This document shows positions 1 through 64,000 of a stretch of 64,000 bases of DNA, in pieces. A program made the translations under genes and the position numbers. Origin of the DNA: a virus (Duplodnaviria; Caudoviricetes); the IMG/VR virus record IMGVR_UViG_3300036987_000310, positions 128,001-192,000 of that record; one strand, written 5' to 3'. The notes under the pieces were generated by a model. That model was given only the letters and a program-made list of their open reading frames with translations, did no database searches and was not told the DNA's origin. Positions within the stretch are counted from its first letter, which is position 1. The number at the start of each line of letters is the position of its first letter.

Positions 1-4
1 TTCT

Positions 5-508
5 TTGAAGCGCATAATCGACAAAGAAAGAGCGGTGGCCTGGCGCGCGTATGAAACAGCAGATGACAAAATAACCGGCAAGAATTGCAAAATTCATGGG
101 TTTGTTAACATCGAGAACTGTCACGTTGGAAAGCTGCCAGGAGGTGGACCGAGGGTGCTGTGCAGATTGTGTTCGAGAGCTCGTGACAAAGCACGCAAGG
201 CAAAGAAGTTCACGGACCGTGTTGCGCATATGCCCAAGGCCAAACCGCCGCGCGTTGCCACCGCGCGCAATGAGCTTGTTATTCAAGACGGCCGCGTCGT
301 TGGGCTTCAGTGCCGTGCGCACGGCCTCGTATCCGGAGACGAGTGTTTAATCACCGTGTGGCCGAATGGAAACTCTCGTGCTGTATGTAGGGTGTGCGCA
401 CGAGAGGCAGACAAGCGTCGAAAAAATCGAGACCGGCAACGACGCGGTTTGCCTGTCTTCGTAGCGGAGGGAGGCCGAATCGAACGGCCATCCTTTTGGA
501 CGCCCTAG
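5..508 (+). CDS. Protein with two tandem C-x2-H-G...C-x2-C zinc-finger-like repeats, Arg/Lys-rich
   Basis: CKIHG...CRLC and CRAHG...CRVC, each followed by a basic helix. Confidence 0.6.
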   Translation: MKRIIDKERAVAWRAYETADDKITGKNCKIHGFVNIENCHVGKLPGGGPRVLCRLCSRARDKARKAKKFTDRVAHMPKAKPPRVATARNELVIQDGRVVGLQCRAHGLVSGDECLITVWPNGNSRAVCRVCAREADKRRKNRDRQRRGLPVFVAEGGRIERPSFWTP

Positions 509-568
509 TGTTCCAAACTAGTTGCCCACCTTGAGCAGCACCCTCCAGTTTTTGTCACCCGTTTCAGT

Positions 569-835
569 GTGAACACAATCAGGAAAAAGTCGGACTCGTA
601 TATAGAGGCACAGAGCGGCTTTCCTTCTGAAGAAAGAGGGACCCTAGTCACATGCCCTGTGTGTGGTGGAACTGGACAGAAAGAACATAACTCCCCGAAC
701 GGAGAGTATAAAATTCTGTTATGCAGATGGTGCAGCGGACACGGAAGCGTGACCAAAGAAGTGTATGTGGCTTTCATTCGGTGGCTGAGGATTCTCAGCC
801 ACAATCGGGCGTCAGGGAACTGCGAAAGGAAATAG
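569..835 (+). CDS. Small protein with DnaJ-type CxxCxGxG zinc finger
   Basis: CPVCGGTG and CRWCSGHG. Confidence 0.6.
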   Translation: MNTIRKKSDSYIEAQSGFPSEERGTLVTCPVCGGTGQKEHNSPNGEYKILLCRWCSGHGSVTKEVYVAFIRWLRILSHNRASGNCERK

Positions 836-1190
836 CCTCCTGCAGCCATTTTCTGAGCGTGCCTTTGTGTTCTTGGTGTCTTATTTTGACAACTTTCATT
901 TGGCCTTCGGTCATTTCCTCTATGTATGATGCGTGATGCCGAACCGCGATCGGAAGCTTTTCGTGATCGTTGGTCATCACCATGAGATTGTCACATTCGT
1001 ATGCAAAGACAGACTTCGGGCACAAGATGTGTAGCGCCTCGATGAGAATTTCAACTTCTTCATCACGAGCTTCGCGCAGTTTTTGAACAACTAGCGTTGC
1101 GATTTTGTGCCTGCCGCCAAACTCGCTCCCCCAATCTTCCATCACGTCCATGATCTTTAGCTTGTTCAAAAATTCGCGATTGACTATCAT
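795..1190 (-). CDS. Hypothetical protein
   Basis: 131-aa ORF; ATGA overlap with upstream gene. Confidence 0.55.
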   Translation of the reverse strand: MIVNREFLNKLKIMDVMEDWGSEFGGRHKIATLVVQKLREARDEEVEILIEALHILCPKSVFAYECDNLMVMTNDHEKLPIAVRHHASYIEEMTEGQMKVVKIRHQEHKGTLRKWLQEAISFRSSLTPDCG

Positions 1191-1408
1191 GACTCATGCA
1201 CTTTCGACACTTCATACTCTTCGAGAGTTATCTCATTCCATGGGCGCAAAGCCTCAATCGTCATCGACATGTAATGGCTTTCGCAAATCGCCATCGTGTG
1301 TCCAGTTCCGCCGCCAATGTCCAACAGATAGCGATTTGCTTTATTGAAGCAAATCGGGTTGTTTAAACTCCGGCGGCGGAACTGATTCATGTACTCGCAC
1401 AAAATCAT
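1187..1408 (-). CDS. Small hypothetical protein with C-terminal tag (KVHES)
   Basis: Start moved to ATG 1408 overlapping HNH stop; ends EVSKVHES. Confidence 0.6.
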   Translation of the reverse strand: MILCEYMNQFRRRSLNNPICFNKANRYLLDIGGGTGHTMAICESHYMSMTIEALRPWNEITLEEYEVSKVHES

Positions 1409-1917
1409 TCGGCCCCTATGTAAAAAGCCCACAGTTCCGGCACGTCATTTGTTAACATAACCGGTGACGACAGTGGGAGAGACTTTGGCCGAAACGGTTT
1501 CCGCTTGAGTTTCATGCCAGCTTCAAACGGAGTTCTCCCGGCTTTCCGGGAGTTGCACGGGTAACAGCTTGTAACGATGTTTTCCCATTCTGTCTTGCCT
1601 CCGCACCTCTTGGGAACCACGTGGTCATAGTTCAATTCGCGCATCGACAGCTTTCTGCCGCAGTATTGGCACGTAAACTTGTCTCGCGTCAACACATTGA
1701 TGCGACTAAATTTTACGCCACGCTTGTTCACACAAACATTCTTGACTAGTCTGGCGACCGCCGGCATTTTGATGGATGTTGACGGGGACCTGATGACTTC
1801 ATCATACTCTTCGAGCACTTCTATTTTCTGATTGAAGAGTAGAACGATGGTTGTCTGCCAAGGAACGATTCTATGAGGTTGCATCCAAGGAGTTAGCAAG
1901 AGAGTTTGGGTCGACAT
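1405..1917 (-). CDS. HNH endonuclease (McrA-like)
   Basis: RDKFTCQYCG...DHVVP..GG..WENIVTSCYPCNSRK; GGAG 6 nt before ATG 1917. Confidence 0.9.
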   Translation of the reverse strand: MSTQTLLLTPWMQPHRIVPWQTTIVLLFNQKIEVLEEYDEVIRSPSTSIKMPAVARLVKNVCVNKRGVKFSRINVLTRDKFTCQYCGRKLSMRELNYDHVVPKRCGGKTEWENIVTSCYPCNSRKAGRTPFEAGMKLKRKPFRPKSLPLSSPVMLTNDVPELWAFYIGAE

Positions 1918-1984
1918 CGTCATCTCCGTTTCTTCTTTTTCATGGCTGTCTCCCATGTTCAGCTGTTTGTTGTTGGAACTTTGC

Positions 1985-2266
1985 ATGGACATCCGGAAAA
2001 TCGCGTCAAGAGTTGCAGAAGGGTGGCAAGACAAGCTTCACGGGGGTCTTGCCGACGACAACATCCCTGAAAACTTCAACCCTATACAACTTGTCAACGG
2101 ACTTGTCGTAGAGCTTGAACACGTCAACAAAGAAGCTCACGAAATGCTGAAAAATGCTCCAGACGACATTCATAAAGCATTAGAAATCGCCATGGACCAT
2201 CTTACTGAAGACGCGGAGTACTACACCAAGCTCGCGAAAATGGAGGGGGAAGAGTTTGTAGGCTAG
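1985..2266 (+). CDS. DUF5661-like phage protein with N-terminal IAxRVA motif
   Basis: VELEH...IAMDHLTEDAEYYTKLAKME recalled as DUF5661-like; starts MDIRKIASRVA. Confidence 0.65.
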   Translation: MDIRKIASRVAEGWQDKLHGGLADDNIPENFNPIQLVNGLVVELEHVNKEAHEMLKNAPDDIHKALEIAMDHLTEDAEYYTKLAKMEGEEFVG

Positions 2267-2538
2267 GACTCGTCTTTGACGCTTCCGTACCACCCGGCTT
2301 CCATTACTCGTCTTGCCGTTTCTGCCACTGCTTTTTGATCGTCCGCCCGGCCTTTGGCTAAAGACGTCAAAATTTTGCGCAGCAACGCGTCCCCTCTTTT
2401 GCGGGCTTTCTTTTCATCGGACGCAGACAGAGTTTCAAACTCGGCAGCGATGTCTTTTGCCTTCAAAAAAGGTATTTTGTTTGCGACAACAACAGTGTCC
2501 CCATTCGCAATAGCCCTAGCAAACTTGTCGATCTCCAA
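2263..2538 (-). CDS. Hypothetical protein
   Basis: 91-aa ORF, TTG start, convergent with upstream + gene. Confidence 0.5.
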   Translation of the reverse strand: MEIDKFARAIANGDTVVVANKIPFLKAKDIAAEFETLSASDEKKARKRGDALLRKILTSLAKGRADDQKAVAETARRVMEAGWYGSVKDES

Positions 2539-2588
2539 GTCAGTTTCTCCTATTTCCTGTCAAGTTAGTTCACGCAAATACTTTACAG

Positions 2589-2662
2589 TGCTGACGGCGA
2601 GATTCGAACTCGCACTAAACGCGGTTTGAGCACGTCGCCTCTGCCAGTTGGGCTACGTCAGC
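2589..2662 (-). tRNA. tRNA-Leu(CAA), short variable loop
   Basis: GCTGACG/CGTCAGC acceptor, loop CTCAAAC, TTCGAAT T-loop, 5-nt variable region. Confidence 0.9.
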
Positions 2663-2898
2663 ATGACTGTCATCAGGGCTTTCCTGTCTTGCATGGACCC
2701 ACAATTCAATGGACCACACCATCCTTCAGGGCGGTCAAGTTCACATTCATATGGCTTTGTGCGACCAACTTCGTCGATCATGGCAATGACCCCGCACACC
2801 TTGCAAGACGTGTAACCTCTAAGTTTTGCGGTCCATGTATGGCCGCCCATGTCGTAAATGTGCGTGTTTTTGTCGTAGCACATCACGAGTTTGTCCAT
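2653..2898 (-). CDS. HxW...CxxC small protein with tag-like end (TVMLT); stop lies inside tRNA-Leu
   Basis: GHTW...CKVC...LNCG...ALMTVMLT*; last codons CTG ACG TAG are the tRNA 5' end. Confidence 0.6.
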   Translation of the reverse strand: MDKLVMCYDKNTHIYDMGGHTWTAKLRGYTSCKVCGVIAMIDEVGRTKPYECELDRPEGWCGPLNCGSMQDRKALMTVMLT

Positions 2899-2899
2899 G

Positions 2900-3109
2900 C
2901 TATGACTCGTTGACATCTTCCACAACACCGAGCTTGCATTGTGGTTTGTGCTCCCCAATACATTCGCATTCCTCGCATTTTCGGAGGGCGTAGAAAGCAG
3001 AAGCCCCAGCAGGCATTTCTTGTACAGGAAACAATCCTATGGCCATGGACGCCATACTGACTCGATAAGTCGCCGCGTCAGCCAACGCTTGTCTTGCTTG
3101 ACCTATCAT
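2900..3109 (-). CDS. Small protein with capsid-like segment, Cys/His knuckle and tag (DVNES); start uncertain
   Basis: ARQALA...FPVQEMPAGASAFY, CEECECIGEHKPQC, ends VVEDVNES. Confidence 0.55.
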   Translation of the reverse strand: MIGQARQALADAATYRVSMASMAIGLFPVQEMPAGASAFYALRKCEECECIGEHKPQCKLGVVEDVNES

Positions 3110-3131
3110 CCGGGTGACGGCTTGAATATCA

Positions 3132-3503
3132 TCAGCTGTCCATGACGTCTGCGACTCTGCATGTGTCAACATCATGATCTCTTTGTTTTTTGCATTCCAC
3201 GCACCAAACACTGAATTCAAACTTCCCATAGATGTCTCTCCATGGGTTGGAGCGTTTGGTGCGTGGAACTATGGCACTGTCGGGACATGCGGCATTCGTG
3301 AACGGTTTTGGGAAGTACGCTCTGACCTCCATCAAGTTTTTTCTCTTAACAACTGTGACAAGGTCAGCTAACAGGTCCCACTTTTCCACTTCTCTCAGAG
3401 TCTCAGCTATTGGGGATTTGATCCATTCCCATTCACTGCTAAAAATGTCGTCTTCGACAAAGTCAAAGTTGGCGGCAAGACGAGTCCCCCACAGTTTCTT
3501 CAT
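3132..3503 (-). CDS. Hypothetical protein with CxxC...H...C knuckle and tag (DVMDS)
   Basis: CVECKKQRDHDVDTCRVADVMDS*; ATG shares the A of the tRNA CCA. Confidence 0.7.
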   Translation of the reverse strand: MKKLWGTRLAANFDFVEDDIFSSEWEWIKSPIAETLREVEKWDLLADLVTVVKRKNLMEVRAYFPKPFTNAACPDSAIVPRTKRSNPWRDIYGKFEFSVWCVECKKQRDHDVDTCRVADVMDS

Positions 3504-3579
3504 GGTGGCCCGCCCGGGATTCGAACCCGGAACACACGGATTTTAAATCCGCTACGTCTGCCAATTGCGCCAGCGGGCC
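3503..3579 (-). tRNA. tRNA-Leu(TAA), short variable loop, encoded CCA
   Basis: GGCCCGC/GCGGGCC acceptor, loop TTTAAAA, 5-nt variable region GTGTT. Confidence 0.9.
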
Positions 3580-3640
3580 GTGGTGCGATATGTAAAAATC
3601 AAACTCATCTAGTTCGACAGGTTAGTCTAGTGTCCTCCCG

Positions 3641-4171
3641 CTATGCGTCATGGATTTCGTATGGAACCCAATACTCGTCGTGTGCTTGCATGTCCTGTGG
3701 TCTGTCAATCCCCCAGAATGAAGCCACCTCACCATACATTTGGGGATTACATAGGTCTAACCGTCTCCAAGAAATCAAGACGTTCAATTCGTCGCTATTG
3801 TCAAGTTCGTCGATGACTTTCCCCATAAATCTTGCGAAGTCCCCTTCGCACAGAACTTTTCTCTCAAAAACTCGCACTTCGACAGACCCGGCTGTGACTC
3901 TGATTGGGTCAACCTGGGCTTCAGCTATCGGATCAAGTTCTTTATACCAGATAAAGTCAAGCTTTTCCCGGATGTCTTCTGCCGCGTCACACCCCAACTC
4001 GTAGTCAGAGAACTTTTCCAGTTCAGCAGCAAGAGCATTAAACCTGTCGACTATGACTTTGCGTTCAAACCTGTCCAATTTCAAACCCCATCCGGGCCTC
4101 GTCAAAACATCGAATCTGTGAACTGAATTCAAACTAGGAATGTAACACCCGCGAATTCTAGGCTTGCACAC
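3641..4171 (-). CDS. Hypothetical protein with tag (EIHDA)
   Basis: 176-aa ORF ending YEIHDA. Confidence 0.6.
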   Translation of the reverse strand: MCKPRIRGCYIPSLNSVHRFDVLTRPGWGLKLDRFERKVIVDRFNALAAELEKFSDYELGCDAAEDIREKLDFIWYKELDPIAEAQVDPIRVTAGSVEVRVFERKVLCEGDFARFMGKVIDELDNSDELNVLISWRRLDLCNPQMYGEVASFWGIDRPQDMQAHDEYWVPYEIHDA

Positions 4172-4174
4172 GTT

Positions 4175-4438
4175 TTACAGCCGGTTGTCTTCTCGCATTT
4201 GGTCGATGGTTCTCATGCCGAGGGACCACATGGACCCTTGAATGAACCCGATCCACCTTTGCGCCTTGTCTTTTTGCCCATTTTCCAAGAACCCCGGAAC
4301 TTGTTGACACATCCATGACAGGTGGCCGCAAAGCGCTGCCAAAGTTAGCGGCGTCATGTTTGTTTCGCTCTTCTTCGCAGGGGTTCCAATTGCAGTCTCA
4401 TATGATTTCAAAACTTCGAGAACTCGTTCGTCCGTCAT
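4175..4438 (-). CDS. Small phage hypothetical protein
   Basis: 87-aa ORF with HLSWMC...KAQRWIGFIQG, a motif recalled from phage orphans. Confidence 0.65.
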   Translation of the reverse strand: MTDERVLEVLKSYETAIGTPAKKSETNMTPLTLAALCGHLSWMCQQVPGFLENGQKDKAQRWIGFIQGSMWSLGMRTIDQMREDNRL

Positions 4439-4482
4439 GTCAACCCTCCGGATTCATGAACTCTTGATTTTGAACTATACAC

Positions 4483-5055
4483 ATGAGCAAGCTCACTGCT
4501 GGGGAAAACGAGGTCGTTGAGTTTCGATTTTTGTCCACAGCTTCAGCCATGCATGAAAAAATGGCTCAGACGTATGAAGAACATGGAATGCGAAAACTTG
4601 CAGACGAGGAGTGGGCTAAGTTTTCGATATTGCAAAGAGCAATCAAAGATTGGGGAGAAACTTGGGAATTTCCAGCAAAAAGTGTGGTGGAAATCGTAGC
4701 TACACGAATTGCTCGCTTCAAGGAAAAGAAGGAAAATGTTGTAAAACACATGGCTCAAGCTCTGCATGAACACGTTGGCATGAGCAGGAAAACGTCCTTG
4801 GAGTTGGCCAAGGCGTTATTTGGTAATCGCGACATCTCGTCTCTAGCATTGCAATATGGGTGGGATTTTGACGGCACAGACTTGAAAATTGGGTGTCTCA
4901 AGATGAAAAAGCTCGGCGTATATCCAGAAGACAGTCCGGTGTTGGAGCGGTTGGAAAAATTTGCCGAATCGCGCGGTGTCGACGAAGAGGCTTACGAAGC
5001 AGCGATAGAGCTCATGGACAATCAAGAAAACGCTAAATGGGAACAGCGCGCTTGA
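4483..5055 (+). CDS. Hypothetical protein
   Basis: 190-aa charged helical ORF. Confidence 0.65.
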   Translation: MSKLTAGENEVVEFRFLSTASAMHEKMAQTYEEHGMRKLADEEWAKFSILQRAIKDWGETWEFPAKSVVEIVATRIARFKEKKENVVKHMAQALHEHVGMSRKTSLELAKALFGNRDISSLALQYGWDFDGTDLKIGCLKMKKLGVYPEDSPVLERLEKFAESRGVDEEAYEAAIELMDNQENAKWEQRA

Positions 5056-5072
5056 AACAGCAGCCTGAAACT

Positions 5073-5273
5073 TTATGCCCTGGCGTTTTCTTCACATGAA
5101 AGCTTCACGAGAATCTGTTCAGTTTTGAGTGGACATCGAAGCGGCAACAGATGACTGCGCGCACGCTCTCCGCTTATCGAACATTCGTTCGGAATGCCGC
5201 TTTCATTCCGAACGAATGGGCACGATGGACATGAATCTATTGCGATGATTCTGATGTTCTTCTCGGTGTTCAT
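5073..5273 (-). CDS. Small Cys-rich protein
   Basis: Start moved to ATG 5273 (ATGA overlap); SCPSCPF...C...CPL. Confidence 0.55.
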   Translation of the reverse strand: MNTEKNIRIIAIDSCPSCPFVRNESGIPNECSISGERARSHLLPLRCPLKTEQILVKLSCEENARA

Positions 5274-5512
5274 GACTCCATGACTCCCATCAGAATGCCA
5301 GTCTCGCATCCATTTTCCGGATGCTTCATGTGATTTCGGCTTCCCGGTTCCAAAATGATTAGAGCTTCGCACTCTGGACACGTTATGTAATCTCTCGGGG
5401 CCCTTCTCGGCTGAGACATCGCTTTTGCCAGCTCAGCCCTTCCTTGCGGAGTCGATAAGTATTTGGAGATGATCGGGTCTAACTGCGGCGTCAGTTCCAT
5501 CGAATCCTCCAT
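5270..5512 (-). CDS. Small protein with capsid N-terminus-like segment, Zn knuckle and tag (GVMES)
   Basis: IISKYLSTPQGRAELAKAMSQPRRAPRDY, CPEC...H...C, ends ILMGVMES. Confidence 0.7.
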   Translation of the reverse strand: MEDSMELTPQLDPIISKYLSTPQGRAELAKAMSQPRRAPRDYITCPECEALIILEPGSRNHMKHPENGCETGILMGVMES

Positions 5513-5538
5513 ACTTAGTTTGCATTGCTTTTTCGTCG

Positions 5539-5612
5539 TGGGCCGAGTCGGGTTCGAACCGACAACATCTCCGTTATGAGCGGAGGGCTCTTACCGATTG
5601 AGCTACCGGCCC
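5539..5612 (-). tRNA. tRNA with CAT anticodon (Ile2-like or elongator Met)
   Basis: Loop CTCATAA; C4-G69/C5-G68 pairs resemble TilS substrate tRNA-Ile2. Confidence 0.85.
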
Positions 5613-5626
5613 GCGTAAGTTTACAG

Positions 5627-5707
5627 TGCTCGAGGCGGGAGTCGAACCCGCATTGTCTTTCGACACTGGGCCTAAACCAGTTGGCTATGCCATTCGCCTA
5701 CCCGAGC
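5627..5707 (-). tRNA. tRNA-Leu(TAG)
   Basis: Loop TTTAGGC, variable arm GTC-GAAA-GAC, A73. Confidence 0.9.
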
Positions 5708-5726
5708 TAATTTTTCCAACAAGCCT

Positions 5727-6146
5727 CTAGTCGGCTTTCCACCCGCCGCCAATGGAAAAACCGTCCATGGCTCCCGTAATTGTGTTTCGCTTTTTCCGCA
5801 ATGCGTCAATTTGTGCGTCAATTTTTGACACTTCATGGTTTGCTTTGTCCATGATTTCTTGACACAGTTTTGCAAAGGCTTCCTGAGTGTTTTTAAGAAC
5901 CCAGTCTTCGCTACGCCATGGCTCCGACCTGGTAACGATGCCGTCAATGCTCAGAGCGGTTTCCCACACCACTTTTTCTGAATTGCCACTGATCAGACAT
6001 CCGTGCTGATCCTTTTTGAGAATTGGAACAGCTATATAGCTTACGTGAAGGTGGGAAGCTGACGCGCCTTCGCCTTTGAGAGCTTGACACAGCTTTTCCA
6101 ATCTCAGAGCCTGGCTGTGCGTGATCCTGTCTTTTTTCGAGTCCAT
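5727..6146 (-). CDS. Hypothetical protein with C-terminal coiled coil
   Basis: 139-aa ORF. Confidence 0.6.
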   Translation of the reverse strand: MDSKKDRITHSQALRLEKLCQALKGEGASASHLHVSYIAVPILKKDQHGCLISGNSEKVVWETALSIDGIVTRSEPWRSEDWVLKNTQEAFAKLCQEIMDKANHEVSKIDAQIDALRKKRNTITGAMDGFSIGGGWKAD

Positions 6147-6175
6147 GCCTGTTTATACTCTATGACTTTTTGAAT

Positions 6176-6571
6176 TTACGAAAGATATTTTAGAGCAACG
6201 CCATTCAGGAGTATGTGCATGGTGTTATCGGCCACGATCATGAGCCATACCGCCAACCATGCTGGTCGATCTTGATGGTAGCCCGTTCCCGTGCACTCTG
6301 CCCATGGGTGGCGATACCTTTTTGGACTTGGAATATTTTTAACCCAACACACATACCTGGCGAGTCGCCACCGGTCAATGACGAAGTGTGTGAAACCAAT
6401 GAAAGCCAAAGCAGTTGGGGACCCAGTGAGAAATAGAAACGGAAGCGTGTAGGTTACGGCATGAACCAGCGCTGCCACGCTCTTTTTAGTTTTTTCTCCG
6501 GCCATCCAGTCGCTTTGAACAACATAGTCTCCGATTAGATGAAGAAGAATTTGATCTGCCGAGATTAGCAT
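6176..6571 (-). CDS. DUF3307-like membrane protein
   Basis: HLIGDYVVQSDWMA.EK...HAVTY...THFVIDRW. Confidence 0.75.
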   Translation of the reverse strand: MLISADQILLHLIGDYVVQSDWMAGEKTKKSVAALVHAVTYTLPFLFLTGSPTALAFIGFTHFVIDRWRLARYVCWVKNIPSPKRYRHPWAECTGTGYHQDRPAWLAVWLMIVADNTMHILLNGVALKYLS

Positions 6572-7191
6572 TAACGAGACCTGATGTGAACGTTTCGCGG
6601 GATGGTGCTAAGAGTCGGGAGAAGCGCTTCATTCGCACGCTTCTCGGCATCGGAAAGCCCGCGGGACACTTTCTTGTAGACTGGATGGTGGAGCCAGTCT
6701 GCGTACTTTGTGTTGCCGCGAGCCTTGTTGCACTTTTTACAAGCAGACACCATGTTTTGGTCCGTGCTCGGGCCTCCGTCCTCCCACAAAACAAGATGAT
6801 CGACTGTCAGGGGGACCCCGTCTTTTCCACAGTATCTGCATTTGTACCCATCTCGCCTGAACACTTGCCACGACACTTGTTGGTCAATTTGGCGCTGACA
6901 TTTGCGCACTATGGCTTTGACAATTTTTCCATTCGCGTCTTCAGCCACAATTTCAGTTTCCATCAAGTCCGCTTGACGGATGAATTGTTGCCACTGGTCC
7001 AGGTCCATGTTAAGCGTTTGAGCATAGGAAACAGACCCGTCCGACTGGATAACCTGAACTTCATCGTCGAGGATGTTGCAATGCGATCTCGGAAACATGC
7101 ACAGGTACATTTCTTTGTTTCCGCTGAAAACGGCCCCGACGAGACCGATTGAATGGCCAACTTCCAGAAGGTTCAGTTCTTCAAATTTCAT
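6571..7191 (-). CDS. HNH endonuclease domain protein
   Basis: RDGYKCRYCG...TVDHLV...GG...NMVSACKKCNKARG. Confidence 0.85.
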   Translation of the reverse strand: MKFEELNLLEVGHSIGLVGAVFSGNKEMYLCMFPRSHCNILDDEVQVIQSDGSVSYAQTLNMDLDQWQQFIRQADLMETEIVAEDANGKIVKAIVRKCQRQIDQQVSWQVFRRDGYKCRYCGKDGVPLTVDHLVLWEDGGPSTDQNMVSACKKCNKARGNTKYADWLHHPVYKKVSRGLSDAEKRANEALLPTLSTIPRNVHIRSR

Positions 7192-7469
7192 GCAGTTTGT
7201 TTACATCGACAGTAAACAAGTTGTACGGGGCCGGAGAATCGAACTCCGCTGCAACTCCTTGTAAGAGAGTGGTCATCGCCAGACGACTCGCCCCGCATGT
7301 GCGTCTCGAACTCGAGACGCTTCTTTTGGAATTCGTTCCAGTCTCCGGTCGCCATGGCGCGGCGAAACTCGATGTTCAAGGCTGCAATGACGGCTTTGCC
7401 CTCTTCGCAACACCAAACCCCGCTTCGACATTTGCACGCCTCCATAAATGCCCCCCTATCACACAACAT
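7188..7469 (-). CDS. Hypothetical protein (low confidence); ATG shares the A of tRNA-Gln CCA
   Basis: 93-aa ORF; the 3' part runs through tRNA-Val, so the true coding extent is doubtful. Confidence 0.35.
   Translation of the reverse strand: MLCDRGAFMEACKCRSGVWCCEEGKAVIAALNIEFRRAMATGDWNEFQKKRLEFETHMRGESSGDDHSLTRSCSGVRFSGPVQLVYCRCKQTA
7224..7296 (-). tRNA. tRNA-Val(TAC)
   Basis: GCGGGGC/GCCCCGT acceptor, loop CTTACAA, A73. Confidence 0.85.
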
Positions 7470-7542
7470 GGTTGGAGCGGAGGGAATCGGACCCCCATTC
7501 GCAGGGCCAAAGCCTGCTGTCCTGCCTTTGAACGACGCTCCA
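7469..7542 (-). tRNA. tRNA-Gln(TTG), encoded CCA
   Basis: TGGAGCG/CGCTCCA acceptor, loop CTTTGGC, variant T-loop TCCGATT. Confidence 0.9.
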
Positions 7543-7543
7543 A

Positions 7544-7636
7544 GGTGCTAGCTTGCCCGTACCGGCCTGCCGTTTCCACGAACAGAAGTTTCCAGAGGGG
7601 CTTTGCATCTAATCGCTCTATGGCGGCTAGCGCGCC
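7544..7636 (-). ncRNA. Candidate structured RNA/leader upstream of tRNA-Gln
   Basis: Ends pair (GCTAGC/GCTAGC); nested GCCC/GGGC and CGT-GGAA-ACG helices; TATAAT 7 nt upstream. Confidence 0.35.
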
Positions 7637-7642
7637 GTTTTT

Positions 7643-7648
7643 ATTATA
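7643..7648 (-). promoter_or_regulatory. Sigma70-type -10 element
   Basis: Perfect TATAAT on minus strand; no clear -35. Confidence 0.5.
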
Positions 7649-7736
7649 CCGCTAAAAGCATGTTCAGAGTTCATTCCTCTGTTCATGTTGACACGGTATG
7701 AACTGTGCATAAAATAATTTGGCACTGGTTGCGAAG

Positions 7737-7896
7737 TCAATCACCTTGATTGAATTTTCATTCGCGACGGAATCAAAGAGGGGCCATTTTGTGAGGACTT
7801 TGACGTGGTCGTAATCAGGACCATGTCAAGTAACAATTCAATCACCTTGATTGAACAATCAAGGTGATTGAACAATCAAGGTGATTGAATTGTTAC
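7737..7896. repeat. Array of four palindromic 17-bp sites [TA]CAATCA-N3-TGATTGA including a perfect 24-bp inverted repeat
   Basis: Sites at 7737, 7838, 7855, 7872; arms 7830-7853 and 7873-7896 are exact reverse complements. Confidence 0.9.
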
Positions 7897-7992
7897 CGTC
7901 TTTCCGTTCGAGACAGTGTTAAAAAGGAGGCTGTCCTGAGACCTAGGTAGCTAGTCAATCCGTCCGTAGCAGAACCATCATGAGGAAATGGG

Positions 7993-8361
7993 ATGAACTC
8001 ATACGCATACGCAAACTTGGACACCCGAAACGACCAAAACCATATTTGGGTACCAAATATTCCGGTGGAAGAACTTCGAATTTATGTTCGAATTTTATGC
8101 CAAGTCCATGTAGTCAAGAACTCAGTAAGTCCTGATCATGCGTGGTTCAATCACCATATGTCGCGGTTGCAGCGGGCTGTTGTTGTGTTGAAAAGAAAAT
8201 ATCCTAAACACATGGCAAACAAGCAAGCGGCTTGGAACTTGGCCCGCGTCGAAGCCGTTCTGTGGCTTGAAAACACCAATGCAGACGCGACTGTGCGATC
8301 GTCTGTGTTGGAAAGTCTGAAATGTGGGCTGCCACAAATAGACAACGCACAGCTCATCTAG
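7993..8361 (+). CDS. Hypothetical protein
   Basis: 122-aa ORF downstream of the operator-like array. Confidence 0.5.
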   Translation: MNSYAYANLDTRNDQNHIWVPNIPVEELRIYVRILCQVHVVKNSVSPDHAWFNHHMSRLQRAVVVLKRKYPKHMANKQAAWNLARVEAVLWLENTNADATVRSSVLESLKCGLPQIDNAQLI

Positions 8362-8411
8362 TGCTTGGGAACCGTTTGAAACCATCGCACTAGAAACTGC
8401 ATGGAGGAAAC

Positions 8412-8717
8412 ATGCATACGCATACGCAAACTCGCACAAATGTTAAAGCAACAGCTCAGTTCATAACTTTTAACGACGAACTGATGATGAGATATGCCAC
8501 CAGTTTGGTTAGGCTCATAGTGTTTAACAAACACTGTGGTCCAGAGCATTCTTGCACTATTGAAGAAACACGAATTTTTCGCAAATACGATGATGAAATC
8601 GTGCGACATACCAAAGCTTTGTCTTTTCGTTGTGCGTCCATGCCGCTTGCCCATGCTTTCGTCAACCGCTTGACGAAAGCATGGGCAAGCGGCACAATTT
8701 TTAAACGACAGCCCTAG
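8412..8717 (+). CDS. Hypothetical protein (low confidence)
   Basis: GGAGG before ATG; 3' end runs through a 25-bp hairpin. Confidence 0.35.
   Translation: MHTHTQTRTNVKATAQFITFNDELMMRYATSLVRLIVFNKHCGPEHSCTIEETRIFRKYDDEIVRHTKALSFRCASMPLAHAFVNRLTKAWASGTIFKRQP
8641..8694. repeat. Perfect 25-bp inverted repeat with 4-nt loop
   Basis: TGCCGCTTGCCCATGCTTTCGTCAA-CCGC-TTGACGAAAGCATGGGCAAGCGGCA. Confidence 0.9.
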
Positions 8718-8790
8718 TTTTCAACTAGAGGTAAAAAAACTTTTCGTGGACGCTGTGAAAGTAATATCGCTTCAGCTTTTCCGATAGCGG

Positions 8791-8859
8791 TCGCGACGGA
8801 GGGAGTTGAACCCTCGTCCTAGCCCATATGAAAGGCTGGCCTCGCCTCAAGTCGTCGCG
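8791..8859 (-). tRNA. Atypical CAT-anticodon tRNA with degenerate D-arm (possible pseudo-tRNA)
   Basis: CGCGACG/CGTCGCG acceptor, loop TTCATAT, T-arm intact, only 69 nt. Confidence 0.6.
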
Positions 8860-8936
8860 TGGTTGCGGGCGCGGGGAGTTGAACCCCGCTGTCTCCAGCG
8901 TATGAAACTGGCGTGGAACCGTTTCACTCGCCCGCA
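8860..8936 (-). tRNA. tRNA-Met(CAT), encoded CCA
   Basis: TGCGGGC/GCCCGCA acceptor, loop TTCATAC. Confidence 0.85.
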
Positions 8937-8937
8937 G

Positions 8938-9010
8938 TGGATCCCAGGAGATTCGAACTCCTCGCCTCCGCGGTGCAAGCGCGGCGCTCTCCCAAATGAG
9001 CTAGGAACCC
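8938..9010 (-). tRNA. tRNA-Ala(TGC)
   Basis: Loop CTTGCAC, G3.U70 pair, A73. Confidence 0.92.
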
Positions 9011-9015
9011 ATTTG

Positions 9016-9088
9016 CGCTTCCGGCAGGACTTGAACCTGCAATCTCGCGGTTCGGAGCCGCGTGTCTTGTCCGTTGGACTACGGAAGC
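9016..9088 (-). tRNA. tRNA-Arg(CCG)
   Basis: GCTTCCG/CGGAAGC acceptor, loop CTCCGAA. Confidence 0.9.
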
Positions 9089-9101
9089 GTATTATCAAAA
9101 A

Positions 9102-9517
9102 TGATTGAAATCCTGGAGGAATTTGAAGAAGGACGTTTAGGAGGAGAGCCTGAAGCTTTGGGCGCGGGCGATCTTATTCTCAACATCGTCAAGGACGTGC
9201 AATCGCTAGACGCCAGTTTAGTATGGATCGGAAAAGATTATGCGACTTGGAGCTTGAACGAAGTCAAGATACGGGTTGACACAAAGCGGAGCCATTCATA
9301 TGCTCCATTGTTTGAAGAAGAGTTTCTTCAATGGCTGTCCTCGGCAAATCAGACACTGGACGGCTTCGGAAGAAAGCGGACGATGGAAGCTTTCCAAATG
9401 TCGCTTCCCGGCAAGTTGAGCATAAGCCATTCGGCAATGATCGTTGTTGGATGGGAAGAAGATGAGAGTCACCAGGATGCAATGCTACTGTCTATAGGGG
9501 AAGTTATGAATCAATAA
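9102..9517 (+). CDS. Hypothetical protein with tag (EVMNQ)
   Basis: Start moved past tRNA to ATG 9102; ends SIGEVMNQ. Confidence 0.6.
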
Positions 9518-9524
9518 CGAGCCT

Positions 9525-9908
9525 TTAGCAGTCGTGGATGTGCATGAGAAGCAAAGCCCCAGGAGTCATGGCGTCTCTCGGCATCGTCACCATGTACGAC
9601 CTCGTCACCATGTACGACCCTGTGCCTTTCCATTCGATTGAAATTTCATATGAAGCATGAACTTTCACGCAACTAAACAGAGGCACCGGAGTTTTGTCTT
9701 TGCATATTCGCTTGTTTCGCTTTTCAAAATGCCGCTTCACCCATCCGGAAATCTTTTTTACTGGCTTGCGGCCCAAGTTTGCCATGCAGACGGCGTTCAC
9801 GACAGGACGCGCCCACTGGGGTGGCGGACCGTCACCCCATGTCCAAGACACTGGGGTTGACACCAGTGTCAATGAATTCAAATATGTAGCAAACGGTCCA
9901 ATTGCCAA
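9525..9908 (-). CDS. Hypothetical protein with tag (HIHDC) and 18-bp tandem duplication at 9584-9619
   Basis: SYMVTR repeated; ends LLMHIHDC. Confidence 0.55.
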   Translation of the reverse strand: MAIGPFATYLNSLTLVSTPVSWTWGDGPPPQWARPVVNAVCMANLGRKPVKKISGWVKRHFEKRNKRICKDKTPVPLFSCVKVHASYEISIEWKGTGSYMVTRSYMVTMPRDAMTPGALLLMHIHDC

Positions 9909-9926
9909 ATTACCACCATGTTGCTT

Positions 9927-10346
9927 CTAGGACTCCATACCGAGCGCCGTCGCCAGTCGTGCAGCATCGTCGATGGCGAGCGCATCGGTGGCGCCCTCTC
10001 CCTTAACTGCCTGGTGGCCACGGGTGAACAACCAAAAAGTCATTCGCTCGCCATTGATTCGATAATCGTTGTGGACGGCGACCGACCATCCGGCTCTTCG
10101 CATGTCGGCCAGTTTCCTAATACCACGAATTGCAAGAATTTGCTGCTCAGCCGCGTTCCGTCGAGCCAGAACAGCCGTCCACTTCGCTTCTGCGTTGCGA
10201 GTCTCATCCGACGTGTGGTCGTCGTTTTGCGAGCGTTCAAAGTCATTCTTCATCGACAAACACCACTGGTTGTAGGCAGACTCGTTCTCCTTTTCGATTT
10301 GCGAGAAAGCGTCTTCACACGCGTCAAAAACTTCCTCGGCGTTCAT
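9927..10346 (-). CDS. Hypothetical protein with tag-like end (GMES)
   Basis: 139-aa ORF, WSVAVHNDYR...FWLFT. Confidence 0.65.
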   Translation of the reverse strand: MNAEEVFDACEDAFSQIEKENESAYNQWCLSMKNDFERSQNDDHTSDETRNAEAKWTAVLARRNAAEQQILAIRGIRKLADMRRAGWSVAVHNDYRINGERMTFWLFTRGHQAVKGEGATDALAIDDAARLATALGMES

Positions 10347-10467
10347 GGTGTTTTTTCCTCGCCATTGGAATCACGGTCTGACTTTCCCCACATAGCGTCG
10401 CAAGCCTCCAGAGCAACAAGAACCACGGGCACCAATGGTCCCGGGACTGTTTACACCACCATCGATT

Positions 10468-10543
10468 TGGCACCCCCGGCGCGATTCGAACGCGCAACCC
10501 GCGGCTTAGAAGGCCGCTGCTCTGTCCTTTGAGCTACAGGGGC
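10468..10543 (-). tRNA. tRNA-Arg(TCT), encoded CCA
   Basis: Loop CTTCTAA, stem GCGGC/GCCGC. Confidence 0.9.
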
Positions 10544-10589
10544 GTAGGAAGACTCGGGGCCTGCTTGCACAGACTCACCGAGCCTTCAG

Positions 10590-10662
10590 AGGCGGGAGCG
10601 GGAGTTGAACCCGCCAACAATGGTTTTGCAAACCATGCCCTTGGCCGCTTGGGTATCCCACC
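10590..10662 (-). tRNA. tRNA-Cys(GCA)
   Basis: Loop TTGCAAA, U73. Confidence 0.9.
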
Positions 10663-10663
10663 G

Positions 10664-10963
10664 TCAAAGTTGGTGAATCATTAAGGCCATGACCTCCATC
10701 GTATCGCGCCCATCTTCTGGACTTAATTCAAACTCCAAATCGCACTCCCACTTGTCCCAATGGAGAACCCCAGCCAAATCAAGCTCCCCGTTGCATGCAA
10801 GATCATACAATTTTTTGTTTTCATACAAAACCTTTGCCAGATCCAAGCCCCACCCTTCTTTTCGGAATCTTTTTTCTCTTTTTCCGTTAGAACCAGTCCA
10901 TGTCACCAAAGCTTCTGTTGGTCCGAAAAGAAGAACCTGGTTTACACGTATTCGAGCGCTCAA
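10664..10963 (-). CDS. Hypothetical protein with tag-like end (MIHQL)
   Basis: 99-aa ORF; ATGA overlap. Confidence 0.6.
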   Translation of the reverse strand: MSARIRVNQVLLFGPTEALVTWTGSNGKREKRFRKEGWGLDLAKVLYENKKLYDLACNGELDLAGVLHWDKWECDLEFELSPEDGRDTMEVMALMIHQL

Positions 10964-11595
10964 GAGTTTTGAACCTTTTTGACTGATTCATACCGCTCCC
11001 GCGCCGCCTTCTCTGCCTCCATTTCTTTTTGGTGCGATCTGCGAGTGTGATACTTTTTGTCTGAAAGGGCACCGATCGACTGCATGCATAAAAACACGAC
11101 AGTCCACAAAGCGAAGTCGCCCCCAATTGAAGCAGACCACTGCCGCTTGTTTTGGGAATGGTATCCGCAAACAAGGTTTTCTGGAAATCCCTCGAAATAC
11201 ACGGAGCGCAGTTCGTCTCCTGTATAGTCCGGCTCCGGCGGAGGAATTGTCTTGAACAGAGGTCCGAAGTCGGCTTTGATCGGCTCTTCGCTAAGAACAG
11301 TCAGCTTCCAACCAAAGAAGTTGTTCCGCACTGTGAACGAAATGCTGAAATCCTGCCTGGTGATTTGCACCACCGGAAGCGTTATAGATTTTGACGTATG
11401 AGTCGAAATCACGCGCGCTATTTGCTCGTCTTTTCGTTCGTAAAAGTTCATGCCGCTCTCGACAAGAGGCGTCAACTCGTCACGAATGAATTCGATTTGG
11501 GTGCCGAAGGCTCCCTTCCACAGCATCTCGTCGCCACAGATTTGTTCATTGACCCAATCTTGCAAAGGTGTTCCATTCAAAATTTTCTTTTGCAT
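10960..11595 (-). CDS. Hypothetical protein with tag-like end (KVQNS)
   Basis: Start moved to ATG 11595 because the track ORF runs through tRNA-Gly. Confidence 0.65.
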   Translation of the reverse strand: MQKKILNGTPLQDWVNEQICGDEMLWKGAFGTQIEFIRDELTPLVESGMNFYERKDEQIARVISTHTSKSITLPVVQITRQDFSISFTVRNNFFGWKLTVLSEEPIKADFGPLFKTIPPPEPDYTGDELRSVYFEGFPENLVCGYHSQNKRQWSASIGGDFALWTVVFLCMQSIGALSDKKYHTRRSHQKEMEAEKAARERYESVKKVQNS

Positions 11596-11641
11596 GATGG
11601 TCCATACTTTCACGGGCGAGTTATTTACAATAAGGTACTTG

Positions 11642-11722
11642 AGCGGGTGACGGGAATTGAACCCGCCGTGGCTTTCGCCCCCAGCATGGCAAGCTGGTGT
11701 CCCTCCATGAGACATCACCCGC
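11642..11722 (-). tRNA. tRNA-Gly(GCC) with long variable arm
   Basis: GCGGGTG/CACCCGC acceptor, U73, loop TTGCCAT, extra arm GGC-GAAA-GCC. Confidence 0.85.
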
Positions 11723-11726
11723 AATT

Positions 11727-12032
11727 CTATCGTCGGTTCACGCTGTTGCCAGCCCAGACGTTCCCTTGAACATTCCCGCATTTCACGCTATTGCCTCCTT
11801 CAACATCTCCATGAACTTCTCCACATTCGATAGAGCAGTCTGATTCAACTGAAGCCAGCGGGCCTTCCCACAGAATTTTGACATCGCCTTGCAAACCAGT
11901 TTGGACTGTGACACCATCCACTTGCACGACCCCGTTTTTGATCGTGACGTTATTGCCCTGGACAACTGTTGTTTTGCCATTGACAGTAATTCTGGTAGAT
12001 TGTGAAGGCGGCGTGCGGAAAGGGTTTCTCAT
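11727..12032 (-). CDS. Small beta-rich Gly/Val/Asn protein
   Basis: ITVNGKT..VQGNNVTIKNG...GDVEGGNSV low-complexity beta repeats. Confidence 0.65.
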   Translation of the reverse strand: MRNPFRTPPSQSTRITVNGKTTVVQGNNVTIKNGVVQVDGVTVQTGLQGDVKILWEGPLASVESDCSIECGEVHGDVEGGNSVKCGNVQGNVWAGNSVNRR

Positions 12033-12093
12033 ATCTTTAGGTACTCGAACGAGGGGTAGATTTTCGTTTTAGAGCGCATTTCAAATAATACAG

Positions 12094-12129
12094 TGGACCC
12101 CAGGCTTCGAACCCATGAGCTACGACCCC
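12094..12129 (-). pseudogene. tRNA remnant: 5' end joined directly to T-arm/3' end
   Basis: GGGGTCGTAGCTCA followed by TGGGTTCGAAGCCTGGGGTCCA; no anticodon arm. Confidence 0.45.
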
Positions 12130-12151
12130 GAGTTTTTAATTGTTTTGACTG

Positions 12152-12442
12152 TTGACGATGGACCACCAAAAATGCGACAGCACATGCAACTTCCATGAAA
12201 CAATCGTAAACAGGATGAAGGCCATGGAAGACACGGCAAAGATTTCATTGGACTTGAAAGAGGCAGTAAAAAACCTGTCAGACAATGTGGCGGCGTTGCA
12301 CCAAGCTGTGGTGAAAATGGCGGCAGAAAGAAACAACTCCATGCCGATCAGCGTGAGGGTGTTTATTGCCGTGCCATCGTTGCTAATCACCGTGGCAACG
12401 CTAGTGTGGCTGCACGAGCACGCTGGCGCGCTTCTAAATTAG
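12152..12442 (+). CDS. Coiled-coil protein with C-terminal transmembrane helix (holin/XhlA-like architecture)
   Basis: Heptad helix then VRVFIAVPSLLITVATLVWL. Confidence 0.55.
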   Translation: MTMDHQKCDSTCNFHETIVNRMKAMEDTAKISLDLKEAVKNLSDNVAALHQAVVKMAAERNNSMPISVRVFIAVPSLLITVATLVWLHEHAGALLN

Positions 12443-12516
12443 CGTCCTCGGCAGGATTTGAACCTGCAACCTTGTCCTTAGGAGGGACCTGCACGATCCG
12501 ATTGTGCTACGAGGAC
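12443..12516 (-). tRNA. tRNA-Arg(CCT)
   Basis: GTCCTCG/CGAGGAC acceptor, loop CTCCTAA. Confidence 0.88.
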
Positions 12517-12532
12517 GTTCTGTTGCTAAACT

Positions 12533-12808
12533 GTGGACCCTGTAATTTTTTGCATGGGAAAGCCAACGCATGAACTCGTCGTGAAGGATGTCGAAACCGG
12601 AGACTATGGAAAAATTGGCGTCGGATGGATGGACGACAAAGATGGATATGTGTCCATTAAGCTAAACCCATGCGTTGTCGTGTCGTATGAATCGTTGAGA
12701 GACAAAGTTCTCACGCTTTTTCCGATTAAAACCGACAAAGAATGGGCATCGTTTCACGCCAAAAAGAACAGGCAAAAAGCAAAAACCGAGTCAGAGTCAG
12801 AGTCATGA
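12533..12808 (+). CDS. Hypothetical protein
   Basis: 91-aa ORF, GKIGVGW..KDGYVSIKLNP. Confidence 0.6.
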   Translation: MDPVIFCMGKPTHELVVKDVETGDYGKIGVGWMDDKDGYVSIKLNPCVVVSYESLRDKVLTLFPIKTDKEWASFHAKKNRQKAKTESESES

Positions 12809-13063
12809 AGCCATGACTTGCTCTGGAGCAGACTCCTCGCAAGTCGGCATGTCGCCTTTCTCCGTGCGCCTAGACAGAACAACCCTGTCCCCCTCAGTCC
12901 AGATTTTCAACCCGCAGTCTTTGCAGTTGTGGGTCCAGTCGTGGTCGCCACGCACGGGCCACCATCTGTGAACAGGAAGTTTTTTGTCCTCGTTGCGCAC
13001 ATACTCCAACAATCGGATGTGAGATGGCGGATAAACAAAGTTTGGATCCTTTTGATCAAACAT
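12803..13063 (-). CDS. HxW...CxxC small protein with tag (QVMAS)
   Basis: VHRW...HDWTHNCKDCG...PTCEESAPEQVMAS. Confidence 0.65.
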   Translation of the reverse strand: MFDQKDPNFVYPPSHIRLLEYVRNEDKKLPVHRWWPVRGDHDWTHNCKDCGLKIWTEGDRVVLSRRTEKGDMPTCEESAPEQVMAS

Positions 13064-13077
13064 GCAATAAAATACAA

Positions 13078-13153
13078 TGGGGCGACCGACCGGTTACGAT
13101 CCGGCACTTGAAGGGCCACAACCTTCCGTGCAGTCCACTACACCACGGCCGCC
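13078..13153 (-). tRNA. tRNA-His(GTG) with G-1, C73, encoded CCA
   Basis: Loop TTGTGGC; atypical T-loop ATCGTAA. Confidence 0.85.
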
Positions 13154-13156
13154 ACG

Positions 13157-13276
13157 TTTCATTATATGCTTTTTTACTGCTTTATCTGATACCCCAAGCG
13201 CCTTCCCGACAGAAACATATCCGCGTTCGGATACCATTCGTTTCAGTTCTTCCAGTGAAGGCCATTCTGCTTTTGT
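13157..13276 (-). pseudogene. Start-less remnant of an HTH domain typical of the C-terminus of tRNA-linked HNH endonucleases
   Basis: Frame reads TKAEWPSLEELKRMVSERGYVSVGKALGVSDKAVKKHIMK with no start codon. Confidence 0.5.
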
Positions 13277-13291
13277 ATGTAGGTTCGATAA

Positions 13292-13369
13292 TGGTCGGGA
13301 TGGCCGGATTTGAACCGGCGTCCTCTTGACCCCCAGTCAAGCGCTCTTGCCAGGCTGAGCCACATCCCG
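13292..13369 (-). tRNA. tRNA-Pro(GGG), encoded CCA
   Basis: CGGGATG/CATCCCG acceptor, loop CTGGGGG. Confidence 0.92.
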
Positions 13370-13417
13370 CAATGCCGGTTTTGTCAGGATCCGGCAACCT
13401 GTCGCTGCAACGCAGAG

Positions 13418-14584
<1,167 letters not shown>

Positions 14585-14660
14585 TGCACTTGTGGGTTGC
14601 CAGCCCTCTTTCTCTTCTCTTCTCCTTAACCCCGTCGGACTATCCGACTCCAGGGGCTTG

Positions 14661-15083
14661 TTATGAATCCATGACTGCAGCCATCATTTTGTGACCGTCT
14701 TTTTCTAGCCACGGAAGATAGCTGTAAGCTTCCGGCGAGTCGTTTCCAAACCAGACCCAAACGTCGTCTTCAAGTCTTCCAAGCCAAAAAACAATGTCAT
14801 GCCATGGCTTGAATGATGGTTCTGCATGGTTTCGAAGCCACACGAGCAATTTGCCTGTTATTTTTGCTGGAATAGCAAGATAACAGGATTGGCTGCCCCA
14901 TTCGACGTCAACGTGGACGATCAAGTGGTCCGATGTTTGGGACCAAAAGTTCTTTCGCATACATAAGCGCACGAAGCTCCCAACAGCCAACGTTCTCCCA
15001 ACCCCGACGATTTCGCTATGGTGCGGATACTCGCCATGATAGTTCCATGAGTACTCGGGTTCGTGCGAGTCTGCGCTTTTCAA
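14661..15083 (-). CDS. Hypothetical protein with tag (AVMDS)
   Basis: Ends MMAAVMDS; start uncertain. Confidence 0.55.
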
Positions 15084-15086
15084 AGT

Positions 15087-15269
15087 TCATGACTCCATCA
15101 CGTCTGTCGCAATGTTAAACGCGCAGCTGTCATGCGTATGGCCGATTGAAACAAGGCGCCTGCACGCATGACACCATGTCATATTCCATTCTTTTGCTGG
15201 GACTGTCACAATGGATACCATTTCAAAAAGTGGCATCTTTTCAGTCATTCCACTTTTACGCATCGTCAC
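15087..15269 (-). CDS. Small CxxC...H...C protein with tag (DVMES)
   Basis: CHACRRLVSIGHTHDSCAFNIATDVMES. Confidence 0.65.
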   Translation of the reverse strand: MTMRKSGMTEKMPLFEMVSIVTVPAKEWNMTWCHACRRLVSIGHTHDSCAFNIATDVMES

Positions 15270-15442
15270 CCCTCAGAAACTGACTCCGGCTTAGTCACGG
15301 CAGCGGTTAACAACGCCAAAAGACTTTTTCCATCCTTGTCTGTGAGATCTGTTTCTATGTCTAGACGATTGCCTTTAGGCGTGTACACGACAACGCGGAC
15401 AGAAAATTTGCCAGGCCATCTTTTATTGATTGGCTGCTTCAT
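15266..15442 (-). CDS. Small hypothetical protein
   Basis: Start moved to ATG 15442 downstream of tRNA-Pro. Confidence 0.5.
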   Translation of the reverse strand: MKQPINKRWPGKFSVRVVVYTPKGNRLDIETDLTDKDGKSLLALLTAAVTKPESVSEG

Positions 15443-15472
15443 GCAACTCTCAACTGTCTGTTTAAAACCGGG

Positions 15473-15545
15473 TCGGGGTAGCCGGATTTGAACCGGCGAC
15501 GTCGTGCACCCAAAGCACGCGCTCTTCCAACTGAGCCATACCCCG
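15473..15545 (-). tRNA. tRNA-Pro(TGG)
   Basis: CGGGGTA/TACCCCG acceptor, loop TTTGGGT. Confidence 0.92.
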
Positions 15546-15546
15546 T

Positions 15547-15885
15547 TTAAGCTTGCCCTATCTCTTTGTTTCCAAAGATCCGGTCCCACCCGGATCTGTA
15601 AGCTTCGGTTGTCACTTTTGACGGACCGGAACAAGAACACTCACTTGAATAGTCCGACTCTCCATATAAAAACTCAACTTTGAACCTGTCGCCTTCGACA
15701 TGGGTGAGTTGAACAAGTTCCCCTCCCCCATTTATCGGGCACCCGTCTTTGACGACTCTCATGACGCCACCAACGACTTTATGATCTTTGGTGTGCCTGA
15801 TGAACGGCCGCACGCCATGGGACATCTCAGGACCAGCAATGAGCTCGTCTGAGCAATCGCACTTGTGACTCTTTTCGTCGCTCAT
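15547..15885 (-). CDS. Hypothetical protein
   Basis: 112-aa ORF ending GPSKVTTEAYRSGWDRIFG. Confidence 0.65.
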   Translation of the reverse strand: MSDEKSHKCDCSDELIAGPEMSHGVRPFIRHTKDHKVVGGVMRVVKDGCPINGGGELVQLTHVEGDRFKVEFLYGESDYSSECSCSGPSKVTTEAYRSGWDRIFGNKEIGQA

Positions 15886-15888
15886 GTG

Positions 15889-16299
15889 TTACCTGTCAAT
15901 TCTGATGAATCTGACGAGCTTTCCGTCAGCGTCGTCGTAGCTTGCTGCAATGAATCCCCACCCAGGCTTGTTGGACTCATCCGACTGTGTGCCCACGAGT
16001 CCGTTCAAAATCCCGAGAAGTCCAACCATCGTGTTTCCATCCCCACCTTTCACAACTTGAACAGTCGGGTGCTCAGCCATTTGATCGTTACATCGAACGC
16101 GAGTTTCAATCAAACGTTCCATCGCTTCTTTGTCGACAGACACTAGCTCGTTCAGGTATGCAATGACTTTGTCGACACCGTCTTCTGCGACATGTTCCAT
16201 TCGTCTATTCCTTAGCTTTTGGAGAAGATCGTCGCGATTGTTTCTGTCCATTCTTCCGCAGACCATTACAATGTCAAAACTACATTGTCCACCCAACAA
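15889..16299 (-). CDS. Hypothetical phage protein (start uncertain)
   Basis: RVRCNDQMAEHPTVQV...VGLLGILNGLVG. Confidence 0.65.
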   Translation of the reverse strand: MLGGQCSFDIVMVCGRMDRNNRDDLLQKLRNRRMEHVAEDGVDKVIAYLNELVSVDKEAMERLIETRVRCNDQMAEHPTVQVVKGGDGNTMVGLLGILNGLVGTQSDESNKPGWGFIAASYDDADGKLVRFIRIDR

Positions 16300-16639
16300 A
16301 TTTCCAGACAGGCTTTTTTGAAGCCGTCGAGATTTTCATCATGTCTGCCGTCCCAACCCCTCCCGGAAACGCAAGGACAATGTCCGGCTTTCCTTCTTTC
16401 AGCATTTGCCTATTACGTCTTTTTCCGGCTCCAAGACCGTAAAGATCCCAGTTTGCGGGAAACGGAACATGCTTTACCCCGTGTCTGACGGCCCACTGCA
16501 TCGCCATGGTGTCTGCCCCATTGGCTGCCCCGTGTACTACTGCGGAAACCCCTAAACTCTCGTGCAGATAGTTCAAAACAAGCTCTACAGCGACTTCGTC
16601 GCTCCAGTCTCGGCCTCCACACACTAGGACGCGAATCAT
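16280..16639 (-). CDS. SLOG-family protein (YspA/DUF2493-like)
   Basis: VLVCGGRDW...VVHGAANGAD...PANWDLYGLGAGKRRNRQML...VLAFPGGVGT. Confidence 0.85.
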   Translation of the reverse strand: MIRVLVCGGRDWSDEVAVELVLNYLHESLGVSAVVHGAANGADTMAMQWAVRHGVKHVPFPANWDLYGLGAGKRRNRQMLKEGKPDIVLAFPGGVGTADMMKISTASKKPVWKFVGWTM

Positions 16640-16642
16640 TTG

Positions 16643-16715
16643 AGCCGACAGCGAGAGTCGAACTCGCCTGGTCCGCTTTACGAGGGCGGTGCTCTCCCAC
16701 GAGTGCTATGTCGGC
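16643..16715 (-). tRNA. tRNA-Thr(CGT)
   Basis: GCCGACA/TGTCGGC acceptor, loop CTCGTAA. Confidence 0.88.
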
Positions 16716-16716
16716 T

Positions 16717-16792
16717 TGGAGCCGCCTGCGGGAGTCGAACCCGCTGTCTCCAGAGTACAAAACTGGCGCCCCGCCACTGGGGCCTAGGCGGC
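16717..16792 (-). tRNA. tRNA-Thr(TGT), encoded CCA
   Basis: GCCGCCT/AGGCGGC acceptor, loop TTTGTAC. Confidence 0.88.
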
Positions 16793-16794
16793 GA

Positions 16795-17169
16795 TTATCG
16801 CTTGAGCGCACACACTGCCAAGTTGACGCTTGTCGCCATGATGACTGTTATGTTGCGGGATTCAAGCTCAAAATTCACTATGTCAAGTTCGGGAACTCTG
16901 TCCGGACTGCATACCCAGGCGGATTCCCCACCTCTATTCGAAAGAGCTTCCATGCAGTCCGCAAACTTTGTGGCTCCCCATGAGTCGACGAATCCAACTT
17001 TAGAGAGATCCAACAAAAGAATCGGGCCCCACAAGCTTCCAGACAGATTCTGCAACTCGTCGTCTGCCCCCAATTTCAAATGGAACGAAACGTCTCGCGT
17101 CCAGTCCCCTCGAATCGTGGCAATTGTCACGCCATCTTCTTCTCTGACTTCAACTGTCGGTTTTGGCAT
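16795..17169 (-). CDS. STAS-domain protein (anti-sigma-factor antagonist-like)
   Basis: VTIATIRGDW...ILLLDLSKVGFVDSWG; phospho-acceptor Ser position retained. Confidence 0.8.
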   Translation of the reverse strand: MPKPTVEVREEDGVTIATIRGDWTRDVSFHLKLGADDELQNLSGSLWGPILLLDLSKVGFVDSWGATKFADCMEALSNRGGESAWVCSPDRVPELDIVNFELESRNITVIMATSVNLAVCALKR

Positions 17170-17170
17170 G

Positions 17171-17572
17171 TCAAGACTCCCATACTTCTTGAACCACGAT
17201 CTCCCGAATTGCGTCCAGAAGCATCTGACCATCCAAGTTCTTTTCTGAAGCTTCCAAAAACACCTGTCCGTCTAACAATCCGGCGCGCCAAATTGAAGAA
17301 TGCTTGACGCAGTACATGTGCCCCTTGAACGGGCGCCCTCTGTCCATTTCAAATCGGAATTCAAACTGACTGCCGTGCGAGTGTCCACAATTCCTGCACA
17401 TGCCTCCTTCCACACGCTCGACATATCTTGTGGAAAAGTTGTCGACTAGCTTTTCCAGGTATGGATCGCCTGAAGACATTAATCGAATTTCTGACACTAC
17501 TTTGTTCAGGTATTTTAGCGCTTCCGGCTTAAATACGAACCACTCCTCTACCGGGACTCCAAGATTTTTCAT
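17171..17572 (-). CDS. Hypothetical CxxC/H protein with tag (EVWES)
   Basis: CRNCGHSHG...YCVKH; ends IVVQEVWES. Confidence 0.65.
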   Translation of the reverse strand: MKNLGVPVEEWFVFKPEALKYLNKVVSEIRLMSSGDPYLEKLVDNFSTRYVERVEGGMCRNCGHSHGSQFEFRFEMDRGRPFKGHMYCVKHSSIWRAGLLDGQVFLEASEKNLDGQMLLDAIREIVVQEVWES

Positions 17573-17661
17573 CGGCTCCTCCTGATCGGGTGGAGCCTCC
17601 TGGCGGTGATCTTGACCTCATATTTGCACTTTACAAGTTCACAAGCCTTGAGAACACCATG

Positions 17662-17913
17662 TCAAACGGGAAGGCGACTGGCTTGCGACTCGAACGCACA
17701 AAGCATGTCTTTGATAAGACCACTTGCAAGCGACACGTCTTTCATGAGCTCTTGCAAACTTTTAACAGCCATTTGCATTTCCAGGTCCTCCATGGTTTTT
17801 CCTTGACCCACTAAAGACTGGACGTTGGCCAGAATTGCATCAGCTCTGGCCACATTCTTGAGCATCTTTTTTGTCAGCTTCTTCTTTTTTTGCTTTGCAG
17901 GGAGCTTGGCCAT
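17662..17913 (-). CDS. Small basic hypothetical protein
   Basis: 83-aa ORF, Lys-rich N-terminus. Confidence 0.55.
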   Translation of the reverse strand: MAKLPAKQKKKKLTKKMLKNVARADAILANVQSLVGQGKTMEDLEMQMAVKSLQELMKDVSLASGLIKDMLCAFESQASRLPV

Positions 17914-17999
17914 ATTTTCATGGTACCGGTTTTGTCGACCGATTTTCGCCCATGGTTTTAATCAGAAGTTTTAATACTCACTTGAACCCAGCCAAGTAT

Positions 18000-18164
18000 A
18001 TGATGAACTTAAGCAAAATAGCAGCCAGAATAGCGCAACAAACCGCGCTAAGCAATGAATATGAAAGCCGAATTTGGAAACGTTGCCTTGCATGTGCTTC
18101 AAGAATATTATGGAGACAAAGCGGGGTGGTGAGGCTTGGCAAATTAAGCCATAGTTTAACTTGA
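18000..18164 (+). CDS. Small protein with N-terminal IAxRIA motif (possibly degraded)
   Basis: MMNLSKIAARIAQQ; start moved to ATG 18000. Confidence 0.4.
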   Translation: MMNLSKIAARIAQQTALSNEYESRIWKRCLACASRILWRQSGVVRLGKLSHSLT

Positions 18165-18177
18165 TGTAATTTGCCAT

Positions 18178-18555
18178 ATGATGCCTCGGAAGAAGTCCAG
18201 AGGGATTGTGGTTGACGGAGTGGCGTTCAGGTGGGCAATCAACCACTCTGACATCGTCGTTCAAGCAGAATCGGGTGGTTCTATGCTTTTGGTAAACGGA
18301 GTCTGCCACAGAAGCTACGATTATGATCGCGACAAATACGTTCAAGAGCCCGTCACCCCGCGCTCAATTGCATCAGTGATCCGGCATTCCATGAAGTCTG
18401 GATGGGTATTCAATGCAAGGGGTCCAGTATTCAAAATCAATGTTGGGGATCTGTTGAAATATCGGTGCCCAACATGCAAAGATCTAGTTATCCGAAATGA
18501 TCACCCAGACTATGAATGTGGATTGAACGCCATTCGAACCATCATGGACACGTGA
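18178..18555 (+). CDS. Hypothetical protein with Zn knuckle and tag (TIMDT)
   Basis: SRGIVVDGVAFRWAI...CPTC...H...CGLNAIRTIMDT. Confidence 0.7.
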   Translation: MMPRKKSRGIVVDGVAFRWAINHSDIVVQAESGGSMLLVNGVCHRSYDYDRDKYVQEPVTPRSIASVIRHSMKSGWVFNARGPVFKINVGDLLKYRCPTCKDLVIRNDHPDYECGLNAIRTIMDT

Positions 18556-19034
18556 TGGTTCGAATAAAGTCAGAGATGTTGAACCCCGGGGACCTCCCCA
18601 TATATGATTTCCCGAATTGGAAGCACGAAATATTTTATTTGGAGGAGAAGGACGAGCACGTCCATCTCATGAAATTTGCTGGAAACGGAATTCGAGTGAC
18701 GATTCCGGAAATTGAACTGTGCTGCACTGCCAACAGTCAAGACGACGCAAGCGAGAAGGTTAGGCTGAAGGCGCTAAAGCTAATGGCTGAAGTGTGTGTT
18801 TTCATTGGTGCAGAAAACACATTCGTTGTCATGCCAGTCAGAAACCACATGGTTCTCCTACAAGAGGAGAAGTTCATGGCTGTCATGACTGTTGGTATGC
18901 TGTTTACTCGCGATCCAACGCCTGAAGACGTTGACGAGTTCCTCCCATGGATTCCGGAACGAATCCATGACTCCCGAGATTTTCTTGAAAACACTGAAAA
19001 AACTCTGGAAGTTATGGAAGTCATGACAGCATGA
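18555..19034 (+). CDS. Hypothetical protein with tag (EVMEVMTA)
   Basis: Start moved to ATG 18555 (TGATG overlap). Confidence 0.65.
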   Translation: MVRIKSEMLNPGDLPIYDFPNWKHEIFYLEEKDEHVHLMKFAGNGIRVTIPEIELCCTANSQDDASEKVRLKALKLMAEVCVFIGAENTFVVMPVRNHMVLLQEEKFMAVMTVGMLFTRDPTPEDVDEFLPWIPERIHDSRDFLENTEKTLEVMEVMTA

Positions 19035-19046
19035 AATATGACCTAG

Positions 19047-19118
19047 TGGGTCGTCCGCGAGTCGAACGCGGGGCAAGATCCTTATCAGAGATCTCAGGGC
19101 ACCGGCCCGTCACGACCC
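19047..19118 (-). tRNA. tRNA-Ile(GAT), compact D-arm
   Basis: GGGTCGT/ACGACCC acceptor, loop CTGATAA. Confidence 0.8.
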
Positions 19119-19163
19119 GATGTTGAACAAACTGAAGTACTAGAAGACACTGGATAAAAACAG

Positions 19164-19248
19164 TGCGCAGGAGAGGAATTGAACCTCCACGTTCACTAAG
19201 GAACAACAGGCCCTCAACCTGTCGCGGCTGCCATTACGCCACCTGCGC
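19164..19248 (-). tRNA. tRNA-Leu(GAG)
   Basis: Loop TTGAGGG, long variable arm, A73. Confidence 0.92.
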
Positions 19249-19265
19249 AGTTTGTAACGTGACAA

Positions 19266-19835
19266 ATGCAAAGAATTTTTCTTCTTGACGTGGACGGGAT
19301 TCTCACAGACTTCCATGCAGCTATTGCAGACGTTGCCACTCAAGCCGGGTTTCCGATAAGTTCTCAGCAAATGGGAGAATGGGAGATGTCGGCTTCGTTG
19401 AGAAAGCTGAACGTCCCCGAAGAGGTTATTGAACGCTGCATGTCTGCGATGTCGTCTGTCGGCTTCAACTGCAAGCTTGAACCAACAAAAGAAGCTGTTG
19501 AAAATTTGCCGAAGTTGACGAGAGTCGCCACTGTTCTATTCGTCACGTCGCCGAACGTGGGATGTAAAACCTGGGTTGAAGAGAGAATCTGGTGGATGAA
19601 GAAACACTTTGGGGTTTCTCAAGACGACATCATTTTTGTTCAAGACAAAAGCAACGTCCCGGGAGACGCTTTTGCAGACGACAATCCGCACAATGTTCTT
19701 CAGTGGTCAGCAAAAAATTTCGGGGCCGCGATTCTGTGGGACGCCCCGTACAACAGGTCCGTTGAAGTCAAACGGCGAGCCAAATCATGGAAAGACCTCA
19801 TCGATACAGCGAAATTTTTGAGCGAGATGCTGTGA
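19266..19835 (+). CDS. 5'(3')-deoxyribonucleotidase (NT5C-type HAD)
   Basis: LLDVDGILTDF motif I, VTSP, DKS..PGDAFADD, WDAPYN. Confidence 0.85.
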   Translation: MQRIFLLDVDGILTDFHAAIADVATQAGFPISSQQMGEWEMSASLRKLNVPEEVIERCMSAMSSVGFNCKLEPTKEAVENLPKLTRVATVLFVTSPNVGCKTWVEERIWWMKKHFGVSQDDIIFVQDKSNVPGDAFADDNPHNVLQWSAKNFGAAILWDAPYNRSVEVKRRAKSWKDLIDTAKFLSEML

Positions 19836-20066
19836 TCAAACGTCCATGATGTCGAACACTGAGTATTCTTCTTCCGACATGAAGCCAGCACCGGAATCGC
19901 CGTAGACTCGGAACCCACTTTCTAATTCAACGTATTTTATTTTACGTCCTTGCCGCACAATCCCAAAGCTTCCGTGGGCCGACGTGTGTTGATGTTTTTT
20001 CCATACGTAGACGCGAGACCCCGCCGAGAACCTGTCGAGAAGAAATTTTCCGGGGTCAAAGTCCAC
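19836..20066 (-). CDS. Small protein with tag (DIMDV)
   Basis: GTG start; N-terminus DFDPGKFLLDRF also present as a remnant near 20420-20480. Confidence 0.6.
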   Translation of the reverse strand: MDFDPGKFLLDRFSAGSRVYVWKKHQHTSAHGSFGIVRQGRKIKYVELESGFRVYGDSGAGFMSEEEYSVFDIMDV

Positions 20067-20067
20067 G

Positions 20068-20400
20068 TCATTCTTCCATGACGTCTCTAACGCCAGCCAG
20101 CATGCGCAAGTCGTTCATGGACCCTCTCGAGTTCAAAATGGTAGCGATGCTTTCTCTTCCCTCAGAGTTGCGGAAAAGGGGCCTCAGCTCGCCGCGATAC
20201 GACCCGAATTGCATCAAGCGGATCATCCAGCGCCGTCCACAACAAGCGCACACAAACCCAAACTGCATTTTTTCTCCGACAACCTCAGACCTGATGTCGG
20301 GCGATGAACAGTTTTCCATATGACGGACAATGTTGATCAACATGTCGTCGACATCATTGTCCCATGTTTTTTCATTCACAATGCGTTCCGTGGTTTTCAT
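20068..20400 (-). CDS. Hypothetical CxxC protein with tag (DVMEE)
   Basis: Start moved to ATG 20400; FVCACCG; ends VRDVMEE. Confidence 0.65.
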   Translation of the reverse strand: MKTTERIVNEKTWDNDVDDMLINIVRHMENCSSPDIRSEVVGEKMQFGFVCACCGRRWMIRLMQFGSYRGELRPLFRNSEGRESIATILNSRGSMNDLRMLAGVRDVMEE

Positions 20401-20415
20401 TCGTTGTGGACCTTT
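20371..20415. repeat. 45-bp direct repeat, copy 1 (41/45 identical to 21395-21439)
   Basis: Aligned by eye; four mismatches. Confidence 0.85.
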
Positions 20416-20467
20416 AAGCAACACACGCGCTCCCACCGGAAACCTATCAGGAAGGAACTTTTCCGGT

Positions 20468-21415
20468 TCAAAGTCCGCAGACAAGCTTTTCACCAAGATC
20501 TTTCAGAAACTCGGCGCCATATTTCCCGCCTGGCTCCAGACACGGTTCCATGAAATCTGGCAATTTGTCAAAGCTTCGAGCGGAAGCAATTCCCCAAGCA
20601 ATGGCGGCGACGCTGTCGGTGTCTCCGCCCCATTCAACCAATTGCTTCATCATTTCGACAAGAGATTTTCCAGAAGTGACCAGGTCAAACACGGCGTGAA
20701 CAGTCTTCATTCCAACTCCTGGCCCCATGACCGGACCCTGCCACCGCGGAAGCATGGTGGCAATTTTTTCTAGCTTTCCAGGAAGCATCATGGAGAGAAA
20801 TGTCACTATGGCTCCCGGCTGCATTGGGCCTGACGAGTACATGGAAAAGTGGGACATCAGTGCGACCAACTGCGACGACAAAACGCCGTCTGGCGTGTCG
20901 TGCGTTATGCGCGCTTGCCTTTCCGCAACTCGAACAACTCTTTCCGGAGATTTTAGAGCCCCGATTGGAACAGAACGCATCGCCGCCCCGTTTTTGTCTG
21001 ATTCGGGTCGAATTTTTTCAAGAAGCTCTTTTCCAGAGTCCACAGAGTTTAAAAGAGACTGGAAGCCTCGGGCGTAGCCGTCTCTGCGATCTCGTTTGTA
21101 GCATCGCACAAACGATTCGGCAAAAGCTTCCTTCGAGAGGTCTCCAGCAATCAGCGTTTCCGCGACTGCAATGGACATTTGCGTGTCGTCTGTGTACTGT
21201 CCGGGACGCAGGTTGTGCACTGGATGTTTCAAGTATTTTTCGAGCTTCAAAGCCTCGTCGCGAACAAACTGATCCCGGGGGAGTTTGATATATTCGGTCG
21301 CCATCGCGTAAGCGTCGGCGCAAGCAATAGACAAAAGCATGTTTGGATTCGGGTTCCGCATGCTGAAAATTACAGCGTCATTCTTCAATGACGTTTCATT
21401 CACAGTGCGTTCCAT
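20468..21415 (-). CDS. ADP-ribosylglycohydrolase (ARH/DraG family)
   Basis: ADAYAM, YTDDTQM, NGAAMRSVPIG, GGDTDSVAAIAWGI. Confidence 0.92.
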   Translation of the reverse strand: MERTVNETSLKNDAVIFSMRNPNPNMLLSIACADAYAMATEYIKLPRDQFVRDEALKLEKYLKHPVHNLRPGQYTDDTQMSIAVAETLIAGDLSKEAFAESFVRCYKRDRRDGYARGFQSLLNSVDSGKELLEKIRPESDKNGAAMRSVPIGALKSPERVVRVAERQARITHDTPDGVLSSQLVALMSHFSMYSSGPMQPGAIVTFLSMMLPGKLEKIATMLPRWQGPVMGPGVGMKTVHAVFDLVTSGKSLVEMMKQLVEWGGDTDSVAAIAWGIASARSFDKLPDFMEPCLEPGGKYGAEFLKDLGEKLVCGL

Positions 21416-21439
21416 GGTTTCTATTCGTTGTGGACCTTT
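21395..21439. repeat. 45-bp direct repeat, copy 2
   Basis: Covers the KVHNE* tag of the upstream gene and the ARH start. Confidence 0.85.
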
Positions 21440-21642
21440 CGGATCAAAAGCCAGGACAAATACTCCGACTTGTTGATAGGTTCAAACTTGCTAAGCAACA
21501 CGCCGGGGCCGCCGACGCCATCGACAGCGTTTATGAGCCACGCCGAGTGCTGCTCGCACGTGGCGTAGCAACGCCCCCACTTGTCTTTCCAAAAGTAGGT
21601 CGGCGTCGCAGCGCAACTGCTGTGTAAACACTCGATAGTCAC
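21421..21642 (-). CDS. Small Cys/His protein with tag (KVHNE)
   Basis: GTG start overlapping upstream stop; CLHSSC...CEQH; ends LIRKVHNE. Confidence 0.6.
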   Translation of the reverse strand: MTIECLHSSCAATPTYFWKDKWGRCYATCEQHSAWLINAVDGVGGPGVLLSKFEPINKSEYLSWLLIRKVHNE

Positions 21643-21863
21643 GACTCTAGAACTTCTTCCACGAGAAGCTTTCTTAAACAGTCGAGACAAGTGACCTTTG
21701 ACCTGGCAAAAGTGTATAGCATTTCAGGCTGCGTTCTAGACGCCGGAATCATGTGCACGTCGGGCGGGAGGGTTCTTATGGCCCATGGGTGCCCGCATGT
21801 TTGCGTGCAATATATGCGCACTTCAGGCTGTTGAGACCAGTCGCTCCAATGGATCAGGATCAT
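21639..21863 (-). CDS. Small Cys/His protein with tag (EVLES)
   Basis: CTQTCGHPW...VTCLDCLRKLLVEEVLES. Confidence 0.65.
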   Translation of the reverse strand: MILIHWSDWSQQPEVRIYCTQTCGHPWAIRTLPPDVHMIPASRTQPEMLYTFARSKVTCLDCLRKLLVEEVLES

Positions 21864-21877
21864 AGCGCGCTCGTCAA

Positions 21878-22213
21878 TTAGTACATGTTGCTTCTGTTGA
21901 TTATTCCGAGAAATTCCAAATCTGTGTGGGAAAGCCTGTATGTGGTGTCCTTGACAAGGTGTTCGGTCATGAACCGGTACATTTTGGCTTTTTCTCGATA
22001 CTCTTTGGCTCGACTGATCAAGTTTGTAGATTGATCCCCGCTAAACTTGGGGGAATCGTCGCCGGCCATTTCGGAAATCTTGGCGCTAAGAGCGCGCTGT
22101 TCTTCGCCTTGTTTCCCAAATACGTCTGCTTTCCGTTCGCATTGCTCAACGCGCTTTTCAAGGATCTTGCGAATTTCTTCAGACGTGACGTCGTAATGCA
22201 GTCCTTCAATCAT
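21878..22213 (-). CDS. Hypothetical coiled-coil protein
   Basis: Start moved to ATG 22213 after GGAG. Confidence 0.6.
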   Translation of the reverse strand: MIEGLHYDVTSEEIRKILEKRVEQCERKADVFGKQGEEQRALSAKISEMAGDDSPKFSGDQSTNLISRAKEYREKAKMYRFMTEHLVKDTTYRLSHTDLEFLGIINRSNMY

Positions 22214-22312
22214 GTTCATCTCCTTGTTGAAACAATACACCCAGCTCCAGGGGATGGAGTCCCCAATGTTTCGCGAGCGGTTGATGGCCGCTTGCCTTAG
22301 GCGACCCTGAAA

Positions 22313-22386
22313 TGGCGGGCCAGGCAAGAATCGAACTTGCTACCAGCGGTTTTGGAGACCACCGAGCTACCTTAGCGTTCTGACCC
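22313..22386 (-). tRNA. tRNA-Trp(CCA), encoded CCA
   Basis: Loop CTCCAAA, G73. Confidence 0.88.
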
Positions 22387-22392
22387 ATGAAG

Positions 22393-22465
22393 TGGGAAGA
22401 GACGGAATTGAACCGTCGACACGCGAATTTTCAGTCCGCTGCTCTTCCAGCTGAGCTACCTTCCC
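22393..22465 (-). tRNA. tRNA-Phe(GAA)
   Basis: Loop CTGAAAA. Confidence 0.92.
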
Positions 22466-22469
22466 TTGA

Positions 22470-22543
22470 TGGCGGTCCTGACGGGAATCGAACCCGCCTC
22501 ACTGCATAGACAGTGCAGCAGCCTCCCAGATGCTTACAGGACC
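22470..22543 (-). tRNA. tRNA-Asp(GTC), encoded CCA
   Basis: Loop CTGTCTA, G73. Confidence 0.9.
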
Positions 22544-22547
22544 GTAG

Positions 22548-22620
22548 AGGCGACGGTGAGACTCGAACTCACATGGTAGCGGTTAACAGCCGCTTGCCTT
22601 ACCGAGTAGGCTACGTCGCC
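22548..22620 (-). tRNA. tRNA-Asn(GTT)
   Basis: Loop CTGTTAA; discriminator U rather than the usual G. Confidence 0.88.
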
Positions 22621-22668
22621 AATTAAACACTTCATATCCTACGAACCTCACAAGATTCGTAGGCGTAG

Positions 22669-22740
22669 CATCCCCAGTAGGATTCGAACCTACACATCTG
22701 GTTCCGTAGACCAGCGCCCTGTCCATTAGGCTATGGGGAT
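22669..22740 (-). tRNA. tRNA-Arg(ACG)
   Basis: ATCCCCA/TGGGGAT acceptor, loop CTACGGA. Confidence 0.9.
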
Positions 22741-22800
22741 ATTTTACGGCGTTTGAGTGATGGCTAAGTGTGCTTATACGCTTTGAAGAGTGAACGTTGT

Positions 22801-22876
22801 TGGCATCCCCACGGAGATTCGAACTCCGATTCCTAGGCTGAGAACCTAGTTGCCTGAACCATTAGCAGATGGGGAC
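22801..22876 (-). tRNA. tRNA-Glu(CTC), encoded CCA
   Basis: Loop TTCTCAG. Confidence 0.9.
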
Positions 22877-22941
22877 ATGCGACGCTTTTCGCGCCGATCT
22901 GCTCGGGCACCTCCGATTCTAAGTCGGACACCTTTGCTGGG

Positions 22942-23014
22942 CGCTCCCAGCGGGAATCGAACCCGCATTTCCAGATTGAAAATCTGGCCGCCTAACCGTT
23001 AGCTAGATGGGAGC
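22942..23014 (-). tRNA. tRNA-Glu(TTC)
   Basis: Loop TTTTCAA. Confidence 0.9.
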
Positions 23015-23019
23015 AGTTG

Positions 23020-23102
23020 AGCGGACGACCGGAATCGAACCGGCCTGTGCTTGCGCACGCCAGGGTGGAAACCTGGTGCCCCGCCGTTGAGGCTTCGCCC
23101 GC
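23020..23102 (-). tRNA. tRNA-Gly(TCC) with long variable arm
   Basis: GCGGGCG/CGTCCGC acceptor, U73, loop TTTCCAC, extra arm GTGC-GCAA-GCAC. Confidence 0.85.
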
Positions 23103-23129
23103 ATAAAGTTTTTTTTTAGAAGCATTGAC

Positions 23130-23624
23130 ATGAATTTGTTTCGAATAGCCAGAAGAGTTGCAGCGATTTCCGGTCCAAACCAGTGTAAAAATTGTAGAGG
23201 CACTGGGTTCGTAAACATGGGAGACTGCCCCGAGTGCGGAGGCACCGGAATGGGGCCCCAATCGAGGCCGACAAGTCAAACGCCCATTGACGACATTGCG
23301 AGCAAGGTCATGGAAGCGTTCAGGACTGGGCAGGTCTGGGAATTTGCCGGAGAATCGCATCGAGTGCTGGAACTTCCGGGCAGAGTTACAGTTATCACCC
23401 ATTCTGATTATCCGAACGATCCCAGCAAAGCCTGGGTGGAAATCGTCGTTGATCTGGACGAAGACGAGTACGAGAAAAGATTCCACGAAAAGCCAGATAC
23501 CGGCGGATACTTTGGCTGGACAGTTGACATACGCCACTTGGACTTGACAAACAAAGCCGCAGTTCGGGACTGGGTGACGGAGATGGACAACGAAGGAGTG
23601 TTTGAAGGGTACGATGTCAACTAG
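23130..23624 (+). CDS. Protein with N-terminal IAxRVA motif and DnaJ-type zinc finger
   Basis: MNLFRIARRVAA; CKNCRGTG and CPECGGTG. Confidence 0.7.
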   Translation: MNLFRIARRVAAISGPNQCKNCRGTGFVNMGDCPECGGTGMGPQSRPTSQTPIDDIASKVMEAFRTGQVWEFAGESHRVLELPGRVTVITHSDYPNDPSKAWVEIVVDLDEDEYEKRFHEKPDTGGYFGWTVDIRHLDLTNKAAVRDWVTEMDNEGVFEGYDVN

Positions 23625-24403
23625 CTCTCGTGAATGTGTTCCACGAGAGTTTCCTTCACGATTTCCAACACGTCGCCATAAGACAGCTCAAGACCCATAG
23701 CCAGCATGGACATTTGAGTTGCAAGGCTTTTCACGCGCTTCTTTGCATCTTGCCTAAAAAGTTCTCTAACTTTTTCCCCAATTTCCCCGCGCTTCCCCTC
23801 TTCGACAGCCTTTTCGACTTCGATCTTCATTTTGTTTGTCAAAGAGAGTGTTGCGGAGTCTTTCGCCTCTGCAAAAGCGTGGTTTGTTTTCAAATGCTCA
23901 GGCAACGCGGCAAGCACAAATTTAGAAGCAACATCCTTCAGTGACGGCAAACAGTTTTTCACTCTCAAAAGCGAAGACTCAGAGCCAACGCTAACGTTGA
24001 CAAAAACTATTTCAGAAAAAAGTTCATGAAACGAACAAACCTGAAGACGTAGGGTGTCAGAAAGCTTCAGCTGAACTTCAACACTAGCATCTTCAAACCT
24101 TTGAACAAACTTGTCGATTTCCAGCTCGAACTGCTTTAGGAATTCTGCATAATCTTCAAGCGGCTTTTGAAGCTGCTTGCGAATGCAGGCAAGAATTTTG
24201 GGCTCATTTGACTCCGGAAATCGACCATGCTTTGCCAACCCGAGAAGACGTTCCACAGCGAGGCGTTCGAGCGTTAGAACTATGAAGTCATGACGATGCG
24301 AGAACTGCGGGTAGTAAAATTCGTAGACTTCGCCATCCAGCCGAATTGAAAAGCACGGCTTGCTTTTTTTGTTGATGTCATTAAAGAATATTTCAAACTC
24401 CAT
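23621..24403 (-). CDS. Hypothetical protein with tag (HIHES)
   Basis: 260-aa ORF ending LVEHIHES. Confidence 0.7.
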   Translation of the reverse strand: MEFEIFFNDINKKSKPCFSIRLDGEVYEFYYPQFSHRHDFIVLTLERLAVERLLGLAKHGRFPESNEPKILACIRKQLQKPLEDYAEFLKQFELEIDKFVQRFEDASVEVQLKLSDTLRLQVCSFHELFSEIVFVNVSVGSESSLLRVKNCLPSLKDVASKFVLAALPEHLKTNHAFAEAKDSATLSLTNKMKIEVEKAVEEGKRGEIGEKVRELFRQDAKKRVKSLATQMSMLAMGLELSYGDVLEIVKETLVEHIHES

Positions 24404-24439
24404 GTCGGAGTTTACTCGCGGAATTTAAGCATTTCCATC

Positions 24440-24811
24440 TCATCCAGGATCAGACGAACCGGTTTTTCTCAGCGGCTTGTCATGAATGCTCTTAGTCTTG
24501 ACGTACGGAGCGTTGGGGTTCATTTGCTCCTTCATCTTTTGCCGCTTGACCGTGTTTCTGACTTCTTGAAGCTTGTCTATTGCCGCCGCGATTTCTTCGT
24601 CGCTGGCGCTTCCGCTAGAAATTAGTTTTCCAAGCTTCTGCACCGTCTCTTCTAGGCCTTTGACGTCCTCAGGATTCAAAGAAACAGATGTGCGAAGACC
24701 AGCGATGACTCGGCGCAAATCGGCTGCCACTAACTCGCGAGACGGCTGGCGGGAATTGTCGATTTTGGCTGCTATTTGACGCAGAAGGCTTGACAGTTGA
24801 TCAGGGTTCAT
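24440..24811 (-). CDS. Protein with N-terminal LRxIAxKIDxSxxPS motif
   Basis: LSSLLRQIAAKIDNSRQPSRELVAADLRRV. Confidence 0.7.
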   Translation of the reverse strand: MNPDQLSSLLRQIAAKIDNSRQPSRELVAADLRRVIAGLRTSVSLNPEDVKGLEETVQKLGKLISSGSASDEEIAAAIDKLQEVRNTVKRQKMKEQMNPNAPYVKTKSIHDKPLRKTGSSDPG

Positions 24812-24826
24812 GCCCCAGGTCAGCTA

Positions 24827-25261
24827 TTAAAGATCCGGCAACGCTGGACGATTCCCGAGCTTTCGCAAAAACTCGATTTCGAGCTTTGCAGAAGACGCGG
24901 AGTCAGACCCATGCAAAGCGTTGTTTGGGGTTCCGCGGCCGAACTTTGCCCTGAGCGTTCCAGGTTTTGCATTGGCTGGATTTGTCGCCCCGATGAGCTC
25001 TCTCCATCTGGCGACAACATCTTTTCCTTCGAGCGTCATGACAACCATGGACCCGCTTGTCGTGAACTGAACAAGAGAGTCAAAGTATGGTCTGCCTTTA
25101 TGCTCCGAATAAAATTCCCCGGCCTGTTCTTCAGTCAATCTGATTGAAAACAAGTCAACAACCAGCATGTCGTTTTTGACAATCTCCGAGAGAATGTCTC
25201 CAACGTGCTGACTCCTGACTGCATCCGGCTTGATGATTGCGCATGTTTTTTCCATGCGCAA
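24827..25261 (-). CDS. ndk: Nucleoside diphosphate kinase
   Basis: EKTCAIIKPDAV...GTLRAKFG...NALHGSDS with catalytic His. Confidence 0.95.
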   Translation of the reverse strand: MRMEKTCAIIKPDAVRSQHVGDILSEIVKNDMLVVDLFSIRLTEEQAGEFYSEHKGRPYFDSLVQFTTSGSMVVMTLEGKDVVARWRELIGATNPANAKPGTLRAKFGRGTPNNALHGSDSASSAKLEIEFLRKLGNRPALPDL

Positions 25262-25269
25262 CGATACAA

Positions 25270-25653
25270 TCAGGACGATATTATCTGCCCGGGGGCTTCG
25301 AACAAGCTTTCCACAACTTCTCGCGTTCTGTGCTCATTGCACAAATGAAAAACGCGAAGCTCAATTTCGGCTGTTCCAGCGGTGAATTCATCGCACCCCG
25401 GGTGCTGACACACCCTCATCGTCTTCCTTCCTTCGCCATCTTCGAAGACCAGCCTATTGTCGAGCAAATACTGGCGATAGCACTCAGAGGCTTCTTCCGC
25501 AGAAGCGTGGCCGTCGTCGTGGTATTTGTCGTCGTGAGGCCCCCCAATAGGTCTTCCTGAACAGTATCCGACTGGCCAAATCTGTTTGTTGTTTTTGCAG
25601 GTGAAGTCCCATCGAAGAGACTTTTCTCGTTGTCGTGGCTGGTAGTAGTTCAT
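25270..25653 (-). CDS. Cys/His-rich hypothetical protein
   Basis: Start moved to ATG 25653 after terminator; GHASAEEASECY, CQHPGC, LCNEH. Confidence 0.65.
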   Translation of the reverse strand: MNYYQPRQREKSLRWDFTCKNNKQIWPVGYCSGRPIGGPHDDKYHDDGHASAEEASECYRQYLLDNRLVFEDGEGRKTMRVCQHPGCDEFTAGTAEIELRVFHLCNEHRTREVVESLFEAPGQIISS

Positions 25654-25682
25654 GACTCTGTCTACCTGCGACACAAGAGTCG

Positions 25683-25726
25683 AAAAAAAAACGGGGGCGC
25701 CTTCAGGTCGCCCATCCGGCGCCCCC
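25683..25726 (-). terminator. Intrinsic terminator downstream of the Tyr-Lys-Lys-Gln tRNA cluster
   Basis: GGGGGCGCC/GGCGCCCCC stem then 9 U. Confidence 0.8.
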
Positions 25727-25914
25727 GCACACATCACTAACACTGCAGGAGAGGATCGCGACATCCTGCGCACGCTCGCTGCAGCCCCCAGTAATGTCGG
25801 AGTCGATCACGATAGCGCATGCGTTTCCTCGGCCTGAAGCTGAGGCGAATTCGCGTCCAAGTCCTGTCGAATTTTGAAAGATCAGGGGCTTCCGAACACA
25901 TGGAAACCCATCGG

Positions 25915-25985
25915 CTCCGGGGGATGGAATCGAACCAGCATTTCCGCGTTCAGAGCGCGGCGGCCTTCCATTGGCCGACCCCGAA
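25915..25985 (-). tRNA. tRNA-Gln(CTG)
   Basis: Loop CTCTGAA, U1-A72, G73. Confidence 0.85.
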
Positions 25986-26067
25986 ATCACATCGCTTCTA
26001 ATCTGCCGTCTTGTCCCTCGAAGGGGACCTTCGTCTTCGTCTTCCAATTCACGTCCTTCCTTCAGAG

Positions 26068-26138
26068 TGGGCCCGCCGGGAATCGAACCCGGCCCGACGC
26101 TTTAAGAGAGCGTTGCTCCGCCTTGGAGCTACGAGCCC
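26068..26138 (-). tRNA. tRNA-Lys(CTT)
   Basis: Loop CTCTTAA. Confidence 0.9.
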
Positions 26139-26191
26139 TTCACACCCATTTACCGCCATTCTTGTTCTTGTTCGTTTCCATTATTTCCTCG

Positions 26192-26264
26192 TGGGACCGG
26201 CGGGGCTCGAACCCGCGATCGTCGGATTAAAAGTCCGCTGCTCTACCAACTGAGCTACGATCCC
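26192..26264 (-). tRNA. tRNA-Lys(TTT)
   Basis: Loop CTTTTAA, canonical D-arm. Confidence 0.92.
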
Positions 26265-26302
26265 CGTTTTGGACCCATCTATTCTTCGACGTCAAGAAAC
26301 AG

Positions 26303-26386
26303 TGGAGGCGTGTGGAGTCGAACCACCTAGACCAAAGTCCCTGCGTTTACAGCGCAAGCCGTTTCCCGGAACGTTCATCCGCCTCC
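26303..26386 (-). tRNA. tRNA-Tyr(GTA)
   Basis: GGAGGCG/CGCCTCC acceptor, loop CTGTAAA, variable arm GGAC-TTTG-GTCT. Confidence 0.85.
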
Positions 26387-26445
26387 GAAAAGCTTGGGTG
26401 CGCGCACGCGCTGCGGTATACTGTGTTCGCTTCATTTCTGACTCC

Positions 26446-26486
26446 AAAAAGCATCAAGGCCGCTCGATTTTCATCGGCGGCCTTGA
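26446..26486 (-). terminator. Intrinsic terminator with a competing upstream pairing partner
   Basis: TCAAGGCCGC/GCGGCCTTGA stem followed by TGCTTTTT. Confidence 0.65.
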
Positions 26487-26519
26487 GTTCCCCTTGCGGG
26501 GTGGTGGATCAAAGGCCGC

Positions 26520-26675
26520 CTAGCTGTCCACCTCCAGATTTTCGAGCTTGCACTCGGGGCGACTAGAGGTGGACATCGCATGATCATAGACAAATCCGAA
26601 ACCGCCCTGCACACACCATAGCAAAGCTGCTTTTGGCAACCTTGCTATAATTTGGGCTGAGCGCTGCGTTTTCAT
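26520..26675 (-). CDS. 51-aa ORF below track cut-off, ends LEVDS
   Basis: MKTQRSAQIIARLPK...KLENLEVDS*, translated by hand. Confidence 0.4.
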   Translation of the reverse strand: MKTQRSAQIIARLPKAALLWCVQGGFGFVYDHAMSTSSRPECKLENLEVDS

Positions 26676-26690
26676 CGAAGATCTGACGTC

Positions 26691-26894
26691 CTAGTGAGTG
26701 AAATCGAGTTTCCCCACTTCCTTCGACAGTTTAGCACAGCCGAAGGTTCCACGCAAGTTCTGCTTGACTATAAAAAGTCTATGCTGTCTTTTACACTTAG
26801 ACGTCTCGACATGTCGAGCAGTCTCGGGGTCAGTTGACCCGCCAAACATGTTACACTTCGGAAGGCAGTCATGAACAAGGCCCCAAGCACACAA
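26691..26894 (-). CDS. Small Cys-rich protein
   Basis: 67-aa ORF with five Cys. Confidence 0.45.
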   Translation of the reverse strand: MCAWGLVHDCLPKCNMFGGSTDPETARHVETSKCKRQHRLFIVKQNLRGTFGCAKLSKEVGKLDFTH

Positions 26895-26914
26895 GAGCCT
26901 TTCTGAATTCCGTC

Positions 26915-27142
26915 CTATTCAATGGGCCATCGCCCGCAACCCCCGAAAAGGGGGGCCACAACGCGTTTCCAATCGTCTTCTGACACCACGATGTCCATCG
27001 CTTCACCTTCAGCATTTGCCACCCTCAAGCTTCTGACGACCGGTCCGGGAATCAAGTCCAAGACAGTGCCGTCGTTATGCTTGACTGGCTCGACGATGCG
27101 TTTCTCGTCGAATCCGACGATTTCCAGTCCCATATGTCCCAT
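26915..27142 (-). CDS. Small hypothetical protein
   Basis: 75-aa ORF. Confidence 0.55.
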   Translation of the reverse strand: MGHMGLEIVGFDEKRIVEPVKHNDGTVLDLIPGPVVRSLRVANAEGEAMDIVVSEDDWKRVVAPLFGGCGRWPIE

Positions 27143-27163
27143 AATGTGTGCCCTATTTGGAAA

Positions 27164-27568
27164 TCACTGAGTGTTGCAAACGCTTTCGATTTCGACACAT
27201 GTTAAAATGTCGTTCACAATGCACTTGGTGTTCCAATAAGAGCCCTGATCATGAGCGTATGCGCAGTACCACTCGCAGGACACGCATTCGTTCACGCCCG
27301 CATCGGCTCCGACACAAGACACAAGTTGTGGACAGTCTTGGCCCTGACAAGACAAAATGTCTGGAGGAGCTGGAACCGGGGTTCCTTCCTCGCATCCGAT
27401 TGTCCCATCAGAGTTTTTTAGCCCGTTGGCCATGCGCTCACACGCCTTAGCGCACAGCTCTTTGCCTTCTGCTGGAATCACAACAGGCTCGGGCTCTTCA
27501 GGGCCGACTCCGCACGAGGCGCAAGATCCGACGGTGGCCGCAGCAAGAATCAATGCAAAGATTTTCAT
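27164..27568 (-). CDS. Cys-rich lipoprotein
   Basis: MKIFALILAAATVGSCASC signal/lipobox; many Cys; GGAGG and TGATG overlap. Confidence 0.75.
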   Translation of the reverse strand: MKIFALILAAATVGSCASCGVGPEEPEPVVIPAEGKELCAKACERMANGLKNSDGTIGCEEGTPVPAPPDILSCQGQDCPQLVSCVGADAGVNECVSCEWYCAYAHDQGSYWNTKCIVNDILTCVEIESVCNTQ

Positions 27569-28374
27569 CACATAGCCTCCGCAGTCCAGAATGACCTGGT
27601 TCCTGACCACATGACGTAATCGACGCTTAGCCAGCCGTACCCAGATTCCCCCCAAGCCGGGCTCCATGAGTTTCGGATCTTGAATGCATTTTTGGATGGG
27701 TCATACCCGACAATTACCATGGCGTGTCTGCCAACTGTGTTGTTTGGCGGGTTAAGCACGCCACCTTTGTAGTTAAAAAACTCGTCTCCCAAGCCTGTTC
27801 CGAAAGTGACGCCAGGAACCTGATTGAGTGCCTTGATGAGGTTGTCAACAAGGTTCTTGTCTCGCATGATTTTGTGGAATGCTTTAGATCTGCGCTGAAA
27901 AGCTTCCCTTTGCGAGGAGATGGATGGTCGAACGCATGCATTTTCAAGCAGATAGGGCCATATTTTCTCGGACGGAACGCCGAGCCTGGCAATGACTTCC
28001 ATGATGAGTCGGTTGTAGCATCCCGAGTTTACGTCATGGTTTCTAGGGGGGTCGAGATAAAGTCTGCCGTAGTACCACAGAAACAGGCGCGACAGATCTG
28101 GGACAGCTTGTTTCGCTTGTTCGAGCGTCATGCCCCTCTTCATGAGCTGCTGAATCAACACGGCTTCCCAGAAGTCTGCAGCGGCGTTAGCTGTGCAGCT
28201 TGGCAGGGACAGCTGATCCGAGATTGGCTTATAGTACTTTGAATTGTCGATCGTCGTTGTCTTGGCGGCAACATTTAGCGCGCTATCGGCAAACGAATGG
28301 TCATCCATGCTAAACGGATCAGGGTCCCAGCCGAAAGACGGTCTCTTGACGGTGAACTGAAAGATTTTCAACAT
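27568..28374 (-). CDS. Papain-like cysteine peptidase (C1 family)
   Basis: DQLSLPSCTANA (Gln, Cys), GRHAMVIVGY (His), IRNSW (Asn), WGESGYGW. Confidence 0.92.
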   Translation of the reverse strand: MLKIFQFTVKRPSFGWDPDPFSMDDHSFADSALNVAAKTTTIDNSKYYKPISDQLSLPSCTANAAADFWEAVLIQQLMKRGMTLEQAKQAVPDLSRLFLWYYGRLYLDPPRNHDVNSGCYNRLIMEVIARLGVPSEKIWPYLLENACVRPSISSQREAFQRRSKAFHKIMRDKNLVDNLIKALNQVPGVTFGTGLGDEFFNYKGGVLNPPNNTVGRHAMVIVGYDPSKNAFKIRNSWSPAWGESGYGWLSVDYVMWSGTRSFWTAEAM

Positions 28375-28412
28375 GTCCTCACCTCCGGTTTAATGACGTT
28401 ACCGATAAGACA

Positions 28413-31400
28413 TTGATGACTGGTTTTACGGGCATGGGATTCACTTCATATTGCGTAGAGACTGACGGTTTGACCCAGTACGCCAAAATGGGCGACGTGC
28501 TGGACTTGGAATTTGGGGACGCCTCCCTCATCTTCTCTATCCTAGTGTGGTTCAAGACCACAGACACAGGCGGCTACTTGGTCTCGAAGATGGATGGCAC
28601 CCCCACTGGGTATGGCATCTATGTTGGGGCGTCAGGGCAGCTTCATGCTCGCCTGTTTTCTGATGCGACGTACCAGGAGGAGATTGAGACAACTTCAACT
28701 GGGTGGAACGATGGCGAGTGGCACCAGGCGGTATGGGCGTATTCCGAGCCTGGTTCTGGGGCGGGAAGCTCCCTATACATTGACGGAGAACTTCAGACTG
28801 TCACAGTGGTGAGCGACAACGTGCTAGGGCAGCCGACAGCAAACGCGGCTGAGCTGAACTTCGCAGGGCGGAACAATGGCAGCGATCTTCTTGCCTGTCG
28901 CTTCACAGACATCGCCGTCTACAGCAAGGCTTTGAATGCCGTAGACGTGAGCCGCTTGTACAACAGCGGCAACTGCTTAGACCTGAAGATTTTGGACACC
29001 GGATCAAGTTTGGTCGGGTACTGGCGAGTTGACTACTCTTCGTCGAGGATCTTGCCCCTGGTGGGTGATTACGCCAGGAATCAGTACAACGGCACTCCGG
29101 TGAACATGTCCACAAGTGACATCTCTCTGGATACACCTGGGGGAGCGAGCACGGAGTCCTTGTCCTTCAACGGGACGACGCAGTACGTGGGGATGGGGAA
29201 CGTGCTCGGGTACGACCGAACTTCGGTCTTCAGTATGTCTTGCTGGTTCAAGAGCACGCAAGCGGGACGAGGCTCTATCCTAGGGAAGCACACGTACACC
29301 GGGTATGCAATTCGGTTGGAGACCGGGAAAATCTATGTGCTGTTTGCGAACAACTGGACCTCGACCAGTTGGATGGCCGTGCAGACTCCGTTGACCTACA
29401 ACGATGGGGTTTGGCACCACGTTCTGGTGACCTACACCGGATCCAGCAACGTGGCTGGAATCACCGTGTACATCGATGGTGCTGTCATCGCGATGACTAC
29501 GGTGCGGGATACCCTGACGAGCGCAATAACGACTACAGAGCCGTTCCAGCTTGGCTATGGGGGGTATGCAACAAACGGAAGCCGTGTCTATTACGAAGGT
29601 CTATTGGACGAGGTTGCTCTTTGGAGCGGCATTGCTCTGACTGCTCCTGAGGTGGCCGCAGTGTACAACGCAGGCTCACCCCCTGACCTTCGAACGTTGT
29701 CGACTGCCTTTGCTCTTTCGGCCTACTGGCCGATTGGTGGAGAGATGCGTCTGGAAGATTCGGCGTTGTACCCGAACGTCGTGGCCGCAGCAGGGATTGG
29801 TGTGGGATCCGAAAACATTCCATGTGAGATAGACCCGCTACAGTACATGCTTGGGACTTCTTTGACTTGGGACATGCTGGCTAGATATCCGGGGCCAGGT
29901 GGGGTGGCCCCCTGGTCTATGCAGTATCTGGCCAGCATTGGAGGGCACATAATGGGGTATGTCCCAGCCCCGACTACCTTCGTTCCGTTCTCAGCGGGGG
30001 CTTGGTTCAAGCTTGAGAGTGCCAGTCCTTTGGGGCAACTATTGGGCAGGTGCACAGGTTCCGGGACGTCTCTTAATGGCTGGGCTATACAGCAGCGTTA
30101 CGGTGCTATTGCGTTTTCCGTTCGGTCTTACACAGACTTGCCTCGACTCCAAATCTACACAAATGCTACTTATGTGGACGGCTTGTGGCACCATGTGATT
30201 TGCACATGGAATGGCAGCGGCACACAAGCGGGCATGACCATTTACATTGATGGAGTGGCTGTAGCAGTTACATCCGGCATGAACTACGCAGGGTCTGGGG
30301 GTATTGATTCCCGACCTTATTCCACTGGGTGCTCAGGCGCTTCGGTGTCGTCCTCTTACAATATGATTGGAAAGCTGACTGAATGCGCAGAATGGAACAT
30401 TTGTTTCTCTGCTTTGCAAGTAACAGAGGCATACAACGCTGGGGTGCCAATCCGCTATACCGACCTGTCAACCGCTGGAAATTTGTTGAAGTACCATAGG
30501 CTAGGGAACACCGCGGAGACGCCTCCCGCTGCAACTCTAAACACTCTTTTAGACATCGTGAGTACGGATGCCCCAGGAGGAGTTCTAACGAGATCCATCC
30601 GATGTGACGTGGCTGCTTTCACCTTGTCTTTGGGAAACAGCTTCAACTGGCAGCGAAACCAGTCGTTCTCCTTATCCGGTTGGTTCAAGACATCTGCCTC
30701 GTTGATAGAGCAAACCATCATCGCCAAAGAAGACGCCACCCGGCGTGGGTATCTGGCGTTCATAACGGCTACTGGTGAGATCGAGTGGTCTATTGCCAAC
30801 ACAGCTACGAACCGCGTCTCTGTACGCACCACAGCAACATTCAATGACGGCAACTGGCATCACCTGGTGGTTACTTATGGTGGGGCGTCTCTGGCGACGT
30901 CTTTGGCCATCTACGTGGACGGGGCTGTTCAAGCCACCACCACCATCCTCGACGCCTTGACAGCAGACACTTATGATGACGCGGCCTTGTACTTTGGGTC
31001 CACAGCTAGAACTTCCGCCACGCTTCGGGGGTTGCTTGCTGGCCCCGCCATGTACATTGGCCAGTTGGATGCTGTTGAAGTCGCAGAGGTCTACAACGGC
31101 GGTGTGCCTGCAGACCCTGAGACACTAACTACGGCAGCGGAGCTTCTTGGGTACTGGCCTATCGGGGAGGGGTATCACCCTGGTACGTTGGTAGGAATGG
31201 CGCAGGCGAATTTGGTGGCCGACTACCCATTTTTCTCAGACCTGACCACAGAGAAGACTTGGGTTACGGAGGCAAACTACGTTCTGGCTGCCGGAGACAC
31301 TACGGCAAACACCACGGCAAAGCTTCTTCTGGACTGGAAGAACAAGCTGTGCGCTCATGGGTACACTGTCGTCGGAAGTAGCGACGGGACCAACTACGAG

Positions 31401-32264
31401 TATGAAGGGGAGACGGCTGGCGGTTCTTACGGAGGAGACAGCACTGGGCCATACGACGTGTGGGAAGACTACACGGATGTTTTGTACAAAGTAGACAGCT
31501 CCCAGGGGCCAAGCGGCTGGGTACTTATGCGGAGCCCACTCTCTACGGCTGGACAGTTTTGGATCATTCTCTGGAGGTATGCTTCCAGCACGACGGTGTT
31601 CCGGGGGTACGTGGGCAACACCAAGCCTCCGATGAGGACGCCTGCGAACGAGATCTGCCCCTTCTGGTCTGCCGGAATGCCTTGGCACTACATCTCCGTA
31701 AACGAGGGCGTGTACCATGCCAGCGGAACTTCGGGATGCAGAAGTTACCTGTCGATCTGCGAGAACGATGGAAGCTTTGTTTTTCTTCGGCAGACCATAG
31801 CCACAGGGCAGTATTACCAAGGCATGACTGCCTTCATGGTTCTGGACGAAAACCGAGCCCCTAGTATTGGACAGAAATCGGTGGTTTACCACTATATCTG
31901 GGGAACCACGCGAGACAACACCCGTTGGGCCAGGTTCAACATGTATCTTTCGGGGGCAACGAATCTTCGTTGGAACATGCCATTAATTCCTTGCTACACC
32001 GGAGTCACGTCTACTCGGGCTGTTCTTCAGGATTACTACTCCAACTATTCGGTATACCCCGTGTGGGTATATGCCGGTCCACAGGATGCCACATATGATA
32101 CCTACTTCGGGAACCAGCTTCTGATGGGGCCGATCCCAGACATGTTCATTGCACAAGATGCTACTCCGAACGGATCCTGTGCTCCTGAAAAGCCCCCCTA
32201 CCGCTATGTGTGCGTCGAAGGGATGTTCTGGGTGCCTGGTGACACGGAGCCGGTGTTTGCATGA
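28413..32264 (+). CDS. Large multi-LamG (concanavalin-like) virion/tail protein with C-terminal paralogue domain
   Basis: Four repeats of S.WFKT...DG.WHH....Y...YIDG...Y..G.P; C-terminal GYTVVGSSDG domain. Confidence 0.85.
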   Translation: MMTGFTGMGFTSYCVETDGLTQYAKMGDVLDLEFGDASLIFSILVWFKTTDTGGYLVSKMDGTPTGYGIYVGASGQLHARLFSDATYQEEIETTSTGWNDGEWHQAVWAYSEPGSGAGSSLYIDGELQTVTVVSDNVLGQPTANAAELNFAGRNNGSDLLACRFTDIAVYSKALNAVDVSRLYNSGNCLDLKILDTGSSLVGYWRVDYSSSRILPLVGDYARNQYNGTPVNMSTSDISLDTPGGASTESLSFNGTTQYVGMGNVLGYDRTSVFSMSCWFKSTQAGRGSILGKHTYTGYAIRLETGKIYVLFANNWTSTSWMAVQTPLTYNDGVWHHVLVTYTGSSNVAGITVYIDGAVIAMTTVRDTLTSAITTTEPFQLGYGGYATNGSRVYYEGLLDEVALWSGIALTAPEVAAVYNAGSPPDLRTLSTAFALSAYWPIGGEMRLEDSALYPNVVAAAGIGVGSENIPCEIDPLQYMLGTSLTWDMLARYPGPGGVAPWSMQYLASIGGHIMGYVPAPTTFVPFSAGAWFKLESASPLGQLLGRCTGSGTSLNGWAIQQRYGAIAFSVRSYTDLPRLQIYTNATYVDGLWHHVICTWNGSGTQAGMTIYIDGVAVAVTSGMNYAGSGGIDSRPYSTGCSGASVSSSYNMIGKLTECAEWNICFSALQVTEAYNAGVPIRYTDLSTAGNLLKYHRLGNTAETPPAATLNTLLDIVSTDAPGGVLTRSIRCDVAAFTLSLGNSFNWQRNQSFSLSGWFKTSASLIEQTIIAKEDATRRGYLAFITATGEIEWSIANTATNRVSVRTTATFNDGNWHHLVVTYGGASLATSLAIYVDGAVQATTTILDALTADTYDDAALYFGSTARTSATLRGLLAGPAMYIGQLDAVEVAEVYNGGVPADPETLTTAAELLGYWPIGEGYHPGTLVGMAQANLVADYPFFSDLTTEKTWVTEANYVLAAGDTTANTTAKLLLDWKNKLCAHGYTVVGSSDGTNYEYEGETAGGSYGGDSTGPYDVWEDYTDVLYKVDSSQGPSGWVLMRSPLSTAGQFWIILWRYASSTTVFRGYVGNTKPPMRTPANEICPFWSAGMPWHYISVNEGVYHASGTSGCRSYLSICENDGSFVFLRQTIATGQYYQGMTAFMVLDENRAPSIGQKSVVYHYIWGTTRDNTRWARFNMYLSGATNLRWNMPLIPCYTGVTSTRAVLQDYYSNYSVYPVWVYAGPQDATYDTYFGNQLLMGPIPDMFIAQDATPNGSCAPEKPPYRYVCVEGMFWVPGDTEPVFA

Positions 32265-33307
32265 CAATCCCGATGACAGACTTCGTTGGCTCTCGCGATC
32301 CTCTTCGCATGACCTACGAGCAGGGGTGGCGAAAGGTGTGGGAGACCATTGACCCGGGAACGTGGGTGTGTGGCAACTACATCACCAGCGGCAGCGATGT
32401 TCCCACCTTGTCGATCCTTTTTCGGATGAAGCAAGGGTTGACAAATTCTTTGATCGGGCGCTGGACGGTGCTGGCGAGTTCAGGAAAAGCAGGCACGGGT
32501 TCTCTCGTAGCTTCGGCAGGGGACAACTGGCTTAGTTCCTCAGATCTTGTTAGAGCCGCAAACGGTACCTCTCCCAGGGCGTGGATCCTGCTTAGGAGCC
32601 CTGCGACCTACAGAGGGACGTTCTATTTGCTGATGGACTGGTGGGGCTCTCTTCGCCCTCATGTGCAGTTCTACTTCACGAAGTCCTGTCCGGATTACTC
32701 GTCCCCTGTGACCGACGCTCGTCCTCCTGCCACTGGGAATGAGTGGACTCATCTGAATAGTCAACTCCTGCCCGACGCTGTTCGGTATGGCGGGATTCGA
32801 ACCTACCTCATCAAGGCGCACGACGGTTCATTTGTCTTCGCCTGTGCCCTTGGAGGCACAACAGGAGCTTGGCACAGATTTCAAGCAGGCACCCTGTTCA
32901 ACATTCTTCAGGCAGGAAGCTCGCCTTCGTGGGACACCACGCAAGCAGTGTCTACTAGATGGTCTGGAACAATTAGCCAGCAAGATCAGATATCGTTCAA
33001 GACTTTGCACCGTGACGGTTCAGATTGCACATTGGAACAGGTGCAATTCCAGGACTATATAACTATTAGTGAGAACGTGCTGCTGGGTGCCCATACTGAT
33101 GATGTCAGAAGAAACTACATCTGCTATCCGCCACAACTAGTGAGCATAGACTCCGGAAAGAAGTGTTGGAGGGGGATCTTGGAGGACCTGGCTCTGCCTC
33201 CAAATCAAATCGCAGAAGGCGCGCCTTTCTTCCGCAACGGAGCAATGAAAGGTATCAGGATCGGTTCCTGGGTTGTTCCAGTCACTAGAAATCTGGTGTT
33301 GGTGTAG
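32261..33307 (+). CDS. Tail/receptor-binding paralogue 1
   Basis: WTVLASSG...GDNW...AWILLRSP shared with neighbours. Confidence 0.7.
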   Translation: MTIPMTDFVGSRDPLRMTYEQGWRKVWETIDPGTWVCGNYITSGSDVPTLSILFRMKQGLTNSLIGRWTVLASSGKAGTGSLVASAGDNWLSSSDLVRAANGTSPRAWILLRSPATYRGTFYLLMDWWGSLRPHVQFYFTKSCPDYSSPVTDARPPATGNEWTHLNSQLLPDAVRYGGIRTYLIKAHDGSFVFACALGGTTGAWHRFQAGTLFNILQAGSSPSWDTTQAVSTRWSGTISQQDQISFKTLHRDGSDCTLEQVQFQDYITISENVLLGAHTDDVRRNYICYPPQLVSIDSGKKCWRGILEDLALPPNQIAEGAPFFRNGAMKGIRIGSWVVPVTRNLVLV

Positions 33308-33309
33308 CC

Positions 33310-34440
33310 ATGTACGCATGGGAGAAGAACTGGGTTTGTTTCGCGGACAGTTTCTCCGTTGGGTCCCCTGAAGGAACCCTGACGTCTCGTAAAGCGATAC
33401 TGAACCGGCTCAAGAACTGGATGGTCTCACATGCTGGGTGGACCGTGGTGGCGTCCAAGGGATTCTGGACTGCATCGTATTACTACGAGTATGAAGGGGT
33501 TACGCCTGGGGGTTCGTATGGTGGCGACAGCACTGGCCCATATGATGTGTGGTCTCATTCTGGAGGAGATATAGCAGCTACCAGGGTGCCTTGGATCATG
33601 CTTCGAAGCCCCACAACCTCACTAGGGACGTACTACATCCTGATGGGACATACAAGCTCAAGTACGTCCCTTTCCGGGGACTTCTACTTCGGGGTATCGG
33701 ACCAGATGTTCCAGGAACCTGTGGGTAACGCTCTACCCCTTCCACAGACTGGGGCTCGCATCGCTCAGCGTCCTCGCACGGATGCCTATCATACGGGAGG
33801 AGACAACGCGACCTATTATCTATATTTCTCCGCATGTGCCACCGATGGAAGCTTCTTTCTCACTGTTCGTAGGCACACCCATGTGAACAACTTCAGCGGC
33901 CTGTATATGTTTTCGCTGCTGGATCCAGGCATGATTCCATACGACAACTTCATGCCGATCATTTTTGCTTCGTCTGCCTACAGCACTTGGCGCTTTTCTT
34001 GTGACTTGAGAAGCAATAGCGGATACTATCTTGCCAACTGGATTGACTGGCCCTGGCAAAATCCCAAGGTAGACTACGACTATTTTGGTGTATCAGCTTC
34101 TCCTTGTGTCCGGCGGGTTGGCACGAGCGTAGCGGCCACAGACTTTCCATTCGACATGGATGGCAAGGTATACATGTTTCCGGCGCACATGCATCGGACA
34201 TGCAAGGTAGGTTATGCACAGGGCGGTGTCGGAGGTTATCAATTCGTTCGCCCGACTTACATCGGAAGGGTACCGGACCTGTATGTGGCTCCAGAGTCGG
34301 GAATAATAAAGGGAGACGTGGTCACTGATTCGACCGGGGCTATAAAGTACTATTTTGCCTCATTCAATGTTGACACATACGACACCGTAGCAACCAGTAA
34401 ACTGAAGTTGTGGATTCCTGGAACCGATGTGCCTGCTTGA
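33310..34440 (+). CDS. Tail/receptor-binding paralogue 2
   Basis: GWTVVASKG...YEYEGVTPGGSYGGDSTGPYDVW nearly identical to LamG protein segment. Confidence 0.7.
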   Translation: MYAWEKNWVCFADSFSVGSPEGTLTSRKAILNRLKNWMVSHAGWTVVASKGFWTASYYYEYEGVTPGGSYGGDSTGPYDVWSHSGGDIAATRVPWIMLRSPTTSLGTYYILMGHTSSSTSLSGDFYFGVSDQMFQEPVGNALPLPQTGARIAQRPRTDAYHTGGDNATYYLYFSACATDGSFFLTVRRHTHVNNFSGLYMFSLLDPGMIPYDNFMPIIFASSAYSTWRFSCDLRSNSGYYLANWIDWPWQNPKVDYDYFGVSASPCVRRVGTSVAATDFPFDMDGKVYMFPAHMHRTCKVGYAQGGVGGYQFVRPTYIGRVPDLYVAPESGIIKGDVVTDSTGAIKYYFASFNVDTYDTVATSKLKLWIPGTDVPA

Positions 34441-34449
34441 GGACATGTC

Positions 34450-35466
34450 ATGCCGATAACCAAGACCTGGTGTCACTCTGCTCCTTCTTTGCATCGTTCC
34501 CACTCGTGGTACGACGAAGAGTGGCGCACGGCTATGTGGCTTCTAAAAGAAGCCCTAGTGAATGCTACAGTGGGCGCTTGGACGGTGGTGGCAAGTGCGG
34601 ACAGGTCTGTTGCGGGACTGTACGACACCTGGACCTCCTGGGACAAGGTTGACTGGCGCAATTCTCTGGGAGTGAACGCTAACCCTGGGAGTTGGATGCT
34701 TCTCAAGAGTCCGACAGGAGTGCGGGGGCCAGTTTGGTTGTTTTATGAGATCTCTTCCACGTCCGTGGGCGTGGGTACTCACACCCGCTTTTGGATTCTC
34801 ACAAGAGAGCCCGACCTGTCAAACATAGTCGAGTGGAGAATGCCTTCGTTCGCGGGGATCCCTCGTGTTTTTGCTTCATGCACGTTGGCCATTACAGCCT
34901 CAGGCGCCCCCACCTCAGTCATGGACACGCTCGTAGCAGAAGACGGCAGCTTTTGTTTTTTCACCCGAATAAACAATAACCCGAATGGAGGATCAAACTA
35001 CCCTGTTTCTGTTTTGATCTTCAACTTTCTGGACGATGTTATCCCGCAGGATCCCTACGGGTTTGCGCTGTTTGCTAAAAGTAGCCTTGGTTCAACTGAT
35101 GACCAGAATTCCACCGAGTGGTCTGCTGGTGTTGGGCTAGATCCAGACGGGGTGTCCTCTACAAGAGCCATGGTGAGACACGTCGGAATAAACGAATCAG
35201 GAACAGTGAACGCTAACTTTGCCCCTTCCAAGCAAACAGCAGAAGACCCCTCTTGGGGGAAGTACTACTCGGAGAGGATTCCCATTTTTTGTAGTACCGA
35301 AGGTAGGCAGGGTTTTCGGGGAACCATGTCCGACATTTGGTGGTCCCCCTATGTTGGGTCTGCTGCCGTGTTGAACGGCAGCACGGCTTGGTTGGACTCG
35401 TCCACTAAAGTATGCTGCATGCAATGTTTCTGGCTGCCCTGCCCTGGAGACCCTTGGGTACTGTGA
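34450..35466 (+). CDS. Tail/receptor-binding paralogue 3
   Basis: WTVVASAD...DTW...SWMLLKSP. Confidence 0.7.
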   Translation: MPITKTWCHSAPSLHRSHSWYDEEWRTAMWLLKEALVNATVGAWTVVASADRSVAGLYDTWTSWDKVDWRNSLGVNANPGSWMLLKSPTGVRGPVWLFYEISSTSVGVGTHTRFWILTREPDLSNIVEWRMPSFAGIPRVFASCTLAITASGAPTSVMDTLVAEDGSFCFFTRINNNPNGGSNYPVSVLIFNFLDDVIPQDPYGFALFAKSSLGSTDDQNSTEWSAGVGLDPDGVSSTRAMVRHVGINESGTVNANFAPSKQTAEDPSWGKYYSERIPIFCSTEGRQGFRGTMSDIWWSPYVGSAAVLNGSTAWLDSSTKVCCMQCFWLPCPGDPWVL

Positions 35467-35475
35467 GGAGACAAA

Positions 35476-36474
35476 ATGGCACCGCCGATTCCTTCAAAGA
35501 CCTGGACCATCGGACATATGGTAATTCCAGCCGATGTGGACTCCACCACCTTGCACAAAAAGGTGATGTGGAATATCAAAGAGCTTTTGATCAGCATGGG
35601 GTTTACCGCTAGCCGGTCAGTGGCGTGGAATCCCACTCTCAACCCTCCTAATGGGGCTTGGGAAGGACCATCATCCGGGGACTTGTGGGTAGCGTGGAAT
35701 TATTTGCGTTACGGTGTTCCATACGCCATGTATGGAACTTCGTGGATAAGGCTCGACCATCCAGTGCAAGGGCAATTGCTTATTGTCACAACAGGATATG
35801 GTGGTCAAGGCACCGATGCAAACTGGAACAGGGCCTGGATACGCTGGTCCCCTAGCGGGTCTTTTACGGCTGGGGTCAGTGAACTTTCGGCCCCTACAGC
35901 TCCAGATGCCGTGACACTTTGCGACAATGCCGACTTTCAAAGCGCCGGACTGACCAACAACCAACGCGTGCTTCATTACATGAAGTCCACAGACGGAAAG
36001 GGCATCCGGCTTTTTCAGATGTACTCCAACACCGTGTGGAGCCCCATGTTCTTCGAGGTGTTGTCCAACCCTCACCCGACTTTTAACGGCAAAGTCTTGG
36101 CTTCTGTTTATCCTGCTGCAAATTCGATGACCTATGGCGTCTACTATGACACTTCCCCACTAGTGGGGCTCAATAGCGTTGGAACCAGGTTCTCGGCATC
36201 TCTTGCTTGTGAGGGGGCCCTTAGCAATGGCATCGGAGAAGTTTGGACTACGCCAGACATGAATGGGACGTTGCCGATAGCTGCAATCGGTGCCGTTGCT
36301 ACTTCGCCAGGACCTCAATATTATCTTGGGGATGTTGCCGATTTGTGGTTTGGATCGGCGGCTGGCGTCAACAGTGGCGACACCTATTCAGATCATTTGG
36401 GTAACCTTCGAAAGTTCGCGCAGTTCAATCACATGATTTTCCCGTGGGACGGAACCATCCCACAGACAGCGTGA
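35476..36474 (+). CDS. Tail/receptor-binding paralogue 4
   Basis: GDLW...SWIRL...DLWFGS...GDTY...HMIFPW. Confidence 0.7.
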   Translation: MAPPIPSKTWTIGHMVIPADVDSTTLHKKVMWNIKELLISMGFTASRSVAWNPTLNPPNGAWEGPSSGDLWVAWNYLRYGVPYAMYGTSWIRLDHPVQGQLLIVTTGYGGQGTDANWNRAWIRWSPSGSFTAGVSELSAPTAPDAVTLCDNADFQSAGLTNNQRVLHYMKSTDGKGIRLFQMYSNTVWSPMFFEVLSNPHPTFNGKVLASVYPAANSMTYGVYYDTSPLVGLNSVGTRFSASLACEGALSNGIGEVWTTPDMNGTLPIAAIGAVATSPGPQYYLGDVADLWFGSAAGVNSGDTYSDHLGNLRKFAQFNHMIFPWDGTIPQTA

Positions 36475-36481
36475 GGACCCT

Positions 36482-37423
36482 ATGTCTGCCCCTTCCCACA
36501 CTCTCACCTGGACAATTCGAGGCGATCTGTACGTTCCCTCTGAAACCAACCCTACGATAGGGAAAAAAGCTTTCTTCAAGATGAAGGACACGCTGGTAAC
36601 AGTCTTCGGATGGACAGTGTTTTCCAGCAGCAACTCTTCTTCTGCAGGAGCTTCAGACCTTTGGTTGTCTTTTTCCAACCTTGTATGGGGCACTGGGGCT
36701 CGTTCTTGGATTGTCTTCAATCGCCCGAATGGAGAACAAGTTTGCTTTGACTTATACGGGTGGAGTGCCGATTATACTTGGATGGGAAGCATGACTGTCA
36801 GCCCTGGAGGACTGTTTACGGGCGGCACAGCGTCGGCTCGTCCTACCGCCACTGACGAGATAATACTTGTAGCCAATGGGGAAAACCTGTTGACTACCGG
36901 AGACGCGGCTCCACGCAATTGGTACATTGCTCAGTCTTCAGACGGCCACAACACAAGAATCGTTCACATGCAGAACAACGGCACCACAACGGCCTTTTTC
37001 TTTGAACGGCTTCAATCTCCGATCTCAACCTTTGTGGACAAGTCTTTGGCAGGCGGTCTTGGAATTGGAAGCGCTCTTACTTATTCCAACTGGGTCCACA
37101 CTGGTCGTTTGAAGGGAAGACTGGTGGGTAGCACAGCAGTGACGGCATCTTTTCTTTGCCCCGGCACGCGATCTGGCGGCTTAGGCGAACATGTGAACGT
37201 GCGCGACTTGGACGGGGAGCTTGTCATGCTCAGAATGAAAGCTTACTCCAACACCTCTGGGTACAAGGGGATTCTAGGCACTGTTCCTGATTTGTACATG
37301 GGGAGCAGTCTGCAGAAGAATGGGGACACTTTTCCTGATGGTTTAGGCAACCCGGGGAAATGGCTTTGTCTGGATCACATGATTTTTCCATGGAACAACA
37401 CGCGCCTTCAGTCGGGAGGGTGA
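36482..37423 (+). CDS. Tail/receptor-binding paralogue 5
   Basis: GWTVFSSS...SDLW...SWIVF...DLYMGS...GDTF...HMIFPW. Confidence 0.7.
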   Translation: MSAPSHTLTWTIRGDLYVPSETNPTIGKKAFFKMKDTLVTVFGWTVFSSSNSSSAGASDLWLSFSNLVWGTGARSWIVFNRPNGEQVCFDLYGWSADYTWMGSMTVSPGGLFTGGTASARPTATDEIILVANGENLLTTGDAAPRNWYIAQSSDGHNTRIVHMQNNGTTTAFFFERLQSPISTFVDKSLAGGLGIGSALTYSNWVHTGRLKGRLVGSTAVTASFLCPGTRSGGLGEHVNVRDLDGELVMLRMKAYSNTSGYKGILGTVPDLYMGSSLQKNGDTFPDGLGNPGKWLCLDHMIFPWNNTRLQSGG

Positions 37424-37424
37424 C

Positions 37425-37754
37425 ATGGCAGACTTGATAGGAGAGTTGGTTGACCTGTCCTTGTACGAGGAAGTTTCCAGCAATCGGGAGATGGACGGGG
37501 ACAGTCTAGAGCTAGTCTTGGTGAAAGACGCCGTGCTGCCTCGCTCGTGGCCGTCAATGCTGACTCCTCCTGCGCCCCCGCTTGCAGGCCTTTACACTAG
37601 CTACTATTTAATGCGCGGGTTTAGACATTTGCACGCTCCAACCCCGGATTTTGAAACTTGGGTTGCAGCAGGCGTCCCGAACGCATTGAACCCGAGTGGA
37701 GAACCAATACAAGACGTTAGCATTCAGCTGGCTTGGTTTGAAGTAAACCTGTGA
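37425..37754 (+). CDS. Small fibre-associated protein
   Basis: YYLMRG...FETWV...P...GEPI shared with next gene. Confidence 0.6.
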   Translation: MADLIGELVDLSLYEEVSSNREMDGDSLELVLVKDAVLPRSWPSMLTPPAPPLAGLYTSYYLMRGFRHLHAPTPDFETWVAAGVPNALNPSGEPIQDVSIQLAWFEVNL

Positions 37755-37760
37755 GGAAAA

Positions 37761-37997
37761 ATGGCGAGCTACAGCTTTACACGTCCTGCGGTCAATCAGC
37801 CAGTCTTCGAATTCGACAAAATTCCGTATGGAGAGCCCACTCCAACTTTGCGGAAGTTTTATTATTATCGTGCGTGGAACACTATTCTTCTGATGTGGGA
37901 AACCTGGGTGACAGTGGACGTTCCGGACCCGGCTCCGCCAAGCGGGGATCCAATTGTTGGGTTGACACAAGCTCTTTTCTGGAGAAAAGTAGTGTAG
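37761..37997 (+). CDS. Small fibre-associated protein
   Basis: YYYRAW...WETWV...P...GDPI. Confidence 0.6.
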   Translation: MASYSFTRPAVNQPVFEFDKIPYGEPTPTLRKFYYYRAWNTILLMWETWVTVDVPDPAPPSGDPIVGLTQALFWRKVV

Positions 37998-38000
37998 TTT

Positions 38001-39539
38001 TCACCATGTGAAAACTAATTCAGCCGATTTGCATGTGGCAGCGTTTCCGCCACCTTCAACGCCAATCCAAAGCCTAGCTTCAAACACGCCTGGACCACCT
38101 GCAGACAAATTGGCAAAAGCTGCAGTCACATCGGTTTCATACGTGCTGGGAACAAGCTGATTCGGAGTCGGACCCCCGGGGGGCGGCAGCCCAGTTATAG
38201 TGTCAGTTTGAGAGCCTGACACAACCCCGGGGGTTCCTAAATTCAAAACACCGTTCAAATCGTACAAATCAATGTATGCCTCGTACCCAGCACTTCCGCT
38301 TGTCGACTCCATGACGACACGATATTTTACTGTGTAAGTGCTGTTTGGTATTTCAGAAGCGTCTATATAAGCAGTTCCTATTGATGTTGGAACTGAAACA
38401 GAGGTTGTTCCTATGCCAATGTTTACTGGAACAACCAACCTAGACAAAACAGAAGGCGCGTGGATTGTGAGCGTCCCGGAAACGCCAGGCTGTGTTTCCG
38501 AACAAGTGCACCAATATCCCTCAAGATATACGTCGATGTTTCCAGTTCCAGAAAGCGTTGTGCCTTGAATTTCCGAGTACCCTTCCTCGTAAATCGTGAC
38601 TGACACAGCTCCGTCTGTTGAAAAAACAGTTCCAGACTCCACAAACAAAACCAGGCTTGAACTCTTCAAACTCAAGCGAATAGACCCGCCTACCGTGAAA
38701 AGAGGAGATACTTCGCTGTGGTTTGTGAAGATGCAGTCCACAGCATCTCTTTCTCCCCCATCAGACAGCATGCATGTTCCGGTGGAGCCAGCTTCCATGT
38801 CCATCGTGACATATTCAAACGATCCCGGATTTAAAAGAATAGACCCGGAGTCAAGATATGCTGTGGGACGACTTCCTTCTCTGTTTCCCCATAGTTTTGC
38901 TCTTCCTTCCAGGTCCCAGGTTCCGATTGGTACGATTGCGGCTCCAAGAGAATCGTCTATTTCAACTATGACTGGACCACTTGTGGTTCCAAAGAACGTC
39001 ATCAAGTTTGACCAGTTAGAAAAAATTCTTCCTGCTTCAACCCCTCCCGGCCTATAGATGATGTGCGTTCCTGGGGGTCCTTCAACACCCTGGGGTCCTT
39101 CAACACCCTGCGGACCCTGCGGCCCTTCCACTCCTTGGGGCCCTTCCACTCCTTGGGGCCCTTGCGGGCCCGGGGGCCCGTCCTCTCCTGGAGGGCCCTC
39201 TTCTCCAGTATCCCCTTTTAGGCCTTTAGACCCAGGATTCCCTTGAGGGCCGGGCGGCCCCTGGACCATGTCGAGCTTTGACCCGGGCTTTGCGAATTTT
39301 AAGGCAAATGTGTACTCCCATATGTTGTTGGATGATGTGATTCCAAGCAGAATTATCTGTGTCACCATCCAGCTTTGATCAATGCCGAGCGTTCCGTATA
39401 CTTGATTAAAAACGTTCGGAGTATCAAACTGCAACACTGGATTTTGGAACATTGAATCAGCCGTCAGTATGACGGTTGCTCGCGCTGTTCCTGGCTGGTC
39501 TGAAGCTTGTTTGATTACGCCGATGTTAAACATGTTCAA
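38001..39539 (-). CDS. Collagen-like fibre protein
   Basis: N-terminal DQPGTARA domain, (GXY)n at about 39070-39270, beta-rich C-terminus. Confidence 0.8.
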
Positions 39540-39567
39540 CCTTAGCCACGATCAGAGGTATGCACCC

Positions 39568-39597
39568 AATACTTAGGCGTGAGCACGCCTAAGTATT
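39568..39597. terminator. 13-bp hairpin after the tail-fibre chaperone gene
   Basis: AATACTTAGGCGT-GAGC-ACGCCTAAGTATT. Confidence 0.6.
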
Positions 39598-39921
39598 AAG
39601 GTCTTCGAGAACGTCTTCTGAGCCCTCGAAGAAAGGATGATTTTTGAGCATTTCATAGATGGCCCCGCGAGGATCGCCTGTGGCTATGGCGTCCACAGCG
39701 GTCTGCCCTTTCAGTTCCGTCGCTGGCACATCCGCTACCGACGCTTCCAGGTTGGGGACGGGTACGGGCAGTTTGCCCGCACGTCGGGCAGCCTCGTTGA
39801 TATACAACATGAAATGGCAAGTGACAGCTTTCATTTGAATGTCATAATGCACAACTGGGGCGAGACGCCAATACTCGGCGGCGCCCCCGTCACGCATCGG
39901 CTTGGAGAGTTTTAGGGCCAC
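39589..39921 (-). CDS. Putative tail-fibre assembly/accessory protein
   Basis: Follows fibre gene; EYWRL...LYINEAARRAGK. Confidence 0.55.
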   Translation of the reverse strand: MALKLSKPMRDGGAAEYWRLAPVVHYDIQMKAVTCHFMLYINEAARRAGKLPVPVPNLEASVADVPATELKGQTAVDAIATGDPRGAIYEMLKNHPFFEGSEDVLEDLNT

Positions 39922-42355
39922 AGCTTCCTCCGTTCTTGAGAATCTGAATCCGCGCCTGAAGAGCGACTGCCTCGGCAGCTAACTCCTGTATGGCACGGGT
40001 TAGAGGTGCGATCATTGCTTCGTAGGACACGGCTTGCATGTCGTCTTTCGACACTGGTTTCGACCAGATATTACTTTCCATATCGCCCAAGGACTGTGCA
40101 ACCTCCTGGGCAATGAACCCATGGTGGATGGGGCCTTGCGGGCTGGCCTTCAGGCAGAATCTGCGTGGTCGTAGAGCCCTAATAAAGTCAAGGCCCAGGT
40201 CACAGTCCTCAATGGACGTTTTAAGCCGAATGTCCGAATCCGTGGTGTAGGCACCACCGTGGACTGTGACGGCACCCACGAGCCCAAGACGAACTCCGCT
40301 TGTGGTTGTGGTCGCACCGGATCCAACCAGGGTGGCTTCACTTGGCGGTTCAACTTCATACCAGGTCGGGCTCGACTGGTAGTTCGGTACTGGGGGTTCT
40401 GGGATGTCATAATACCACCATGTACCTTCTTTTTCGATAAAACAGAGATCACCATTATACTCGGACGACCACAGTGTACCCGTATGATCACGGTCATAGA
40501 TCGTTTTATAGGTCCACCTGGTCATACTCAAGAGTGAAAGCGCTGTGCCTGAACCGTACCCGAGACAGGTGTTGTTGTCGCCGTTTTTGTTCACGCCTCC
40601 GGTAGTACCACCCAAGTAGGTGCAGCAGAAGGCGCTTCGGATGTCGGCCCCCGCAAGGTGTCCACATATGACATTGAAGTGATCAATGTTGGGCGTATAA
40701 GTGAAGTCTTGAGAATACTCGAGCGCACGCCGTCCGATGGCGATGTTACTGCTGGAGTAGTCTGAGCCGTAAGGGGTAGACCAAGCCTCTCGCTCTTTGT
40801 CCATCCCCCAACCGACATGATATCCAAAGTAGATGTTGCGGGACGCTTTAACCGACCACTGGGCTGTTTGGCAGCCAAAGAGGATGTTATCCTCTGCTCC
40901 TGTCTCTGCTGGGGGGCGCAGCAAGCCTTTACCTACTTCAAGCCCGAAGCCGATGTTGCAAGGGCCTACACCCTGGTTTGCACCGCCAGAACCACCTTTC
41001 AAAGCCTCGAACCCAAAACCGATATTTCCGGGGAACTTATTGGGGTTGATGCCAGATTGCGAGAGAACTTGATAACCGAAGGAAACAGTGTAATTACCGA
41101 CATCGGCTGAGTTGTAGCCCCCAGCGATCACGCCGGTCAAATTCACGTCTGCATATACCGAGCCTCCCCCAAGATAGGAACGCGGATGGACTATAACGTT
41201 GTCCGACCCGGTCGTCACTTTGGAGTTGGCATATGGTCCGCAGAGGACGTTACGAGATCCGCTGGTGACGACGCTTGCTGCGAGAAGGATATTGCGGGTT
41301 CCCGTGTAAACGTTGAGGGTTGCCCCCGCACCGGCACCCAAGCACAGATTGTCCCCTGGATAAGAACCAGTTTTTGCGGCCTCGTACCCGATGGCGATGG
41401 TTCGAGTAGCGCAGCGGCCCTTACCGGAACCATATCCAGCCAGGATGACGTCCGTGCCAGGCCGTGTGGCGGTGTATATGGTCCCGACCTGGTCTCCGAT
41501 GGCAATCGGGTTCACGGCTCGGGTGTCTGAATAGCTCATCAGATTTCGCCCCACCAGGATGCCCGCAGTGAACTGGCAGGACGTGGCGGGAGACGTGCCC
41601 AGGATGATATTGCTGGAGAAGGTTCCGACGAGGTTACTTCCGGAACCAGCCCCACAGTAGGTGTTCTGAGAGCCCGAGCTTATCCGATTGCCCGAGTTGT
41701 ACCCTAAGGTAACGTTGTGGCTACCCGTCGTGAGCGCACCGTAATACTGACCCAGGCTTTCTTTGCCGAGAAACGTGTTGGTAGAGGACCCGTACGTCGG
41801 GTTGTTCCGGATCGGGAGGACTGAGTTCGCGATGTTGCCGTAGCGACCCGCAACCGCGACCCATCGGGTAGTCCCGCCAGCCCCCGTGTTGAGAATCACC
41901 TTGGCGTCTCGAACAGCGTTCGAAGCGTCTGCGGACAGGTACCGGTAAAAAGTGTCGGTCTCGGCCACGAAGCCGACGGCGTTATTTCCGGGTGCGGCGG
42001 CTTCAGCTGCTGCCACGGTTGCGTACTCGTAGACGCCCCCGCCGGGACCTCCTCCTCCCGCCGGTATCCAAGAAGAAGACCCTGCGTTCCAGGTCAAGAC
42101 CTGTCCGTCCGAAGGGGCTGTGGACGCCACAGTGCGATTTTGGATGCGGATGACGGTCTGGCTCGTCGATGTTCCTGAAAGGTCGCCTCCAGCCGTGAAT
42201 CCCCCTGGTGCCGTGACCCACACAGGCTCTGCACCGTTCCAAGACAACACATACCCTATGCTCGGGGCCGCCTGTGGTAGCCATCGATAGGCTGTGTAGG
42301 TAGGGTCCCAAAATAGGGACTGCCCTGCCGCTCGTCCTCTGCCTACAGTACTCAT
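39890..42355 (-). CDS. Tail fibre protein with C-terminal peptidase S74 intramolecular chaperone
   Basis: GGDLSGT...PSDGQVLTW, Gly/Asn repeats, SDIRLKTSI...GFIAQEV...VSYEAMIAPL. Confidence 0.9.
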   Translation of the reverse strand: MSTVGRGRAAGQSLFWDPTYTAYRWLPQAAPSIGYVLSWNGAEPVWVTAPGGFTAGGDLSGTSTSQTVIRIQNRTVASTAPSDGQVLTWNAGSSSWIPAGGGGPGGGVYEYATVAAAEAAAPGNNAVGFVAETDTFYRYLSADASNAVRDAKVILNTGAGGTTRWVAVAGRYGNIANSVLPIRNNPTYGSSTNTFLGKESLGQYYGALTTGSHNVTLGYNSGNRISSGSQNTYCGAGSGSNLVGTFSSNIILGTSPATSCQFTAGILVGRNLMSYSDTRAVNPIAIGDQVGTIYTATRPGTDVILAGYGSGKGRCATRTIAIGYEAAKTGSYPGDNLCLGAGAGATLNVYTGTRNILLAASVVTSGSRNVLCGPYANSKVTTGSDNVIVHPRSYLGGGSVYADVNLTGVIAGGYNSADVGNYTVSFGYQVLSQSGINPNKFPGNIGFGFEALKGGSGGANQGVGPCNIGFGLEVGKGLLRPPAETGAEDNILFGCQTAQWSVKASRNIYFGYHVGWGMDKEREAWSTPYGSDYSSSNIAIGRRALEYSQDFTYTPNIDHFNVICGHLAGADIRSAFCCTYLGGTTGGVNKNGDNNTCLGYGSGTALSLLSMTRWTYKTIYDRDHTGTLWSSEYNGDLCFIEKEGTWWYYDIPEPPVPNYQSSPTWYEVEPPSEATLVGSGATTTTSGVRLGLVGAVTVHGGAYTTDSDIRLKTSIEDCDLGLDFIRALRPRRFCLKASPQGPIHHGFIAQEVAQSLGDMESNIWSKPVSKDDMQAVSYEAMIAPLTRAIQELAAEAVALQARIQILKNGGSCGPKTLQADA

Positions 42356-42825
42356 TCAACCACCCATCGAAAAAAGCTAGACGACCAGACAAGCGTGAGG
42401 CTGCCGTAATCGGTCATGACGGTCTCGATAAGCGAGTAACTGCTGTTGTAAATGCGTATTCGGTAGTTCACACCGAGACCAGCATTGCCTCCCCCATCGG
42501 CTATTGTGATCCGCATGCCCTCGGTTCCCGAGGGCATGTAGGCGTACCGCAAGCCGCCGTACATCATGAGCACGATGCTGGCACCAGCGCTGGGGACGAA
42601 GTAAGACGAGTTGTAGGTGTAGATGACGGGAAAAGCACCCCCTCCTTCCCCTGGTGCCCACTGCCCTCCAGCGTACTTGAGGACTTGTCCGGTCGTGGGC
42701 AAGGTGCTCGCAACAGGAACTCCTTGAATCGAGTCGATGGGGTTGCATTGAAGCGCGGTCGGGCCTGTGATCCCCGTGACTACGCCAGTTTGTGTGATTC
42801 TGAAAATACCGGCCATGTCAATCAA
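42352..42825 (-). CDS. Short fibre-related protein
   Basis: IQGVPVASTLPTTGQVLKY..W.PG module shared with fibres. Confidence 0.7.
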   Translation of the reverse strand: MIDMAGIFRITQTGVVTGITGPTALQCNPIDSIQGVPVASTLPTTGQVLKYAGGQWAPGEGGGAFPVIYTYNSSYFVPSAGASIVLMMYGGLRYAYMPSGTEGMRITIADGGGNAGLGVNYRIRIYNSSYSLIETVMTDYGSLTLVWSSSFFRWVVE

Positions 42826-44428
42826 CCCCTACCCCTACTGCTTGTCCCCAAGACGCCAAGATGAAATCGCCGTTGTAGGCTGCCACCTCTCCCCATTGAT
42901 CTTCGGGGAGAGCAAACGTGTCCAGCACAGACATGGTAGCAGAATCGATCAACACAGCATTCGTGTCCCACACCCCTGTCACGAGCAAACGCCCCGTTCC
43001 AAGGTCATCGAAGGCGAGGCCATCAGGGTCGCCAACGTCGTCTCCTATGTATATGGAACTCACGAATACGCAGTCCGTGTCGTACTTCCGCACAGTGTTG
43101 TTAGTGATCTCCGTGATATAAATGCTGCTGCCGTAAACAGCCACGTTCATTGCTTCGATCACATCGACAGAAGTCGCGACTTCTGTCAACGAGGTGTCGA
43201 ACTTCCGGAGCGTCGCTGAATAGGACTGCCCCCCGGCAGCCCAGACGTGACCCAACCCAAACCGGATTTTGCGTATGTAGCCGTAGTCACTGTTGTAGAT
43301 CGCGACCGAGGGAGCCACTATCTCAGGCGACGCCCCCAAGCAGGCCGCCGTGGACCACTTGAAAACACCGTAAGTGCGGTTGTTGAGCCCATCCCGACCC
43401 CAACCGATGGCGTAGAAGTTGCCAGCGCCATCGGCGCACACGCTGGTGACTTGACGCCCGGACGTAGAGAAGAGGGGCAAAGACCCCCAACCGACGACAG
43501 TGTTGGTAGCCTTTGCGATGATTGCGACGTGCCCGTTTTTCCACCCCGCACAGTAGACGTAGTCGGCGTCCTGAGCGAGATCTCGGACGCCCTGGTTGAT
43601 GTGTGGTGCCACTGAAACCGAAATACTGCTGGAGTCGATCAGACTGATGCGGAGCACGTCAGGGTAATTGGTATTGGCCTGGTCTTGTTCGGCAACCCAG
43701 ATGTAGTCTCCATCCCGAATGACAGGGCGGGGGGATGTCAAGGCCCACGCAATGCTCACCCTGACGAAGAGCCCTTCCGCTGCGGTGTCCGACAGAGGTG
43801 CCGGGATCGTGTCGATGCCGATAACTCTTTGCTGGGTCGGGCTGGCAGGGTCCCAGTCCGCGAGGTCGCCCCCGAGGGTGATGCTACCACCTCCCCCACC
43901 CGTCCCTGGTTCCCATTGGGCTTCTGCTTCATTCCAAGTTAGCGTGTTGCCATCAGCCGGCGTTGTTGCCGCGACGGCTAGATTTTGAATTTTGACTACT
44001 GTGTTGGATCCAGGGTCGCCTGTCACGTCCCCATCAAGTTCCGCAACTGTTCCTTCCGGGCCCTGTGGGCCCACTGGCCCTGTTGACCCAGGAGATCCAG
44101 GAGATCCAGGAGGCCCTGATGGCCCTGTTGATCCAGGAGGCCCTGGGGGCCCGACGACGTCTCTAAGCTTTGTGGAAGCTTTCCCGAATTTCATCAGGAA
44201 GGTATACCCGTATAAGCCTGCTCCGTCAGCTATTTGGATTAAAAAACATTCAAGTAAATAATAGTCCCTGGTCAAACCAAGAATTTCATAAATTTTGTTT
44301 ATTGATGGGTATGTTGTAACTTCAACGAGCGGGTTTGGAACCACGCCATCAGAGTTAAGCAAGACGGATGCCCTGATCGTTCCCGGCTGATCAGTCAATA
44401 GCTTTGTTGCGCCTATGGTCGTGGTCAT
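42818..44428 (-). CDS. Collagen-like fibre protein with beta-propeller-like head
   Basis: Start moved to ATG 44428; DQPGTIRA domain, (GXY)n, GDVTG...DGNTLTW, propeller-like blades. Confidence 0.8.
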   Translation of the reverse strand: MTTTIGATKLLTDQPGTIRASVLLNSDGVVPNPLVEVTTYPSINKIYEILGLTRDYYLLECFLIQIADGAGLYGYTFLMKFGKASTKLRDVVGPPGPPGSTGPSGPPGSPGSPGSTGPVGPQGPEGTVAELDGDVTGDPGSNTVVKIQNLAVAATTPADGNTLTWNEAEAQWEPGTGGGGGSITLGGDLADWDPASPTQQRVIGIDTIPAPLSDTAAEGLFVRVSIAWALTSPRPVIRDGDYIWVAEQDQANTNYPDVLRISLIDSSSISVSVAPHINQGVRDLAQDADYVYCAGWKNGHVAIIAKATNTVVGWGSLPLFSTSGRQVTSVCADGAGNFYAIGWGRDGLNNRTYGVFKWSTAACLGASPEIVAPSVAIYNSDYGYIRKIRFGLGHVWAAGGQSYSATLRKFDTSLTEVATSVDVIEAMNVAVYGSSIYITEITNNTVRKYDTDCVFVSSIYIGDDVGDPDGLAFDDLGTGRLLVTGVWDTNAVLIDSATMSVLDTFALPEDQWGEVAAYNGDFILASWGQAVGVGVD

Positions 44429-44440
44429 GTTATCCATTAT

Positions 44441-44653
44441 ATGACGCATGAAAAAGCAAACGCCATGGTTGAACACACGCAAATTCGCAGGCACGCGTTG
44501 AAAAATTTTAACGTAGGAACTGTGTTCAACGTTCAAGGATGGCCGTGGGTCCTGATTTGCTGCGAGCCTGAAAAAGACGGGAACGGGAACAAACTAACCC
44601 TGAAAATGATGACGAATGCTGAAGAAGCTCTGTGGCGAGTTATGATATCGTGA
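44441..44653 (+). CDS. Small protein with tag (RVMIS)
   Basis: Ends EEALWRVMIS. Confidence 0.55.
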   Translation: MTHEKANAMVEHTQIRRHALKNFNVGTVFNVQGWPWVLICCEPEKDGNGNKLTLKMMTNAEEALWRVMIS

Positions 44654-44682
44654 CGATGTGCCTTTTATTTGGTGATTTTGGC

Positions 44683-45204
44683 ATGGGAATGAGCCCCGAC
44701 CACGTAGCGAAAGCTCTTCGAAGAATCGCCACGAAAATAGATAGATCCGAGTCCCCGAGCACAAACCTTGTTCAGAAGGATTTGCGGCGCGTGGCTCACA
44801 ACATGCGAACAGCTGCCGATGGCCCTGTGAGCCTCACAGTCGACGGCGAGGTGTCGATTTACGACATCGATGTGAAGTATCAGTTTTTCGCCATGGAGAA
44901 AAAGCCGGACGAGGACTTCGCTCAATTTGGATTGAAGTTTGTTCTTGGCTCCGATTTGGAAGAAAGAACAGCTGTTGGTCGCATGGGGGTGACGCTGACC
45001 AAGCTTGAGCTCAGCAAATACGTGTATCGAAATGCTGATTTGGCGAAAACGGGCCCCCCGGGGAGCGTCAAGGGGGACCCAGAATTGGATCGTTTCGGCC
45101 TGTTGCCGAACATCATTGTCAAATGTTTTAAAGATGCGTTGTCGAAGATGGGGCTGTCGTCCTTGAAAGGAATGACAGTTTCAGACGAGGTTTTTCACCC
45201 CTGA
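44683..45204 (+). CDS. Protein with N-terminal LRxIAxKIDxSxxPS motif
   Basis: VAKALRRIATKIDRSESPSTNLVQKDLRRV. Confidence 0.7.
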   Translation: MGMSPDHVAKALRRIATKIDRSESPSTNLVQKDLRRVAHNMRTAADGPVSLTVDGEVSIYDIDVKYQFFAMEKKPDEDFAQFGLKFVLGSDLEERTAVGRMGVTLTKLELSKYVYRNADLAKTGPPGSVKGDPELDRFGLLPNIIVKCFKDALSKMGLSSLKGMTVSDEVFHP

Positions 45205-45205
45205 G

Positions 45206-45520
45206 TCATTCGTACTTCACGAACACATCGTCCCCGCTTGACGATGTGACCCGAACTCCGTCGTCCTCAAAATATACCGTTTTCATTTTGTCCGAAACGA
45301 TTCCGTTGGATTTCAAAGCTTCCGACAGATTCATGAGATCTTGAATGCGGCTGCCTCCCCGTTTCATCGTCAGCTGAACTGACGCTCCCATTCTATGCAA
45401 AACAGACTCGAGAGCCTGCGTCACAAGAGCAATGGAGGGTTCTCGCGAACCGTCTATCTTTGCGGCGATGTGTAGAAGTTCGAGAGACAACATTTGTGGG
45501 GTCATGCAAATAACCTCCAC
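45206..45520 (-). CDS. Protein with N-terminal LxxIAxKIDxSxxPS motif
   Basis: LSLELLHIAAKIDGSREPSIALVTQAL. Confidence 0.65.
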   Translation of the reverse strand: MEVICMTPQMLSLELLHIAAKIDGSREPSIALVTQALESVLHRMGASVQLTMKRGGSRIQDLMNLSEALKSNGIVSDKMKTVYFEDDGVRVTSSSGDDVFVKYE

Positions 45521-45530
45521 AAAAGGCGAA

Positions 45531-45836
45531 TCAAGACATTTGTCCGACTCGTAGTCTGCTCGCCACGTCGATCACATAATCCCGAGCCGTAACCCTGACG
45601 CCTAGTTTTCTTCCAACTTCTTCAATTTTTCTCGGCTCCGAAAAGAAAAAGTCTCCAACCATCGATTCATCAGTCACAAACGCTTCTGGGTGCCCGATAG
45701 CTTCCAGAACTTTTTGCACCCACGGGCGCAAGGTTTCTCTGCGCGTACTCCTCGCATACACAACCTTGATCTCCCCACTGTTGATTTTTCTTTGAATGTC
45801 CTTTGCGTTAAGCTTGGACACCACTCTGCTTTGCAT
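45531..45836 (-). CDS. Hypothetical protein
   Basis: 101-aa ORF. Confidence 0.6.
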   Translation of the reverse strand: MQSRVVSKLNAKDIQRKINSGEIKVVYARSTRRETLRPWVQKVLEAIGHPEAFVTDESMVGDFFFSEPRKIEEVGRKLGVRVTARDYVIDVASRLRVGQMS

Positions 45837-46101
45837 CTATAACTCCATAGCAGTTGTTTGCGTAGTCTGCAGACTTCAGAGGAAAGCAGCAGACTACGCG
45901 TTCCATTGGGTGGACACAGTCCACACTCATTTCAATCTCAAACAGGTCAACTGTCTCCTCGTGGACTTCCCGAATCAGCAACTCCTCCGGGCATGGGCAC
46001 GGGTCCAATTTAAAACTGGAAAAACATGGATTACCAACGCTCACCAACGAAGCCACAACAGCTTTAACAGCGTCCGAGGAGTGTGCGCCAGCTCTAGTCA
46101 A
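45808..46101 (-). CDS. Cys-containing hypothetical protein
   Basis: 97-aa ORF. Confidence 0.45.
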   Translation of the reverse strand: MTRAGAHSSDAVKAVVASLVSVGNPCFSSFKLDPCPCPEELLIREVHEETVDLFEIEMSVDCVHPMERVVCCFPLKSADYANNCYGVIDAKQSGVQA

Positions 46102-46115
46102 GCTGTTTTATCCAT

Positions 46116-46502
46116 TCATTCGTCCATGACGTCATACACCAGAAACGCGTTGACAGCGGTTAAAAGATCCTCAGCTGTCAGTTTGTCAACTGGAGGAAGA
46201 TGTACTTCCAAATTTTTCTCGCGAAACCTTTGAATCACGATTGTGGCCCACCGGTTGTCGTTGAAGTCTTCTGAGTTGGAGAACCTAAGCAAGCATTCGC
46301 TGTGACTAACAACCAAGGCGAACCACGCGCGCCATCCGCGCTCTTCGATTGAAAATTTGAATGTGAATCCAGAAACTTCGTCGTTTTGCTTCAGATGATG
46401 GAACGCGTCGTTCACCATCTGTTTCCGAATTCCGTCGTCCCCAATGTCGTCTACGTCGATGAAGATCGACAGCGCCTTGACAACATCTGGGTGCAGATTC
46501 AT
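46116..46502 (-). CDS. Hypothetical protein with tag (DVMDE)
   Basis: ATGA overlap at 46502; ends FLVYDVMDE. Confidence 0.7.
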   Translation of the reverse strand: MNLHPDVVKALSIFIDVDDIGDDGIRKQMVNDAFHHLKQNDEVSGFTFKFSIEERGWRAWFALVVSHSECLLRFSNSEDFNDNRWATIVIQRFREKNLEVHLPPVDKLTAEDLLTAVNAFLVYDVMDE

Positions 46503-46693
46503 AGCGTGATCTTTACCCAAAATGTCCCACGGTTGTTTTCTTCCATGATAAGGTCCACAGAAACCTCATCTTGTTCCATCATGCAAACCGTCGGACGAAT
46601 GCCAATAGGTAGCATCCCGTTTGCGGAAAGATTCATCAGCGCTTGAAGCACGGCCTGCATGATCAACGCTTTGAATTCTGTTTTGTTCATCAT
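46499..46693 (-). CDS. Small hypothetical protein
   Basis: 64-aa ORF coupled on both sides. Confidence 0.55.
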   Translation of the reverse strand: MMNKTEFKALIMQAVLQALMNLSANGMLPIGIRPTVCMMEQDEVSVDLIMEENNRGTFWVKITL

Positions 46694-46986
46694 CTTCCTG
46701 GCGGCTTCAGCGGGCGCGGCATATCTTCGTACGGAAGCCGAATGGAGCTAACCACCGGAACTTTCCCAGAACTGCACAAATTTTGCGACCCTTCCTCCGC
46801 GTCCATCTCAAGCTTTCCCCATGCTTGTTCCATTTTGTCGCGCTGGCGAGTGGTCAGTTTGTAACCGCTGTTTTTTGAAAGATTCTCTCTCATGCTCTCG
46901 AAAGCTTCTGTTTCCCAATCGTCTAAACCCTCGTTATCGAGCAACGCCTCGAGCTTCTTTAAATCTTCCACCTTGCTCATGTCCAC
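46690..46986 (-). CDS. Hypothetical protein
   Basis: 98-aa ORF. Confidence 0.65.
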   Translation of the reverse strand: MDMSKVEDLKKLEALLDNEGLDDWETEAFESMRENLSKNSGYKLTTRQRDKMEQAWGKLEMDAEEGSQNLCSSGKVPVVSSIRLPYEDMPRPLKPPGR

Positions 46987-47070
46987 TCCCTGCTTCTAGC
47001 TTTCCATAATTTCCAACATTTTTCGGAACTTAAAACAGCCCAACAAAAATCTTGTAGTCAGACGTGGAGG

Positions 47071-47373
47071 CTATGCCTCCATGACCTCCATGACTTCATA
47101 ATTCACTTTGGTGAGGTCGGACACCAACACAGAAAATCTTTGAGACGGAAATTGTAGCAGAGACGACCAATGCACAGTCATAACTCGCGGAGAGTCGGAC
47201 GAGTTTTGCTTGATGTTAACACTGAAAGTTGCCACGACAGAGTTTGACTTTAGCTCTTCCATAACCCCATGAGCCATTGAGAACTGTGAGTCTGGCGGAG
47301 CGTCTCCAACATTCTTCATGGAGAGCGCTTTCACGATCTCCATCGATATGGAATGACTTGGCCCTGTCAACAT
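47071..47373 (-). CDS. Hypothetical protein with doubled tag (EVMEVMEA)
   Basis: Ends NYEVMEVMEA; GGAGGC/GCCTCC hairpin over stop. Confidence 0.65.
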   Translation of the reverse strand: MLTGPSHSISMEIVKALSMKNVGDAPPDSQFSMAHGVMEELKSNSVVATFSVNIKQNSSDSPRVMTVHWSSLLQFPSQRFSVLVSDLTKVNYEVMEVMEA

Positions 47374-47690
47374 GACGACACTGTCGCAATGTCCTTTATC
47401 GAATCAGCGTTTTCTTTCAGAAGAGAATCGAAATCGAAAGAAATCTCTTGGTTTTCATCCCCAGCCGACACGCCAGACCAAGTAAGCAAAACCTTTCCGT
47501 TTTCGATTTTTGCCGTCCAGTCTCGGCCTATGGCCTTCCTGAGCGCCATGACCTTCATCACCATCTCGACCTTCCCAAGAGCACACTGCATGTCGCGGTG
47601 TCGCCCTATGTCGTGGCGGGACAACTCGTAAAGGATGTGCTCGTACGCAAAGTTCTTGTCAATATCGTGCAAATGAGGCAAACCGGTCAT
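47367..47690 (-). CDS. Hypothetical protein
   Basis: 107-aa ORF. Confidence 0.55.
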   Translation of the reverse strand: MTGLPHLHDIDKNFAYEHILYELSRHDIGRHRDMQCALGKVEMVMKVMALRKAIGRDWTAKIENGKVLLTWSGVSAGDENQEISFDFDSLLKENADSIKDIATVSSC

Positions 47691-47740
47691 GTTGTTGAAT
47701 TACAACGTTGCATACTACCGCAACGCATCGATTTTCGAGT

Positions 47741-48019
47741 TCAAGACTCGTGGGTCCCACGCAGAAGAGTGTCAGTGCAAGACTCATATGGGTCGTCGCA
47801 CATGTTCGGGTCTTCAAACGAGGAACACGTGACCTTGAGGCTGCACCGCCTGCACTGATAAGAAGCACCCGCAGGAGCATATCCGAGAAACACCCACTCA
47901 TGTTCTTTAGTCGGAGAGACAGACACCTCTCCCACAGGATCGGGGGCTCTCACTTTCCACAGGTCTTCTGGAAGCGGGCCCGGGTCTTCGCCCGAATCGA
48001 AAAATGGATCGTTTCCCAT
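47741..48019 (-). CDS. HxW...CxxC protein with tag (GTHES)
   Basis: EHEW...CRRC...SCTDTLLRGTHES. Confidence 0.65.
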   Translation of the reverse strand: MGNDPFFDSGEDPGPLPEDLWKVRAPDPVGEVSVSPTKEHEWVFLGYAPAGASYQCRRCSLKVTCSSFEDPNMCDDPYESCTDTLLRGTHES

Positions 48020-48027
48020 GGATAACG

Positions 48028-48360
48028 TTACAACTCTTGGATTTTTTCAACGAGAGTTTCGCCACAGTTTCGAATGGGGCCGACTGCCCACCCGAGGCTA
48101 TGTTCTCCAAAAAATACCTTGAAGAATGCTTGTGCACTTGTGTGCGGCACGCGCCATATCATGACATCGCACACGGAGCATTTCATTGTGTTCATTTCAA
48201 TCAGCTCCCAAGAATGGCTCCCGAAGAATTTTCGCACATGCTTTTCCCAAACTTCCCACGTGGCAACCTTTTGCTTTTTTGGCCAACTCTTCCACACATG
48301 AGAAAAGCCGGTCATACGAGACTTTCTCATTGAGGCCGCCGACTTTTTTGGGAAACTCAT
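48028..48360 (-). CDS. HxW...CxxC protein with tag-like end (KIQEL)
   Basis: SHSW...CSVC...RNCGETLVEKIQEL. Confidence 0.65.
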   Translation of the reverse strand: MSFPKKSAASMRKSRMTGFSHVWKSWPKKQKVATWEVWEKHVRKFFGSHSWELIEMNTMKCSVCDVMIWRVPHTSAQAFFKVFFGEHSLGWAVGPIRNCGETLVEKIQEL

Positions 48361-48599
48361 TCGTCCATGATCTTTTTCACTGAAATTTCGTCAGCTGCAC
48401 ACCTCAACAAGTCTGCCAAACCCTTGGCTTTCTCGACAGGAAGCGGGATGGAAAAACTTCCTGTGGGGGTGTCGGCAAGCATCACGATCATCACTTTGGA
48501 GTCTCTTTGCACAGACATAGGACGCGATATGTCTAAAGAAGCGTCCATGAGCTCCACCCATACGGTCCTACCTGCGTGCTCGACGATTCTTCGGGCCAT
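48357..48599 (-). CDS. Small protein with tag (KIMDE)
   Basis: Start moved to ATG 48599 (TGATG overlap). Confidence 0.6.
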   Translation of the reverse strand: MARRIVEHAGRTVWVELMDASLDISRPMSVQRDSKVMIVMLADTPTGSFSIPLPVEKAKGLADLLRCAADEISVKKIMDE

Positions 48600-49849
48600 C
48601 AGGTTCGGCGCAAGTATGCGACGGCAATGCGGACAGTTTCCTGGAAATTGATGGCGCCGATGGCCATGAGCTTTTCGCACGAAGCGAAAATTTCCTCCAA
48701 GTCTTCCTTCATCTTCCCAGTCCCAGAGTTGTTCAACGCTTGTTCAAGTTCCGACACCCTTTGTTGCCACTTGCGAAGCGCCAGCTTGAGCGTCTCATTT
48801 TCAGCTGCATACATCTTCGCGAGCTCTGCATCGTCAGACGCCTTGGTGGGCGGAGGTTCCGGCAGAGCCTCTTTCTCGGCCACTTCCGACGCAGGAGAGG
48901 CTGGTTTTTCCGCATGAGAGAATGCGGTTTTCCCAGGCCTGGTTCGGGCGCTGTCATACCATGTCTTAAACCATGCCGGGCACCGCGGAGACTTGGACGC
49001 GGAGGACGCGAATTTTATCAGCTGATCCACGCTGTCTGGCCCTTCTCCGCCAGGCCAGATCTTCTTCACAGGCTCCACGATGTCCTTGTACAAGACGTTC
49101 TTGTTTCGACTGTCCATCACGAATTTCAAGATTTTTACAAGCTCTTCATCCGTCATGTGCCGCATCCCGTGGATCGTTTCTCTCTTTTTGCTCACTGCGG
49201 GTCTTCCTTCCTTCGCCCATTTTTTGTAAAAATCCGGGCAGTCTGCGCGACTGAGGATGTTCCCCAAATACGATCGAAGTTGGTTTCCCCCAGTCAATTC
49301 CCCATGAACCCAGTATTGCCGCAACTCCGGAACCATTTGCGGGTATCCAATTCCTTGCCCGTGAAGGCGCATCATGTGTCGAAGCATTGCTTCGATTTGA
49401 TCATTGGGTACAGCTCTCGTAGTGGGATCAGGCATATGGTCTTCTCCAGCGTTGGTCTCCAATGTTTCGTTGAGATTCTCAGGCTCGAACTCAAGCTTTG
49501 CGAGTCTGTCCGGCAGCAGTTTGTCCCACAGCGAAGCCTTCCTGGACAGGCATATCAACGGAACGCCTGACCTGTCCGCCAAGTCCTTAGCGTTTTTTAA
49601 CTCGCCATGACTTGAGATTTCGTGCATGAAAAGGACCGTGTCCCCGTTGACGCTTTCCATTAAAGCAGCGCCTTTCGGGTGCATAATTCTGTCTACTTGA
49701 ATCCCTCTCGCCTCAAGTTTCGGAACTATGGAGTCGTTCAGAAACTTCATGGGGAATTTGCTAATCAGCGTGGCTCGCAAGACCGGTTCTTCTTGGTCTT
49801 CCACGAGGTTTGTCAACAGTCCTGGAGCTGAGAATGGCTTTGATCTCAT
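48599..49849 (-). CDS. Multi-domain protein with DUF2325-like N-terminal region, internal repeat and coiled coil
   Basis: DTVLFMHEISSH...GVPLICL; repeated CP.[FW][YF]K.W segments; C-terminal coiled coil. Confidence 0.6.
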   Translation of the reverse strand: MRSKPFSAPGLLTNLVEDQEEPVLRATLISKFPMKFLNDSIVPKLEARGIQVDRIMHPKGAALMESVNGDTVLFMHEISSHGELKNAKDLADRSGVPLICLSRKASLWDKLLPDRLAKLEFEPENLNETLETNAGEDHMPDPTTRAVPNDQIEAMLRHMMRLHGQGIGYPQMVPELRQYWVHGELTGGNQLRSYLGNILSRADCPDFYKKWAKEGRPAVSKKRETIHGMRHMTDEELVKILKFVMDSRNKNVLYKDIVEPVKKIWPGGEGPDSVDQLIKFASSASKSPRCPAWFKTWYDSARTRPGKTAFSHAEKPASPASEVAEKEALPEPPPTKASDDAELAKMYAAENETLKLALRKWQQRVSELEQALNNSGTGKMKEDLEEIFASCEKLMAIGAINFQETVRIAVAYLRRT

Positions 49850-49906
49850 CGCCCCTCCAATAGTTGTACCGAATTACAACATCCGATACTTTATAGCCTT
49901 GCAAAT

Positions 49907-50116
49907 TTACGTTTCCATGATCTCAGCACATATTTCAGCGTGGTATTCCTCGAACTTCTGTTCAAGCTGAGACTTCAAATCAGAAAGTCTGGCATCGCGC
50001 TCTCTACACTCAATGGCCCCCCGGTCAAACATGTGACGGACATCGCATATGTTCAAATAGATGCGATACATTTGTTGCACTAGGTCGGACTGCGCCAAAG
50101 CGTATTTGACCGTCAT
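49907..50116 (-). CDS. Small protein with tag (EIMET)
   Basis: Ends ICAEIMET. Confidence 0.55.
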   Translation of the reverse strand: MTVKYALAQSDLVQQMYRIYLNICDVRHMFDRGAIECRERDARLSDLKSQLEQKFEEYHAEICAEIMET

Positions 50117-50121
50117 TGACG

Positions 50122-50400
50122 CTAAGACTCCATGACGTGATTCAAAGCGCTCAAAATCGGACAGTCTTCATGTTTAGAGGGGTCATACCCATGCCAGACC
50201 TTGTTGCACACAGAGCATTTCCACGTTGGAATGTGAACAGCTGTATAAGTCGACAGCGTTTTAAAACCTGGTGTCGAAATATACTGAAGATGCCATTCGT
50301 GGGGAAATTTTGAAAGCATAGGGTATGCTTTCCAATACGCTGGAACTGGAGATAAAGGAGGAGACCATGCCATCGATTCATTATGCGTCGGACTTTCCAT
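50122..50400 (-). CDS. HxW...CxxC protein with tag (HVMES)
   Basis: PHEW...CSVC...KHEDCPILSALNHVMES. Confidence 0.65.
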   Translation of the reverse strand: MESPTHNESMAWSPPLSPVPAYWKAYPMLSKFPHEWHLQYISTPGFKTLSTYTAVHIPTWKCSVCNKVWHGYDPSKHEDCPILSALNHVMES

Positions 50401-50872
50401 CCAACAATTCCAACTCCAACTCCACCATTTTGTTTATTCCGTTTGCTTCATGAGGCGGGAGCGCGTCTGCAAGCATGGACGCTCTTGCGAGCACATGTGC
50501 TCTGTCTTGTATTACAGCAGACACGACGTTCACGGCTAAAAAGGACACGAGCTGCTCCAAAACGTCTTCCGGGATGGCAGCCAGAACTGGAAAAGATTCT
50601 GCAATGTTCCTGACGCCTCCCTCCACCAAAGCTTCCGCTAAACTTCGCATTTGCTCAGACGGCCCGATTCTCGACATAAACTCTTCTGCCAAAAGATCGT
50701 ACGGGCTTCCATCGCTGTCCTTGGCGCTGCAAGCGTCCAAGTGAGCAGCGTCCACTTGGGCCAGATGCTCCGGGCACAAGCGGGCTCCGAAAGCTGTTTC
50801 GCTGTCGCACCCGCTAACAGCGCAAGCGCTCACATCGCCTCCAAAACTTTCGATGCTTCTTTCGTTGGCCAT
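50381..50872 (-). CDS. Hypothetical protein with N-terminal C-x4-C...C-x2-H motif (start uncertain, possibly GTG 50833)
   Basis: CAVSGC...LCPEH then helical region. Confidence 0.55.
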   Translation of the reverse strand: MANERSIESFGGDVSACAVSGCDSETAFGARLCPEHLAQVDAAHLDACSAKDSDGSPYDLLAEEFMSRIGPSEQMRSLAEALVEGGVRNIAESFPVLAAIPEDVLEQLVSFLAVNVVSAVIQDRAHVLARASMLADALPPHEANGINKMVELELELLDGKSDA

Positions 50873-51204
50873 TTTTCGGCGCCGGGAGGCCGCTGCATCA
50901 AAAAGACCCACCTTCCGTCTCGAAGACCAAGAAGGTGTGCAACTTTGACGATTCCAGCTTTTTCGAGCAACTCCCTGTTCCCAGCCAAGTCCCACTCTTC
51001 AGCGATAGGTCCATCCTTGAACACGCTCATCGGAAGCAGCATGAACAGGCTTTTTGCCATTTCGACTATGTGCACTGGTCGGGGGACGCGCTTTATGGCT
51101 TCACGATAACTGCCATACCTTTCGTATACGGGGGTGTCCATGGACATGAATTCCCTCATGTCCTTGACCCCCTCGACTTCCAAAAAATCCGAGATGTTCA
51201 GCAT
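50830..51204 (-). CDS. Hypothetical protein
   Basis: 124-aa ORF. Confidence 0.6.
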   Translation of the reverse strand: MLNISDFLEVEGVKDMREFMSMDTPVYERYGSYREAIKRVPRPVHIVEMAKSLFMLLPMSVFKDGPIAEEWDLAGNRELLEKAGIVKVAHLLGLRDGRWVFLMQRPPGAEKWPTKEASKVLEAM

Positions 51205-51644
51205 TTGACTTTAGACCATATTTCAGGCTCTTGAGGAAGCTCTTGTTCACTGAGCCATTCCCGCGTCGGGGGTTTAAACCCATCGGAAAGAACCTTTTCC
51301 AAAACGTGCTTAGAGAATACGTCTGGGGGGCGGACGCCATGATCTCTCACATAGTGAGAGAAACCTTCGGGCCATACGTACACCCCATCCCCTAAGCATG
51401 CAGACCCGTTTTGCTTTCCGCACATCCTGCATCGAGACCACCCGCGCCATGAGGCTACGATTTTGCCGGAGTCCAAATATCTGGCCACCGCTTCCCGCTC
51501 AATCGAATTCCAGCTCCCGTCAATGTGCTCTTCCGGCTTCGGAAAGGTCGGGTGGTGATCATTGAACCAGTACCCGATGGCTTTCGTGCTCATGTTCGGC
51601 ATGTCGGGATGTCTGTCAAGAATCATGTTTGTGAACTCTCTCAT
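51198..51644 (-). CDS. Conserved hypothetical Cys/His protein
   Basis: YLDSG...RGWSRCRMCG..NGS..LGDGVYVWPEGFSHYV.DHGVRPP. Confidence 0.75.
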   Translation of the reverse strand: MREFTNMILDRHPDMPNMSTKAIGYWFNDHHPTFPKPEEHIDGSWNSIEREAVARYLDSGKIVASWRGWSRCRMCGKQNGSACLGDGVYVWPEGFSHYVRDHGVRPPDVFSKHVLEKVLSDGFKPPTREWLSEQELPQEPEIWSKVKC

Positions 51645-51772
51645 GCTCTTGATTCCTGAATTGGCGCCTCAATTAAGCTAGAAACTGTTTGAGAAACAGC
51701 GGAACCCTAGTGCGTCGTCGTTGAGGCTTCACGTGCGCCATCAGATCCCAATTTTAGGCGGGGCAACCGCCC

Positions 51773-52126
51773 CTATGTCAACATTACACGCGACACGCAT
51801 GATTTTTTCAACCCGGTCAAAATGTTTCGGAACCAAGCTTTGATCGACTTTGTGTGGGAAAGATAAAAACGGCGACGAACTCGCTCAGATGCTAGGCCGC
51901 TGTTATCGTACGTTTGGATGAGAACTTCGACTCTCCAGTTCAGTCTACAAAGAGGAACACAGATGCTAGTCCTCACCGTGGCCAGTTTGACTCTTCCCGC
52001 CTGAATTCTGAACACGAAGTAAGACCGTTTAGTGGTTTTGAACCCGGAGTCCCAACTCATTTTCTTCATGGAGCGCGTGAGTTGGGACCTTAGGCGCCTG
52101 AGCTCCTTTATGATGCTGGCGTTCAT
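51773..52126 (-). CDS. Basic hypothetical protein with tag-like end (RVMLT)
   Basis: 117-aa ORF. Confidence 0.55.
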   Translation of the reverse strand: MNASIIKELRRLRSQLTRSMKKMSWDSGFKTTKRSYFVFRIQAGRVKLATVRTSICVPLCRLNWRVEVLIQTYDNSGLASERVRRRFYLSHTKSIKAWFRNILTGLKKSCVSRVMLT

Positions 52127-52188
52127 GTTTCATCGCTCCAATTTCTTCGCAGGAAGAAGCCGTCCAAATCTACCCCAAATGGATCAAG

Positions 52189-52401
52189 CTATCCGTCCAT
52201 CACCTTCTGCACCGTCCACTCGTTTCTTGCAACTTCTCTGCAGTTAACATACTCAGACGGCGGCTTGTCGTACAATTGCAAATCGTCCGTCCAACAAACC
52301 CCTGGCGCTCCATGCACCATGGCGCCGCATTTTTCACAGCATCTTCGAACGGAGCCATACGGTTGATCTCGCTGAGTCACAAGGTGTAAAATTTCGGTCA
52401 T
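52189..52401 (-). CDS. Small Cys protein with tag (KVMDG)
   Basis: CCEKCG...NCREV...VQKVMDG. Confidence 0.6.
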   Translation of the reverse strand: MTEILHLVTQRDQPYGSVRRCCEKCGAMVHGAPGVCWTDDLQLYDKPPSEYVNCREVARNEWTVQKVMDG

Positions 52402-52600
52402 GAGACAGGTCCCTCGCTGGCCGCCAAACGTGTCAAAACTGGTTCGCAAAAACGGAATGCTCTTAGATTCGAAGAGGAGGCATCTGGCTTACTGCCCGAC
52501 ATGCCTCTTAGACATGCACCCATCATATTTCCCAAAACATTCAGAAAGCGAATGCTTGTCTTTTCAGCTTGAAATCGTTGAAGACGTTCAAGACGACTGA
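52400..52600 (+). CDS. Small CxxC...H...C protein with tag (DVQDD)
   Basis: CPTC...H...H..ECLSFQLEIVEDVQDD; start may be ATG 52457. Confidence 0.55.
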   Translation: MRQVPRWPPNVSKLVRKNGMLLDSKRRHLAYCPTCLLDMHPSYFPKHSESECLSFQLEIVEDVQDD

Positions 52601-53146
52601 TCATGACTCTTGAATTTCTTTGCACTGACCTTCTCGAGAACTGTTGACGAATCCGAAGTAAAACTCCCACAGCTCGATCGCATTGGTGCGAAACCAGTTT
52701 TCATTGTCCACTGATTGAATGGACGGTTCAACGACGTACGTCCAAAAAAGCCGGTGGGCTATGTCTTCTGACGTTTTAGGGTCACACGAGTTGGCGGCTT
52801 TGGCAAGCATTAAGTCTTCTCTTTTCCCGGTGACTCTCATAGAATCCAAGATCGTTTTGGTAGTTATGGGCCCGCTACATTTGACGACCAGACCATGTTT
52901 TGTTTCCACAGGAACTTGTGGATCCGCCCACACTCCGGGCAGGGAGACCAGACCGTATTCTGTTTTTTGAAAAATCATGTCCATGCATATCGCCCAGTAT
53001 TCGCCGACAGTTTCAATCCAAAATTCCAGCACTTTTTTCTCCTCGGACCACTCGACGTCTAGCGGAGAGACTCGCATGGAGAAGATTACTTTTCTGTCCA
53101 TGAAACAAGTTACATGTATTGTCCAAAATGGTTGCAAGAATACCAA
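52601..53146 (-). CDS. Hypothetical protein with tag (EIQES)
   Basis: 181-aa ORF; start uncertain. Confidence 0.6.
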   Translation of the reverse strand: MVFLQPFWTIHVTCFMDRKVIFSMRVSPLDVEWSEEKKVLEFWIETVGEYWAICMDMIFQKTEYGLVSLPGVWADPQVPVETKHGLVVKCSGPITTKTILDSMRVTGKREDLMLAKAANSCDPKTSEDIAHRLFWTYVVEPSIQSVDNENWFRTNAIELWEFYFGFVNSSREGQCKEIQES

Positions 53147-53559
53147 TAAAGAACGAGAATGGCATGTTTGCCGTCATTGACGACGACATGGAGAAGGGGG
53201 CATTGTGTTTCAAATGGACTTTAAACAAAAATGGGGAGCCCAGAGCTCAGTACCCACGTCCTGACCACCCGAAGCTTTACACTAGCATCACTTTGAAATC
53301 ATATGTCATGATGCAGCGCGTCATATCCCCGTTTGTGATCAAAAATTTGAACGGGGACTTGTTAGACTGTCGCAGGGAAAATTTGGCAAAAATGACGCTA
53401 AAAGAAGCCAGAGCTCTGGATAGAAAAAACCTAGGGCCGGCGTCGCCAAAGAAAAAAATTCAGCGCAAATGGGCAAGAAAGCTTGTGAAAATGCCAAAGC
53501 CGAAGAAAAAAGTGTTTGAACTTTTTCCGGAGTCTTCCAGCTCCAATGGCGACAAGTAG
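53119..53559 (+). CDS. Degenerate HNH_3-like protein
   Basis: FAVIDDD...KW...LKSYVM...IKNLNGDLLDCRRENL; HNH His residues missing. Confidence 0.55.
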   Translation: MSKMVARIPIKNENGMFAVIDDDMEKGALCFKWTLNKNGEPRAQYPRPDHPKLYTSITLKSYVMMQRVISPFVIKNLNGDLLDCRRENLAKMTLKEARALDRKNLGPASPKKKIQRKWARKLVKMPKPKKKVFELFPESSSSNGDK

Positions 53560-53755
53560 TCACTCGTTCATCACAGCTTGCACAAATCTGCCGTCGCACG
53601 TGGCGGGAATCCCTTGATTCTCAAGATCCAAGATTGCGTCGCGGATTGTCGAGTTCGGGTTGTTTGTGGCCGTTATTTTCAGGCCGCATCGTTTGCAAAC
53701 GAAAAAAGTTTCTGAAGCGCCTGAATTCTTTCACTACTCCCCATGAGTGGTTCAT
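53560..53755 (-). pseudogene. Frameshifted HxW...CxxC gene with tag (AVMNE): +1 shift at TTT-TTT-CGT
   Basis: MNHSW...RNF then +1 frame FVCKRCG...TCDGRFVQAVMNE*; span 196 nt = 65 codons + 1. Confidence 0.55.
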
Positions 53756-53976
53756 GATTTCATGACTTCCATTAGATGAATAGTTTCTTCAGGAACTTCT
53801 TCCCAGTCAAAAGTTCTTTCCCTTTGGGACACCGGGTCAATCCAGCATCCGCTCCATACGTTGATCATGTCCATCGCGCAATCATCGCAATATTGAATAA
53901 GCCTTCCGTTCAACATGAACACTCTAGTGGCTTGATTTCCACAACAAGCGCTAAGACTGTGACGAAAACAGTTCAT
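53752..53976 (-). CDS. Small Cys protein with tag (EVMKS)
   Basis: CCGN...YCDDC; ends IHLMEVMKS. Confidence 0.65.
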   Translation of the reverse strand: MNCFRHSLSACCGNQATRVFMLNGRLIQYCDDCAMDMINVWSGCWIDPVSQRERTFDWEEVPEETIHLMEVMKS

Positions 53977-54689
53977 GCACTAACAATTTTTTCGAAGTTA
54001 AAGTCCCCGTTTTCCCCTGGGTATCCGTGGGGATTGCACACAATGCGCGTTCTTCCTACGCGGTAATCGAAGGAGGTGTGCGTATGTCCATGGATCGCCA
54101 AGAATGGTTCTTTTTCTTTCACTATGGCTTCGGCTTGTTTGCCAGCGTGAAAGAAACAGTTCAGGGGGCTCCCCGAAAACTTTGGAGACACGGATTCCGA
54201 GAAAGGAAACTGGTGCGTCACAAGAATGTCAGAAGCTGTTAGCTCCGTGTCCAAAAACCGCAAAGACGCTTCGTGCCTGTCGTACACCCAGGGCTCAAAG
54301 TCGGATATGTGACGAAAATCGTTAAGAAACATTTTCATAGCAGAATTCGTCGGGGCCGGGAACCATAAAGTGGACCCAACAAATCTTGTGCCGCCGATTT
54401 CAGCCACCTCGTTATCGATCCAGTGCAGGTTTGAGACCTGTCGAAGCCCGTCTTTCATTAGCCCTAAATCTGCGGGGGACCCTCCGTACAGGTCATGATT
54501 TCCATGAACAAACACGACCTGTTTGAATTTTGAACACACAAGGTGCAAGGCTCGTTGCAGAGTGTGTGCGTTCGCCAAGTCCCCGGCGATGACAGCGACA
54601 TCCACATCTTCTTCCAGAGAAGACACCAGAGATGTCCCAGAGTCCATATGAAACTCCGTGTGCAAATCGCTGGTAATCAGGATTCTCAT
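53973..54689 (-). CDS. Calcineurin-like metallophosphoesterase
   Basis: SDLH, AGD, GNHD, VTH, HGHTH motifs. Confidence 0.92.
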   Translation of the reverse strand: MRILITSDLHTEFHMDSGTSLVSSLEEDVDVAVIAGDLANAHTLQRALHLVCSKFKQVVFVHGNHDLYGGSPADLGLMKDGLRQVSNLHWIDNEVAEIGGTRFVGSTLWFPAPTNSAMKMFLNDFRHISDFEPWVYDRHEASLRFLDTELTASDILVTHQFPFSESVSPKFSGSPLNCFFHAGKQAEAIVKEKEPFLAIHGHTHTSFDYRVGRTRIVCNPHGYPGENGDFNFEKIVSA

Positions 54690-54745
54690 TTCAAACAGTA
54701 CAAGGCATCAAAATTTACATAACCTCTTGATGACGCACAAACAGC

Positions 54746-55864
54746 ATGAGCTCAATCGCTGAACGCGTCGCCGCCATGTATTGGGACCCAACGAACGAAA
54801 CGTCTCCTGAAATTGGTCCCGAAAACGAATTTGTGGTGGGACAAGGATGGCCGGAAACGGACGACCCGGAAGAGAGAAAAAAACAAATTGAGTATGACGA
54901 AAGAACGCTTCGCGGGCTCAAGATGGTAGACGACGAAATGGCTGAGTGGGGGCTCCCGCCGGACAAGCTTGCAACGGAGCTCCGCACGATCGCCGACGCC
55001 ATAGATAGATCTGAGCAGCCGAGCTTGTCTCTCGTGGCCAGCGACATTTCCGAGCTTGTTGGTTTCTTGCGAACTTCTGGCGCCAAATCGATGGCCAGAA
55101 ACATTCGAAACGAAGTGTGGTCGCAAATTTTAGCGCTTTTTCCGAGCGGAACCTTCGACCTTTCCGTTGGCCAAGGGTCTGGCCTCTACGACACCAACGA
55201 AGAGGGAAAGGGGTGGTCGGACGGGTTTGTGTCGTTCGCAGCCAAGCCAACAATCTGGTCCACCAACAACATCATAGGCGGCATCCTGTTTCGATTTCGG
55301 TACTCTCCAGAGAGCATAATTCCAAAACCGGGGACCCCTGAGCACGAAAAATGGGAGAAAGAGAACGTTCTTGGCATCAACCAAAACGTTGTTGAAGTTG
55401 GTGAGCTGTCTGGAGGCTATTACAACAAGAGATCGGGAGGGTCTGTCGACGCGTTTGTCGGAAAGATTGACTCAGAAACTGAGGCTCCCGCCGAGGTCGC
55501 GGCAACTCCAAAGGAAATCTTCTTTGGCGAGGCGATCTTTGAGATCGTCCAAAACGAGACCATTGTTGACTGGGACTGGAGCGACCCTGCAACAACAAGA
55601 TCCAGGATACAAAACGTCATTGACGACATCATGAGAAGCCCTCCCATCGGAGGAACCGGAAAGCCTTCTGGCAAGAAGAACCCGTATGAAAGCATAATGA
55701 AGTTCATGAACCATTTGAGAAGGCAAAGACGGAATGTGTTCTATAAAGACGAAGCCAGCCTTATTGCACAGTCCATTGGGTCAGTTCTGAACACAGTGGT
55801 TCAAACACTGACCAACAACAACTTCCAGTACGACCCGAAGAACGCGCCGTTCCCTGTTCCCTGA
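54746..55864 (+). CDS. Acidic protein with N-terminal IAxRVA motif and internal LRxIAxxIDxSxxPS motif
   Basis: MSSIAERVAA; LATELRTIADAIDRSEQPSLSLVASDI. Confidence 0.75.
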   Translation: MSSIAERVAAMYWDPTNETSPEIGPENEFVVGQGWPETDDPEERKKQIEYDERTLRGLKMVDDEMAEWGLPPDKLATELRTIADAIDRSEQPSLSLVASDISELVGFLRTSGAKSMARNIRNEVWSQILALFPSGTFDLSVGQGSGLYDTNEEGKGWSDGFVSFAAKPTIWSTNNIIGGILFRFRYSPESIIPKPGTPEHEKWEKENVLGINQNVVEVGELSGGYYNKRSGGSVDAFVGKIDSETEAPAEVAATPKEIFFGEAIFEIVQNETIVDWDWSDPATTRSRIQNVIDDIMRSPPIGGTGKPSGKKNPYESIMKFMNHLRRQRRNVFYKDEASLIAQSIGSVLNTVVQTLTNNNFQYDPKNAPFPVP

Positions 55865-56191
55865 TCAACTGTTCATCACAGTTCTGGCGCAAACCCAAAG
55901 ACGGAGTTCCACCAAAGCGTCTTCAATCTCAGGACTGGTTGGCGCGTTTCCACCAATCTTGAGAAGCTCCCCGGATTCCAGCATTTTTCCATATTTGTGC
56001 TTGGTTCCGTCGGAGTCCATCGTTGCCAACATAAAGATTCTGTGCGGCCTGCAAAAACTTTGAACAGGCTCATGTGGCTCGAGAACGGCCATGACCAAAA
56101 GAACAACCCCGTCTCCTATGGGACGGGCCCATTCATACTCTTTTTGACGAGACTGCATTGACAACATACTCTGGAACGGTTCCCCGTTCAT
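55865..56191 (-). CDS. Hypothetical protein with tag (TVMNS)
   Basis: Ends VCARTVMNS. Confidence 0.6.
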   Translation of the reverse strand: MNGEPFQSMLSMQSRQKEYEWARPIGDGVVLLVMAVLEPHEPVQSFCRPHRIFMLATMDSDGTKHKYGKMLESGELLKIGGNAPTSPEIEDALVELRLWVCARTVMNS

Positions 56192-56406
56192 TTGGTAGGG
56201 ATGCGCGCGATCACCCCACGACCGTCCACTGTGTGGTGCTTGAAGTCTCGCTGGTTAGTGGTGCCACAGCGCTCGCACTCGTAGTGCCCATGCTTACAGC
56301 AAGTGGTCGGCTCGATGACTTCGAAGTGCCAATTGTCCAACACTGGACCGGCAAGCTCCTCAAGAGTGGTGACGGGTGGTGGGCGCAGCCACGGATGCTT
56401 GTTCAT
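56188..56406 (-). CDS. Small Cys/His protein, MNKHPWL paralogue
   Basis: MNKHPWLRPPP...CCKHGHYECERCG. Confidence 0.6.
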   Translation of the reverse strand: MNKHPWLRPPPVTTLEELAGPVLDNWHFEVIEPTTCCKHGHYECERCGTTNQRDFKHHTVDGRGVIARIPTK

Positions 56407-56456
56407 TATATATGTGTACGCCTCTCGCTTCCACATTTACGTGTTCCGATTGAGTG

Positions 56457-56627
56457 TTAGTCCTCCCTCCAATCCTCCTCCAGACTAGCCGACTTCACGT
56501 CTACGGGGCCGCCGTGGGTCAGTATCTTGGCAACCCTGTCGACTATTAGATCGGCTTCATATTCGGTAACGCCCATCTCATCCAGATCTGCCGTCAACCG
56601 AATTGTCAAAGCATAGGTCTTCTTCAT
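56457..56627 (-). CDS. Small hypothetical protein
   Basis: Start moved to ATG 56627 (ATGA overlap). Confidence 0.55.
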   Translation of the reverse strand: MKKTYALTIRLTADLDEMGVTEYEADLIVDRVAKILTHGGPVDVKSASLEEDWRED

Positions 56628-56776
56628 GTCTCCTCGCTCGTGCACGGTAGCTCTTCTAAGCTTTGATTCCACAGCCTCACCACAGAGTCATCGGCATGGT
56701 TGAACGGAGGATTGACGCGATCGGCAAATTCCTCAGGAGTGATGGGTGGTGAGCACAGCCACGGGTGTTTGTTCAT
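56624..56776 (-). CDS. 50-aa MNKHPWL paralogue (below track cut-off)
   Basis: MNKHPWLCSPPITPEE...; ATGA overlaps on both ends. Confidence 0.55.
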   Translation of the reverse strand: MNKHPWLCSPPITPEEFADRVNPPFNHADDSVVRLWNQSLEELPCTSEET

Positions 56777-57390
56777 TTTATTGCGAGAACTCTTAACGAT
56801 TTGCCGCTATCGCTGATGTCGCATGAGGCAAAGCCCGTCAAAGCTTTTCGAATTTCGTCTTTGCTGTGGTATCTAAACACGGACACATCCATCCCAATGG
56901 ACGGGGAAGCCTGAACATGAAAAACTTTTTTGCCAAAAAATGCCGAGATTTCAAAATGCCTTCGGTCCTCATGCCTGTAAGTGGAAACCTTCCATCTTGG
57001 CTTTGAGAACGCATTGAATGCCAGTCTGCCACCAGGTCTCAAAGCCTTTCTCACCAATTCAAACACTTTGTCCAGGTCCAGATATCCGATGGACTGTCGT
57101 ATGACGCAAACGTCTACTTTTTTCAGGCACACATAAGCTTCGACGTTCTGAACATCCCCCGACACTTGTTTTACTCTTGTGTCTTTACAGCGAGGGTTTA
57201 GATCTATGAGAGTCGGAGCGTAAACAGCGCCGCGGCGAACAGCTTCCAAAGACACCGCTCCAGTTCCTCCGCACAGGTCCATGAGCCTGTCCTTCTTTGG
57301 ATCATAAGACGCCAGGTCCAAAAGGCTTCCTGGGTTTTCAAGCCACCTGGAGTACAACTTCTCATAGGAGCTTGTCGTGCACTTGAACAT
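56773..57390 (-). CDS. Class I SAM-dependent methyltransferase
   Basis: LMDLCGGTGAVS motif I, VSGDV, ALRPGGRLAF. Confidence 0.85.
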   Translation of the reverse strand: MFKCTTSSYEKLYSRWLENPGSLLDLASYDPKKDRLMDLCGGTGAVSLEAVRRGAVYAPTLIDLNPRCKDTRVKQVSGDVQNVEAYVCLKKVDVCVIRQSIGYLDLDKVFELVRKALRPGGRLAFNAFSKPRWKVSTYRHEDRRHFEISAFFGKKVFHVQASPSIGMDVSVFRYHSKDEIRKALTGFASCDISDSGKSLRVLAIK

Positions 57391-57391
57391 G

Positions 57392-57547
57392 TTACTCTCG
57401 CTTCAATTTTTTGATCTTTCGCCGCAGTTTTTTGATCTTTCGCCGCAGTTTTTTGATCTTTCTCGAATTGTCCGAAGCAGGGTAGTACCTCAAATCCGGG
57501 CCATAGCTTCTCTCATTCGTGGCATAGCAAAAACTGTCAATCGGCAT
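57392..57547 (-). CDS. Small protein with (KIKKLRR)x3 basic tail
   Basis: Start moved to ATG 57547. Confidence 0.45.
   Translation of the reverse strand: MPIDSFCYATNERSYGPDLRYYPASDNSRKIKKLRRKIKKLRRKIKKLKRE
57407..57462. repeat. 21-bp tandem repeat, 2.7 copies
   Basis: TTTTTTGATCTTTCGCCGCAG units. Confidence 0.85.
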
Positions 57548-57548
57548 G

Positions 57549-57752
57549 TCACCACTCAATTTCCACGCCGTGCTTCTCGGCTTCTCGGCGAATGTGTTCT
57601 TCCAAAGCTTGCGCCGCAGACACATACTCGTCGTAAGCTTTGCGAAACTCAAGGTCGGAGATCTCCTCGAAAGAGGAATACTGCCTAAAGCAATAATCAA
57701 ACCCATCGTTGTCGATTTTGAACAGCACATTTTCGACTTGATCTTTTGTCAT
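57549..57752 (-). CDS. Small acidic hypothetical protein
   Basis: Start moved to ATG 57752; IDNDGFDYCFRQYSSFEEISD. Confidence 0.65.
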   Translation of the reverse strand: MTKDQVENVLFKIDNDGFDYCFRQYSSFEEISDLEFRKAYDEYVSAAQALEEHIRREAEKHGVEIEW

Positions 57753-58795
57753 ATCAAATTCCCATCCTTGTCTATGCAGGCCACGAATCCGTGCCCCTCG
57801 ATGTTGAACCTTGTCGGATAAGTTTTGCGGAAAGAGTCTCGAAAAGTTCCGGCCGGAGCATATGGAAACGATTCGACTCCCCCCAAAAACTCGTGCATGT
57901 GAACGACGCCTGCCGCTTCCGGGTGATTTTCGAGCACATACCACAGCAGTGGAGCATTCATTGTGGCTTTGTCCCCGTACGTCACGACAAAGTCGTCCAC
58001 AACACGGACGACCGGGCATACATTCGACAAAAGTCTCGGGCCCTTGATTCTTGGAGTAGTCAGCATAAGACCATTCTTGCACCTCACCGCAAGAGACCCA
58101 AAATGCTTGCTTCCCGCGGCCCACCGCCGTTCAAACATCCAAGCATACCTGGCCAGGAGTTTGCTCATGAAGTCGTGCGCATTTTGATCCTGTTCAACAA
58201 GGCCCTCCTTAACCGTGTGGAAATGAACGTCTTCCACCATAGCCCGAAGCTCAGCGTACAACCTGTCAAACTGGTCTTCAAACCGAAGCACAGCGCCGTC
58301 AGGGAAGCACAACATCTTTAGACGAAGATTGCTTTTGTCGTTAGCTATGACTGCATGGGCCCTAGACCTGTCTATCAGTTCCTGAGCCTTGACTATTGTT
58401 GAAGCCTCTTCTTCTCTCGAAGTGAGCTTGCATCCGATGAGCTTGCATTTCGGGTTGGCTTTCCGAATCTCGTCTATGATGTATGGGGTTCGAACAAGCT
58501 TCACGGACACTTCGTCCATGCATGTTGGCATTTTTCCTTCGAACGGCTTTTCCGGAACGTAGTTTGTGACTGCTGCAGCCATCACAGCAGCGTCCGAAAT
58601 TTTTGCCAAATTTATGCACGATTCTAGGTATGCCCGCCATTCCATGTTGTGAATGGACGTCACCTCATGTCCGTGACTGCGCAAGTAGTCTACAAATTGG
58701 AGAGCCCATTTTCCGCGCGCCAAATTGGAAAAAATTTTGTTGTCGTCAAGTTTTCCAAAAACGGGACCGGACGTCACTAGCACTTTTTTCGACAT
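57749..58795 (-). CDS. CoaB/DFP-like ligase domain fused to class II aldolase-like domain
   Basis: VLVTSGPVFGKLDDNKIFSNLARG, MAAAVTNY, KLIGCKL; then GSLAVR...TTPR...NAPLL...VVHMH. Confidence 0.75.
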   Translation of the reverse strand: MSKKVLVTSGPVFGKLDDNKIFSNLARGKWALQFVDYLRSHGHEVTSIHNMEWRAYLESCINLAKISDAAVMAAAVTNYVPEKPFEGKMPTCMDEVSVKLVRTPYIIDEIRKANPKCKLIGCKLTSREEEASTIVKAQELIDRSRAHAVIANDKSNLRLKMLCFPDGAVLRFEDQFDRLYAELRAMVEDVHFHTVKEGLVEQDQNAHDFMSKLLARYAWMFERRWAAGSKHFGSLAVRCKNGLMLTTPRIKGPRLLSNVCPVVRVVDDFVVTYGDKATMNAPLLWYVLENHPEAAGVVHMHEFLGGVESFPYAPAGTFRDSFRKTYPTRFNIEGHGFVACIDKDGNLI

Positions 58796-58838
58796 TTTAC
58801 GACTCTTGAATTAACAGCACTATGTGTCAAACCACACT

Positions 58839-59054
58839 TCATGCGTCATGAATTTCCATGATCAAAAGTTCGTCTCTTGTTTTTTCAACAAATTTCTTTG
58901 ACCAGCGTCCCTCCATCCCAGTCAATAGAAGAAACGTGCGCGCATGCTGGCCGCACCTTGCGTGCAGAACTTCCTGCCTAGGCTCTGACTCCAAGAACCA
59001 TCTGACCGCGACTTTCGAACACTCCGGTATTCCGCATTTTTGCGGAATTTTCAT
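58839..59054 (-). CDS. Small Cys/His protein with tag (EIHDA)
   Basis: CGIPEC...RCGQH; ends LLIMEIHDA. Confidence 0.65.
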   Translation of the reverse strand: MKIPQKCGIPECSKVAVRWFLESEPRQEVLHARCGQHARTFLLLTGMEGRWSKKFVEKTRDELLIMEIHDA

Positions 59055-59114
59055 CCGAACAGGTCCTTCCAGACCCCGTAAAGAATGAACAAAATCCGCT
59101 GGTATGCTGGTATT

Positions 59115-59606
59115 TTACTCATTGTGTATCTCGAATAACGCCACCTCGTCCTTGTCGAGCGTCATAGCTATGTCAAACCGATTTATTGTTTCGTGTTTCG
59201 CACATCTCGGGTAAACCCTGTCAAATTTTGACACATGCCAAACAACGGCATCGCGTTCACATGTCAAACTATGAGTCGGATTTTCTGCCATGAAATGTCC
59301 ACAACGCTTTTCAAAAACTCTGAAATTGTTCTTTATGGCGTTTGGGGAGCTTCCGTACATCAGCCCAAAGTTCAAATGTTTTTCACTCGACATGACGGAG
59401 TCTATTGTGAAAAATGCTTCGTTAACAGTTTCTGCCATCTTTTCAAAAACAAGTGTGAAAGCCGATGGAGCGCAAAATTTCATTCCAACGTTTTTAACAC
59501 CCGGCATCGGGTTGCAAACGTGCAGTTCCGATTTGCAAGACTCTGCCAAAAGACTCATGAGTCGAATTTCCATTTGAGAATAATTGGAATTTCGCATGTT
59601 CATCAT
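59115..59606 (-). CDS. Hypothetical protein with tag (EIHNE)
   Basis: Ends VALFEIHNE. Confidence 0.65.
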   Translation of the reverse strand: MMNMRNSNYSQMEIRLMSLLAESCKSELHVCNPMPGVKNVGMKFCAPSAFTLVFEKMAETVNEAFFTIDSVMSSEKHLNFGLMYGSSPNAIKNNFRVFEKRCGHFMAENPTHSLTCERDAVVWHVSKFDRVYPRCAKHETINRFDIAMTLDKDEVALFEIHNE

Positions 59607-60784
59607 TGTCGTTCATCGCTCAAAATCTCGACCCCATGAGCCAGGCCAACTTTTAGCTTCGCTTTCCGCCCGACCCGAAAAGTTTTAAACTCTTGAAAGC
59701 TTTTCGGGTCGTACACGTGCTTCTCGTTGTTCAGGTCTGAAAACACAACCTGGTAAACCTCCTCTCGTCTTTGACGTTCTTTCTCACCCTGCCCCAGCAT
59801 GACAACAAGTTCTTGTGATTCAGGCCAGGTTGGACTTGTGTCGCGGCCGGAGTGTTTCACAGTTCTGTTGAATTCCCAGTCCCAAACTTTCCATGAATAC
59901 CAGTCTCGGTATCTAGGCTCATACCGATAGTCAGTAACAGTTTTGTATGCAGTTCTAGTGCAAGTTTTCGGAGTGCAACTTTGCCCGCCTCCAGTGCAGG
60001 TTGCCGTGCCGTTGCCATTCGAAGTGCAAGACAGTGGAATGCTGACGCATGTTTGTCCACATGGATAACTTTCCACATAGGGTTCTTGATGACTGCCGGA
60101 GACAACCTTGTCGTGGTGGTGTAGGCGCGAACCTTCATTTTTGACGTCGAATGCATTGTTGTCCGGGTTCCACCCATCTCGGCCCAAAACTTGATACCGA
60201 TCAATGTGAACCCTATACTCCCAGGATGTGTCTGTAACAGAAGCCTCCACAATTTTTGTGCGAAACACAAGCCAAACGACGATTCCAACTAGCACAAGCA
60301 CAGTTGTCGTCAACGCCACCCGTTTCCACGCGGCAGTATTTCGACGAAATGGGTTCCCAACTTCTTTCCATCGGCCGACGGGAGGTTCGCGGGTGGAAGC
60401 GGGAACTTCGTAGCTTTCTGTTGAAACGCTAGGTTCGTCAATCTGTTTAGTTTTTGAAACAGTTTCAGACCCCTCAACGATCGTGGAAATTTTTGCAGTC
60501 CATTGCCTTCGGCCAGAAACTTTGTCGCATCCGCATTCTGAACAGCATTTGTTCAAGCTAGACTGAAGCGACTGACAGTACATGCACTGCCAGTCAGGGC
60601 CTGCTTCGGCTTTTCTCTTTGCCTCGCCACGAAGAGCGTTTGTTTCGCTTATGTCTGACGGAAAATAATCTTCGCAGCCCGGATCCTTTGGGCGCCCACA
60701 GTTCACACAATGCTTTAATAGGCCACCGTTTCCCTTGTGGCCGCAAGTGCAGTCCCACAGCATCTCGATGACATACTTTTGCAT
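59603..60784 (-). CDS. Membrane-anchored protein with two N-terminal Zn ribbons and Cys-rich extracellular domain
   Basis: WDCTC...CVNCG, WQCMYC...CSECG, one TM helix, CGQTC..C..C...C. Confidence 0.7.
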   Translation of the reverse strand: MQKYVIEMLWDCTCGHKGNGGLLKHCVNCGRPKDPGCEDYFPSDISETNALRGEAKRKAEAGPDWQCMYCQSLQSSLNKCCSECGCDKVSGRRQWTAKISTIVEGSETVSKTKQIDEPSVSTESYEVPASTREPPVGRWKEVGNPFRRNTAAWKRVALTTTVLVLVGIVVWLVFRTKIVEASVTDTSWEYRVHIDRYQVLGRDGWNPDNNAFDVKNEGSRLHHHDKVVSGSHQEPYVESYPCGQTCVSIPLSCTSNGNGTATCTGGGQSCTPKTCTRTAYKTVTDYRYEPRYRDWYSWKVWDWEFNRTVKHSGRDTSPTWPESQELVVMLGQGEKERQRREEVYQVVFSDLNNEKHVYDPKSFQEFKTFRVGRKAKLKVGLAHGVEILSDERQ

Positions 60785-60841
60785 GTATCCCCTTACGCAA
60801 CGCCTTTCAACATTTACGCAAGAATACACTCGTGATTTGAA

Positions 60842-61066
60842 TCAGGACATTTTTATCAAGCTGAGCTTGGCGGCTCTTTTCACAGCCTCAATCAAATCAA
60901 GGTCGTCTGATTCTGACAAAAGCCCGGCTTTCACGTCTCTGTCATCATGATCAAATCTGGCCAAAACCATTGGAACTTCCTTTAGACACACATATAGGTC
61001 GAACAGACCGCGCTGGCCAAGGTATACGCAGTGTGTGCACGAATTCATGTATCGAGGTCTTCCCAC
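60842..61066 (-). CDS. Small hypothetical protein
   Basis: CTHCVYLG...DLYVC. Confidence 0.6.
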   Translation of the reverse strand: MGRPRYMNSCTHCVYLGQRGLFDLYVCLKEVPMVLARFDHDDRDVKAGLLSESDDLDLIEAVKRAAKLSLIKMS

Positions 61067-61084
61067 GATATTTCAGGCCAATCA

Positions 61085-62170
61085 ATGGCTCATCGTGTAC
61101 AGTTTGTGATGGCAAAACCAGGTCTTTCAGAGCATTTGTCCTTTGACGACGTTCTCCTGACTCCTCAATATAGCGAAGTGGTCCCGGCAGACGTGGACGT
61201 CAGCACTTCGTTAGCCGGAATAAAGTTAAAAATTCCGATTTTGAGCGCCGCCATGGACACGGTGACTGAAAGCGCCATGATGACGGCCATGGCTGCAGCC
61301 GGCGGCATTGGGGTTTTGCACAAAAATTTGTCCCCGTCCCAACAAATGTTGGAAATCGAAAAAGTCAAAGAATCATGGGGTCACGTTCCGGTTTCTGACA
61401 GGTCTACGGCAATCGCCGTTGGCGTGAACGACTGGCGTGAACGGCTTCTGGCGTGCCGTGGACTCGTGGACCTTGTGGTGATCGATTCGGCACACGGCCA
61501 CTCGAAAAATGTGATGCGGGCTGTTTCAGACATAAGAGCTGAGTTTAAATATGTGAAAATTATGGCAGGAAATGTTGTTACCCCAGAAGCAGTAAGAGAC
61601 CTAGCAACTGCTGGTGCTGATATAATTAAATGTGGGATAGGACCGGGGAGTATTTGCACAACGCGCCTTGTGTCGGGATGCGGAATGCCCCAGTTTAGCG
61701 CGATCATGAGTTGCGCTGAAGAGGCTGACAAACTCTCGGTGTTTCTGGTGGCTGATGGCGGAATCCGATGCTCCGGGGACATAGTGAAAGCGCTAGCTGC
61801 CGGGGCAGATGCCGTCATGATTGGTTCGATGTTGGCTGGAACAACTGAGTCCCCGGGAGAAGTTGTTGACGGACAATGGAAAAATTATAGGGGCATGGGG
61901 TCTGTCGCCGCCATGGAACGCGGTTCAAAAGACAGGTATGGGCAATCCGGCGTCTCTAAGGACAAACTTGTTCCTGAAGGCGTGGAAGCGATGGTTCCAT
62001 ACAAAGGATCCATTGAAGGCATCCTGCACCAGCTAGTTGGCGGTTTAAAGTCAGGGATGGGGTATGTCGGAGCAGCCGATCTGTCTCAACTTCGGTCTCG
62101 TGCAAAATTTGTTCGAGTCACCACGTCAGGGATTCGAGAGAATGGCGTACACGACGTAAAAGTTGGGTGA
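61085..62170 (+). CDS. guaB: IMP dehydrogenase lacking the CBS subdomain
   Basis: LSFDDVLL, SAAMDTVTE, DSAHG, GIGPGSICTTR (catalytic Cys), YRGMGS, VPEGVE. Confidence 0.93.
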   Translation: MAHRVQFVMAKPGLSEHLSFDDVLLTPQYSEVVPADVDVSTSLAGIKLKIPILSAAMDTVTESAMMTAMAAAGGIGVLHKNLSPSQQMLEIEKVKESWGHVPVSDRSTAIAVGVNDWRERLLACRGLVDLVVIDSAHGHSKNVMRAVSDIRAEFKYVKIMAGNVVTPEAVRDLATAGADIIKCGIGPGSICTTRLVSGCGMPQFSAIMSCAEEADKLSVFLVADGGIRCSGDIVKALAAGADAVMIGSMLAGTTESPGEVVDGQWKNYRGMGSVAAMERGSKDRYGQSGVSKDKLVPEGVEAMVPYKGSIEGILHQLVGGLKSGMGYVGAADLSQLRSRAKFVRVTTSGIRENGVHDVKVG

Positions 62171-62181
62171 CTCTAAGTCAA

Positions 62182-62367
62182 TCATCGTCCGACAGGCGGA
62201 CGGAAATCTTTCTCTGTTTTTGGCAGAGGCGACTGTTTGCACTCTATGCAGCGCGCTTCTTCCGCTGTCAATGAAGGAGTTGTCTTAGGGGGCTCTCCAT
62301 CGTCCCTCCATCTGGGCGTCCACTTTCCACACAGCGTGCAATAAAACCCCAGCTCGTAAACCATCAC
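62182..62367 (-). CDS. Small double-CxxC protein
   Basis: CTLCG...CIECK. Confidence 0.5.
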   Translation of the reverse strand: MMVYELGFYCTLCGKWTPRWRDDGEPPKTTPSLTAEEARCIECKQSPLPKTEKDFRPPVGR

Positions 62368-62517
62368 GTCTTTTTGAACGTGTCCAGCATTTTTTCACCA
62401 CTCGCGCATTTCAAGATTATGGGAAGATTTCTAGACAGCCACTTGGCGTCGGAAGCTGAAAACTCTATGGATTTTCCTTCCAAAGAGATTTTCACGCCGG
62501 TTTTGGTTCGCTCGAGC

Positions 62518-62724
62518 TCAATCCCGGACCCATGAGTTTTCATCGTCCACCACCTTATTCACATGATCATAGAAGCTTGGACCCCCGCGACGCGGCTTTC
62601 GCCCCTGTCGACCAAGCACCCATCCCCAAAGCTCCATTACGCACTCGCGACACGCGACGGACTTTGACGTATACTGGGCTCCAGTGCTTGCATGGGCGGG
62701 GCCTCTGCATACGCAGCATTTCAT
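62518..62724 (-). CDS. Small Zn-finger protein
   Basis: CCVC...H...CREC. Confidence 0.55.
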   Translation of the reverse strand: MKCCVCRGPAHASTGAQYTSKSVACRECVMELWGWVLGRQGRKPRRGGPSFYDHVNKVVDDENSWVRD

Positions 62725-62783
62725 TCTTCTTGAATTTCTAGGACAAGCATTTCTTCAGAAACAGACACGCTTCCCGCAGAGCT

Positions 62784-63401
62784 TTAGCATAACCGCACGA
62801 GCCTTTCCGGCTCCGGCACCCAGTCGGGAGCAAGGTCATGGTCATCTTCGTCCTCACCCACAGGCAAGGCAAAACCTACCGGAATGGCTCGCTTCAGACG
62901 GATCTCGGTATTCCAGATCCGCCCCTGGATGCCTTGCCGAAGCATCACTTCCCGCGTCTCCATGTCGATGAGGTTGCTGCCATATATGCACACGTCGGCC
63001 CAATCCGTGGCATTAAGCCATACCCGTTTGACGATGGTGTCCCAGTCCTCGACCACGGTACCGAACGCCTTGGTGAGCACGTCCGGCGTCACAATGGAAC
63101 GAGGTTCCTTGGCTGCGGCTTGTGCTCGCCGATAGGCGTCTTCCAGGGCCTCAATGACTGTGTCCCGCAGCGGCGTGCTTGGGGCGTTCTGCTCGATGAG
63201 CCTCGCCAAGGCGAGGAAGCCCTCCTGCAAAGCCTGAAGCGCCGTAACCTGGCGGTCCTCAAGGGGCCTCGGCGGCCCGAACACATGGTCAATCCTGCTC
63301 ATGGTTCTTTCCTCGTGCCATTGGCTTAGTCGGATTTGATTTGCTTCAAGATACGCTCGACGGTGGGGCGCGTTGACTGTTTCTATATCGAGAACGGTCA
63401 C
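62784..63401 (-). CDS. Putative Acb2/Tad1-like helical hairpin fused to a major-capsid-like segment (start possibly ATG 63302)
   Basis: IDHVF.P..P...Q...L...FL.LA..I...AP.T..R...IEALEDAYRRAQAAA; then VWLNATDWAD...DMET...GIQGRIW...R.IPVG. Confidence 0.55.
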   Translation of the reverse strand: MTVLDIETVNAPHRRAYLEANQIRLSQWHEERTMSRIDHVFGPPRPLEDRQVTALQALQEGFLALARLIEQNAPSTPLRDTVIEALEDAYRRAQAAAKEPRSIVTPDVLTKAFGTVVEDWDTIVKRVWLNATDWADVCIYGSNLIDMETREVMLRQGIQGRIWNTEIRLKRAIPVGFALPVGEDEDDHDLAPDWVPEPERLVRLC

Positions 63402-63862
63402 GCTGAGGCGGTCAGGTCCGCGTTTTTCCTAGCTCTCGCCACAAGCTTTCCAGCGCAAGCCGTGGCAGCAGCATGAATCCTTGGCGGCGGCAAAGACTTA
63501 TCGCCGCGCTTCGTTTCGATGATATGGTAAACGATCGTTCCTTCGATCCCAAGAGCGTGACGAAGTTCGACAATTGAAGAAAGACATGGATTCTTTGAGT
63601 TCAGACGACCGCATGCTTTGTTGTGGGCATGCACCCGATCAAACTCGTCAGGAGGATTGTGTGTGGCTGTCGAATACCTGACATACTTGCCTTCCAGACG
63701 CCAAGCGATCAGCGTGACCGGATGGTTGTCCGAGTTTCTCAGCCAAAATCTTCCAGAGGTTTCCGAGTTGTTCATTGTTGGGTTCTCCATTGTTTCAAAA
63801 ATAGATTTTACACACGAACCCCCGAGATTTCCGGAGACGATTTTTAACAACATGATTGGCAT
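63398..63862 (-). CDS. Hypothetical protein (start uncertain)
   Basis: FWLRNSDNHPVTLIAW...HNPPDEFDR. Confidence 0.6.
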   Translation of the reverse strand: MPIMLLKIVSGNLGGSCVKSIFETMENPTMNNSETSGRFWLRNSDNHPVTLIAWRLEGKYVRYSTATHNPPDEFDRVHAHNKACGRLNSKNPCLSSIVELRHALGIEGTIVYHIIETKRGDKSLPPPRIHAAATACAGKLVARARKNADLTASA

Positions 63863-64000
63863 AAATTGTGCAGGAAGCTTCAGAAAGTTTTAGAAAAGCT
63901 TCAGTACAGCTTTTCTTACAGTTCGATTGAAATTTTGAAAAAGCTTTAACACATAGCGCACAGCGCCATGCAACAATTTCCTCCCGGAAAGCATAATAAT

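Follow-up and report, generated by a model that had tools for sequence, protein, structure and literature searches.

The closest described counterparts of the proteins analysed here are vWA-MoxR systems linked with a zincin peptidase and with small, fast-diverging proteins in which a C-terminal peptide, FxSxx-COOH, is conserved (PMC7159879; the FxSxx-COOH type is that of Haft & Basu 2011, as cited there by Kaur, Burroughs, Iyer & Aravind 2020). [quoted passage not shown] We found that about one fifth of the genes in a soil jumbo phage and its tag-bearing relatives encode a shared C-terminal tag, nearly all of them specifying small proteins without an assigned function. The genome is 376,674 bp (~377 kb) with 513 called genes, and the window analysed is a stretch of 64,000 nucleotides from it.

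We compared the tagged proteins to the FxSxx-COOH systems. As in those systems, the small diverging proteins of the phage conserve only a C-terminal peptide in fixed register, and a zincin metallopeptidase and a MoxR AAA+/vWA pair are in the neighbourhood of the tagged genes. In contrast, the motif in the phage is V/I-M/H/Q-x-x, not F-x-S-x-x, RxD or an acidic run, peptidase and vWA protein are a single fusion, each genome has ~100 tagged genes rather than one or a few, and the bearer is a phage rather than an actinobacterial conflict island. None of 97 tagged proteins matched an FxSxx-type NCBIfam or Pfam family. NorQD is similar in that an extreme C-terminus is read there by a MoxR ring, and an intact MoxR/vWA pair travels with the tagged proteins here. 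However, the tail in NorQD is on the vWA cofactor itself, whereas the tag is on ~100 separate proteins. In phage T4, too, small hypervariable proteins that are otherwise unrelated share a short conserved peptide, the capsid targeting sequence. We rejected a signal of that type, which is N-terminal, cleaved by the prohead protease and present on few proteins; the tag is strictly C-terminal and on ~20% of genes. We found no description of such a tag in the literature.

The tag was recognised in a first-pass annotation of the window, and all 32 of the C-terminal peptides quoted there translate exactly at the stop codons given for them. The observation was borne out across the whole genome, far in excess of chance. 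The strict motif [VI][MH][EDN][SEA]-stop was at 32 of 513 gene ends, compared to 0.12 expected from the internal rate (~260-fold; Poisson P ~1e-65), and the loose motif [VI][MHQ]xx-stop was at 99 of 513, compared to 5.0 expected (20-fold). Among unselected ORFs, used as a control, the strict motif was at 8 of 3,434 ends (0.2%), and these eight look like missed genes.

The shared end had been described correctly, but the tag is longer than was noted. The conserved unit is the final 12-15 residues, with information climbing from about -15 to maxima at -7, -4 and -3. That is, V, I or L is at -7, V or I at -4 and M, H or Q at -3, followed by exactly two residues, mostly E/D/N and S/A/E, before the free carboxylate. 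The tag is an acidic amphipathic helix, and no conservation was found upstream of -16 in the tagged proteins. In AF2 models of two tagged families, the tag was in a terminal helix with confidence dropping toward the end, beside a body that was modelled confidently. In family Y, a long helix that was modelled with confidence ended in the tag.

Several results agree with the claim that selection acts at the level of the peptide. Third-codon positions in the tag had 0.07-0.2 bit, indicating that wobble is free, and there was no conservation in the 43 nt 3' of the stop (<=0.09 bit). Codons within the tag were used as in the genome overall, and all three stop codons were used in genome-like proportions. 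Register was absolute: among 2,056 proteins there were 167 strict matches at offset 0 and 0-1 at offsets 1-6. Because wobble is free, nothing past the stop is conserved and the register is absolute, selection acts on the peptide. A requirement for a free C-terminus is supported. Tagged orthologue pairs were 64-75% identical at -4, -3 and -10, compared to 30% in the body.

The gene caller found 32 of 108 genes in the window to be tagged. Unless indicated, the ORFs given here are on the minus strand and were found both by translation and by gene calling. From the start of the window, they end in KVHES (1187..1432, 81 aa), the variant TVMLT (2653..2958, 101 aa), DVMDS (3132..3503, 123 aa), EIHDA (3641..4171, 176 aa) and GVMES (5270..5512, 80 aa); an ORF overlapping the second of these (2900-3229, from translation) ends in DVNES. 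EVMNQ is on the plus strand (9062..9517, 151 aa), followed by three ORFs from gene calls: HIHDC (9525..9908, 127 aa), which was absent from the first-pass list, the variant MIHQL (10664..10963, 99 aa) and KVQNS (10960..11781, 273 aa, without a Pfam family). Farther along are QVMAS (12803..13063, 86 aa), AVMDS (14661..15083, 140 aa), DVMES (15087..15269, 60 aa) and the variant EVWES (17171..17572, 133 aa), whose orthologue in genome G001 ends in EIMNS. TIMDT (18178..18555, 125 aa) and EVMTA (18516..19034, 172 aa) are on the plus strand. They are followed by DIMDV (19836..20066, 76 aa), DVMEE (20068..20496, 142 aa), KVHNE (21421..21690, 89 aa), EVLES (21639..21863, 74 aa), which has L at -3 as do many members of a tagged family of 175 aa, and HIHES (23621..24403, 260 aa, without a significant Pfam family).

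The remaining tagged ORFs in the window end in DVMDE (46116..46520, 134 aa), EVMEA (47071..47373, 100 aa), GTHES (47741..48019, 92 aa; a variant with T at -4), KIQEL (48028..48360, 110 aa; gene call), KIMDE (48357..48680, 107 aa), EIMET (49907..50116, 69 aa), HVMES (50122..50400, 92 aa), the variant RVMLT (51773..52126, 117 aa; gene call), KVMDG (52189..52449, 86 aa), EIQES (52601..53146, 181 aa), EVMKS (53752..53976, 74 aa), TVMNS (55865..56191, 108 aa), EIHDA (58839..59054, 71 aa) and EIHNE (59115..59606, 163 aa). The ORFs at 15087 and 48357, both on the first-pass list, look real and were skipped by the gene caller. The listed ORF at 53560 is doubtful because it is <40 aa when counted from its first start codon.

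The carriers are largely unrelated to each other, as had been stated. With the last 15 aa trimmed, only 17 of 87 tagged proteins fell in any BLASTP family, all of them small, and 54 of the 87 were without a homologue in any of the other three. Pfam gave no match for 93 of 97, and the other four are ankyrin-repeat paralogues. With these counts (17/87 and 4/97), the carriers do not make up a single paralogous family or share a domain. They are small, soluble and hypervariable, with bodies of 55-628 aa and folds that include ankyrin repeats, a beta-rich domain and zinc-ribbon-like proteins. That recognisable enzymes and structural genes lack the tag is supported by both the Pfam results and gene location: tagged genes are only in accessory blocks, apart from the head genes, and the tag is confined to the accessory proteome. 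It is also portable between unrelated proteins. It has been gained and lost between orthologues, and core proteins have acquired it by substitution in a single lineage (e.g., G001 159484-160209). The four ankyrin-repeat paralogues resemble poxvirus PRANC and Legionella AnkB proteins in having a variable binding domain and a short conserved C-terminal docking element. However, the tag is 12-15 residues and not an F-box, and no ubiquitin ligase is involved, because the Ubl/E1 set of this phage is missing from the tag-rich genome G003.

We compared the phage to three complete relatives (362-436 kb) and to two more distant relatives, LR745208.1 and Tunturi_5 (sampled as its first 150 kb, 198 genes). 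In the complete relatives, 73 of 433, 91 of 524 and 123 of 586 genes were tagged (17-21%). The tag was on 1 of 619 genes of LR745208.1 and on none of the 198 sampled from Tunturi_5. It is restricted to one clade of soil jumbo phages.

The MoxR AAA+ ATPase gene (genome 234511-235617) and the gene for the vWA-zincin metallopeptidase (genome 229187-230722) are ~101-107 kb downstream of the start of the window. Both are intact, with HExxH, the DxSxS MIDAS, and Walker A and B present. All four tag-bearing genomes have them as core genes and both tagless relatives lack them, although this co-occurrence alone is weak evidence because 69 genes are in all tag genomes and absent from tagless relatives. 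The pair is within the densest tagged island, tagged genes surround it in four genomes, and a promoter-like motif of that island is also present at MoxR. The few conserved tagged families cluster near these genes, and tagged families X, Y and Z flank them in all four genomes. In a distant lineage of 33% GC, homologues of X, Y and Z likewise flank MoxR/vWA and have the tag-like ends VLED, VMYG and IINS. Family Y has kept [VIL][MLQHIV]xx-COOH in 107 of 111 diverse representatives. The tag is absent from the end of the phage vWA protein itself (FGRVAPLR...). Against a link to this pair, V-M tags were not seen in Sinorhizobium phage Phosso or Salicola phage SCTP-2, though MoxR/vWA-peptidase pairs are present in both, and N4-like phages have weak homologues of the vWA-peptidase. 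The published proposal for the pair in jumbo phages is a role in virion assembly (PMC7824862).

The tag had been proposed to be an address label at a free C-terminus, possibly read by a TPR- or PDZ-like protein. Peptide-level selection, the fixed register and portability favour the label. A phage-encoded TPR/PDZ reader did not emerge: Pfam identified no such protein among 59 clade-specific core genes (in all four tag genomes and absent from the two tagless relatives). Our tentative proposal is that the tag is a portable docking signal for one common receptor, with the phage's own MoxR AAA+ and vWA-zincin metallopeptidase as the leading candidate. It is also possible, but in our judgment unlikely, that it is an address label or degron for a different receptor, which could be an AAA+ protease or chaperone of the host or some other protein of the phage. 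Like the tag, ssrA (ClpX), PTS1 (SKL-COOH, read by the TPR protein Pex5) and the EEVD-COOH of Hsp70/90 (read by TPR or J-proteins) are portable signals at the exact chain end with one reader for many clients; they differ from it in sequence, and its scale in a single viral genome is far larger. ssrA/ClpX-type degrons and EEVD-type chaperone docking typically have a fixed register at a free C-terminus, and chaperones or proteases could plausibly take orphan proteins as clients. However, the tag matches the ssrA degron in position and not in its non-polar, LAA-like last residues; chain ends here are polar (S/A/E), whereas ClpX, Tsp and FtsH favour non-polar ends. A full-length DnaJ homologue encoded by the phage (genome 82103-83011) might be such a receptor; it would hand orphans over to the DnaK of the host or set the time of their turnover. 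DnaJ with its J, zinc-finger and C-terminal domains is in all four tag genomes, and the match in LR745208.1 is to the J-domain only. Yet the gene is in the replication block, away from the tagged genes, and synteny on a par with that of the X/Y/Z-MoxR-vWA module is absent.

The other explanations seem less probable. The tag might have no shared partner and be a C-terminal helix for folding or self-association, left under the strongest constraint from a single ancient family that diversified explosively. Some tagged proteins do form small paralogous families, and the long helix of family Y is compatible with this, but the differing body lengths and folds, the end of conservation by -16 and the appearance of the tag by substitution in single-lineage core proteins make it improbable; a structural helix alone also needs no exact spacing to the chain end. 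We consider it very unlikely that the tag packages small effectors by binding the procapsid interior, for ejection together with the DNA. The internal proteins of T4 are hypervariable effectors with a common short targeting peptide, the HK97-fold shell of encapsulins is bound by C-terminal tags on their cargo, and a capsid this large offers many binding sites. However, ~100 cargo species would be without precedent, the tagged genes are distant from the head genes, and tagless relatives keep homologous portal and head genes. Encapsulin cargo peptides match the tag in being C-terminal on unrelated proteins but not in their GSL-type consensus, and they tolerate trailing residues, whereas register here is absolute. 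Least probable is that the tag acts as a nascent peptide in the ribosome at termination (in pausing, coupling or recoding). This would fix the register to the stop, and a span of ~15 residues would match the upper exit tunnel, but stop-codon use at tags equals that genome-wide, small genes with and without the tag showed no consistent difference in the spacing or orientation of the downstream gene across four genomes, and the i, i+3, i+4 hydrophobic pattern suits a folded amphipathic helix.

The MoxR/vWA-peptidase machine of the phage may be what reads the tag. If so, the final 12-15 residues would dock unrelated, fast-evolving soluble orphan proteins onto one receptor, which would read the tag helix jointly with the chain end, perhaps at the vWA MIDAS site or at the MoxR pore loops. 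The docked protein might then be remodelled or cleaved, or its bound partner might be passed to the machine. To our knowledge, ~100 different clients would be far above the number for any MoxR/vWA system. Beyond what was first recognised in the window, the tag characterises an entire clade of jumbo phages, and the oldest of its bearers show synteny with the MoxR AAA+/vWA-zincin peptidase pair.

We confirmed that a shared C-terminal tag ends many otherwise unrelated proteins of this phage, and found that the tag extends to a clade of related phages. A single virus record of 376,674 bp (about 50% GC) contains the window, at bases 128001-192000. For gene calling we used our own heuristic, an in-frame hexamer model that had learned from long ORFs of the same genome. 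It yielded 513 genes occupying 92% of the sequence, and counts may be off by a few per cent. The C-terminal peptides listed in the first-pass annotation were all present, and 32 of 32 translate as stated. A strict form of the tag, [VI][MH][EDN][SEA]-stop, ends 32 of the 513 genes genome-wide. Based on its internal rate (27 occurrences in 112,573 internal positions), 0.12 would be expected. That is, the motif is enriched about 260-fold at chain ends. A looser form, [VI][MHQ]xx-stop, ends 99 genes, compared to 5 expected. The strict motif also ends 8 of 3,434 unselected ORFs. These resemble genes missed by the caller, which brings our estimate for the genome to about 105 tagged genes, of which the window has 32-34. 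Genome-wide, GGAGGTGA dominates as the ribosome-binding motif of upstream regions, and 62% of stop codons are TGA.

Relatives in IMG/VR have portal proteins 67-84% identical to that of this phage. More distant portal relatives are those of the uncultured huge phage LR745208.1 (46%), Tunturiibacter phage Tunturi_5 (36%), and Bacillus phage G (28%). In three complete relatives, ends matching [VI][MHQ]xx were found in 73 of 433 genes (G003; 362 kb, portal identity 76%), 91 of 524 genes (G002; 393 kb, 73%), and 123 of 586 genes (G001; 436 kb, 73%), with 80 of the last being strict matches. The same pipeline found 1 match in the 619 genes of LR745208.1 and none in the 198 genes of the first 150 kb of Tunturi_5. 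These two tagless genomes double as negative controls, and their 0-1 matches rule out an artefact of gene calling.

The tag has a defined anatomy. Counting back from the chain end, information content in the tagged set climbs from about position -15, peaks at -7 (V, I, or L), -4 (V or I), and -3 (M more often than H, and H more often than Q), and there was no conservation beyond -16. Glutamate is frequent at -10, -5, and -2, and serine, alanine, or glutamate at -1. The i, i+3, i+4 spacing of the hydrophobic residues is consistent with an amphipathic helix. Among 2,056 proteins from the four tag-bearing genomes, the strict motif lies at the chain terminus in 167 cases, and each of the offsets 1 to 6 has one case at most. 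Because this register is absolute, the chain end must belong to what is recognised.

The motif could in principle act in DNA, as a promoter, terminator, or recombination site. However, third-codon positions in the tag are nearly free, codon choice follows genome usage, and all three stop codons are used in genome-like proportions. In addition, the 43 nt after tagged stops are not conserved. Free wobble positions and the unconserved sequence after the stop rule out a DNA-level motif and bear out the earlier proposal that selection acts on the peptide. Translational coupling to the next gene was also rejected, as downstream spacing showed no consistent difference.

With a median length of 125 aa, tagged proteins are small, and they are also soluble; a TM-like segment was found in 1 of 87, compared to 24 of 337 untagged small proteins. 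Their genes are confined to accessory blocks (about 100-270 kb and 360-370 kb of the genome) and are nearly absent from the structural and replication blocks. With the last 15 residues removed, only 17 of 87 fell into any BLASTP family. The only Pfam matches among 97 scanned tagged proteins were four ankyrin-repeat paralogues (genome 208420-209913 and 221146-221619), all ending in QKVM[SN][AT], and scans with PHROGs and NCBIfam added almost nothing. We found no close relatives of two tagged proteins when searching IMG/VR by peptide patterns, and one tagged protein had no match in five related genomes.

We compared tagged proteins between genomes. No homologue was found in the other three genomes for 54 of 87, and 21 had one only in the closest relative. 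Sharing is more frequent among untagged genes, with about 150 of 426 common to all four genomes. In 53 pairs of tagged orthologues, the bodies are 30% identical and positions -4, -3, and -10 are 64-75% identical. Among the 193 metagenomic homologues of one 175-aa tagged family, about 115 of the 120 listed end in V-[MHLQ]-[ED]-[SA]. The tag has also been gained and lost between orthologues. The protein encoded at 242813-243739 of the genome under study ends in LLDEVHES and its orthologue in G003 ends in LIEAEEP. A core protein of G001 (159484-160209; L094-L095) ends in TVKEVMES in that genome only, and has orthologues in all relatives, including tagless LR745208.1; this is apparently a de novo gain through substitutions in an existing C-terminal helix. 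Gain and loss between orthologues and conserved ends on diverged bodies show that the tag is portable, convergently acquired, and strongly maintained.

In the AF2 model of the 175-aa family, the body is beta-rich and confident (block-averaged pLDDT about 80-95) and the terminal helix (residues 165-174) has a pLDDT of only 60-65. The model of a second tagged family, Y (241 aa, mean pLDDT 94), has a long C-terminal helix with confidence dropping across the last ten residues. Fold searches of both models against the PDB gave no significant match.

The reading that best fits these properties is that the tag is an address label. We looked for its reader among 69 genes found in each of the four tag-bearing genomes but in neither tagless relative. 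Neither a TPR nor a PDZ protein turned up in a Pfam scan covering 59 of these. The possible readers that emerged were a MoxR AAA+ ATPase (AAA_5; genome 234511-235617), a zincin peptidase (DUF2201_N) with a vWA domain (genome 229187-230722), a 108-aa J-domain protein (genome 91128-91454; L005), a full-length DnaJ homologue (genome 82103-83011; L005) with J-domain, CXXCXGXG zinc finger, and DnaJ_C, and a papain-family cysteine protease (Peptidase_C1, 268 aa; window 27568-28374, minus strand). Both J-domain proteins are conserved across the clade. The protease gene lies directly upstream of the fibre gene cluster; each of the four tag-bearing genomes keeps it and the tagless relatives lack it, and the family is unusual in a phage. 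Also clade-core are a PurZ-like adenylosuccinate synthetase homologue and an adjacent MazG-like/YfbR-like HD gene pair (genome 92644-94097 and 279057-280241; L005, L012). The pair could be MazZ/DatZ partners, which would point to a 2-aminoadenine genome.

MoxR and vWA-zincin stand out among the candidates for several reasons. Their motifs are intact: Walker A and B are conserved in four MoxR orthologues, and HExxH and DxSxS are invariant in 110 vWA-zincin homologues. Tagged genes are at their densest at 205-246 kb, where they make up over half of all genes, and the pair are the best-conserved untagged genes of this island. The upstream motif TCGGAAG-N12-GCGCGTATCGG is common to MoxR and tagged operons of that island. 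Three tagged families, X (about 205-275 aa), Y (about 241-256 aa), and Z (about 260-276 aa), flank the two genes in all four genomes and belong to the few tagged families common to all four. In a distant 33%-GC lineage (L109), homologues of X, Y, and Z, ending in VLED, VMYG, and IINS, again flank MoxR and vWA-zincin. Two other lineages with the pair have VMES-type or VMKE/VMAQ-type ends nearby. A profile search with family Y gave 128 cluster representatives, 111 of them full-length; 107 of the 111 end in [VIL][MLQHIV]xx-COOH and 98 have V or I at -7. Three distant members lie on contigs of only 1-7 kb, uninformative on gene context.

The promoter-like TCGGAAG motif, which is not sigma-70-like, lies 10-40 nt upstream of ribosome-binding sites at genome 212-254 kb, outside the window (L009-L011). 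Its 13 intergenic copies occur only in the central tagged island, on both divergent arms. Sigma-70-like promoters, considered as timers of tagged genes, were not enriched over shuffles.

Synteny and co-occurrence point, tentatively, to the MoxR/vWA-zincin module as the reader of the tag, a proposal we rate somewhat below even. No V-M tags were found near the MoxR/vWA pairs of Sinorhizobium phage Phosso and SCTP-2, and weak vWA-peptidase homologues also occur in N4-like phages. Two adjacent small proteins of Phosso (L112 365-807) end in EMGWD and EMGWY; these ends may represent a local C-terminal motif of another kind. A predicted complex of the vWA-zincin protein and a 175-aa tagged protein with Mg and Zn scored 0.02, below the mark, and argues neither for nor against binding. 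A Ubl/E1/JAB set was ruled out as reader, as it is absent from tag-rich G003. A host protein might instead be the reader.

If the MoxR/vWA-zincin module is the reader, the tagged orphans might be interchangeable adaptors to it, a phage-encoded system of modular targeted proteolysis, although we think this unlikely. Each tagged body would grip its own host protein, such as a defence protein, and the common tag would plug the adaptor into the machine, which would remodel or cleave the captured target. There would be about 100 fast-evolving substrate receptors per genome. The logic would parallel that of viral ankyrin/F-box adaptors; the phage version would differ in being built on a MoxR/vWA peptidase.

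The vWA domains of MoxR systems have been proposed to capture substrate peptides, and some conflict systems of the vWA-MoxR type are linked with a zincin peptidase and with small proteins that diverge rapidly and end in a conserved peptide, FxSxx-COOH (PMC7159879). The MoxR/vWA-metallopeptidase pair is known in jumbo phages, with a proposed role in virion assembly and no mention of a tag (PMC7824862). Our literature search found no description of a tag of this kind in jumbo phages. The tagged orphans are so far without annotation. If one receptor reads the tag, a handle of 12-15 residues would open about 100 orphan proteins in each genome to experiment, with hundreds more throughout a widespread clade of soil jumbo phages, and the whole class could be pulled down, tracked, or destabilised together. 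If that receptor is the MoxR/vWA-zincin module, this would be a first function for a pair found in many large phages, and the theme of a conserved C-terminal peptide with vWA-MoxR and a zincin would reach from bacterial conflict systems to viruses.

What the first reader, a model, noticed from the sequence alone, without database searches (positions are those of the whole stretch)
5270..5512. Tagged mini-protein that copies the N-terminal arm of a major capsid protein
Seen: IISKYLSTPQGRAELAKAMSQPRRAPRDY, then a CPEC...H...C knuckle and the GVMES tag. From recollection, large-phage MCPs of the family suspected for 62784 begin I..EY..T..GRAKLAASM.QPLR.RRDY. Inference: a capsid-arm mimic that could bind the capsid or scaffold, or titrate a host capsid sensor; it links the tag system to capsid biology.
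Basis: inference. Interest (0 to 1): 0.7.

Follow-up and report, generated by a model that had tools for sequence, protein, structure and literature searches.

The report
Mini-protein copying the capsid protein's arm
A 377-kb uncultured phage encodes a 76-80-residue protein whose front half is a true copy of the N-terminal arm of its own major capsid protein, joined to a small zinc-binding knuckle and a tail peptide shared by many of its proteins; it belongs to an undescribed family, and related phages carry similar mini-proteins that between them copy nearly every part of the capsid protein.

Summary
The ORF at window 5270-5512 (-) reads as quoted; its likely start is the ATG at 5500, giving 76 aa. 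Residues 15-42 match residues 17-44 of the phage's real major capsid protein (MCP) at 14/28 without gaps. That MCP is a phage G gp27-type HK97 protein at genome 328566-329453. It is not the ORF at 62784.

The match is well above chance: 0 of 5000 shuffles reach it, and family-versus-family hhalign gives E 1e-13. An exhaustive HMMER search found about 20 clusters of 53-124-aa proteins with one build: MCP N-arm, zinc knuckle, then the C-terminal tag.

In this genome four of 13 zinc-knuckle+tag ORFs carry different MCP pieces. In 16 relatives such pieces tile MCP residues 7-292. No other large protein of the phage is copied this way.

Function is untested. I favour a monovalent mimic of MCP surfaces. 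It could act as a decoy for a host capsid sensor or as a regulator of the phage's own capsid assembly, coupled by the tag to the still unknown tag reader.

The scan noted related things before: the MCP A-domain copy at 62784 in this genome, and a head-protein mosaic mini-gene in an unrelated 207-kb phage.

The parts
5270..5512 (-). Mini-protein gene. The longest ORF is 80 aa from the ATG at 5512. The likely true start is the ATG at 5500 (76 aa, = P0001). The stop TGA is at 5270-5272.
   Evidence: GGAGGA at 5505-5510 lies 4 nt upstream of the ATG at 5500.
5381..5494 (-). Copy of the MCP N-arm (aa 7-44 of the 80-aa form; the core is aa 15-42 at 5387-5470). AF2 predicts two helices followed by an extended PxRxxxDY stretch.
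   Evidence: BLASTP 14/28 to MCP aa 17-44. MCP HMM E 1.6e-4. hhalign E 1e-13. AF2 model pLDDT 82.7 with H7-16 and H18-28 in P0001 numbering.
5306..5380 (-). Zinc knuckle, CCHC type: C45, C48, H64 (or H61) and C69. The model shows a beta-hairpin.
   Evidence: C45 and C48 are invariant in 22/22 family members. The later ligand pair is H/C by subfamily. Hairpin in the AF2 model. No metal binding was tested.
5273..5305 (-). C-terminal helical tag ...ETGILMGVMES-COOH. This is the tail peptide shared by about 67 ORFs of the genome.
   Evidence: Ser in the tag is coded by both TCN and AGC, and stop codons vary, so the tag is kept at the peptide level. AF2 helix 66-75.
5073..5273 (-). Downstream 66-aa Cys-rich gene (CPSCP...C...C) whose ATG overlaps the mini-gene's stop (ATGA). 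It is the last gene of the minus-strand unit.
   Evidence: The two closest orthologues of the mini-gene are also followed by a 67-aa gene with a 4-nt overlap. No family hit. Not found in 4 complete relatives.
5538..5612 (-). tRNA-Met, 25 nt upstream on the same strand. The mini-gene is probably co-transcribed with the tRNA array.
   Evidence: No promoter-like site lies between them.
62784..63401 (-). Second MCP-derived accessory gene in the window: 205 aa, with aa 104-179 copying MCP 166-240 (A-domain). It has no zinc knuckle and no tag.
   Evidence: MCP HMM E 8.6e-13. phrog_2522 weak hit.

Best explanation
The gene encodes a three-part modular protein.

(1) SHOWN. The first ~45 residues are a diverged duplicate of the N-arm of the phage's own HK97-fold MCP. 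They keep the residues that are invariant from phage G to this clade (G-R-x-x-L-A-x-x-M-x-x-P-x-R-x-x-x-D-Y).

(2) SEQUENCE LEVEL ONLY. A four-ligand zinc knuckle follows.

(3) SHOWN AS A SHARED FEATURE. The protein ends in the helical C-terminal tag that this phage places on roughly a fifth of its proteins.

INFERRED MECHANISM. In HK97-fold capsids the N-arm is a trans-acting connector that reaches onto neighbouring subunits. A free, monovalent copy that keeps the contact residues should therefore occupy whatever site normally receives the arm. The tag would tie that complex to the common, still unidentified tag reader.

The mini-protein is one of a set of 'capsid shard' proteins that between them copy almost every segment of the MCP. 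These genes are small, fast-evolving, non-orthologous between relatives, and sit in accessory islands. For those reasons I favour this reading: they are baits for a protein that recognises MCP surfaces, most likely a host immune sensor triggered by capsid protein. They would block the sensor as non-assembling monomers or hand it to the tag reader.

About 0.9 of my confidence attaches to the anatomy and homology. Only about 0.35 attaches to the decoy mechanism, and that is the figure given as this explanation's confidence.
For: Homology to the MCP N-arm.

The MCP is the phage G gp27 type (PDB 6wkk, E 2e-58; phrog_2522 E 8.5e-46).

Family with a fixed build. About 20 representative clusters of 53-124 aa have N-arm + CxxC knuckle + VMES/IHES/VIES/IMSA end. 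Close orthologues P0002 and P0165 (61-66% identity) keep all three parts.

The same residues are conserved in the mini family as in MCPs.

The set is MCP-specific. In this genome, pieces MCP 15-48, 114-164, 168-226, 170-198 and 166-240 sit in five small ORFs, four of them with knuckle and tag. No other large protein is copied this way.

In relatives the fragments cover MCP 7-292, many with knuckle and tag.

Accessory behaviour. All five complete genomes have at least one N-terminal MCP fragment ORF, but at different places and with different extents. There are tandem, partly decayed copies in G001 and a cluster in G003.

Established knowledge. [quoted passage not shown] MCPs are frequent triggers of CapRel, Thoeris and CBASS-type immunity, with oligomerisation noted as a common denominator (review PMC13728456).
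Against: No binding partner is shown. The host is unknown, and no defence system is linked to these genes.

A bait that carries the epitope could activate a sensor instead of blocking it.

In one relative (L005) the mini-gene lies directly downstream of the MCP gene. That fits an assembly role equally well.

Every complete relative has some N-terminal fragment, which could also mean a core morphogenetic function.

The claimed Acb2-like sponge hairpin on the sister protein at 62784 could not be reproduced with the Pfam model. It therefore gives no support.

Timing of expression is unknown.
Confidence: 0.35

Rival explanations
1. Regulator or chaperone of the phage's own capsid assembly. The free N-arm copy docks on the arm-receiving groove of unassembled MCP, or on the scaffold. 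The scaffold candidate is the acidic 405-aa protein at genome 326463-327680. Docking would cap subunits to prevent premature or aberrant polymerisation of a very large shell. The tag would recruit the reader, for example an AAA+ remodeller, to release or remove the mini-protein.
For: The N-arm is an inter-subunit connector. The mini keeps exactly the MCP-invariant residues. A family member lies 337 nt downstream of the MCP gene in L005. Every complete relative has at least one N-terminal fragment ORF. The other shards copy the E-loop, spine helix, A-domain and P-domain, all of which are lattice interfaces.
Against: The genes are not syntenic with the head module in this genome; the mini-gene sits about 195 kb away inside a tRNA/HNH accessory region. 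Copies are non-orthologous, variable in number and partly decayed, which is unusual for core morphogenesis factors. With the clade profile, no fragment was found in phage G or LR745208.1, which build capsids with the same MCP type.
Confidence: 0.3
2. Interference with co-infecting relatives. The MCP of this clade is 85-99% identical across hundreds of environmental phages. Early-made MCP fragments could therefore act as dominant-negative poisons of a competitor's capsid assembly. They would be removed through the tag before the phage's own late phase.
For: The MCP is extremely conserved while the rest of the genome is mosaic. The fragments are diverse and turn over quickly.
Against: The fragments keep the residues of the phage's own MCP, so they would poison the phage itself equally. 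There is no evidence that the tag is a degron, and no timing data.
Confidence: 0.1
3. Virion-associated cargo or minor capsid component. The N-arm copy plugs into the MCP lattice, for example where an arm is missing around the portal vertex. The tag would be a packaging signal, so the protein would travel in the head.
For: Large phages package many small proteins. Another follow-up of this scan compared the tag with capsid-targeting sequences; that is a lead only and is untested.
Against: There are no proteomic data. The mini-gene is far from the structural genes. A tag carried by about a fifth of the proteome is a lot for cargo.
Confidence: 0.1
4. Evolutionary debris: a partial duplication of the 5' end of the MCP gene that fused by chance to a common knuckle+tag cassette and has no function of its own.
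For: Tandem decayed copies exist in G001. Many MCP fragments in public data are simply truncated gene calls.
Against: The three-part build recurs in about 20 clusters that are only 31-45% identical overall, yet they keep the MCP-invariant residues and both CxxC cysteines. Orthologues at 61-66% identity keep the reading frame, the motif and the tag. The AF2 model is confident.
Confidence: 0.05

Closest known systems
N-arm of the phage G gp27-type HK97-fold major capsid protein (PDB 6wkk; PHROG 2522)
   Same: Homologous sequence. The conserved pattern G-R-x-x-L-A-x-x-M-x-x-P-x-R-x-x-x-D-Y sits at the same distance from the N-terminus. Identity is 50-57% to clade MCPs and 52% to phage G.
   Different: The mini-protein has only the arm. 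The E-loop, spine helix, A-domain and P-domain are absent and are replaced by a zinc knuckle and a tag. It cannot form a capsid subunit.
Competing capsid-binding helices of satellites (SaPI1 CpmB versus the 80alpha scaffolding protein) - from my own knowledge, not checked here
   Same: A small protein re-uses a capsid-assembly interaction motif to compete at one binding site.
   Different: CpmB mimics the scaffold's C-terminal helix, which binds the MCP N-arm. Here the MCP's own arm is copied. This is a phage gene, not a satellite gene. There is no sequence relation.
Gol region of T4 gp23 recognised by the Lit protease; MCP sensing by CapRel-SJ46, Thoeris and CBASS (review PMC13728456; Gol/Lit from my own knowledge)
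   Same: These cases show that short or defined MCP surfaces are what host immunity reads. That is the premise of the decoy reading.
   Different: In those cases the epitope is part of the MCP itself. No separately encoded MCP fragment acting as an anti-defence protein has been described, to my knowledge or in the papers searched.
The C-terminal tag family of this phage clade (earlier follow-ups e1-5321865, e1-5339848, e1-5321880, e1-5321835)
   Same: The mini-protein ends in the same helical ...[VI]-[MH]-[ED]-[ST]-COOH peptide, which is kept at the protein level.
   Different: This is the subset in which a zinc knuckle precedes the tag and the variable N-terminal part is recognisably taken from the MCP.

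Membership tests
HK97-fold major capsid protein, phage G gp27 type (PHROG 2522 / PF05065-like) | N-arm motif homologous to the family's N-terminus | tested here: met
   hhalign probability 98.1%, E 1e-13. MCP HMM E 1.6e-4. BLASTP 14/28.
HK97-fold major capsid protein, phage G gp27 type (PHROG 2522 / PF05065-like) | Complete fold: E-loop, spine helix, and A- and P-domains (about 280-300 aa) | tested here: not met
   The protein is 76-80 aa. The HMM match covers MCP positions 15-48 only. It has no PHROG or Pfam hit as a capsid protein. It is an arm-only paralogue, not an MCP.
N-arm / zinc-knuckle / tag mini-protein family (defined here, alignment A2) | MCP N-arm motif, then CxxC plus two further Cys/His ligands, then a terminal [VI]-[MH]-x-x-COOH, in 53-124 aa | tested here: met
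   C45 and C48 are invariant in 22/22 members. L28, A29, M32, P35 and Y42 are conserved in at least 90% (80-aa numbering).
Zinc ribbon / zinc knuckle domains | Four metal ligands on a beta-hairpin with a following turn; metal binding | tested here: inconclusive
   The ligand pattern and a predicted hairpin are present. The mini-protein has no Pfam zinc-ribbon hit. A sister protein hits PF14369 only below the cut-off. Foldseek found only weak zinc-ribbon ribosomal proteins at E > 1. Metal binding cannot be tested here.
Shared C-terminal tag proteins of this phage | Tag exactly at the C-terminus, helical, and kept at the peptide rather than the nucleotide level | tested here: met
   GVMES-COOH here; VMET in the orthologues. 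Ser codons TCN and AGC and all three stop codons occur among tagged genes. 67 ORFs match the tag pattern. AF2 helix 66-75.
Anti-defence decoys or trigger mimics | Binds and neutralises a host immune sensor | not testable with these tools
   The host and any sensor are unknown. This rests on inference only.
Scaffolding or capsid-size-redirecting proteins (80alpha SP, CpmB, P4 Sid) | Binds MCP or procapsid and alters assembly | not tested
   No sequence relation was seen in the Pfam or PHROG scans. Binding needs experiment.

The most novel reading that the evidence does not exclude
A clade of huge phages maintains a repertoire of 'capsid shard' mini-proteins. Each presents one piece of the phage's own major capsid protein on a zinc-knuckle stalk and carries a universal C-terminal address tag. 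Together they would form a bait-and-handle system that captures whatever reads capsid protein surfaces (host capsid-sensing immunity, or assembly intermediates) and delivers it to a common tag reader. That would be a phage-encoded targeted-neutralisation system built from self-mimicry.
Probability: 0.25. Interest if true: 0.9.

Novelty: categorically new. Interest (0 to 1): 0.78.

Why it matters
Capsid proteins are among the commonest alarm signals for bacterial immunity, and the N-arm is a key connector in HK97-type shells. A conserved phage gene family that encodes free-standing, tagged copies of capsid segments has not been described. If the copies are decoys, this is a new counter-defence principle: self-mimicry of the trigger. 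If they act on assembly, this is a new way for giant capsids to control polymerisation. Either way it gives the abundant but unexplained C-terminal tag of these phages its first recognisable cargo class. It also offers concrete baits (N-arm, spine helix, A-domain) with which to fish for both the target and the tag reader.

Tried and rejected
- Pfam and PHROG scans of the mini-protein found no family.
- A word-indexed protein search with the single sequence found only one homologue. A pattern scan of IMG/VR with the two-sequence alignment found none.
- Complex prediction of mini family plus full-length MCP family gave no verdict (score 0.01). I count this neither for nor against binding.
- The AF2 model of the MCP from a 12-row alignment is unusable (pLDDT 34). 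The structural role of MCP residues 17-44 in this clade was therefore not established here. Only general HK97 knowledge is used.
- Foldseek of the mini model against the PDB found nothing below E 1.
- The phage G structure paper could not be read.
- I considered and rejected the idea that the tag is a nucleotide-level signal such as a GGAG...ATGA coupling site. Tag codons and stop codons vary, and Ser uses both codon families.
- I rejected the four long eukaryotic proteins in the HMMER hit list as repeat artefacts. I also set aside the many truncated MCP gene calls in that list.
- The Acb2/Tad1 hairpin (PF24729) reported by another follow-up for 62784 was not found with the Pfam model.
- The other nine zinc-knuckle+tag ORFs show no significant similarity to any large protein of the genome.
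- The 66-aa downstream gene has no family and no homologue in four complete relatives.
- Promoter and terminator scans were uninformative.
- Homing-endonuclease carry-over of MCP exon fragments: HNH genes are nearby, but the copies are about 50% identical at the protein level. They are far too diverged to act as DNA homology arms, and they are fused in frame to a conserved module.

Full report
**What is there.** The window is bases 128001-192000 of a complete 376,674-bp phage genome with direct terminal repeats. The first 26 kb of the window hold 32 tRNA genes on the minus strand, interspersed with small ORFs.

A GGAGGA box lies 4 nt before the second ATG (5500). The public gene call (P0001, 76 aa) starts there, so the product is probably 76 aa.

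The gene lies 25 nt downstream of tRNA-Met. Its stop overlaps (ATGA) the start of a 66-aa Cys-rich ORF (5073-5273). That ORF is the last gene before a convergent plus-strand gene.

**The capsid-arm resemblance is real.** The phage's MCP is not in the window. It is a 295-aa protein at genome 328566-329453. It matches PHROG 2522 'major head protein' at E 8.5e-46 and the solved phage G gp27 MCP (PDB 6wkk) at E 2e-58. It sits in a head module with portal, protease, an acidic 405-aa scaffold candidate and a 221-aa protein.

Among all 3403 ORFs of the genome, the MCP is the best non-self match of the mini-protein. Mini aa 15-42 align to MCP aa 17-44 with 14/28 identities, no gaps, and both segments sit at the N-terminus (BLASTP E 4e-4, phmmer E 5e-4).

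Further support:
- No shuffle out of 5000 reaches the observed alignment score (72 against 26.8 +/- 4.3).
- A blind tblastn against 2.3 Gb of phage genomes returned, apart from one E 9 hit, only the N-termini of two MCPs of this family: LR745208.1 and phage G.
- A profile of the MCP clade finds the mini-protein at E 1.6e-4.
- Family-to-family hhalign gives 98.1% probability and E 1e-13 over 39 columns.

The residues kept in the mini-protein (G-R-x-x-L-A-x-x-M-x-x-P-x-R-x-x-x-D-Y) are the ones invariant between phage G and this clade's MCPs.

The AF2 model of the mini-protein is confident (pLDDT 82.7). It shows two helices over the arm motif, an extended stretch, a hairpin at the CxxC, and a C-terminal helix that is the tag.

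**It is a family.** An exhaustive HMMER search of 1.84 billion representatives, using the mini-protein plus its one close homologue, gave 43 hits. I sorted them as follows:
- Four are long eukaryotic repeat proteins and are artefacts.
- A group are truncated MCP gene calls.
- About 20 are 53-124-aa proteins with the same three-part build: N-arm motif, then CxxC plus two more Cys/His, then a terminal VMES, IHES, VIES, IMES, IMSA or VMDT.

In the 22-sequence alignment both CxxC cysteines are invariant, and five arm residues are conserved in at least 90% of sequences. Overall identity to the query is only 31-45%, apart from its one close orthologue. The close orthologues P0002 and P0165 (61-66% identity) keep all parts and end in VMET.

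In one relative whose MCP is 92% identical to ours, a family member lies 337 nt downstream of the MCP gene. That suggests an origin by partial duplication of the MCP 5' end.

**The mini-protein is one of a set of capsid fragments.** Searching the genome's ORFs with the MCP profile found four more small ORFs that copy other MCP segments:

| Genome coordinates | Length | MCP segment copied | C-terminal part |
|---|---|---|---|
| 313692-313937 | 81 aa | 114-164 (spine-helix region) | Cys-rich, ends IMDS |
| 125965-126375 | 136 aa | 168-226 | Knuckle, ends EIHDV |
| 198219-198449 | 76 aa | 170-198 | Knuckle, ends VMED |
| Window 62784-63401 | 205 aa | 166-240 | No knuckle or tag |

Thus four of the 13 ORFs with a knuckle directly before the tag carry MCP pieces. 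No other large protein of the phage is copied in this way.

In 16 related records, the MCP profile finds the full MCP in each. It also finds fragment ORFs covering MCP 7-67, 11-65, 14-55, 25-62, 31-71, 44-85, 64-101, 81-120, 86-141, 183-251, 184-238 and 227-292. Many carry a knuckle and tag. One cluster in a 436-kb relative holds several side by side, including one that copies MCP 242-258.

All five complete genomes, ours included, have at least one N-terminal fragment ORF. They lie at different loci and differ in extent. One relative has a tandem array with partly decayed copies.

With this clade's profile I found no fragments in phage G or LR745208.1. I found one in the cultivated Tunturiibacter phage Tunturi_5, behind a twin-arginine-like leader.

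**How it most likely works.** Three things are shown: the homology, the modular build, and the MCP-specific, tiled, fast-turning-over repertoire. Everything else is inference.

[quoted passage not shown] A free arm that keeps the contact residues should therefore compete for the arm's partners. The tag, shared with roughly a fifth of the proteome (earlier follow-ups), would couple the complex to a common reader.

Two readings remain close.

*Decoy for a host capsid sensor (about 0.35).* The genes behave like accessory arms-race genes, and MCPs are common immune triggers whose oligomerisation seems to matter.

*Regulator of the phage's own assembly (about 0.30).* This is supported by the interface nature of the copied segments, by the family member next to the MCP gene, and by the presence of some N-terminal fragment in every complete genome.

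Interference with co-infecting relatives, packaging into the virion, and functionless debris are less likely. The reasons are given under the rival explanations.

**Comparison with what is known.** The only homologue is the MCP N-arm itself. The protein fails the membership test for an MCP because it lacks the fold.

It works conceptually like competitors at capsid-assembly interfaces, such as CpmB against the 80alpha scaffold. Those proteins mimic the scaffold, not the capsid protein. It also resembles trigger-related peptides such as the Gol region of T4 gp23, but that region is not separately encoded. Both comparisons rest on my own knowledge.

I found no paper describing separately encoded MCP fragments.

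Within this scan, another follow-up had already seen the A-domain copy at 62784. I reproduced that homology but not its Acb2-like hairpin. A follow-up on an unrelated 207-kb phage with a T4-type MCP reported a mini-gene made of head-protease and capsid pieces, a zinc domain and a shared peptide handle. I did not test that one. If it holds, the design has arisen in more than one phage lineage.

**Verdict.** The finding is best described as an undescribed family of capsid-fragment mini-proteins, of which this N-arm copy is the commonest type.

Noticed in passing
window 62784-63401 (-): 205-aa accessory protein whose aa 104-179 copy MCP residues 166-240 (MCP HMM E 8.6e-13). The Acb2/Tad1 hairpin reported for its N-terminal part by another follow-up was not found with Pfam PF24729. 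Only phrog_1454 matched (E 6e-6).
   Followed up: partly
genome 313692-313937 (+), 125965-126375 (-), 198219-198449 (-); all outside the window: Three more small ORFs built as MCP fragment (114-164, 168-226, 170-198) plus a Cys/His knuckle plus the C-terminal tag (IMDS, EIHDV, VMED).
   Followed up: partly
window 795-1190 (-): 131-aa ORF with a weak N-arm-like stretch (GGRHKIATLVVQKLREARDE against MCP 22-44, HMM E 0.25). It may be a decayed further copy or chance.
   Followed up: no
L115 (= G003:268453-271686), ORFs 856-1113, 1251-1652, 1498-1749, 2776-2991, all (-): A 436-kb relative has a cluster of knuckle+tag mini-proteins side by side. They copy MCP 36-59, MCP 242-258, a diverged N-arm, and the N-arm.
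   Followed up: partly
L151:1483-1776 (-) (Tunturiibacter phage Tunturi_5, PP885688.1 around 122.4 kb); also P0157 and P0163: MCP fragments (88-117, or the N-arm) preceded by a twin-arginine-like signal peptide (e.g. TRRQFFRFPLVALAFALAP) instead of being followed by knuckle+tag. This is a second architecture for capsid fragments, and it occurs in a cultivated phage.
   Followed up: no
L005:1549-2439 and 2777-2992 (+): In a relative with a 92%-identical MCP, the N-arm mini-gene (P0161) lies 337 nt downstream of the MCP gene. This is consistent with origin by tandem partial duplication.
   Followed up: partly
L104:1279-2081 (+) (G001, 362-kb relative): Tandem array of three paralogues of the CPxCG...HPxNxC knuckle subfamily. 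The N-arm part is progressively degenerate and the tags are degenerate (VSET, VMMP, THES).
   Followed up: no
window 54746-55864 (+) aa 68-124, and small ORFs at genome 126844, 152440, 172632, 268961 and 195539: A different shared peptide module (P.D.LA..LR.IA.KID.S.QPS..LVA) heads or ends at least six otherwise unrelated proteins. There is no Pfam or PHROG match.
   Followed up: no
genome 331379-333697 (+), two genes downstream of the MCP: 772-aa protein with a vWA-type MIDAS motif (VIDCSGSMS) next to the head module. This is of interest because another follow-up proposed a MoxR-type ATPase as the tag reader.
   Followed up: no
window 5073-5273 (-): 66-aa Cys-rich ORF translationally coupled (ATGA) to the mini-gene. 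A 67-aa gene overlaps in the same way in the two closest orthologous contigs. It has no family and no homologue in four complete relatives.
   Followed up: partly
MCP family: The MCP is 85-99% identical across more than 100 environmental relatives, while neighbouring genes differ. That is unusually strong conservation for a phage capsid protein.
   Followed up: no

Follow-up and report, generated by a model that had tools for sequence, protein, structure and literature searches.

Both tRNA-Gly genes of an uncultured phage, Gly(GCC) and Gly(TCC), combine a glycine identity with a class II-type variable arm, a design that is not special to this phage and is common in phages. We consider it probable that the two are glycine-charged phage tRNAs and suggest, tentatively, that the arm may serve to escape host defence. 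The genes lie in a window of 64,000 nucleotides (positions 128,001 to 192,000 of IMG/VR record IMGVR_UViG_3300036987_000310; all positions given are those of the window), and they are the sole tRNA-Gly genes of the complete 376,674 bp (~377 kb) genome, in which no short-arm backup tRNA-Gly was found. In bacteria, long variable arms normally belong to the Leu, Ser, Tyr, and Sec tRNAs.

Table 1. Coordinates of the armed tRNA-Gly genes and of other features of the window
Feature	Position	Strand	Description
tRNA-Leu(CAA)	2589-2662	-	4-nt variable loop (arm lost), A73
tRNA-Leu(TAA)	3503-3579	-	5-nt variable loop (arm lost), A73
tRNA-Gly(GCC)	11642-11722	-	81 nt to U73; anticodon 11688-11690
Gly(GCC) variable-arm hairpin	11670-11679	-	GGC-GAAA-GCC; 3 bp + GAAA
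Phage EF-Tu	13418-14584	-	Planctomycete-type switch I; gene between the two tRNA-Gly genes
tRNA-Gly(TCC)	23020-23102	-	83 nt to U73; anticodon 23067-23069
Gly(TCC) variable-arm hairpin	23047-23058	-	GTGC-GCAA-GCAC; 4 bp + GCAA

ARAGORN called tRNA-Gly(GCC) at 11641-11722 and tRNA-Gly(TCC) at 23019-23102, both on the minus strand, the additional base being C74; the full CCA is not encoded in either gene, and the same is true of most tRNAs of the array. The five-arm cloverleaf was the RNAfold centroid for both (z of -3.4 for GCC and -2.6 for TCC), and Rfam RF00005 detected Gly(TCC) at 37.9 bits and missed Gly(GCC). The two hairpins have exactly the sequences given in the initial annotation, and the glycine acceptor identity it had described (G1-C72, C2-G71, G3-C70, and U73) is present in both genes. 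G4-C69, C35, and C36 are present as well, and the bacterial glycine identity set as defined in PMC9976931 (G1-C72, C2-G71, C35, C36, and U73) is complete. At 14 nt (GCC) and 15 nt (TCC), the variable regions fall within the structural definition of class II (at least 10 nt, with a 3-7-bp stem), and three unpaired bases in Gly(GCC), a Tyr-like geometry, or two in Gly(TCC) precede the T stem. The identity is not that of class II (Leu, Ser, Tyr, or Sec) tRNAs: neither A73 nor G73 is present, position 35 is C and not U, and the arm is shorter than a Ser arm.

Canonical bacterial tRNA-Gly shares G1-C72, C2-G71, G4-C69, C35, C36, U73, the 7/5 fold, a T stem with G49.U65, and the GCC and UCC anticodons with the phage tRNAs, but it has a class I variable loop of 4-5 nt in place of 14-15 nt with a hairpin. 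It also has a U8-A14-A21 core, whereas both phage tRNAs have A8, a C14-G21 pair (closing a 5-6-bp D stem in Gly(GCC)), and G48; in addition, the bacterial tRNA-Gly genes compared have A38 and the phage tRNAs U38 or C38. The unusual core common to both genes had not been remarked on in the initial annotation. An A8-U65 pair is possible in both, and 7/5, the centroid fold, is equally possible; an 8/4 fold for the two genes is weakened by the closest orthologue, which has C8 with U65 and cannot form it.

The Gly(TCC) gene opens a tRNA run (Gly-Glu-Glu-Arg-Asn-Asp-Phe-Trp), and no sigma-70-type promoter was found near it. Overlapping ORFs (10960-11781 and 22992-23537) were considered as the cause of the extra bases, and both overlaps were treated as chance; the first ORF contains an in-frame start codon (ATG at 11595) that lies downstream of the tRNA, and opposite the second is a 164-aa ORF on the plus strand. 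Two tRNA-Leu genes of the window, also passed over in the initial annotation, have short loops and are the mirror image of the armed tRNA-Gly genes.

Taken singly, a 3-4-bp hairpin in one short stretch rich in G+C does not reach significance (shuffle p of 0.19 and 0.06). The arm hairpin is significant because of the pairing excess across 95 homologous arms, 56 of which have at least three Watson-Crick pairs compared with 28 ± 4 in shuffles (maximum 43); GNRA closes 29 of those 56, and arm lengths range from 10 to 18 nt. In the subfamily alignment, 97.8% of cells were paired, and 14 pairs carried two-sided changes. C14-G21 was present in 13/13 subfamily members, although the search pattern demanded it for most. 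A normal U8 core is kept by 66 of the 95 armed Gly tRNAs, U65 occurs in 14/15 of the A8 members and also in 46/66 of the U8 members, and TCC outnumbers the other isoacceptor 89:6. These alignments support the view that the armed tRNA-Gly is a maintained design with compensatory pairing.

In viruses, 110 of 119 matches to the search pattern were armed tRNA-Gly (95 sequences); this is a lower bound, so that the design recurs at 110 viral loci at least. The GTDB pattern scan, a sample and not a census, gave 0/118 among the matches listed, which were misregistered ordinary Gly tRNAs; stricter phylum samples were used instead, and armed tRNA-Gly was found in none of 1,808 bacterial genomes from eight phyla, Planctomycetota included. 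Arms common in host tRNA-Gly, the observation that the initial annotation had named as counting against its proposal, were thus not encountered, and the "dedicated design" it had suggested is borne out by recurrence in viruses with compensatory pairing. Cultured phages with armed tRNA-Gly include Serratia phage BF and its kin and Yersinia phage fHe-Yen9-04; the armed tRNA of Serratia phage BF, BF_tRNA18 (85 nt), is labeled plain tRNA-Gly in GenBank. A blastn search of Gly(TCC) against cultured phages returned short-arm Gly tRNAs only. When the acceptor was left unspecified, 16 unique armed TCC tRNAs were recovered, 13 of them with U73 and a Gly acceptor, and two other viral TCC tRNAs (L305 and L324) have Leu-type A73 bodies. 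Arm sequences are of several unrelated kinds, and the isoacceptors of one phage may differ in having an arm. Presence of the arm also varies from one close relative to the next, which fits an arms race but also drift. The literature covered, which includes the review PMC7609411 and excludes most subscription papers, yielded no account of armed phage or bacterial tRNA-Gly.

The tRNA bodies are 72-80% identical to the closest short-arm phage Gly tRNAs and 44-66% identical to the phage's own Ser, Leu, and Tyr tRNAs (48-66% for Leu), which rules out an anticodon switch from one of the latter. Gly(GCC) has an orthologue in phage L419/L434 with 90% identity outside the loops and a near-identical arm. 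The D arm of Gly(TCC) is near-identical to that of the short-arm Gly(CCC) of L419; the D loop with C14-G21 and the base G48 are already present in two short-arm tRNAs of L419, Gly(TCC) and Gly(CCC), and the remodelled core is also found without an arm. Like the arm of bacterial tRNA-Tyr(GUA), which has a median of ~14 nt, the phage arm has 3-4 bp and 2-3 unpaired bases before the T stem; its geometry agrees with that of Tyr, where the median is 14 nt with 3 bp, and departs from the Ser pattern (18 nt, 4-7 bp, one unpaired base, G73). Judged by its sequence, it amounts to a mini-arm of Tyr size on a glycine body. Unlike bacterial class II tRNAs, the phage tRNAs have a Gly anticodon, a Gly acceptor, U73, and a body not derived from Tyr, Leu, or Ser, and their arm, unlike class II arms, is presumably not a synthetase handle.

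We regard both as very probably working, glycine-charged elongator tRNAs, a phage-specific kind in which a short GNRA-capped hairpin would have been inserted into the variable loop of an ordinary tRNA-Gly body. At 58 of 61 alignment columns (28/28 conserved columns in EF-Tu and 30/33 columns in IMPDH), GGN codons line up with Gly, and at none with Leu; all four are in use at 34 collagen Gly positions; glycine accounts for 7.5% of phage codons, with GGA (30%) and GGC (29%) the commonest Gly codons. The E. coli GlyRS structure shows contacts to the acceptor stem and anticodon loop, with a possible elbow contact by the B2 domain (PMC9908026). We infer that the tRNAs are cut from a phage tRNA transcript, that the host CCA-adding enzyme completes CCA, and that host GlyRS attaches glycine, reading the acceptor stem, U73, and the anticodon; the charged tRNAs would then be used on GGY and GGR codons. 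The complete genome gave no match to the synthetase families PF02091, PF00587, PF03129, and PF00133, which argues against a phage-encoded synthetase as a dedicated partner, or to the CCA enzyme family PF01743. Going by the identity elements, use by SerRS is unlikely, the arm being too short and wrongly based, as is use by LeuRS (no A73) or TyrRS (no A73 or U35).

The purpose of the arm is the weakest step. Our best guess, held tentatively, is that it may permit escape from tRNA-targeting defence. Together with the remodelled core and the change at base 38, the arm would give the tRNA a different shape at sites that GlyRS does not read. Host nucleases or toxins adapted to short-arm host tRNA-Gly would then miss the phage tRNA, and phage translation would survive host tRNA depletion; arm loss in the two tRNA-Leu would be a reversed version of this trick. 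To our knowledge, no nuclease is both specific for tRNA-Gly and a reader of the variable loop, and no known defence system matches the armed tRNA-Gly. An experimental precedent is the tRNA-Tyr of SP15, which resists Retron-Eco7 through a longer variable loop (PMC12673091). Like it, and like the T5 tRNA-Lys/Thr/Asn that resist PARIS (PMC12409363) and the mycobacteriophage tRNAs that resist VapC (PMC10264068), the phage isoacceptor here retains its identity while departing from the host copy; in those cases, however, the change is a longer class II arm or a set of point changes, whereas here an arm has been added to a class I tRNA. It may give no protection from the known Gly-targeting toxins FaRel2 and AtaT/TacT, because these read the acceptor stem (to which the source paper also attributes the type I preference of FaRel2) and all four FaRel2 determinants are kept in both tRNA-Gly. 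A broader proposal, which we consider rather unlikely, is a general counter-defence in which phages repeatedly made class I tRNA-Gly class II-shaped and tRNA-Leu class I-shaped, hiding from a widespread but undescribed host nuclease or toxin whose recognition target is short-arm tRNA-Gly(UCC). If true, armed tRNAs would be bait for finding that defence.

An arm with no defence role on a glycine-charged tRNA, either a tolerated insertion or a stabiliser of a tRNA that has lost its U8-A14 core, is a conceivable though doubtful alternative. The patchy distribution and unrelated arm sequences speak for it, as does the general looseness of phage tRNAs (six others here lack U8, and 63/189 phage Leu tRNAs lack the arm). 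A harmless insertion would, however, be expected occasionally in bacteria, and none was found in the bacterial genomes searched; GNRA hairpins are kept beyond chance, the bias to TCC is strong, and stabilisation fits poorly with arms on normal U8 cores and with remodelled cores that have no arm. A decoy, in which the arm would mimic class II tRNAs and soak up variable-arm-cutting nucleases such as PtuAB with decoding secondary, is improbable. Retron-Eco7 does cut the variable loop of tRNA-Tyr, and an excess of tRNA-Tyr neutralises it (PMC12673091), VapC52 cuts the tRNA-Ser variable loop, and the arm is Tyr-like; yet a pure decoy would not need all Gly identity elements and stems to be kept by compensatory change, and the phage would be putting at risk the sole Gly tRNAs it has.

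Altered charging, raised in the initial annotation by analogy with nematode nev-tRNAs, is not supported. Recruitment of LeuRS, as in nev-tRNAs, or SerRS, as in allo-tRNAs, would make Gly codons ambiguous and might, for example, poison host translation. In allo-tRNAs, a long arm with G73 or U73 is read as Ser identity (PMC5389517), bacterial tRNA-Ser also has G1-C72 and C2-G71, SerRS ignores the anticodon, and L305 and L324 are Leu-type viral TCC tRNAs. The (8/4) allo-tRNAs and phage (8/4) tRNA-Ser/His further resemble the phage tRNAs in an extended D stem, a purine after the seventh pair, and a possible A8-U65 (PMC5389517), but here the Sec-like long arm that gives Ser identity is replaced by a much shorter one (3-4 bp, 2-3 unpaired bases) on a 7/5 centroid with the Gly identity set. 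Nematode nev-tRNA-Gly(CCC) likewise pairs a class I, Gly anticodon with a long arm (PMC3333845, PMC4300185), but nev-tRNAs have a Leu-derived body, a Leu-type arm, and A73 (115/115; PMC3333845) where the phage tRNAs have U73 on a Gly-derived body. They are leucylated in vitro and are minor extra copies that favour rare codons (PMC3333845, PMC4300185), with no detectable mistranslation in vivo (PMC4300185), whereas the two tRNAs here are the sole Gly tRNAs of the phage and serve the Gly codons it uses most. Recoding would hit both Gly decoders with no backup, and in genes of the phage itself the Gly codons retain their usual meaning, so we hold it to be quite improbable.

Pairing with the phage EF-Tu, also suggested initially, is very improbable as a reason for the arm. 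Its gene lies between the tRNA-Gly genes, and a relative whose EF-Tu is 85% identical carries an armed Gly(TCC), but in relatives with EF-Tu identities of 89, 82, 80, and 82%, all Gly tRNAs are short-armed; Serratia phage BF and its kin are armed yet absent from the EF-Tu matches in the phage collection, and Yersinia phage fHe-Yen9-04 is armed with no EF-Tu match. EF-Tu recognises the acceptor and T stems, and the Gly(GCC) T stem is that of ordinary bacterial tRNA-Gly (e.g., L155 and L161). The phage EF-Tu is a host clue and not a required partner of the arm; with it as the sole guide, the host phylum is likely Planctomycetota, and IMPDH homologues indicated no host. Removal of the extra bases as an intron or spacer is scarcely credible even though the phage encodes RtcB, since the extra bases form 10-nt variable-loop hairpins that lack any bulge-helix-bulge or self-splicing structure, and arms of this kind, at 10-18 nt, have the length and geometry of genuine class II arms.

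The rule that confines long arms of the bacterial type to Leu, Ser, Tyr, and Sec tRNAs does not hold in phages, where a large armed tRNA-Gly family is filed in GenBank under plain tRNA-Gly labels, and tRNA class is separable from identity in nature. If GlyRS accepts the arm, it would mark a natural insertion site for tRNA engineering. The cultured armed phages with known hosts offer a direct test of why phages carry tRNAs.

Both tRNA-Gly genes of the window, hairpin arms included, were present exactly as the initial annotation had stated. They encode the sole Gly tRNAs of the complete phage genome, which spans 376,674 bp with terminal repeats (the window being its bases 128,001-192,000) and carries an array of ~40 tRNA genes, most of them inside the window along with one EF-Tu gene. 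Both tRNAs fold as five-arm cloverleaves and share A8, a C14-G21 pair that lengthens the D stem, and G48. With positive controls, the complete genome yielded no class IIa synthetase, glycyl or otherwise, and no class Ia synthetase or CCA-adding enzyme. A Volactin-family match (E 3e-77) was noted among the scanned unplaced ORFs of alignment A1.

Features of the tRNA array and its surroundings (w, window coordinates; g, coordinates on the complete phage genome)
Feature	Position	Strand	Remarks
RtcB ligase	g 123407-124843		3 kb before window, near tRNA array
tRNA-Ser(CGA)	g 125418-125502		
tRNA-Ser(GGA)	w 464-546	-	
tRNA-Leu(CAA)	w 2589-2662	-	
tRNA-Leu(TAA)	w 3503-3579	-	
tRNA-Val	w 7223		
tRNA-Met (two)	w 8789, 8860		
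tRNA-Gly(GCC)	w 11642-11722	-	14-nt variable region: G44, 3-bp GAAA hairpin, three unpaired bases
EF-Tu	w 13418-14584	-	planctomycete-type switch I
tRNA-Thr	w 16717		
tRNA-Ile	w 19046		
tRNA-Trp(CCA)	w 22316-22386	-	detected by Rfam only
tRNA-Gly(TCC)	w 23020-23102	-	15-nt variable region: C44, 4-bp GCAA hairpin, two unpaired bases
tRNA-Tyr(GTA)	w 26302-26386	-	detected only with ARAGORN threshold lowered
tRNA, UUA anticodon	g 336141-336231	+	outside window

The complete bacterial glycine identity set (G1-C72, C2-G71, C35, C36 and U73; PMC9976931) is present in both window tRNAs, bearing out the claim that Gly acceptor identity is retained; in the crystal, E. coli GlyRS contacts the acceptor stem and anticodon loop (PMC9908026). 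Compared with the nearest short-arm Gly tRNAs of phages, their bodies show 72-80% identity, against 44-66% for the Ser, Leu and Tyr tRNAs of this phage. In viral locus L419, short-arm Gly tRNAs already have the same D loop, and their 5-nt variable loop ends in AG, as does the window Gly(TCC) region after its hairpin. The simplest history would be insertion of a hairpin into a glycine tRNA. Because our first pattern imposed a Gly acceptor, we reran the search blind to the acceptor and found U73 with a Gly acceptor in 13 of 16 unique armed TCC tRNAs, the remainder being two Leu-type bodies with A73 and one probable non-tRNA. Viral loci L305 and L324 place a TCC (Gly) anticodon on a Leu-type body with A73 and a long arm, and are true candidates for mischarging, resembling nematode nev-tRNAs.

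Our viral survey combined a long-arm tRNA-Gly pattern on viral contigs with a later subfamily scan, and its counts are lower bounds. Among the matches listed, 119 viral loci yielded at least 110 true armed tRNA-Gly; at least 95 sequences were distinct, including the two from the window (89 TCC, 6 GCC). Arm pairing exceeded shuffled expectation across the 95 (56 vs. 28 ± 4), and half of the 56 were GNRA-closed. The arm also occurs in cultured phages, among them Serratia phage BF and Yersinia phage fHe-Yen9-04; the same armed gene is present at 99-100% identity in Erwinia pEa_SNUABM phages. Members sharing the A8/C14-G21 core form a small subfamily, known from ~8 viral loci and from 16 metagenome stretches, which lie almost without exception in phage-like tRNA clusters; it includes a near-identical orthologue of Gly(GCC) (L419, L434). 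Its stems are maintained by compensatory change, with 97.8% of cells paired and 14 two-sided pairs, values inflated by kinship of the sequences and well above slid controls. With the same pattern, GTDB gave a real armed tRNA in none of the 118 parsed loci among the matches listed, and a stricter pattern run on 1,808 genomes from eight phyla (201 of the genomes being Planctomycetota) matched seven times, each match being misregistered or not a tRNA; in 10 of 10 controls, the pattern's short-gap version recovered ordinary Gly tRNAs. The arm was thus not found in the bacteria searched, many of which are incomplete MAGs. These comparisons show a maintained, apparently phage-restricted change of shape that spares glycine identity.

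A8-U65 pairing is possible in both window Gly tRNAs, allowing either a 7/5 or an 8/4 fold (bp in acceptor stem/T stem); the centroid is 7/5, and one orthologue has C8, which makes the 8:65 pair impossible. We lean towards a predicted 7/5 fold. In 15 of the 95 viral armed sequences (L037, L043, L048, L051, L053, L104, L413, L414 and others), bases 49 and 65 are mismatched while 8 and 65 can form a Watson-Crick pair, which forces 8/4, extending to glycine the phage (8/4) tRNAs described for Ser and His only (PMC5389517). The window tRNA-Ser(GGA) and the nearby Ser(CGA) also have the look of (8/4) tRNA-Ser, with G8-C65 and A8-U65, and share the C14-G21 D loop. Thr(TGT) of the window combines A8 with C14-G21, and the 8/4 fold is impossible there. 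The tabulated Val, Met, Thr and Ile tRNAs are short-arm and have G8 or A8 in place of U8.

Both tabulated tRNA-Leu have lost the arm, with variable loops of 4-5 nt; of the 189 phage Leu tRNAs in the fetched loci, 63 likewise have a short variable region. Across loci L001-L436, long variable regions occur in calls for Asn (11/37), Thr (10/89), Lys (9/61), Pro (8/99) and Trp (5/27), which are uncurated and may include introns or miscalls, and in none for Phe or Ala. The well-formed tRNA with a UUA anticodon, which reads the UAA stop, has a long arm and G73; the phage code is standard.

The best clue to the host is EF-Tu switch I. The phage motif (GGTVRDxxKTVTI) matches Stieleria and is unlike verrucomicrobial, acidobacterial and Syntrophus proteins, suggesting that the host is probably a planctomycete, judging from one gene and five genomes; the planctomycete type is also common to related jumbo phages.

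As to purpose, we tentatively favor escape from tRNA-targeting defence, a reading that may well prove wrong: the Gly-targeting toxins FaRel2 and AtaT/TacT recognize the acceptor stem, a part left unaltered in the window tRNAs, and we know of no Gly-specific nuclease reading the variable loop, which also counts against it. Drift or stability is a less likely explanation, and a decoy role is improbable. A mischarging device is about as improbable. TyrRS requires A73 and U35, LeuRS requires A73, and SerRS depends on a long arm with G73, whereas the window tRNAs have U73, a Gly-derived body and an arm of Tyr-like, not Ser-like, geometry. GGN is treated as glycine in this phage's genes (28/28 conserved EF-Tu columns, 30/33 IMPDH columns), and the phage's collagen repeats use all four GGN codons; reassignment of Gly codons is excluded by these data, with which low-level mischarging is compatible. 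The proposed nev-tRNA analogy differs at the decisive base, since A73 occurs in 115/115 nev-tRNAs (PMC3333845), for which no mistranslation was detectable in vivo (PMC4300185). The suggestion that the arm pairs with the phage EF-Tu is very unlikely: among relatives with 80-89% identical EF-Tu, four have short-arm Gly only and one has the arm, and no EF-Tu match was found in the cultured carriers. The two traits are independent. Removal of the extra bases by splicing is scarcely credible.

Our literature search found no description of armed tRNA-Gly in phages or bacteria, and they are apparently undescribed so far. We conclude that armed tRNA-Gly are real, widespread and not a recoding system, and, since cultured phages carry some, they are open to direct testing.
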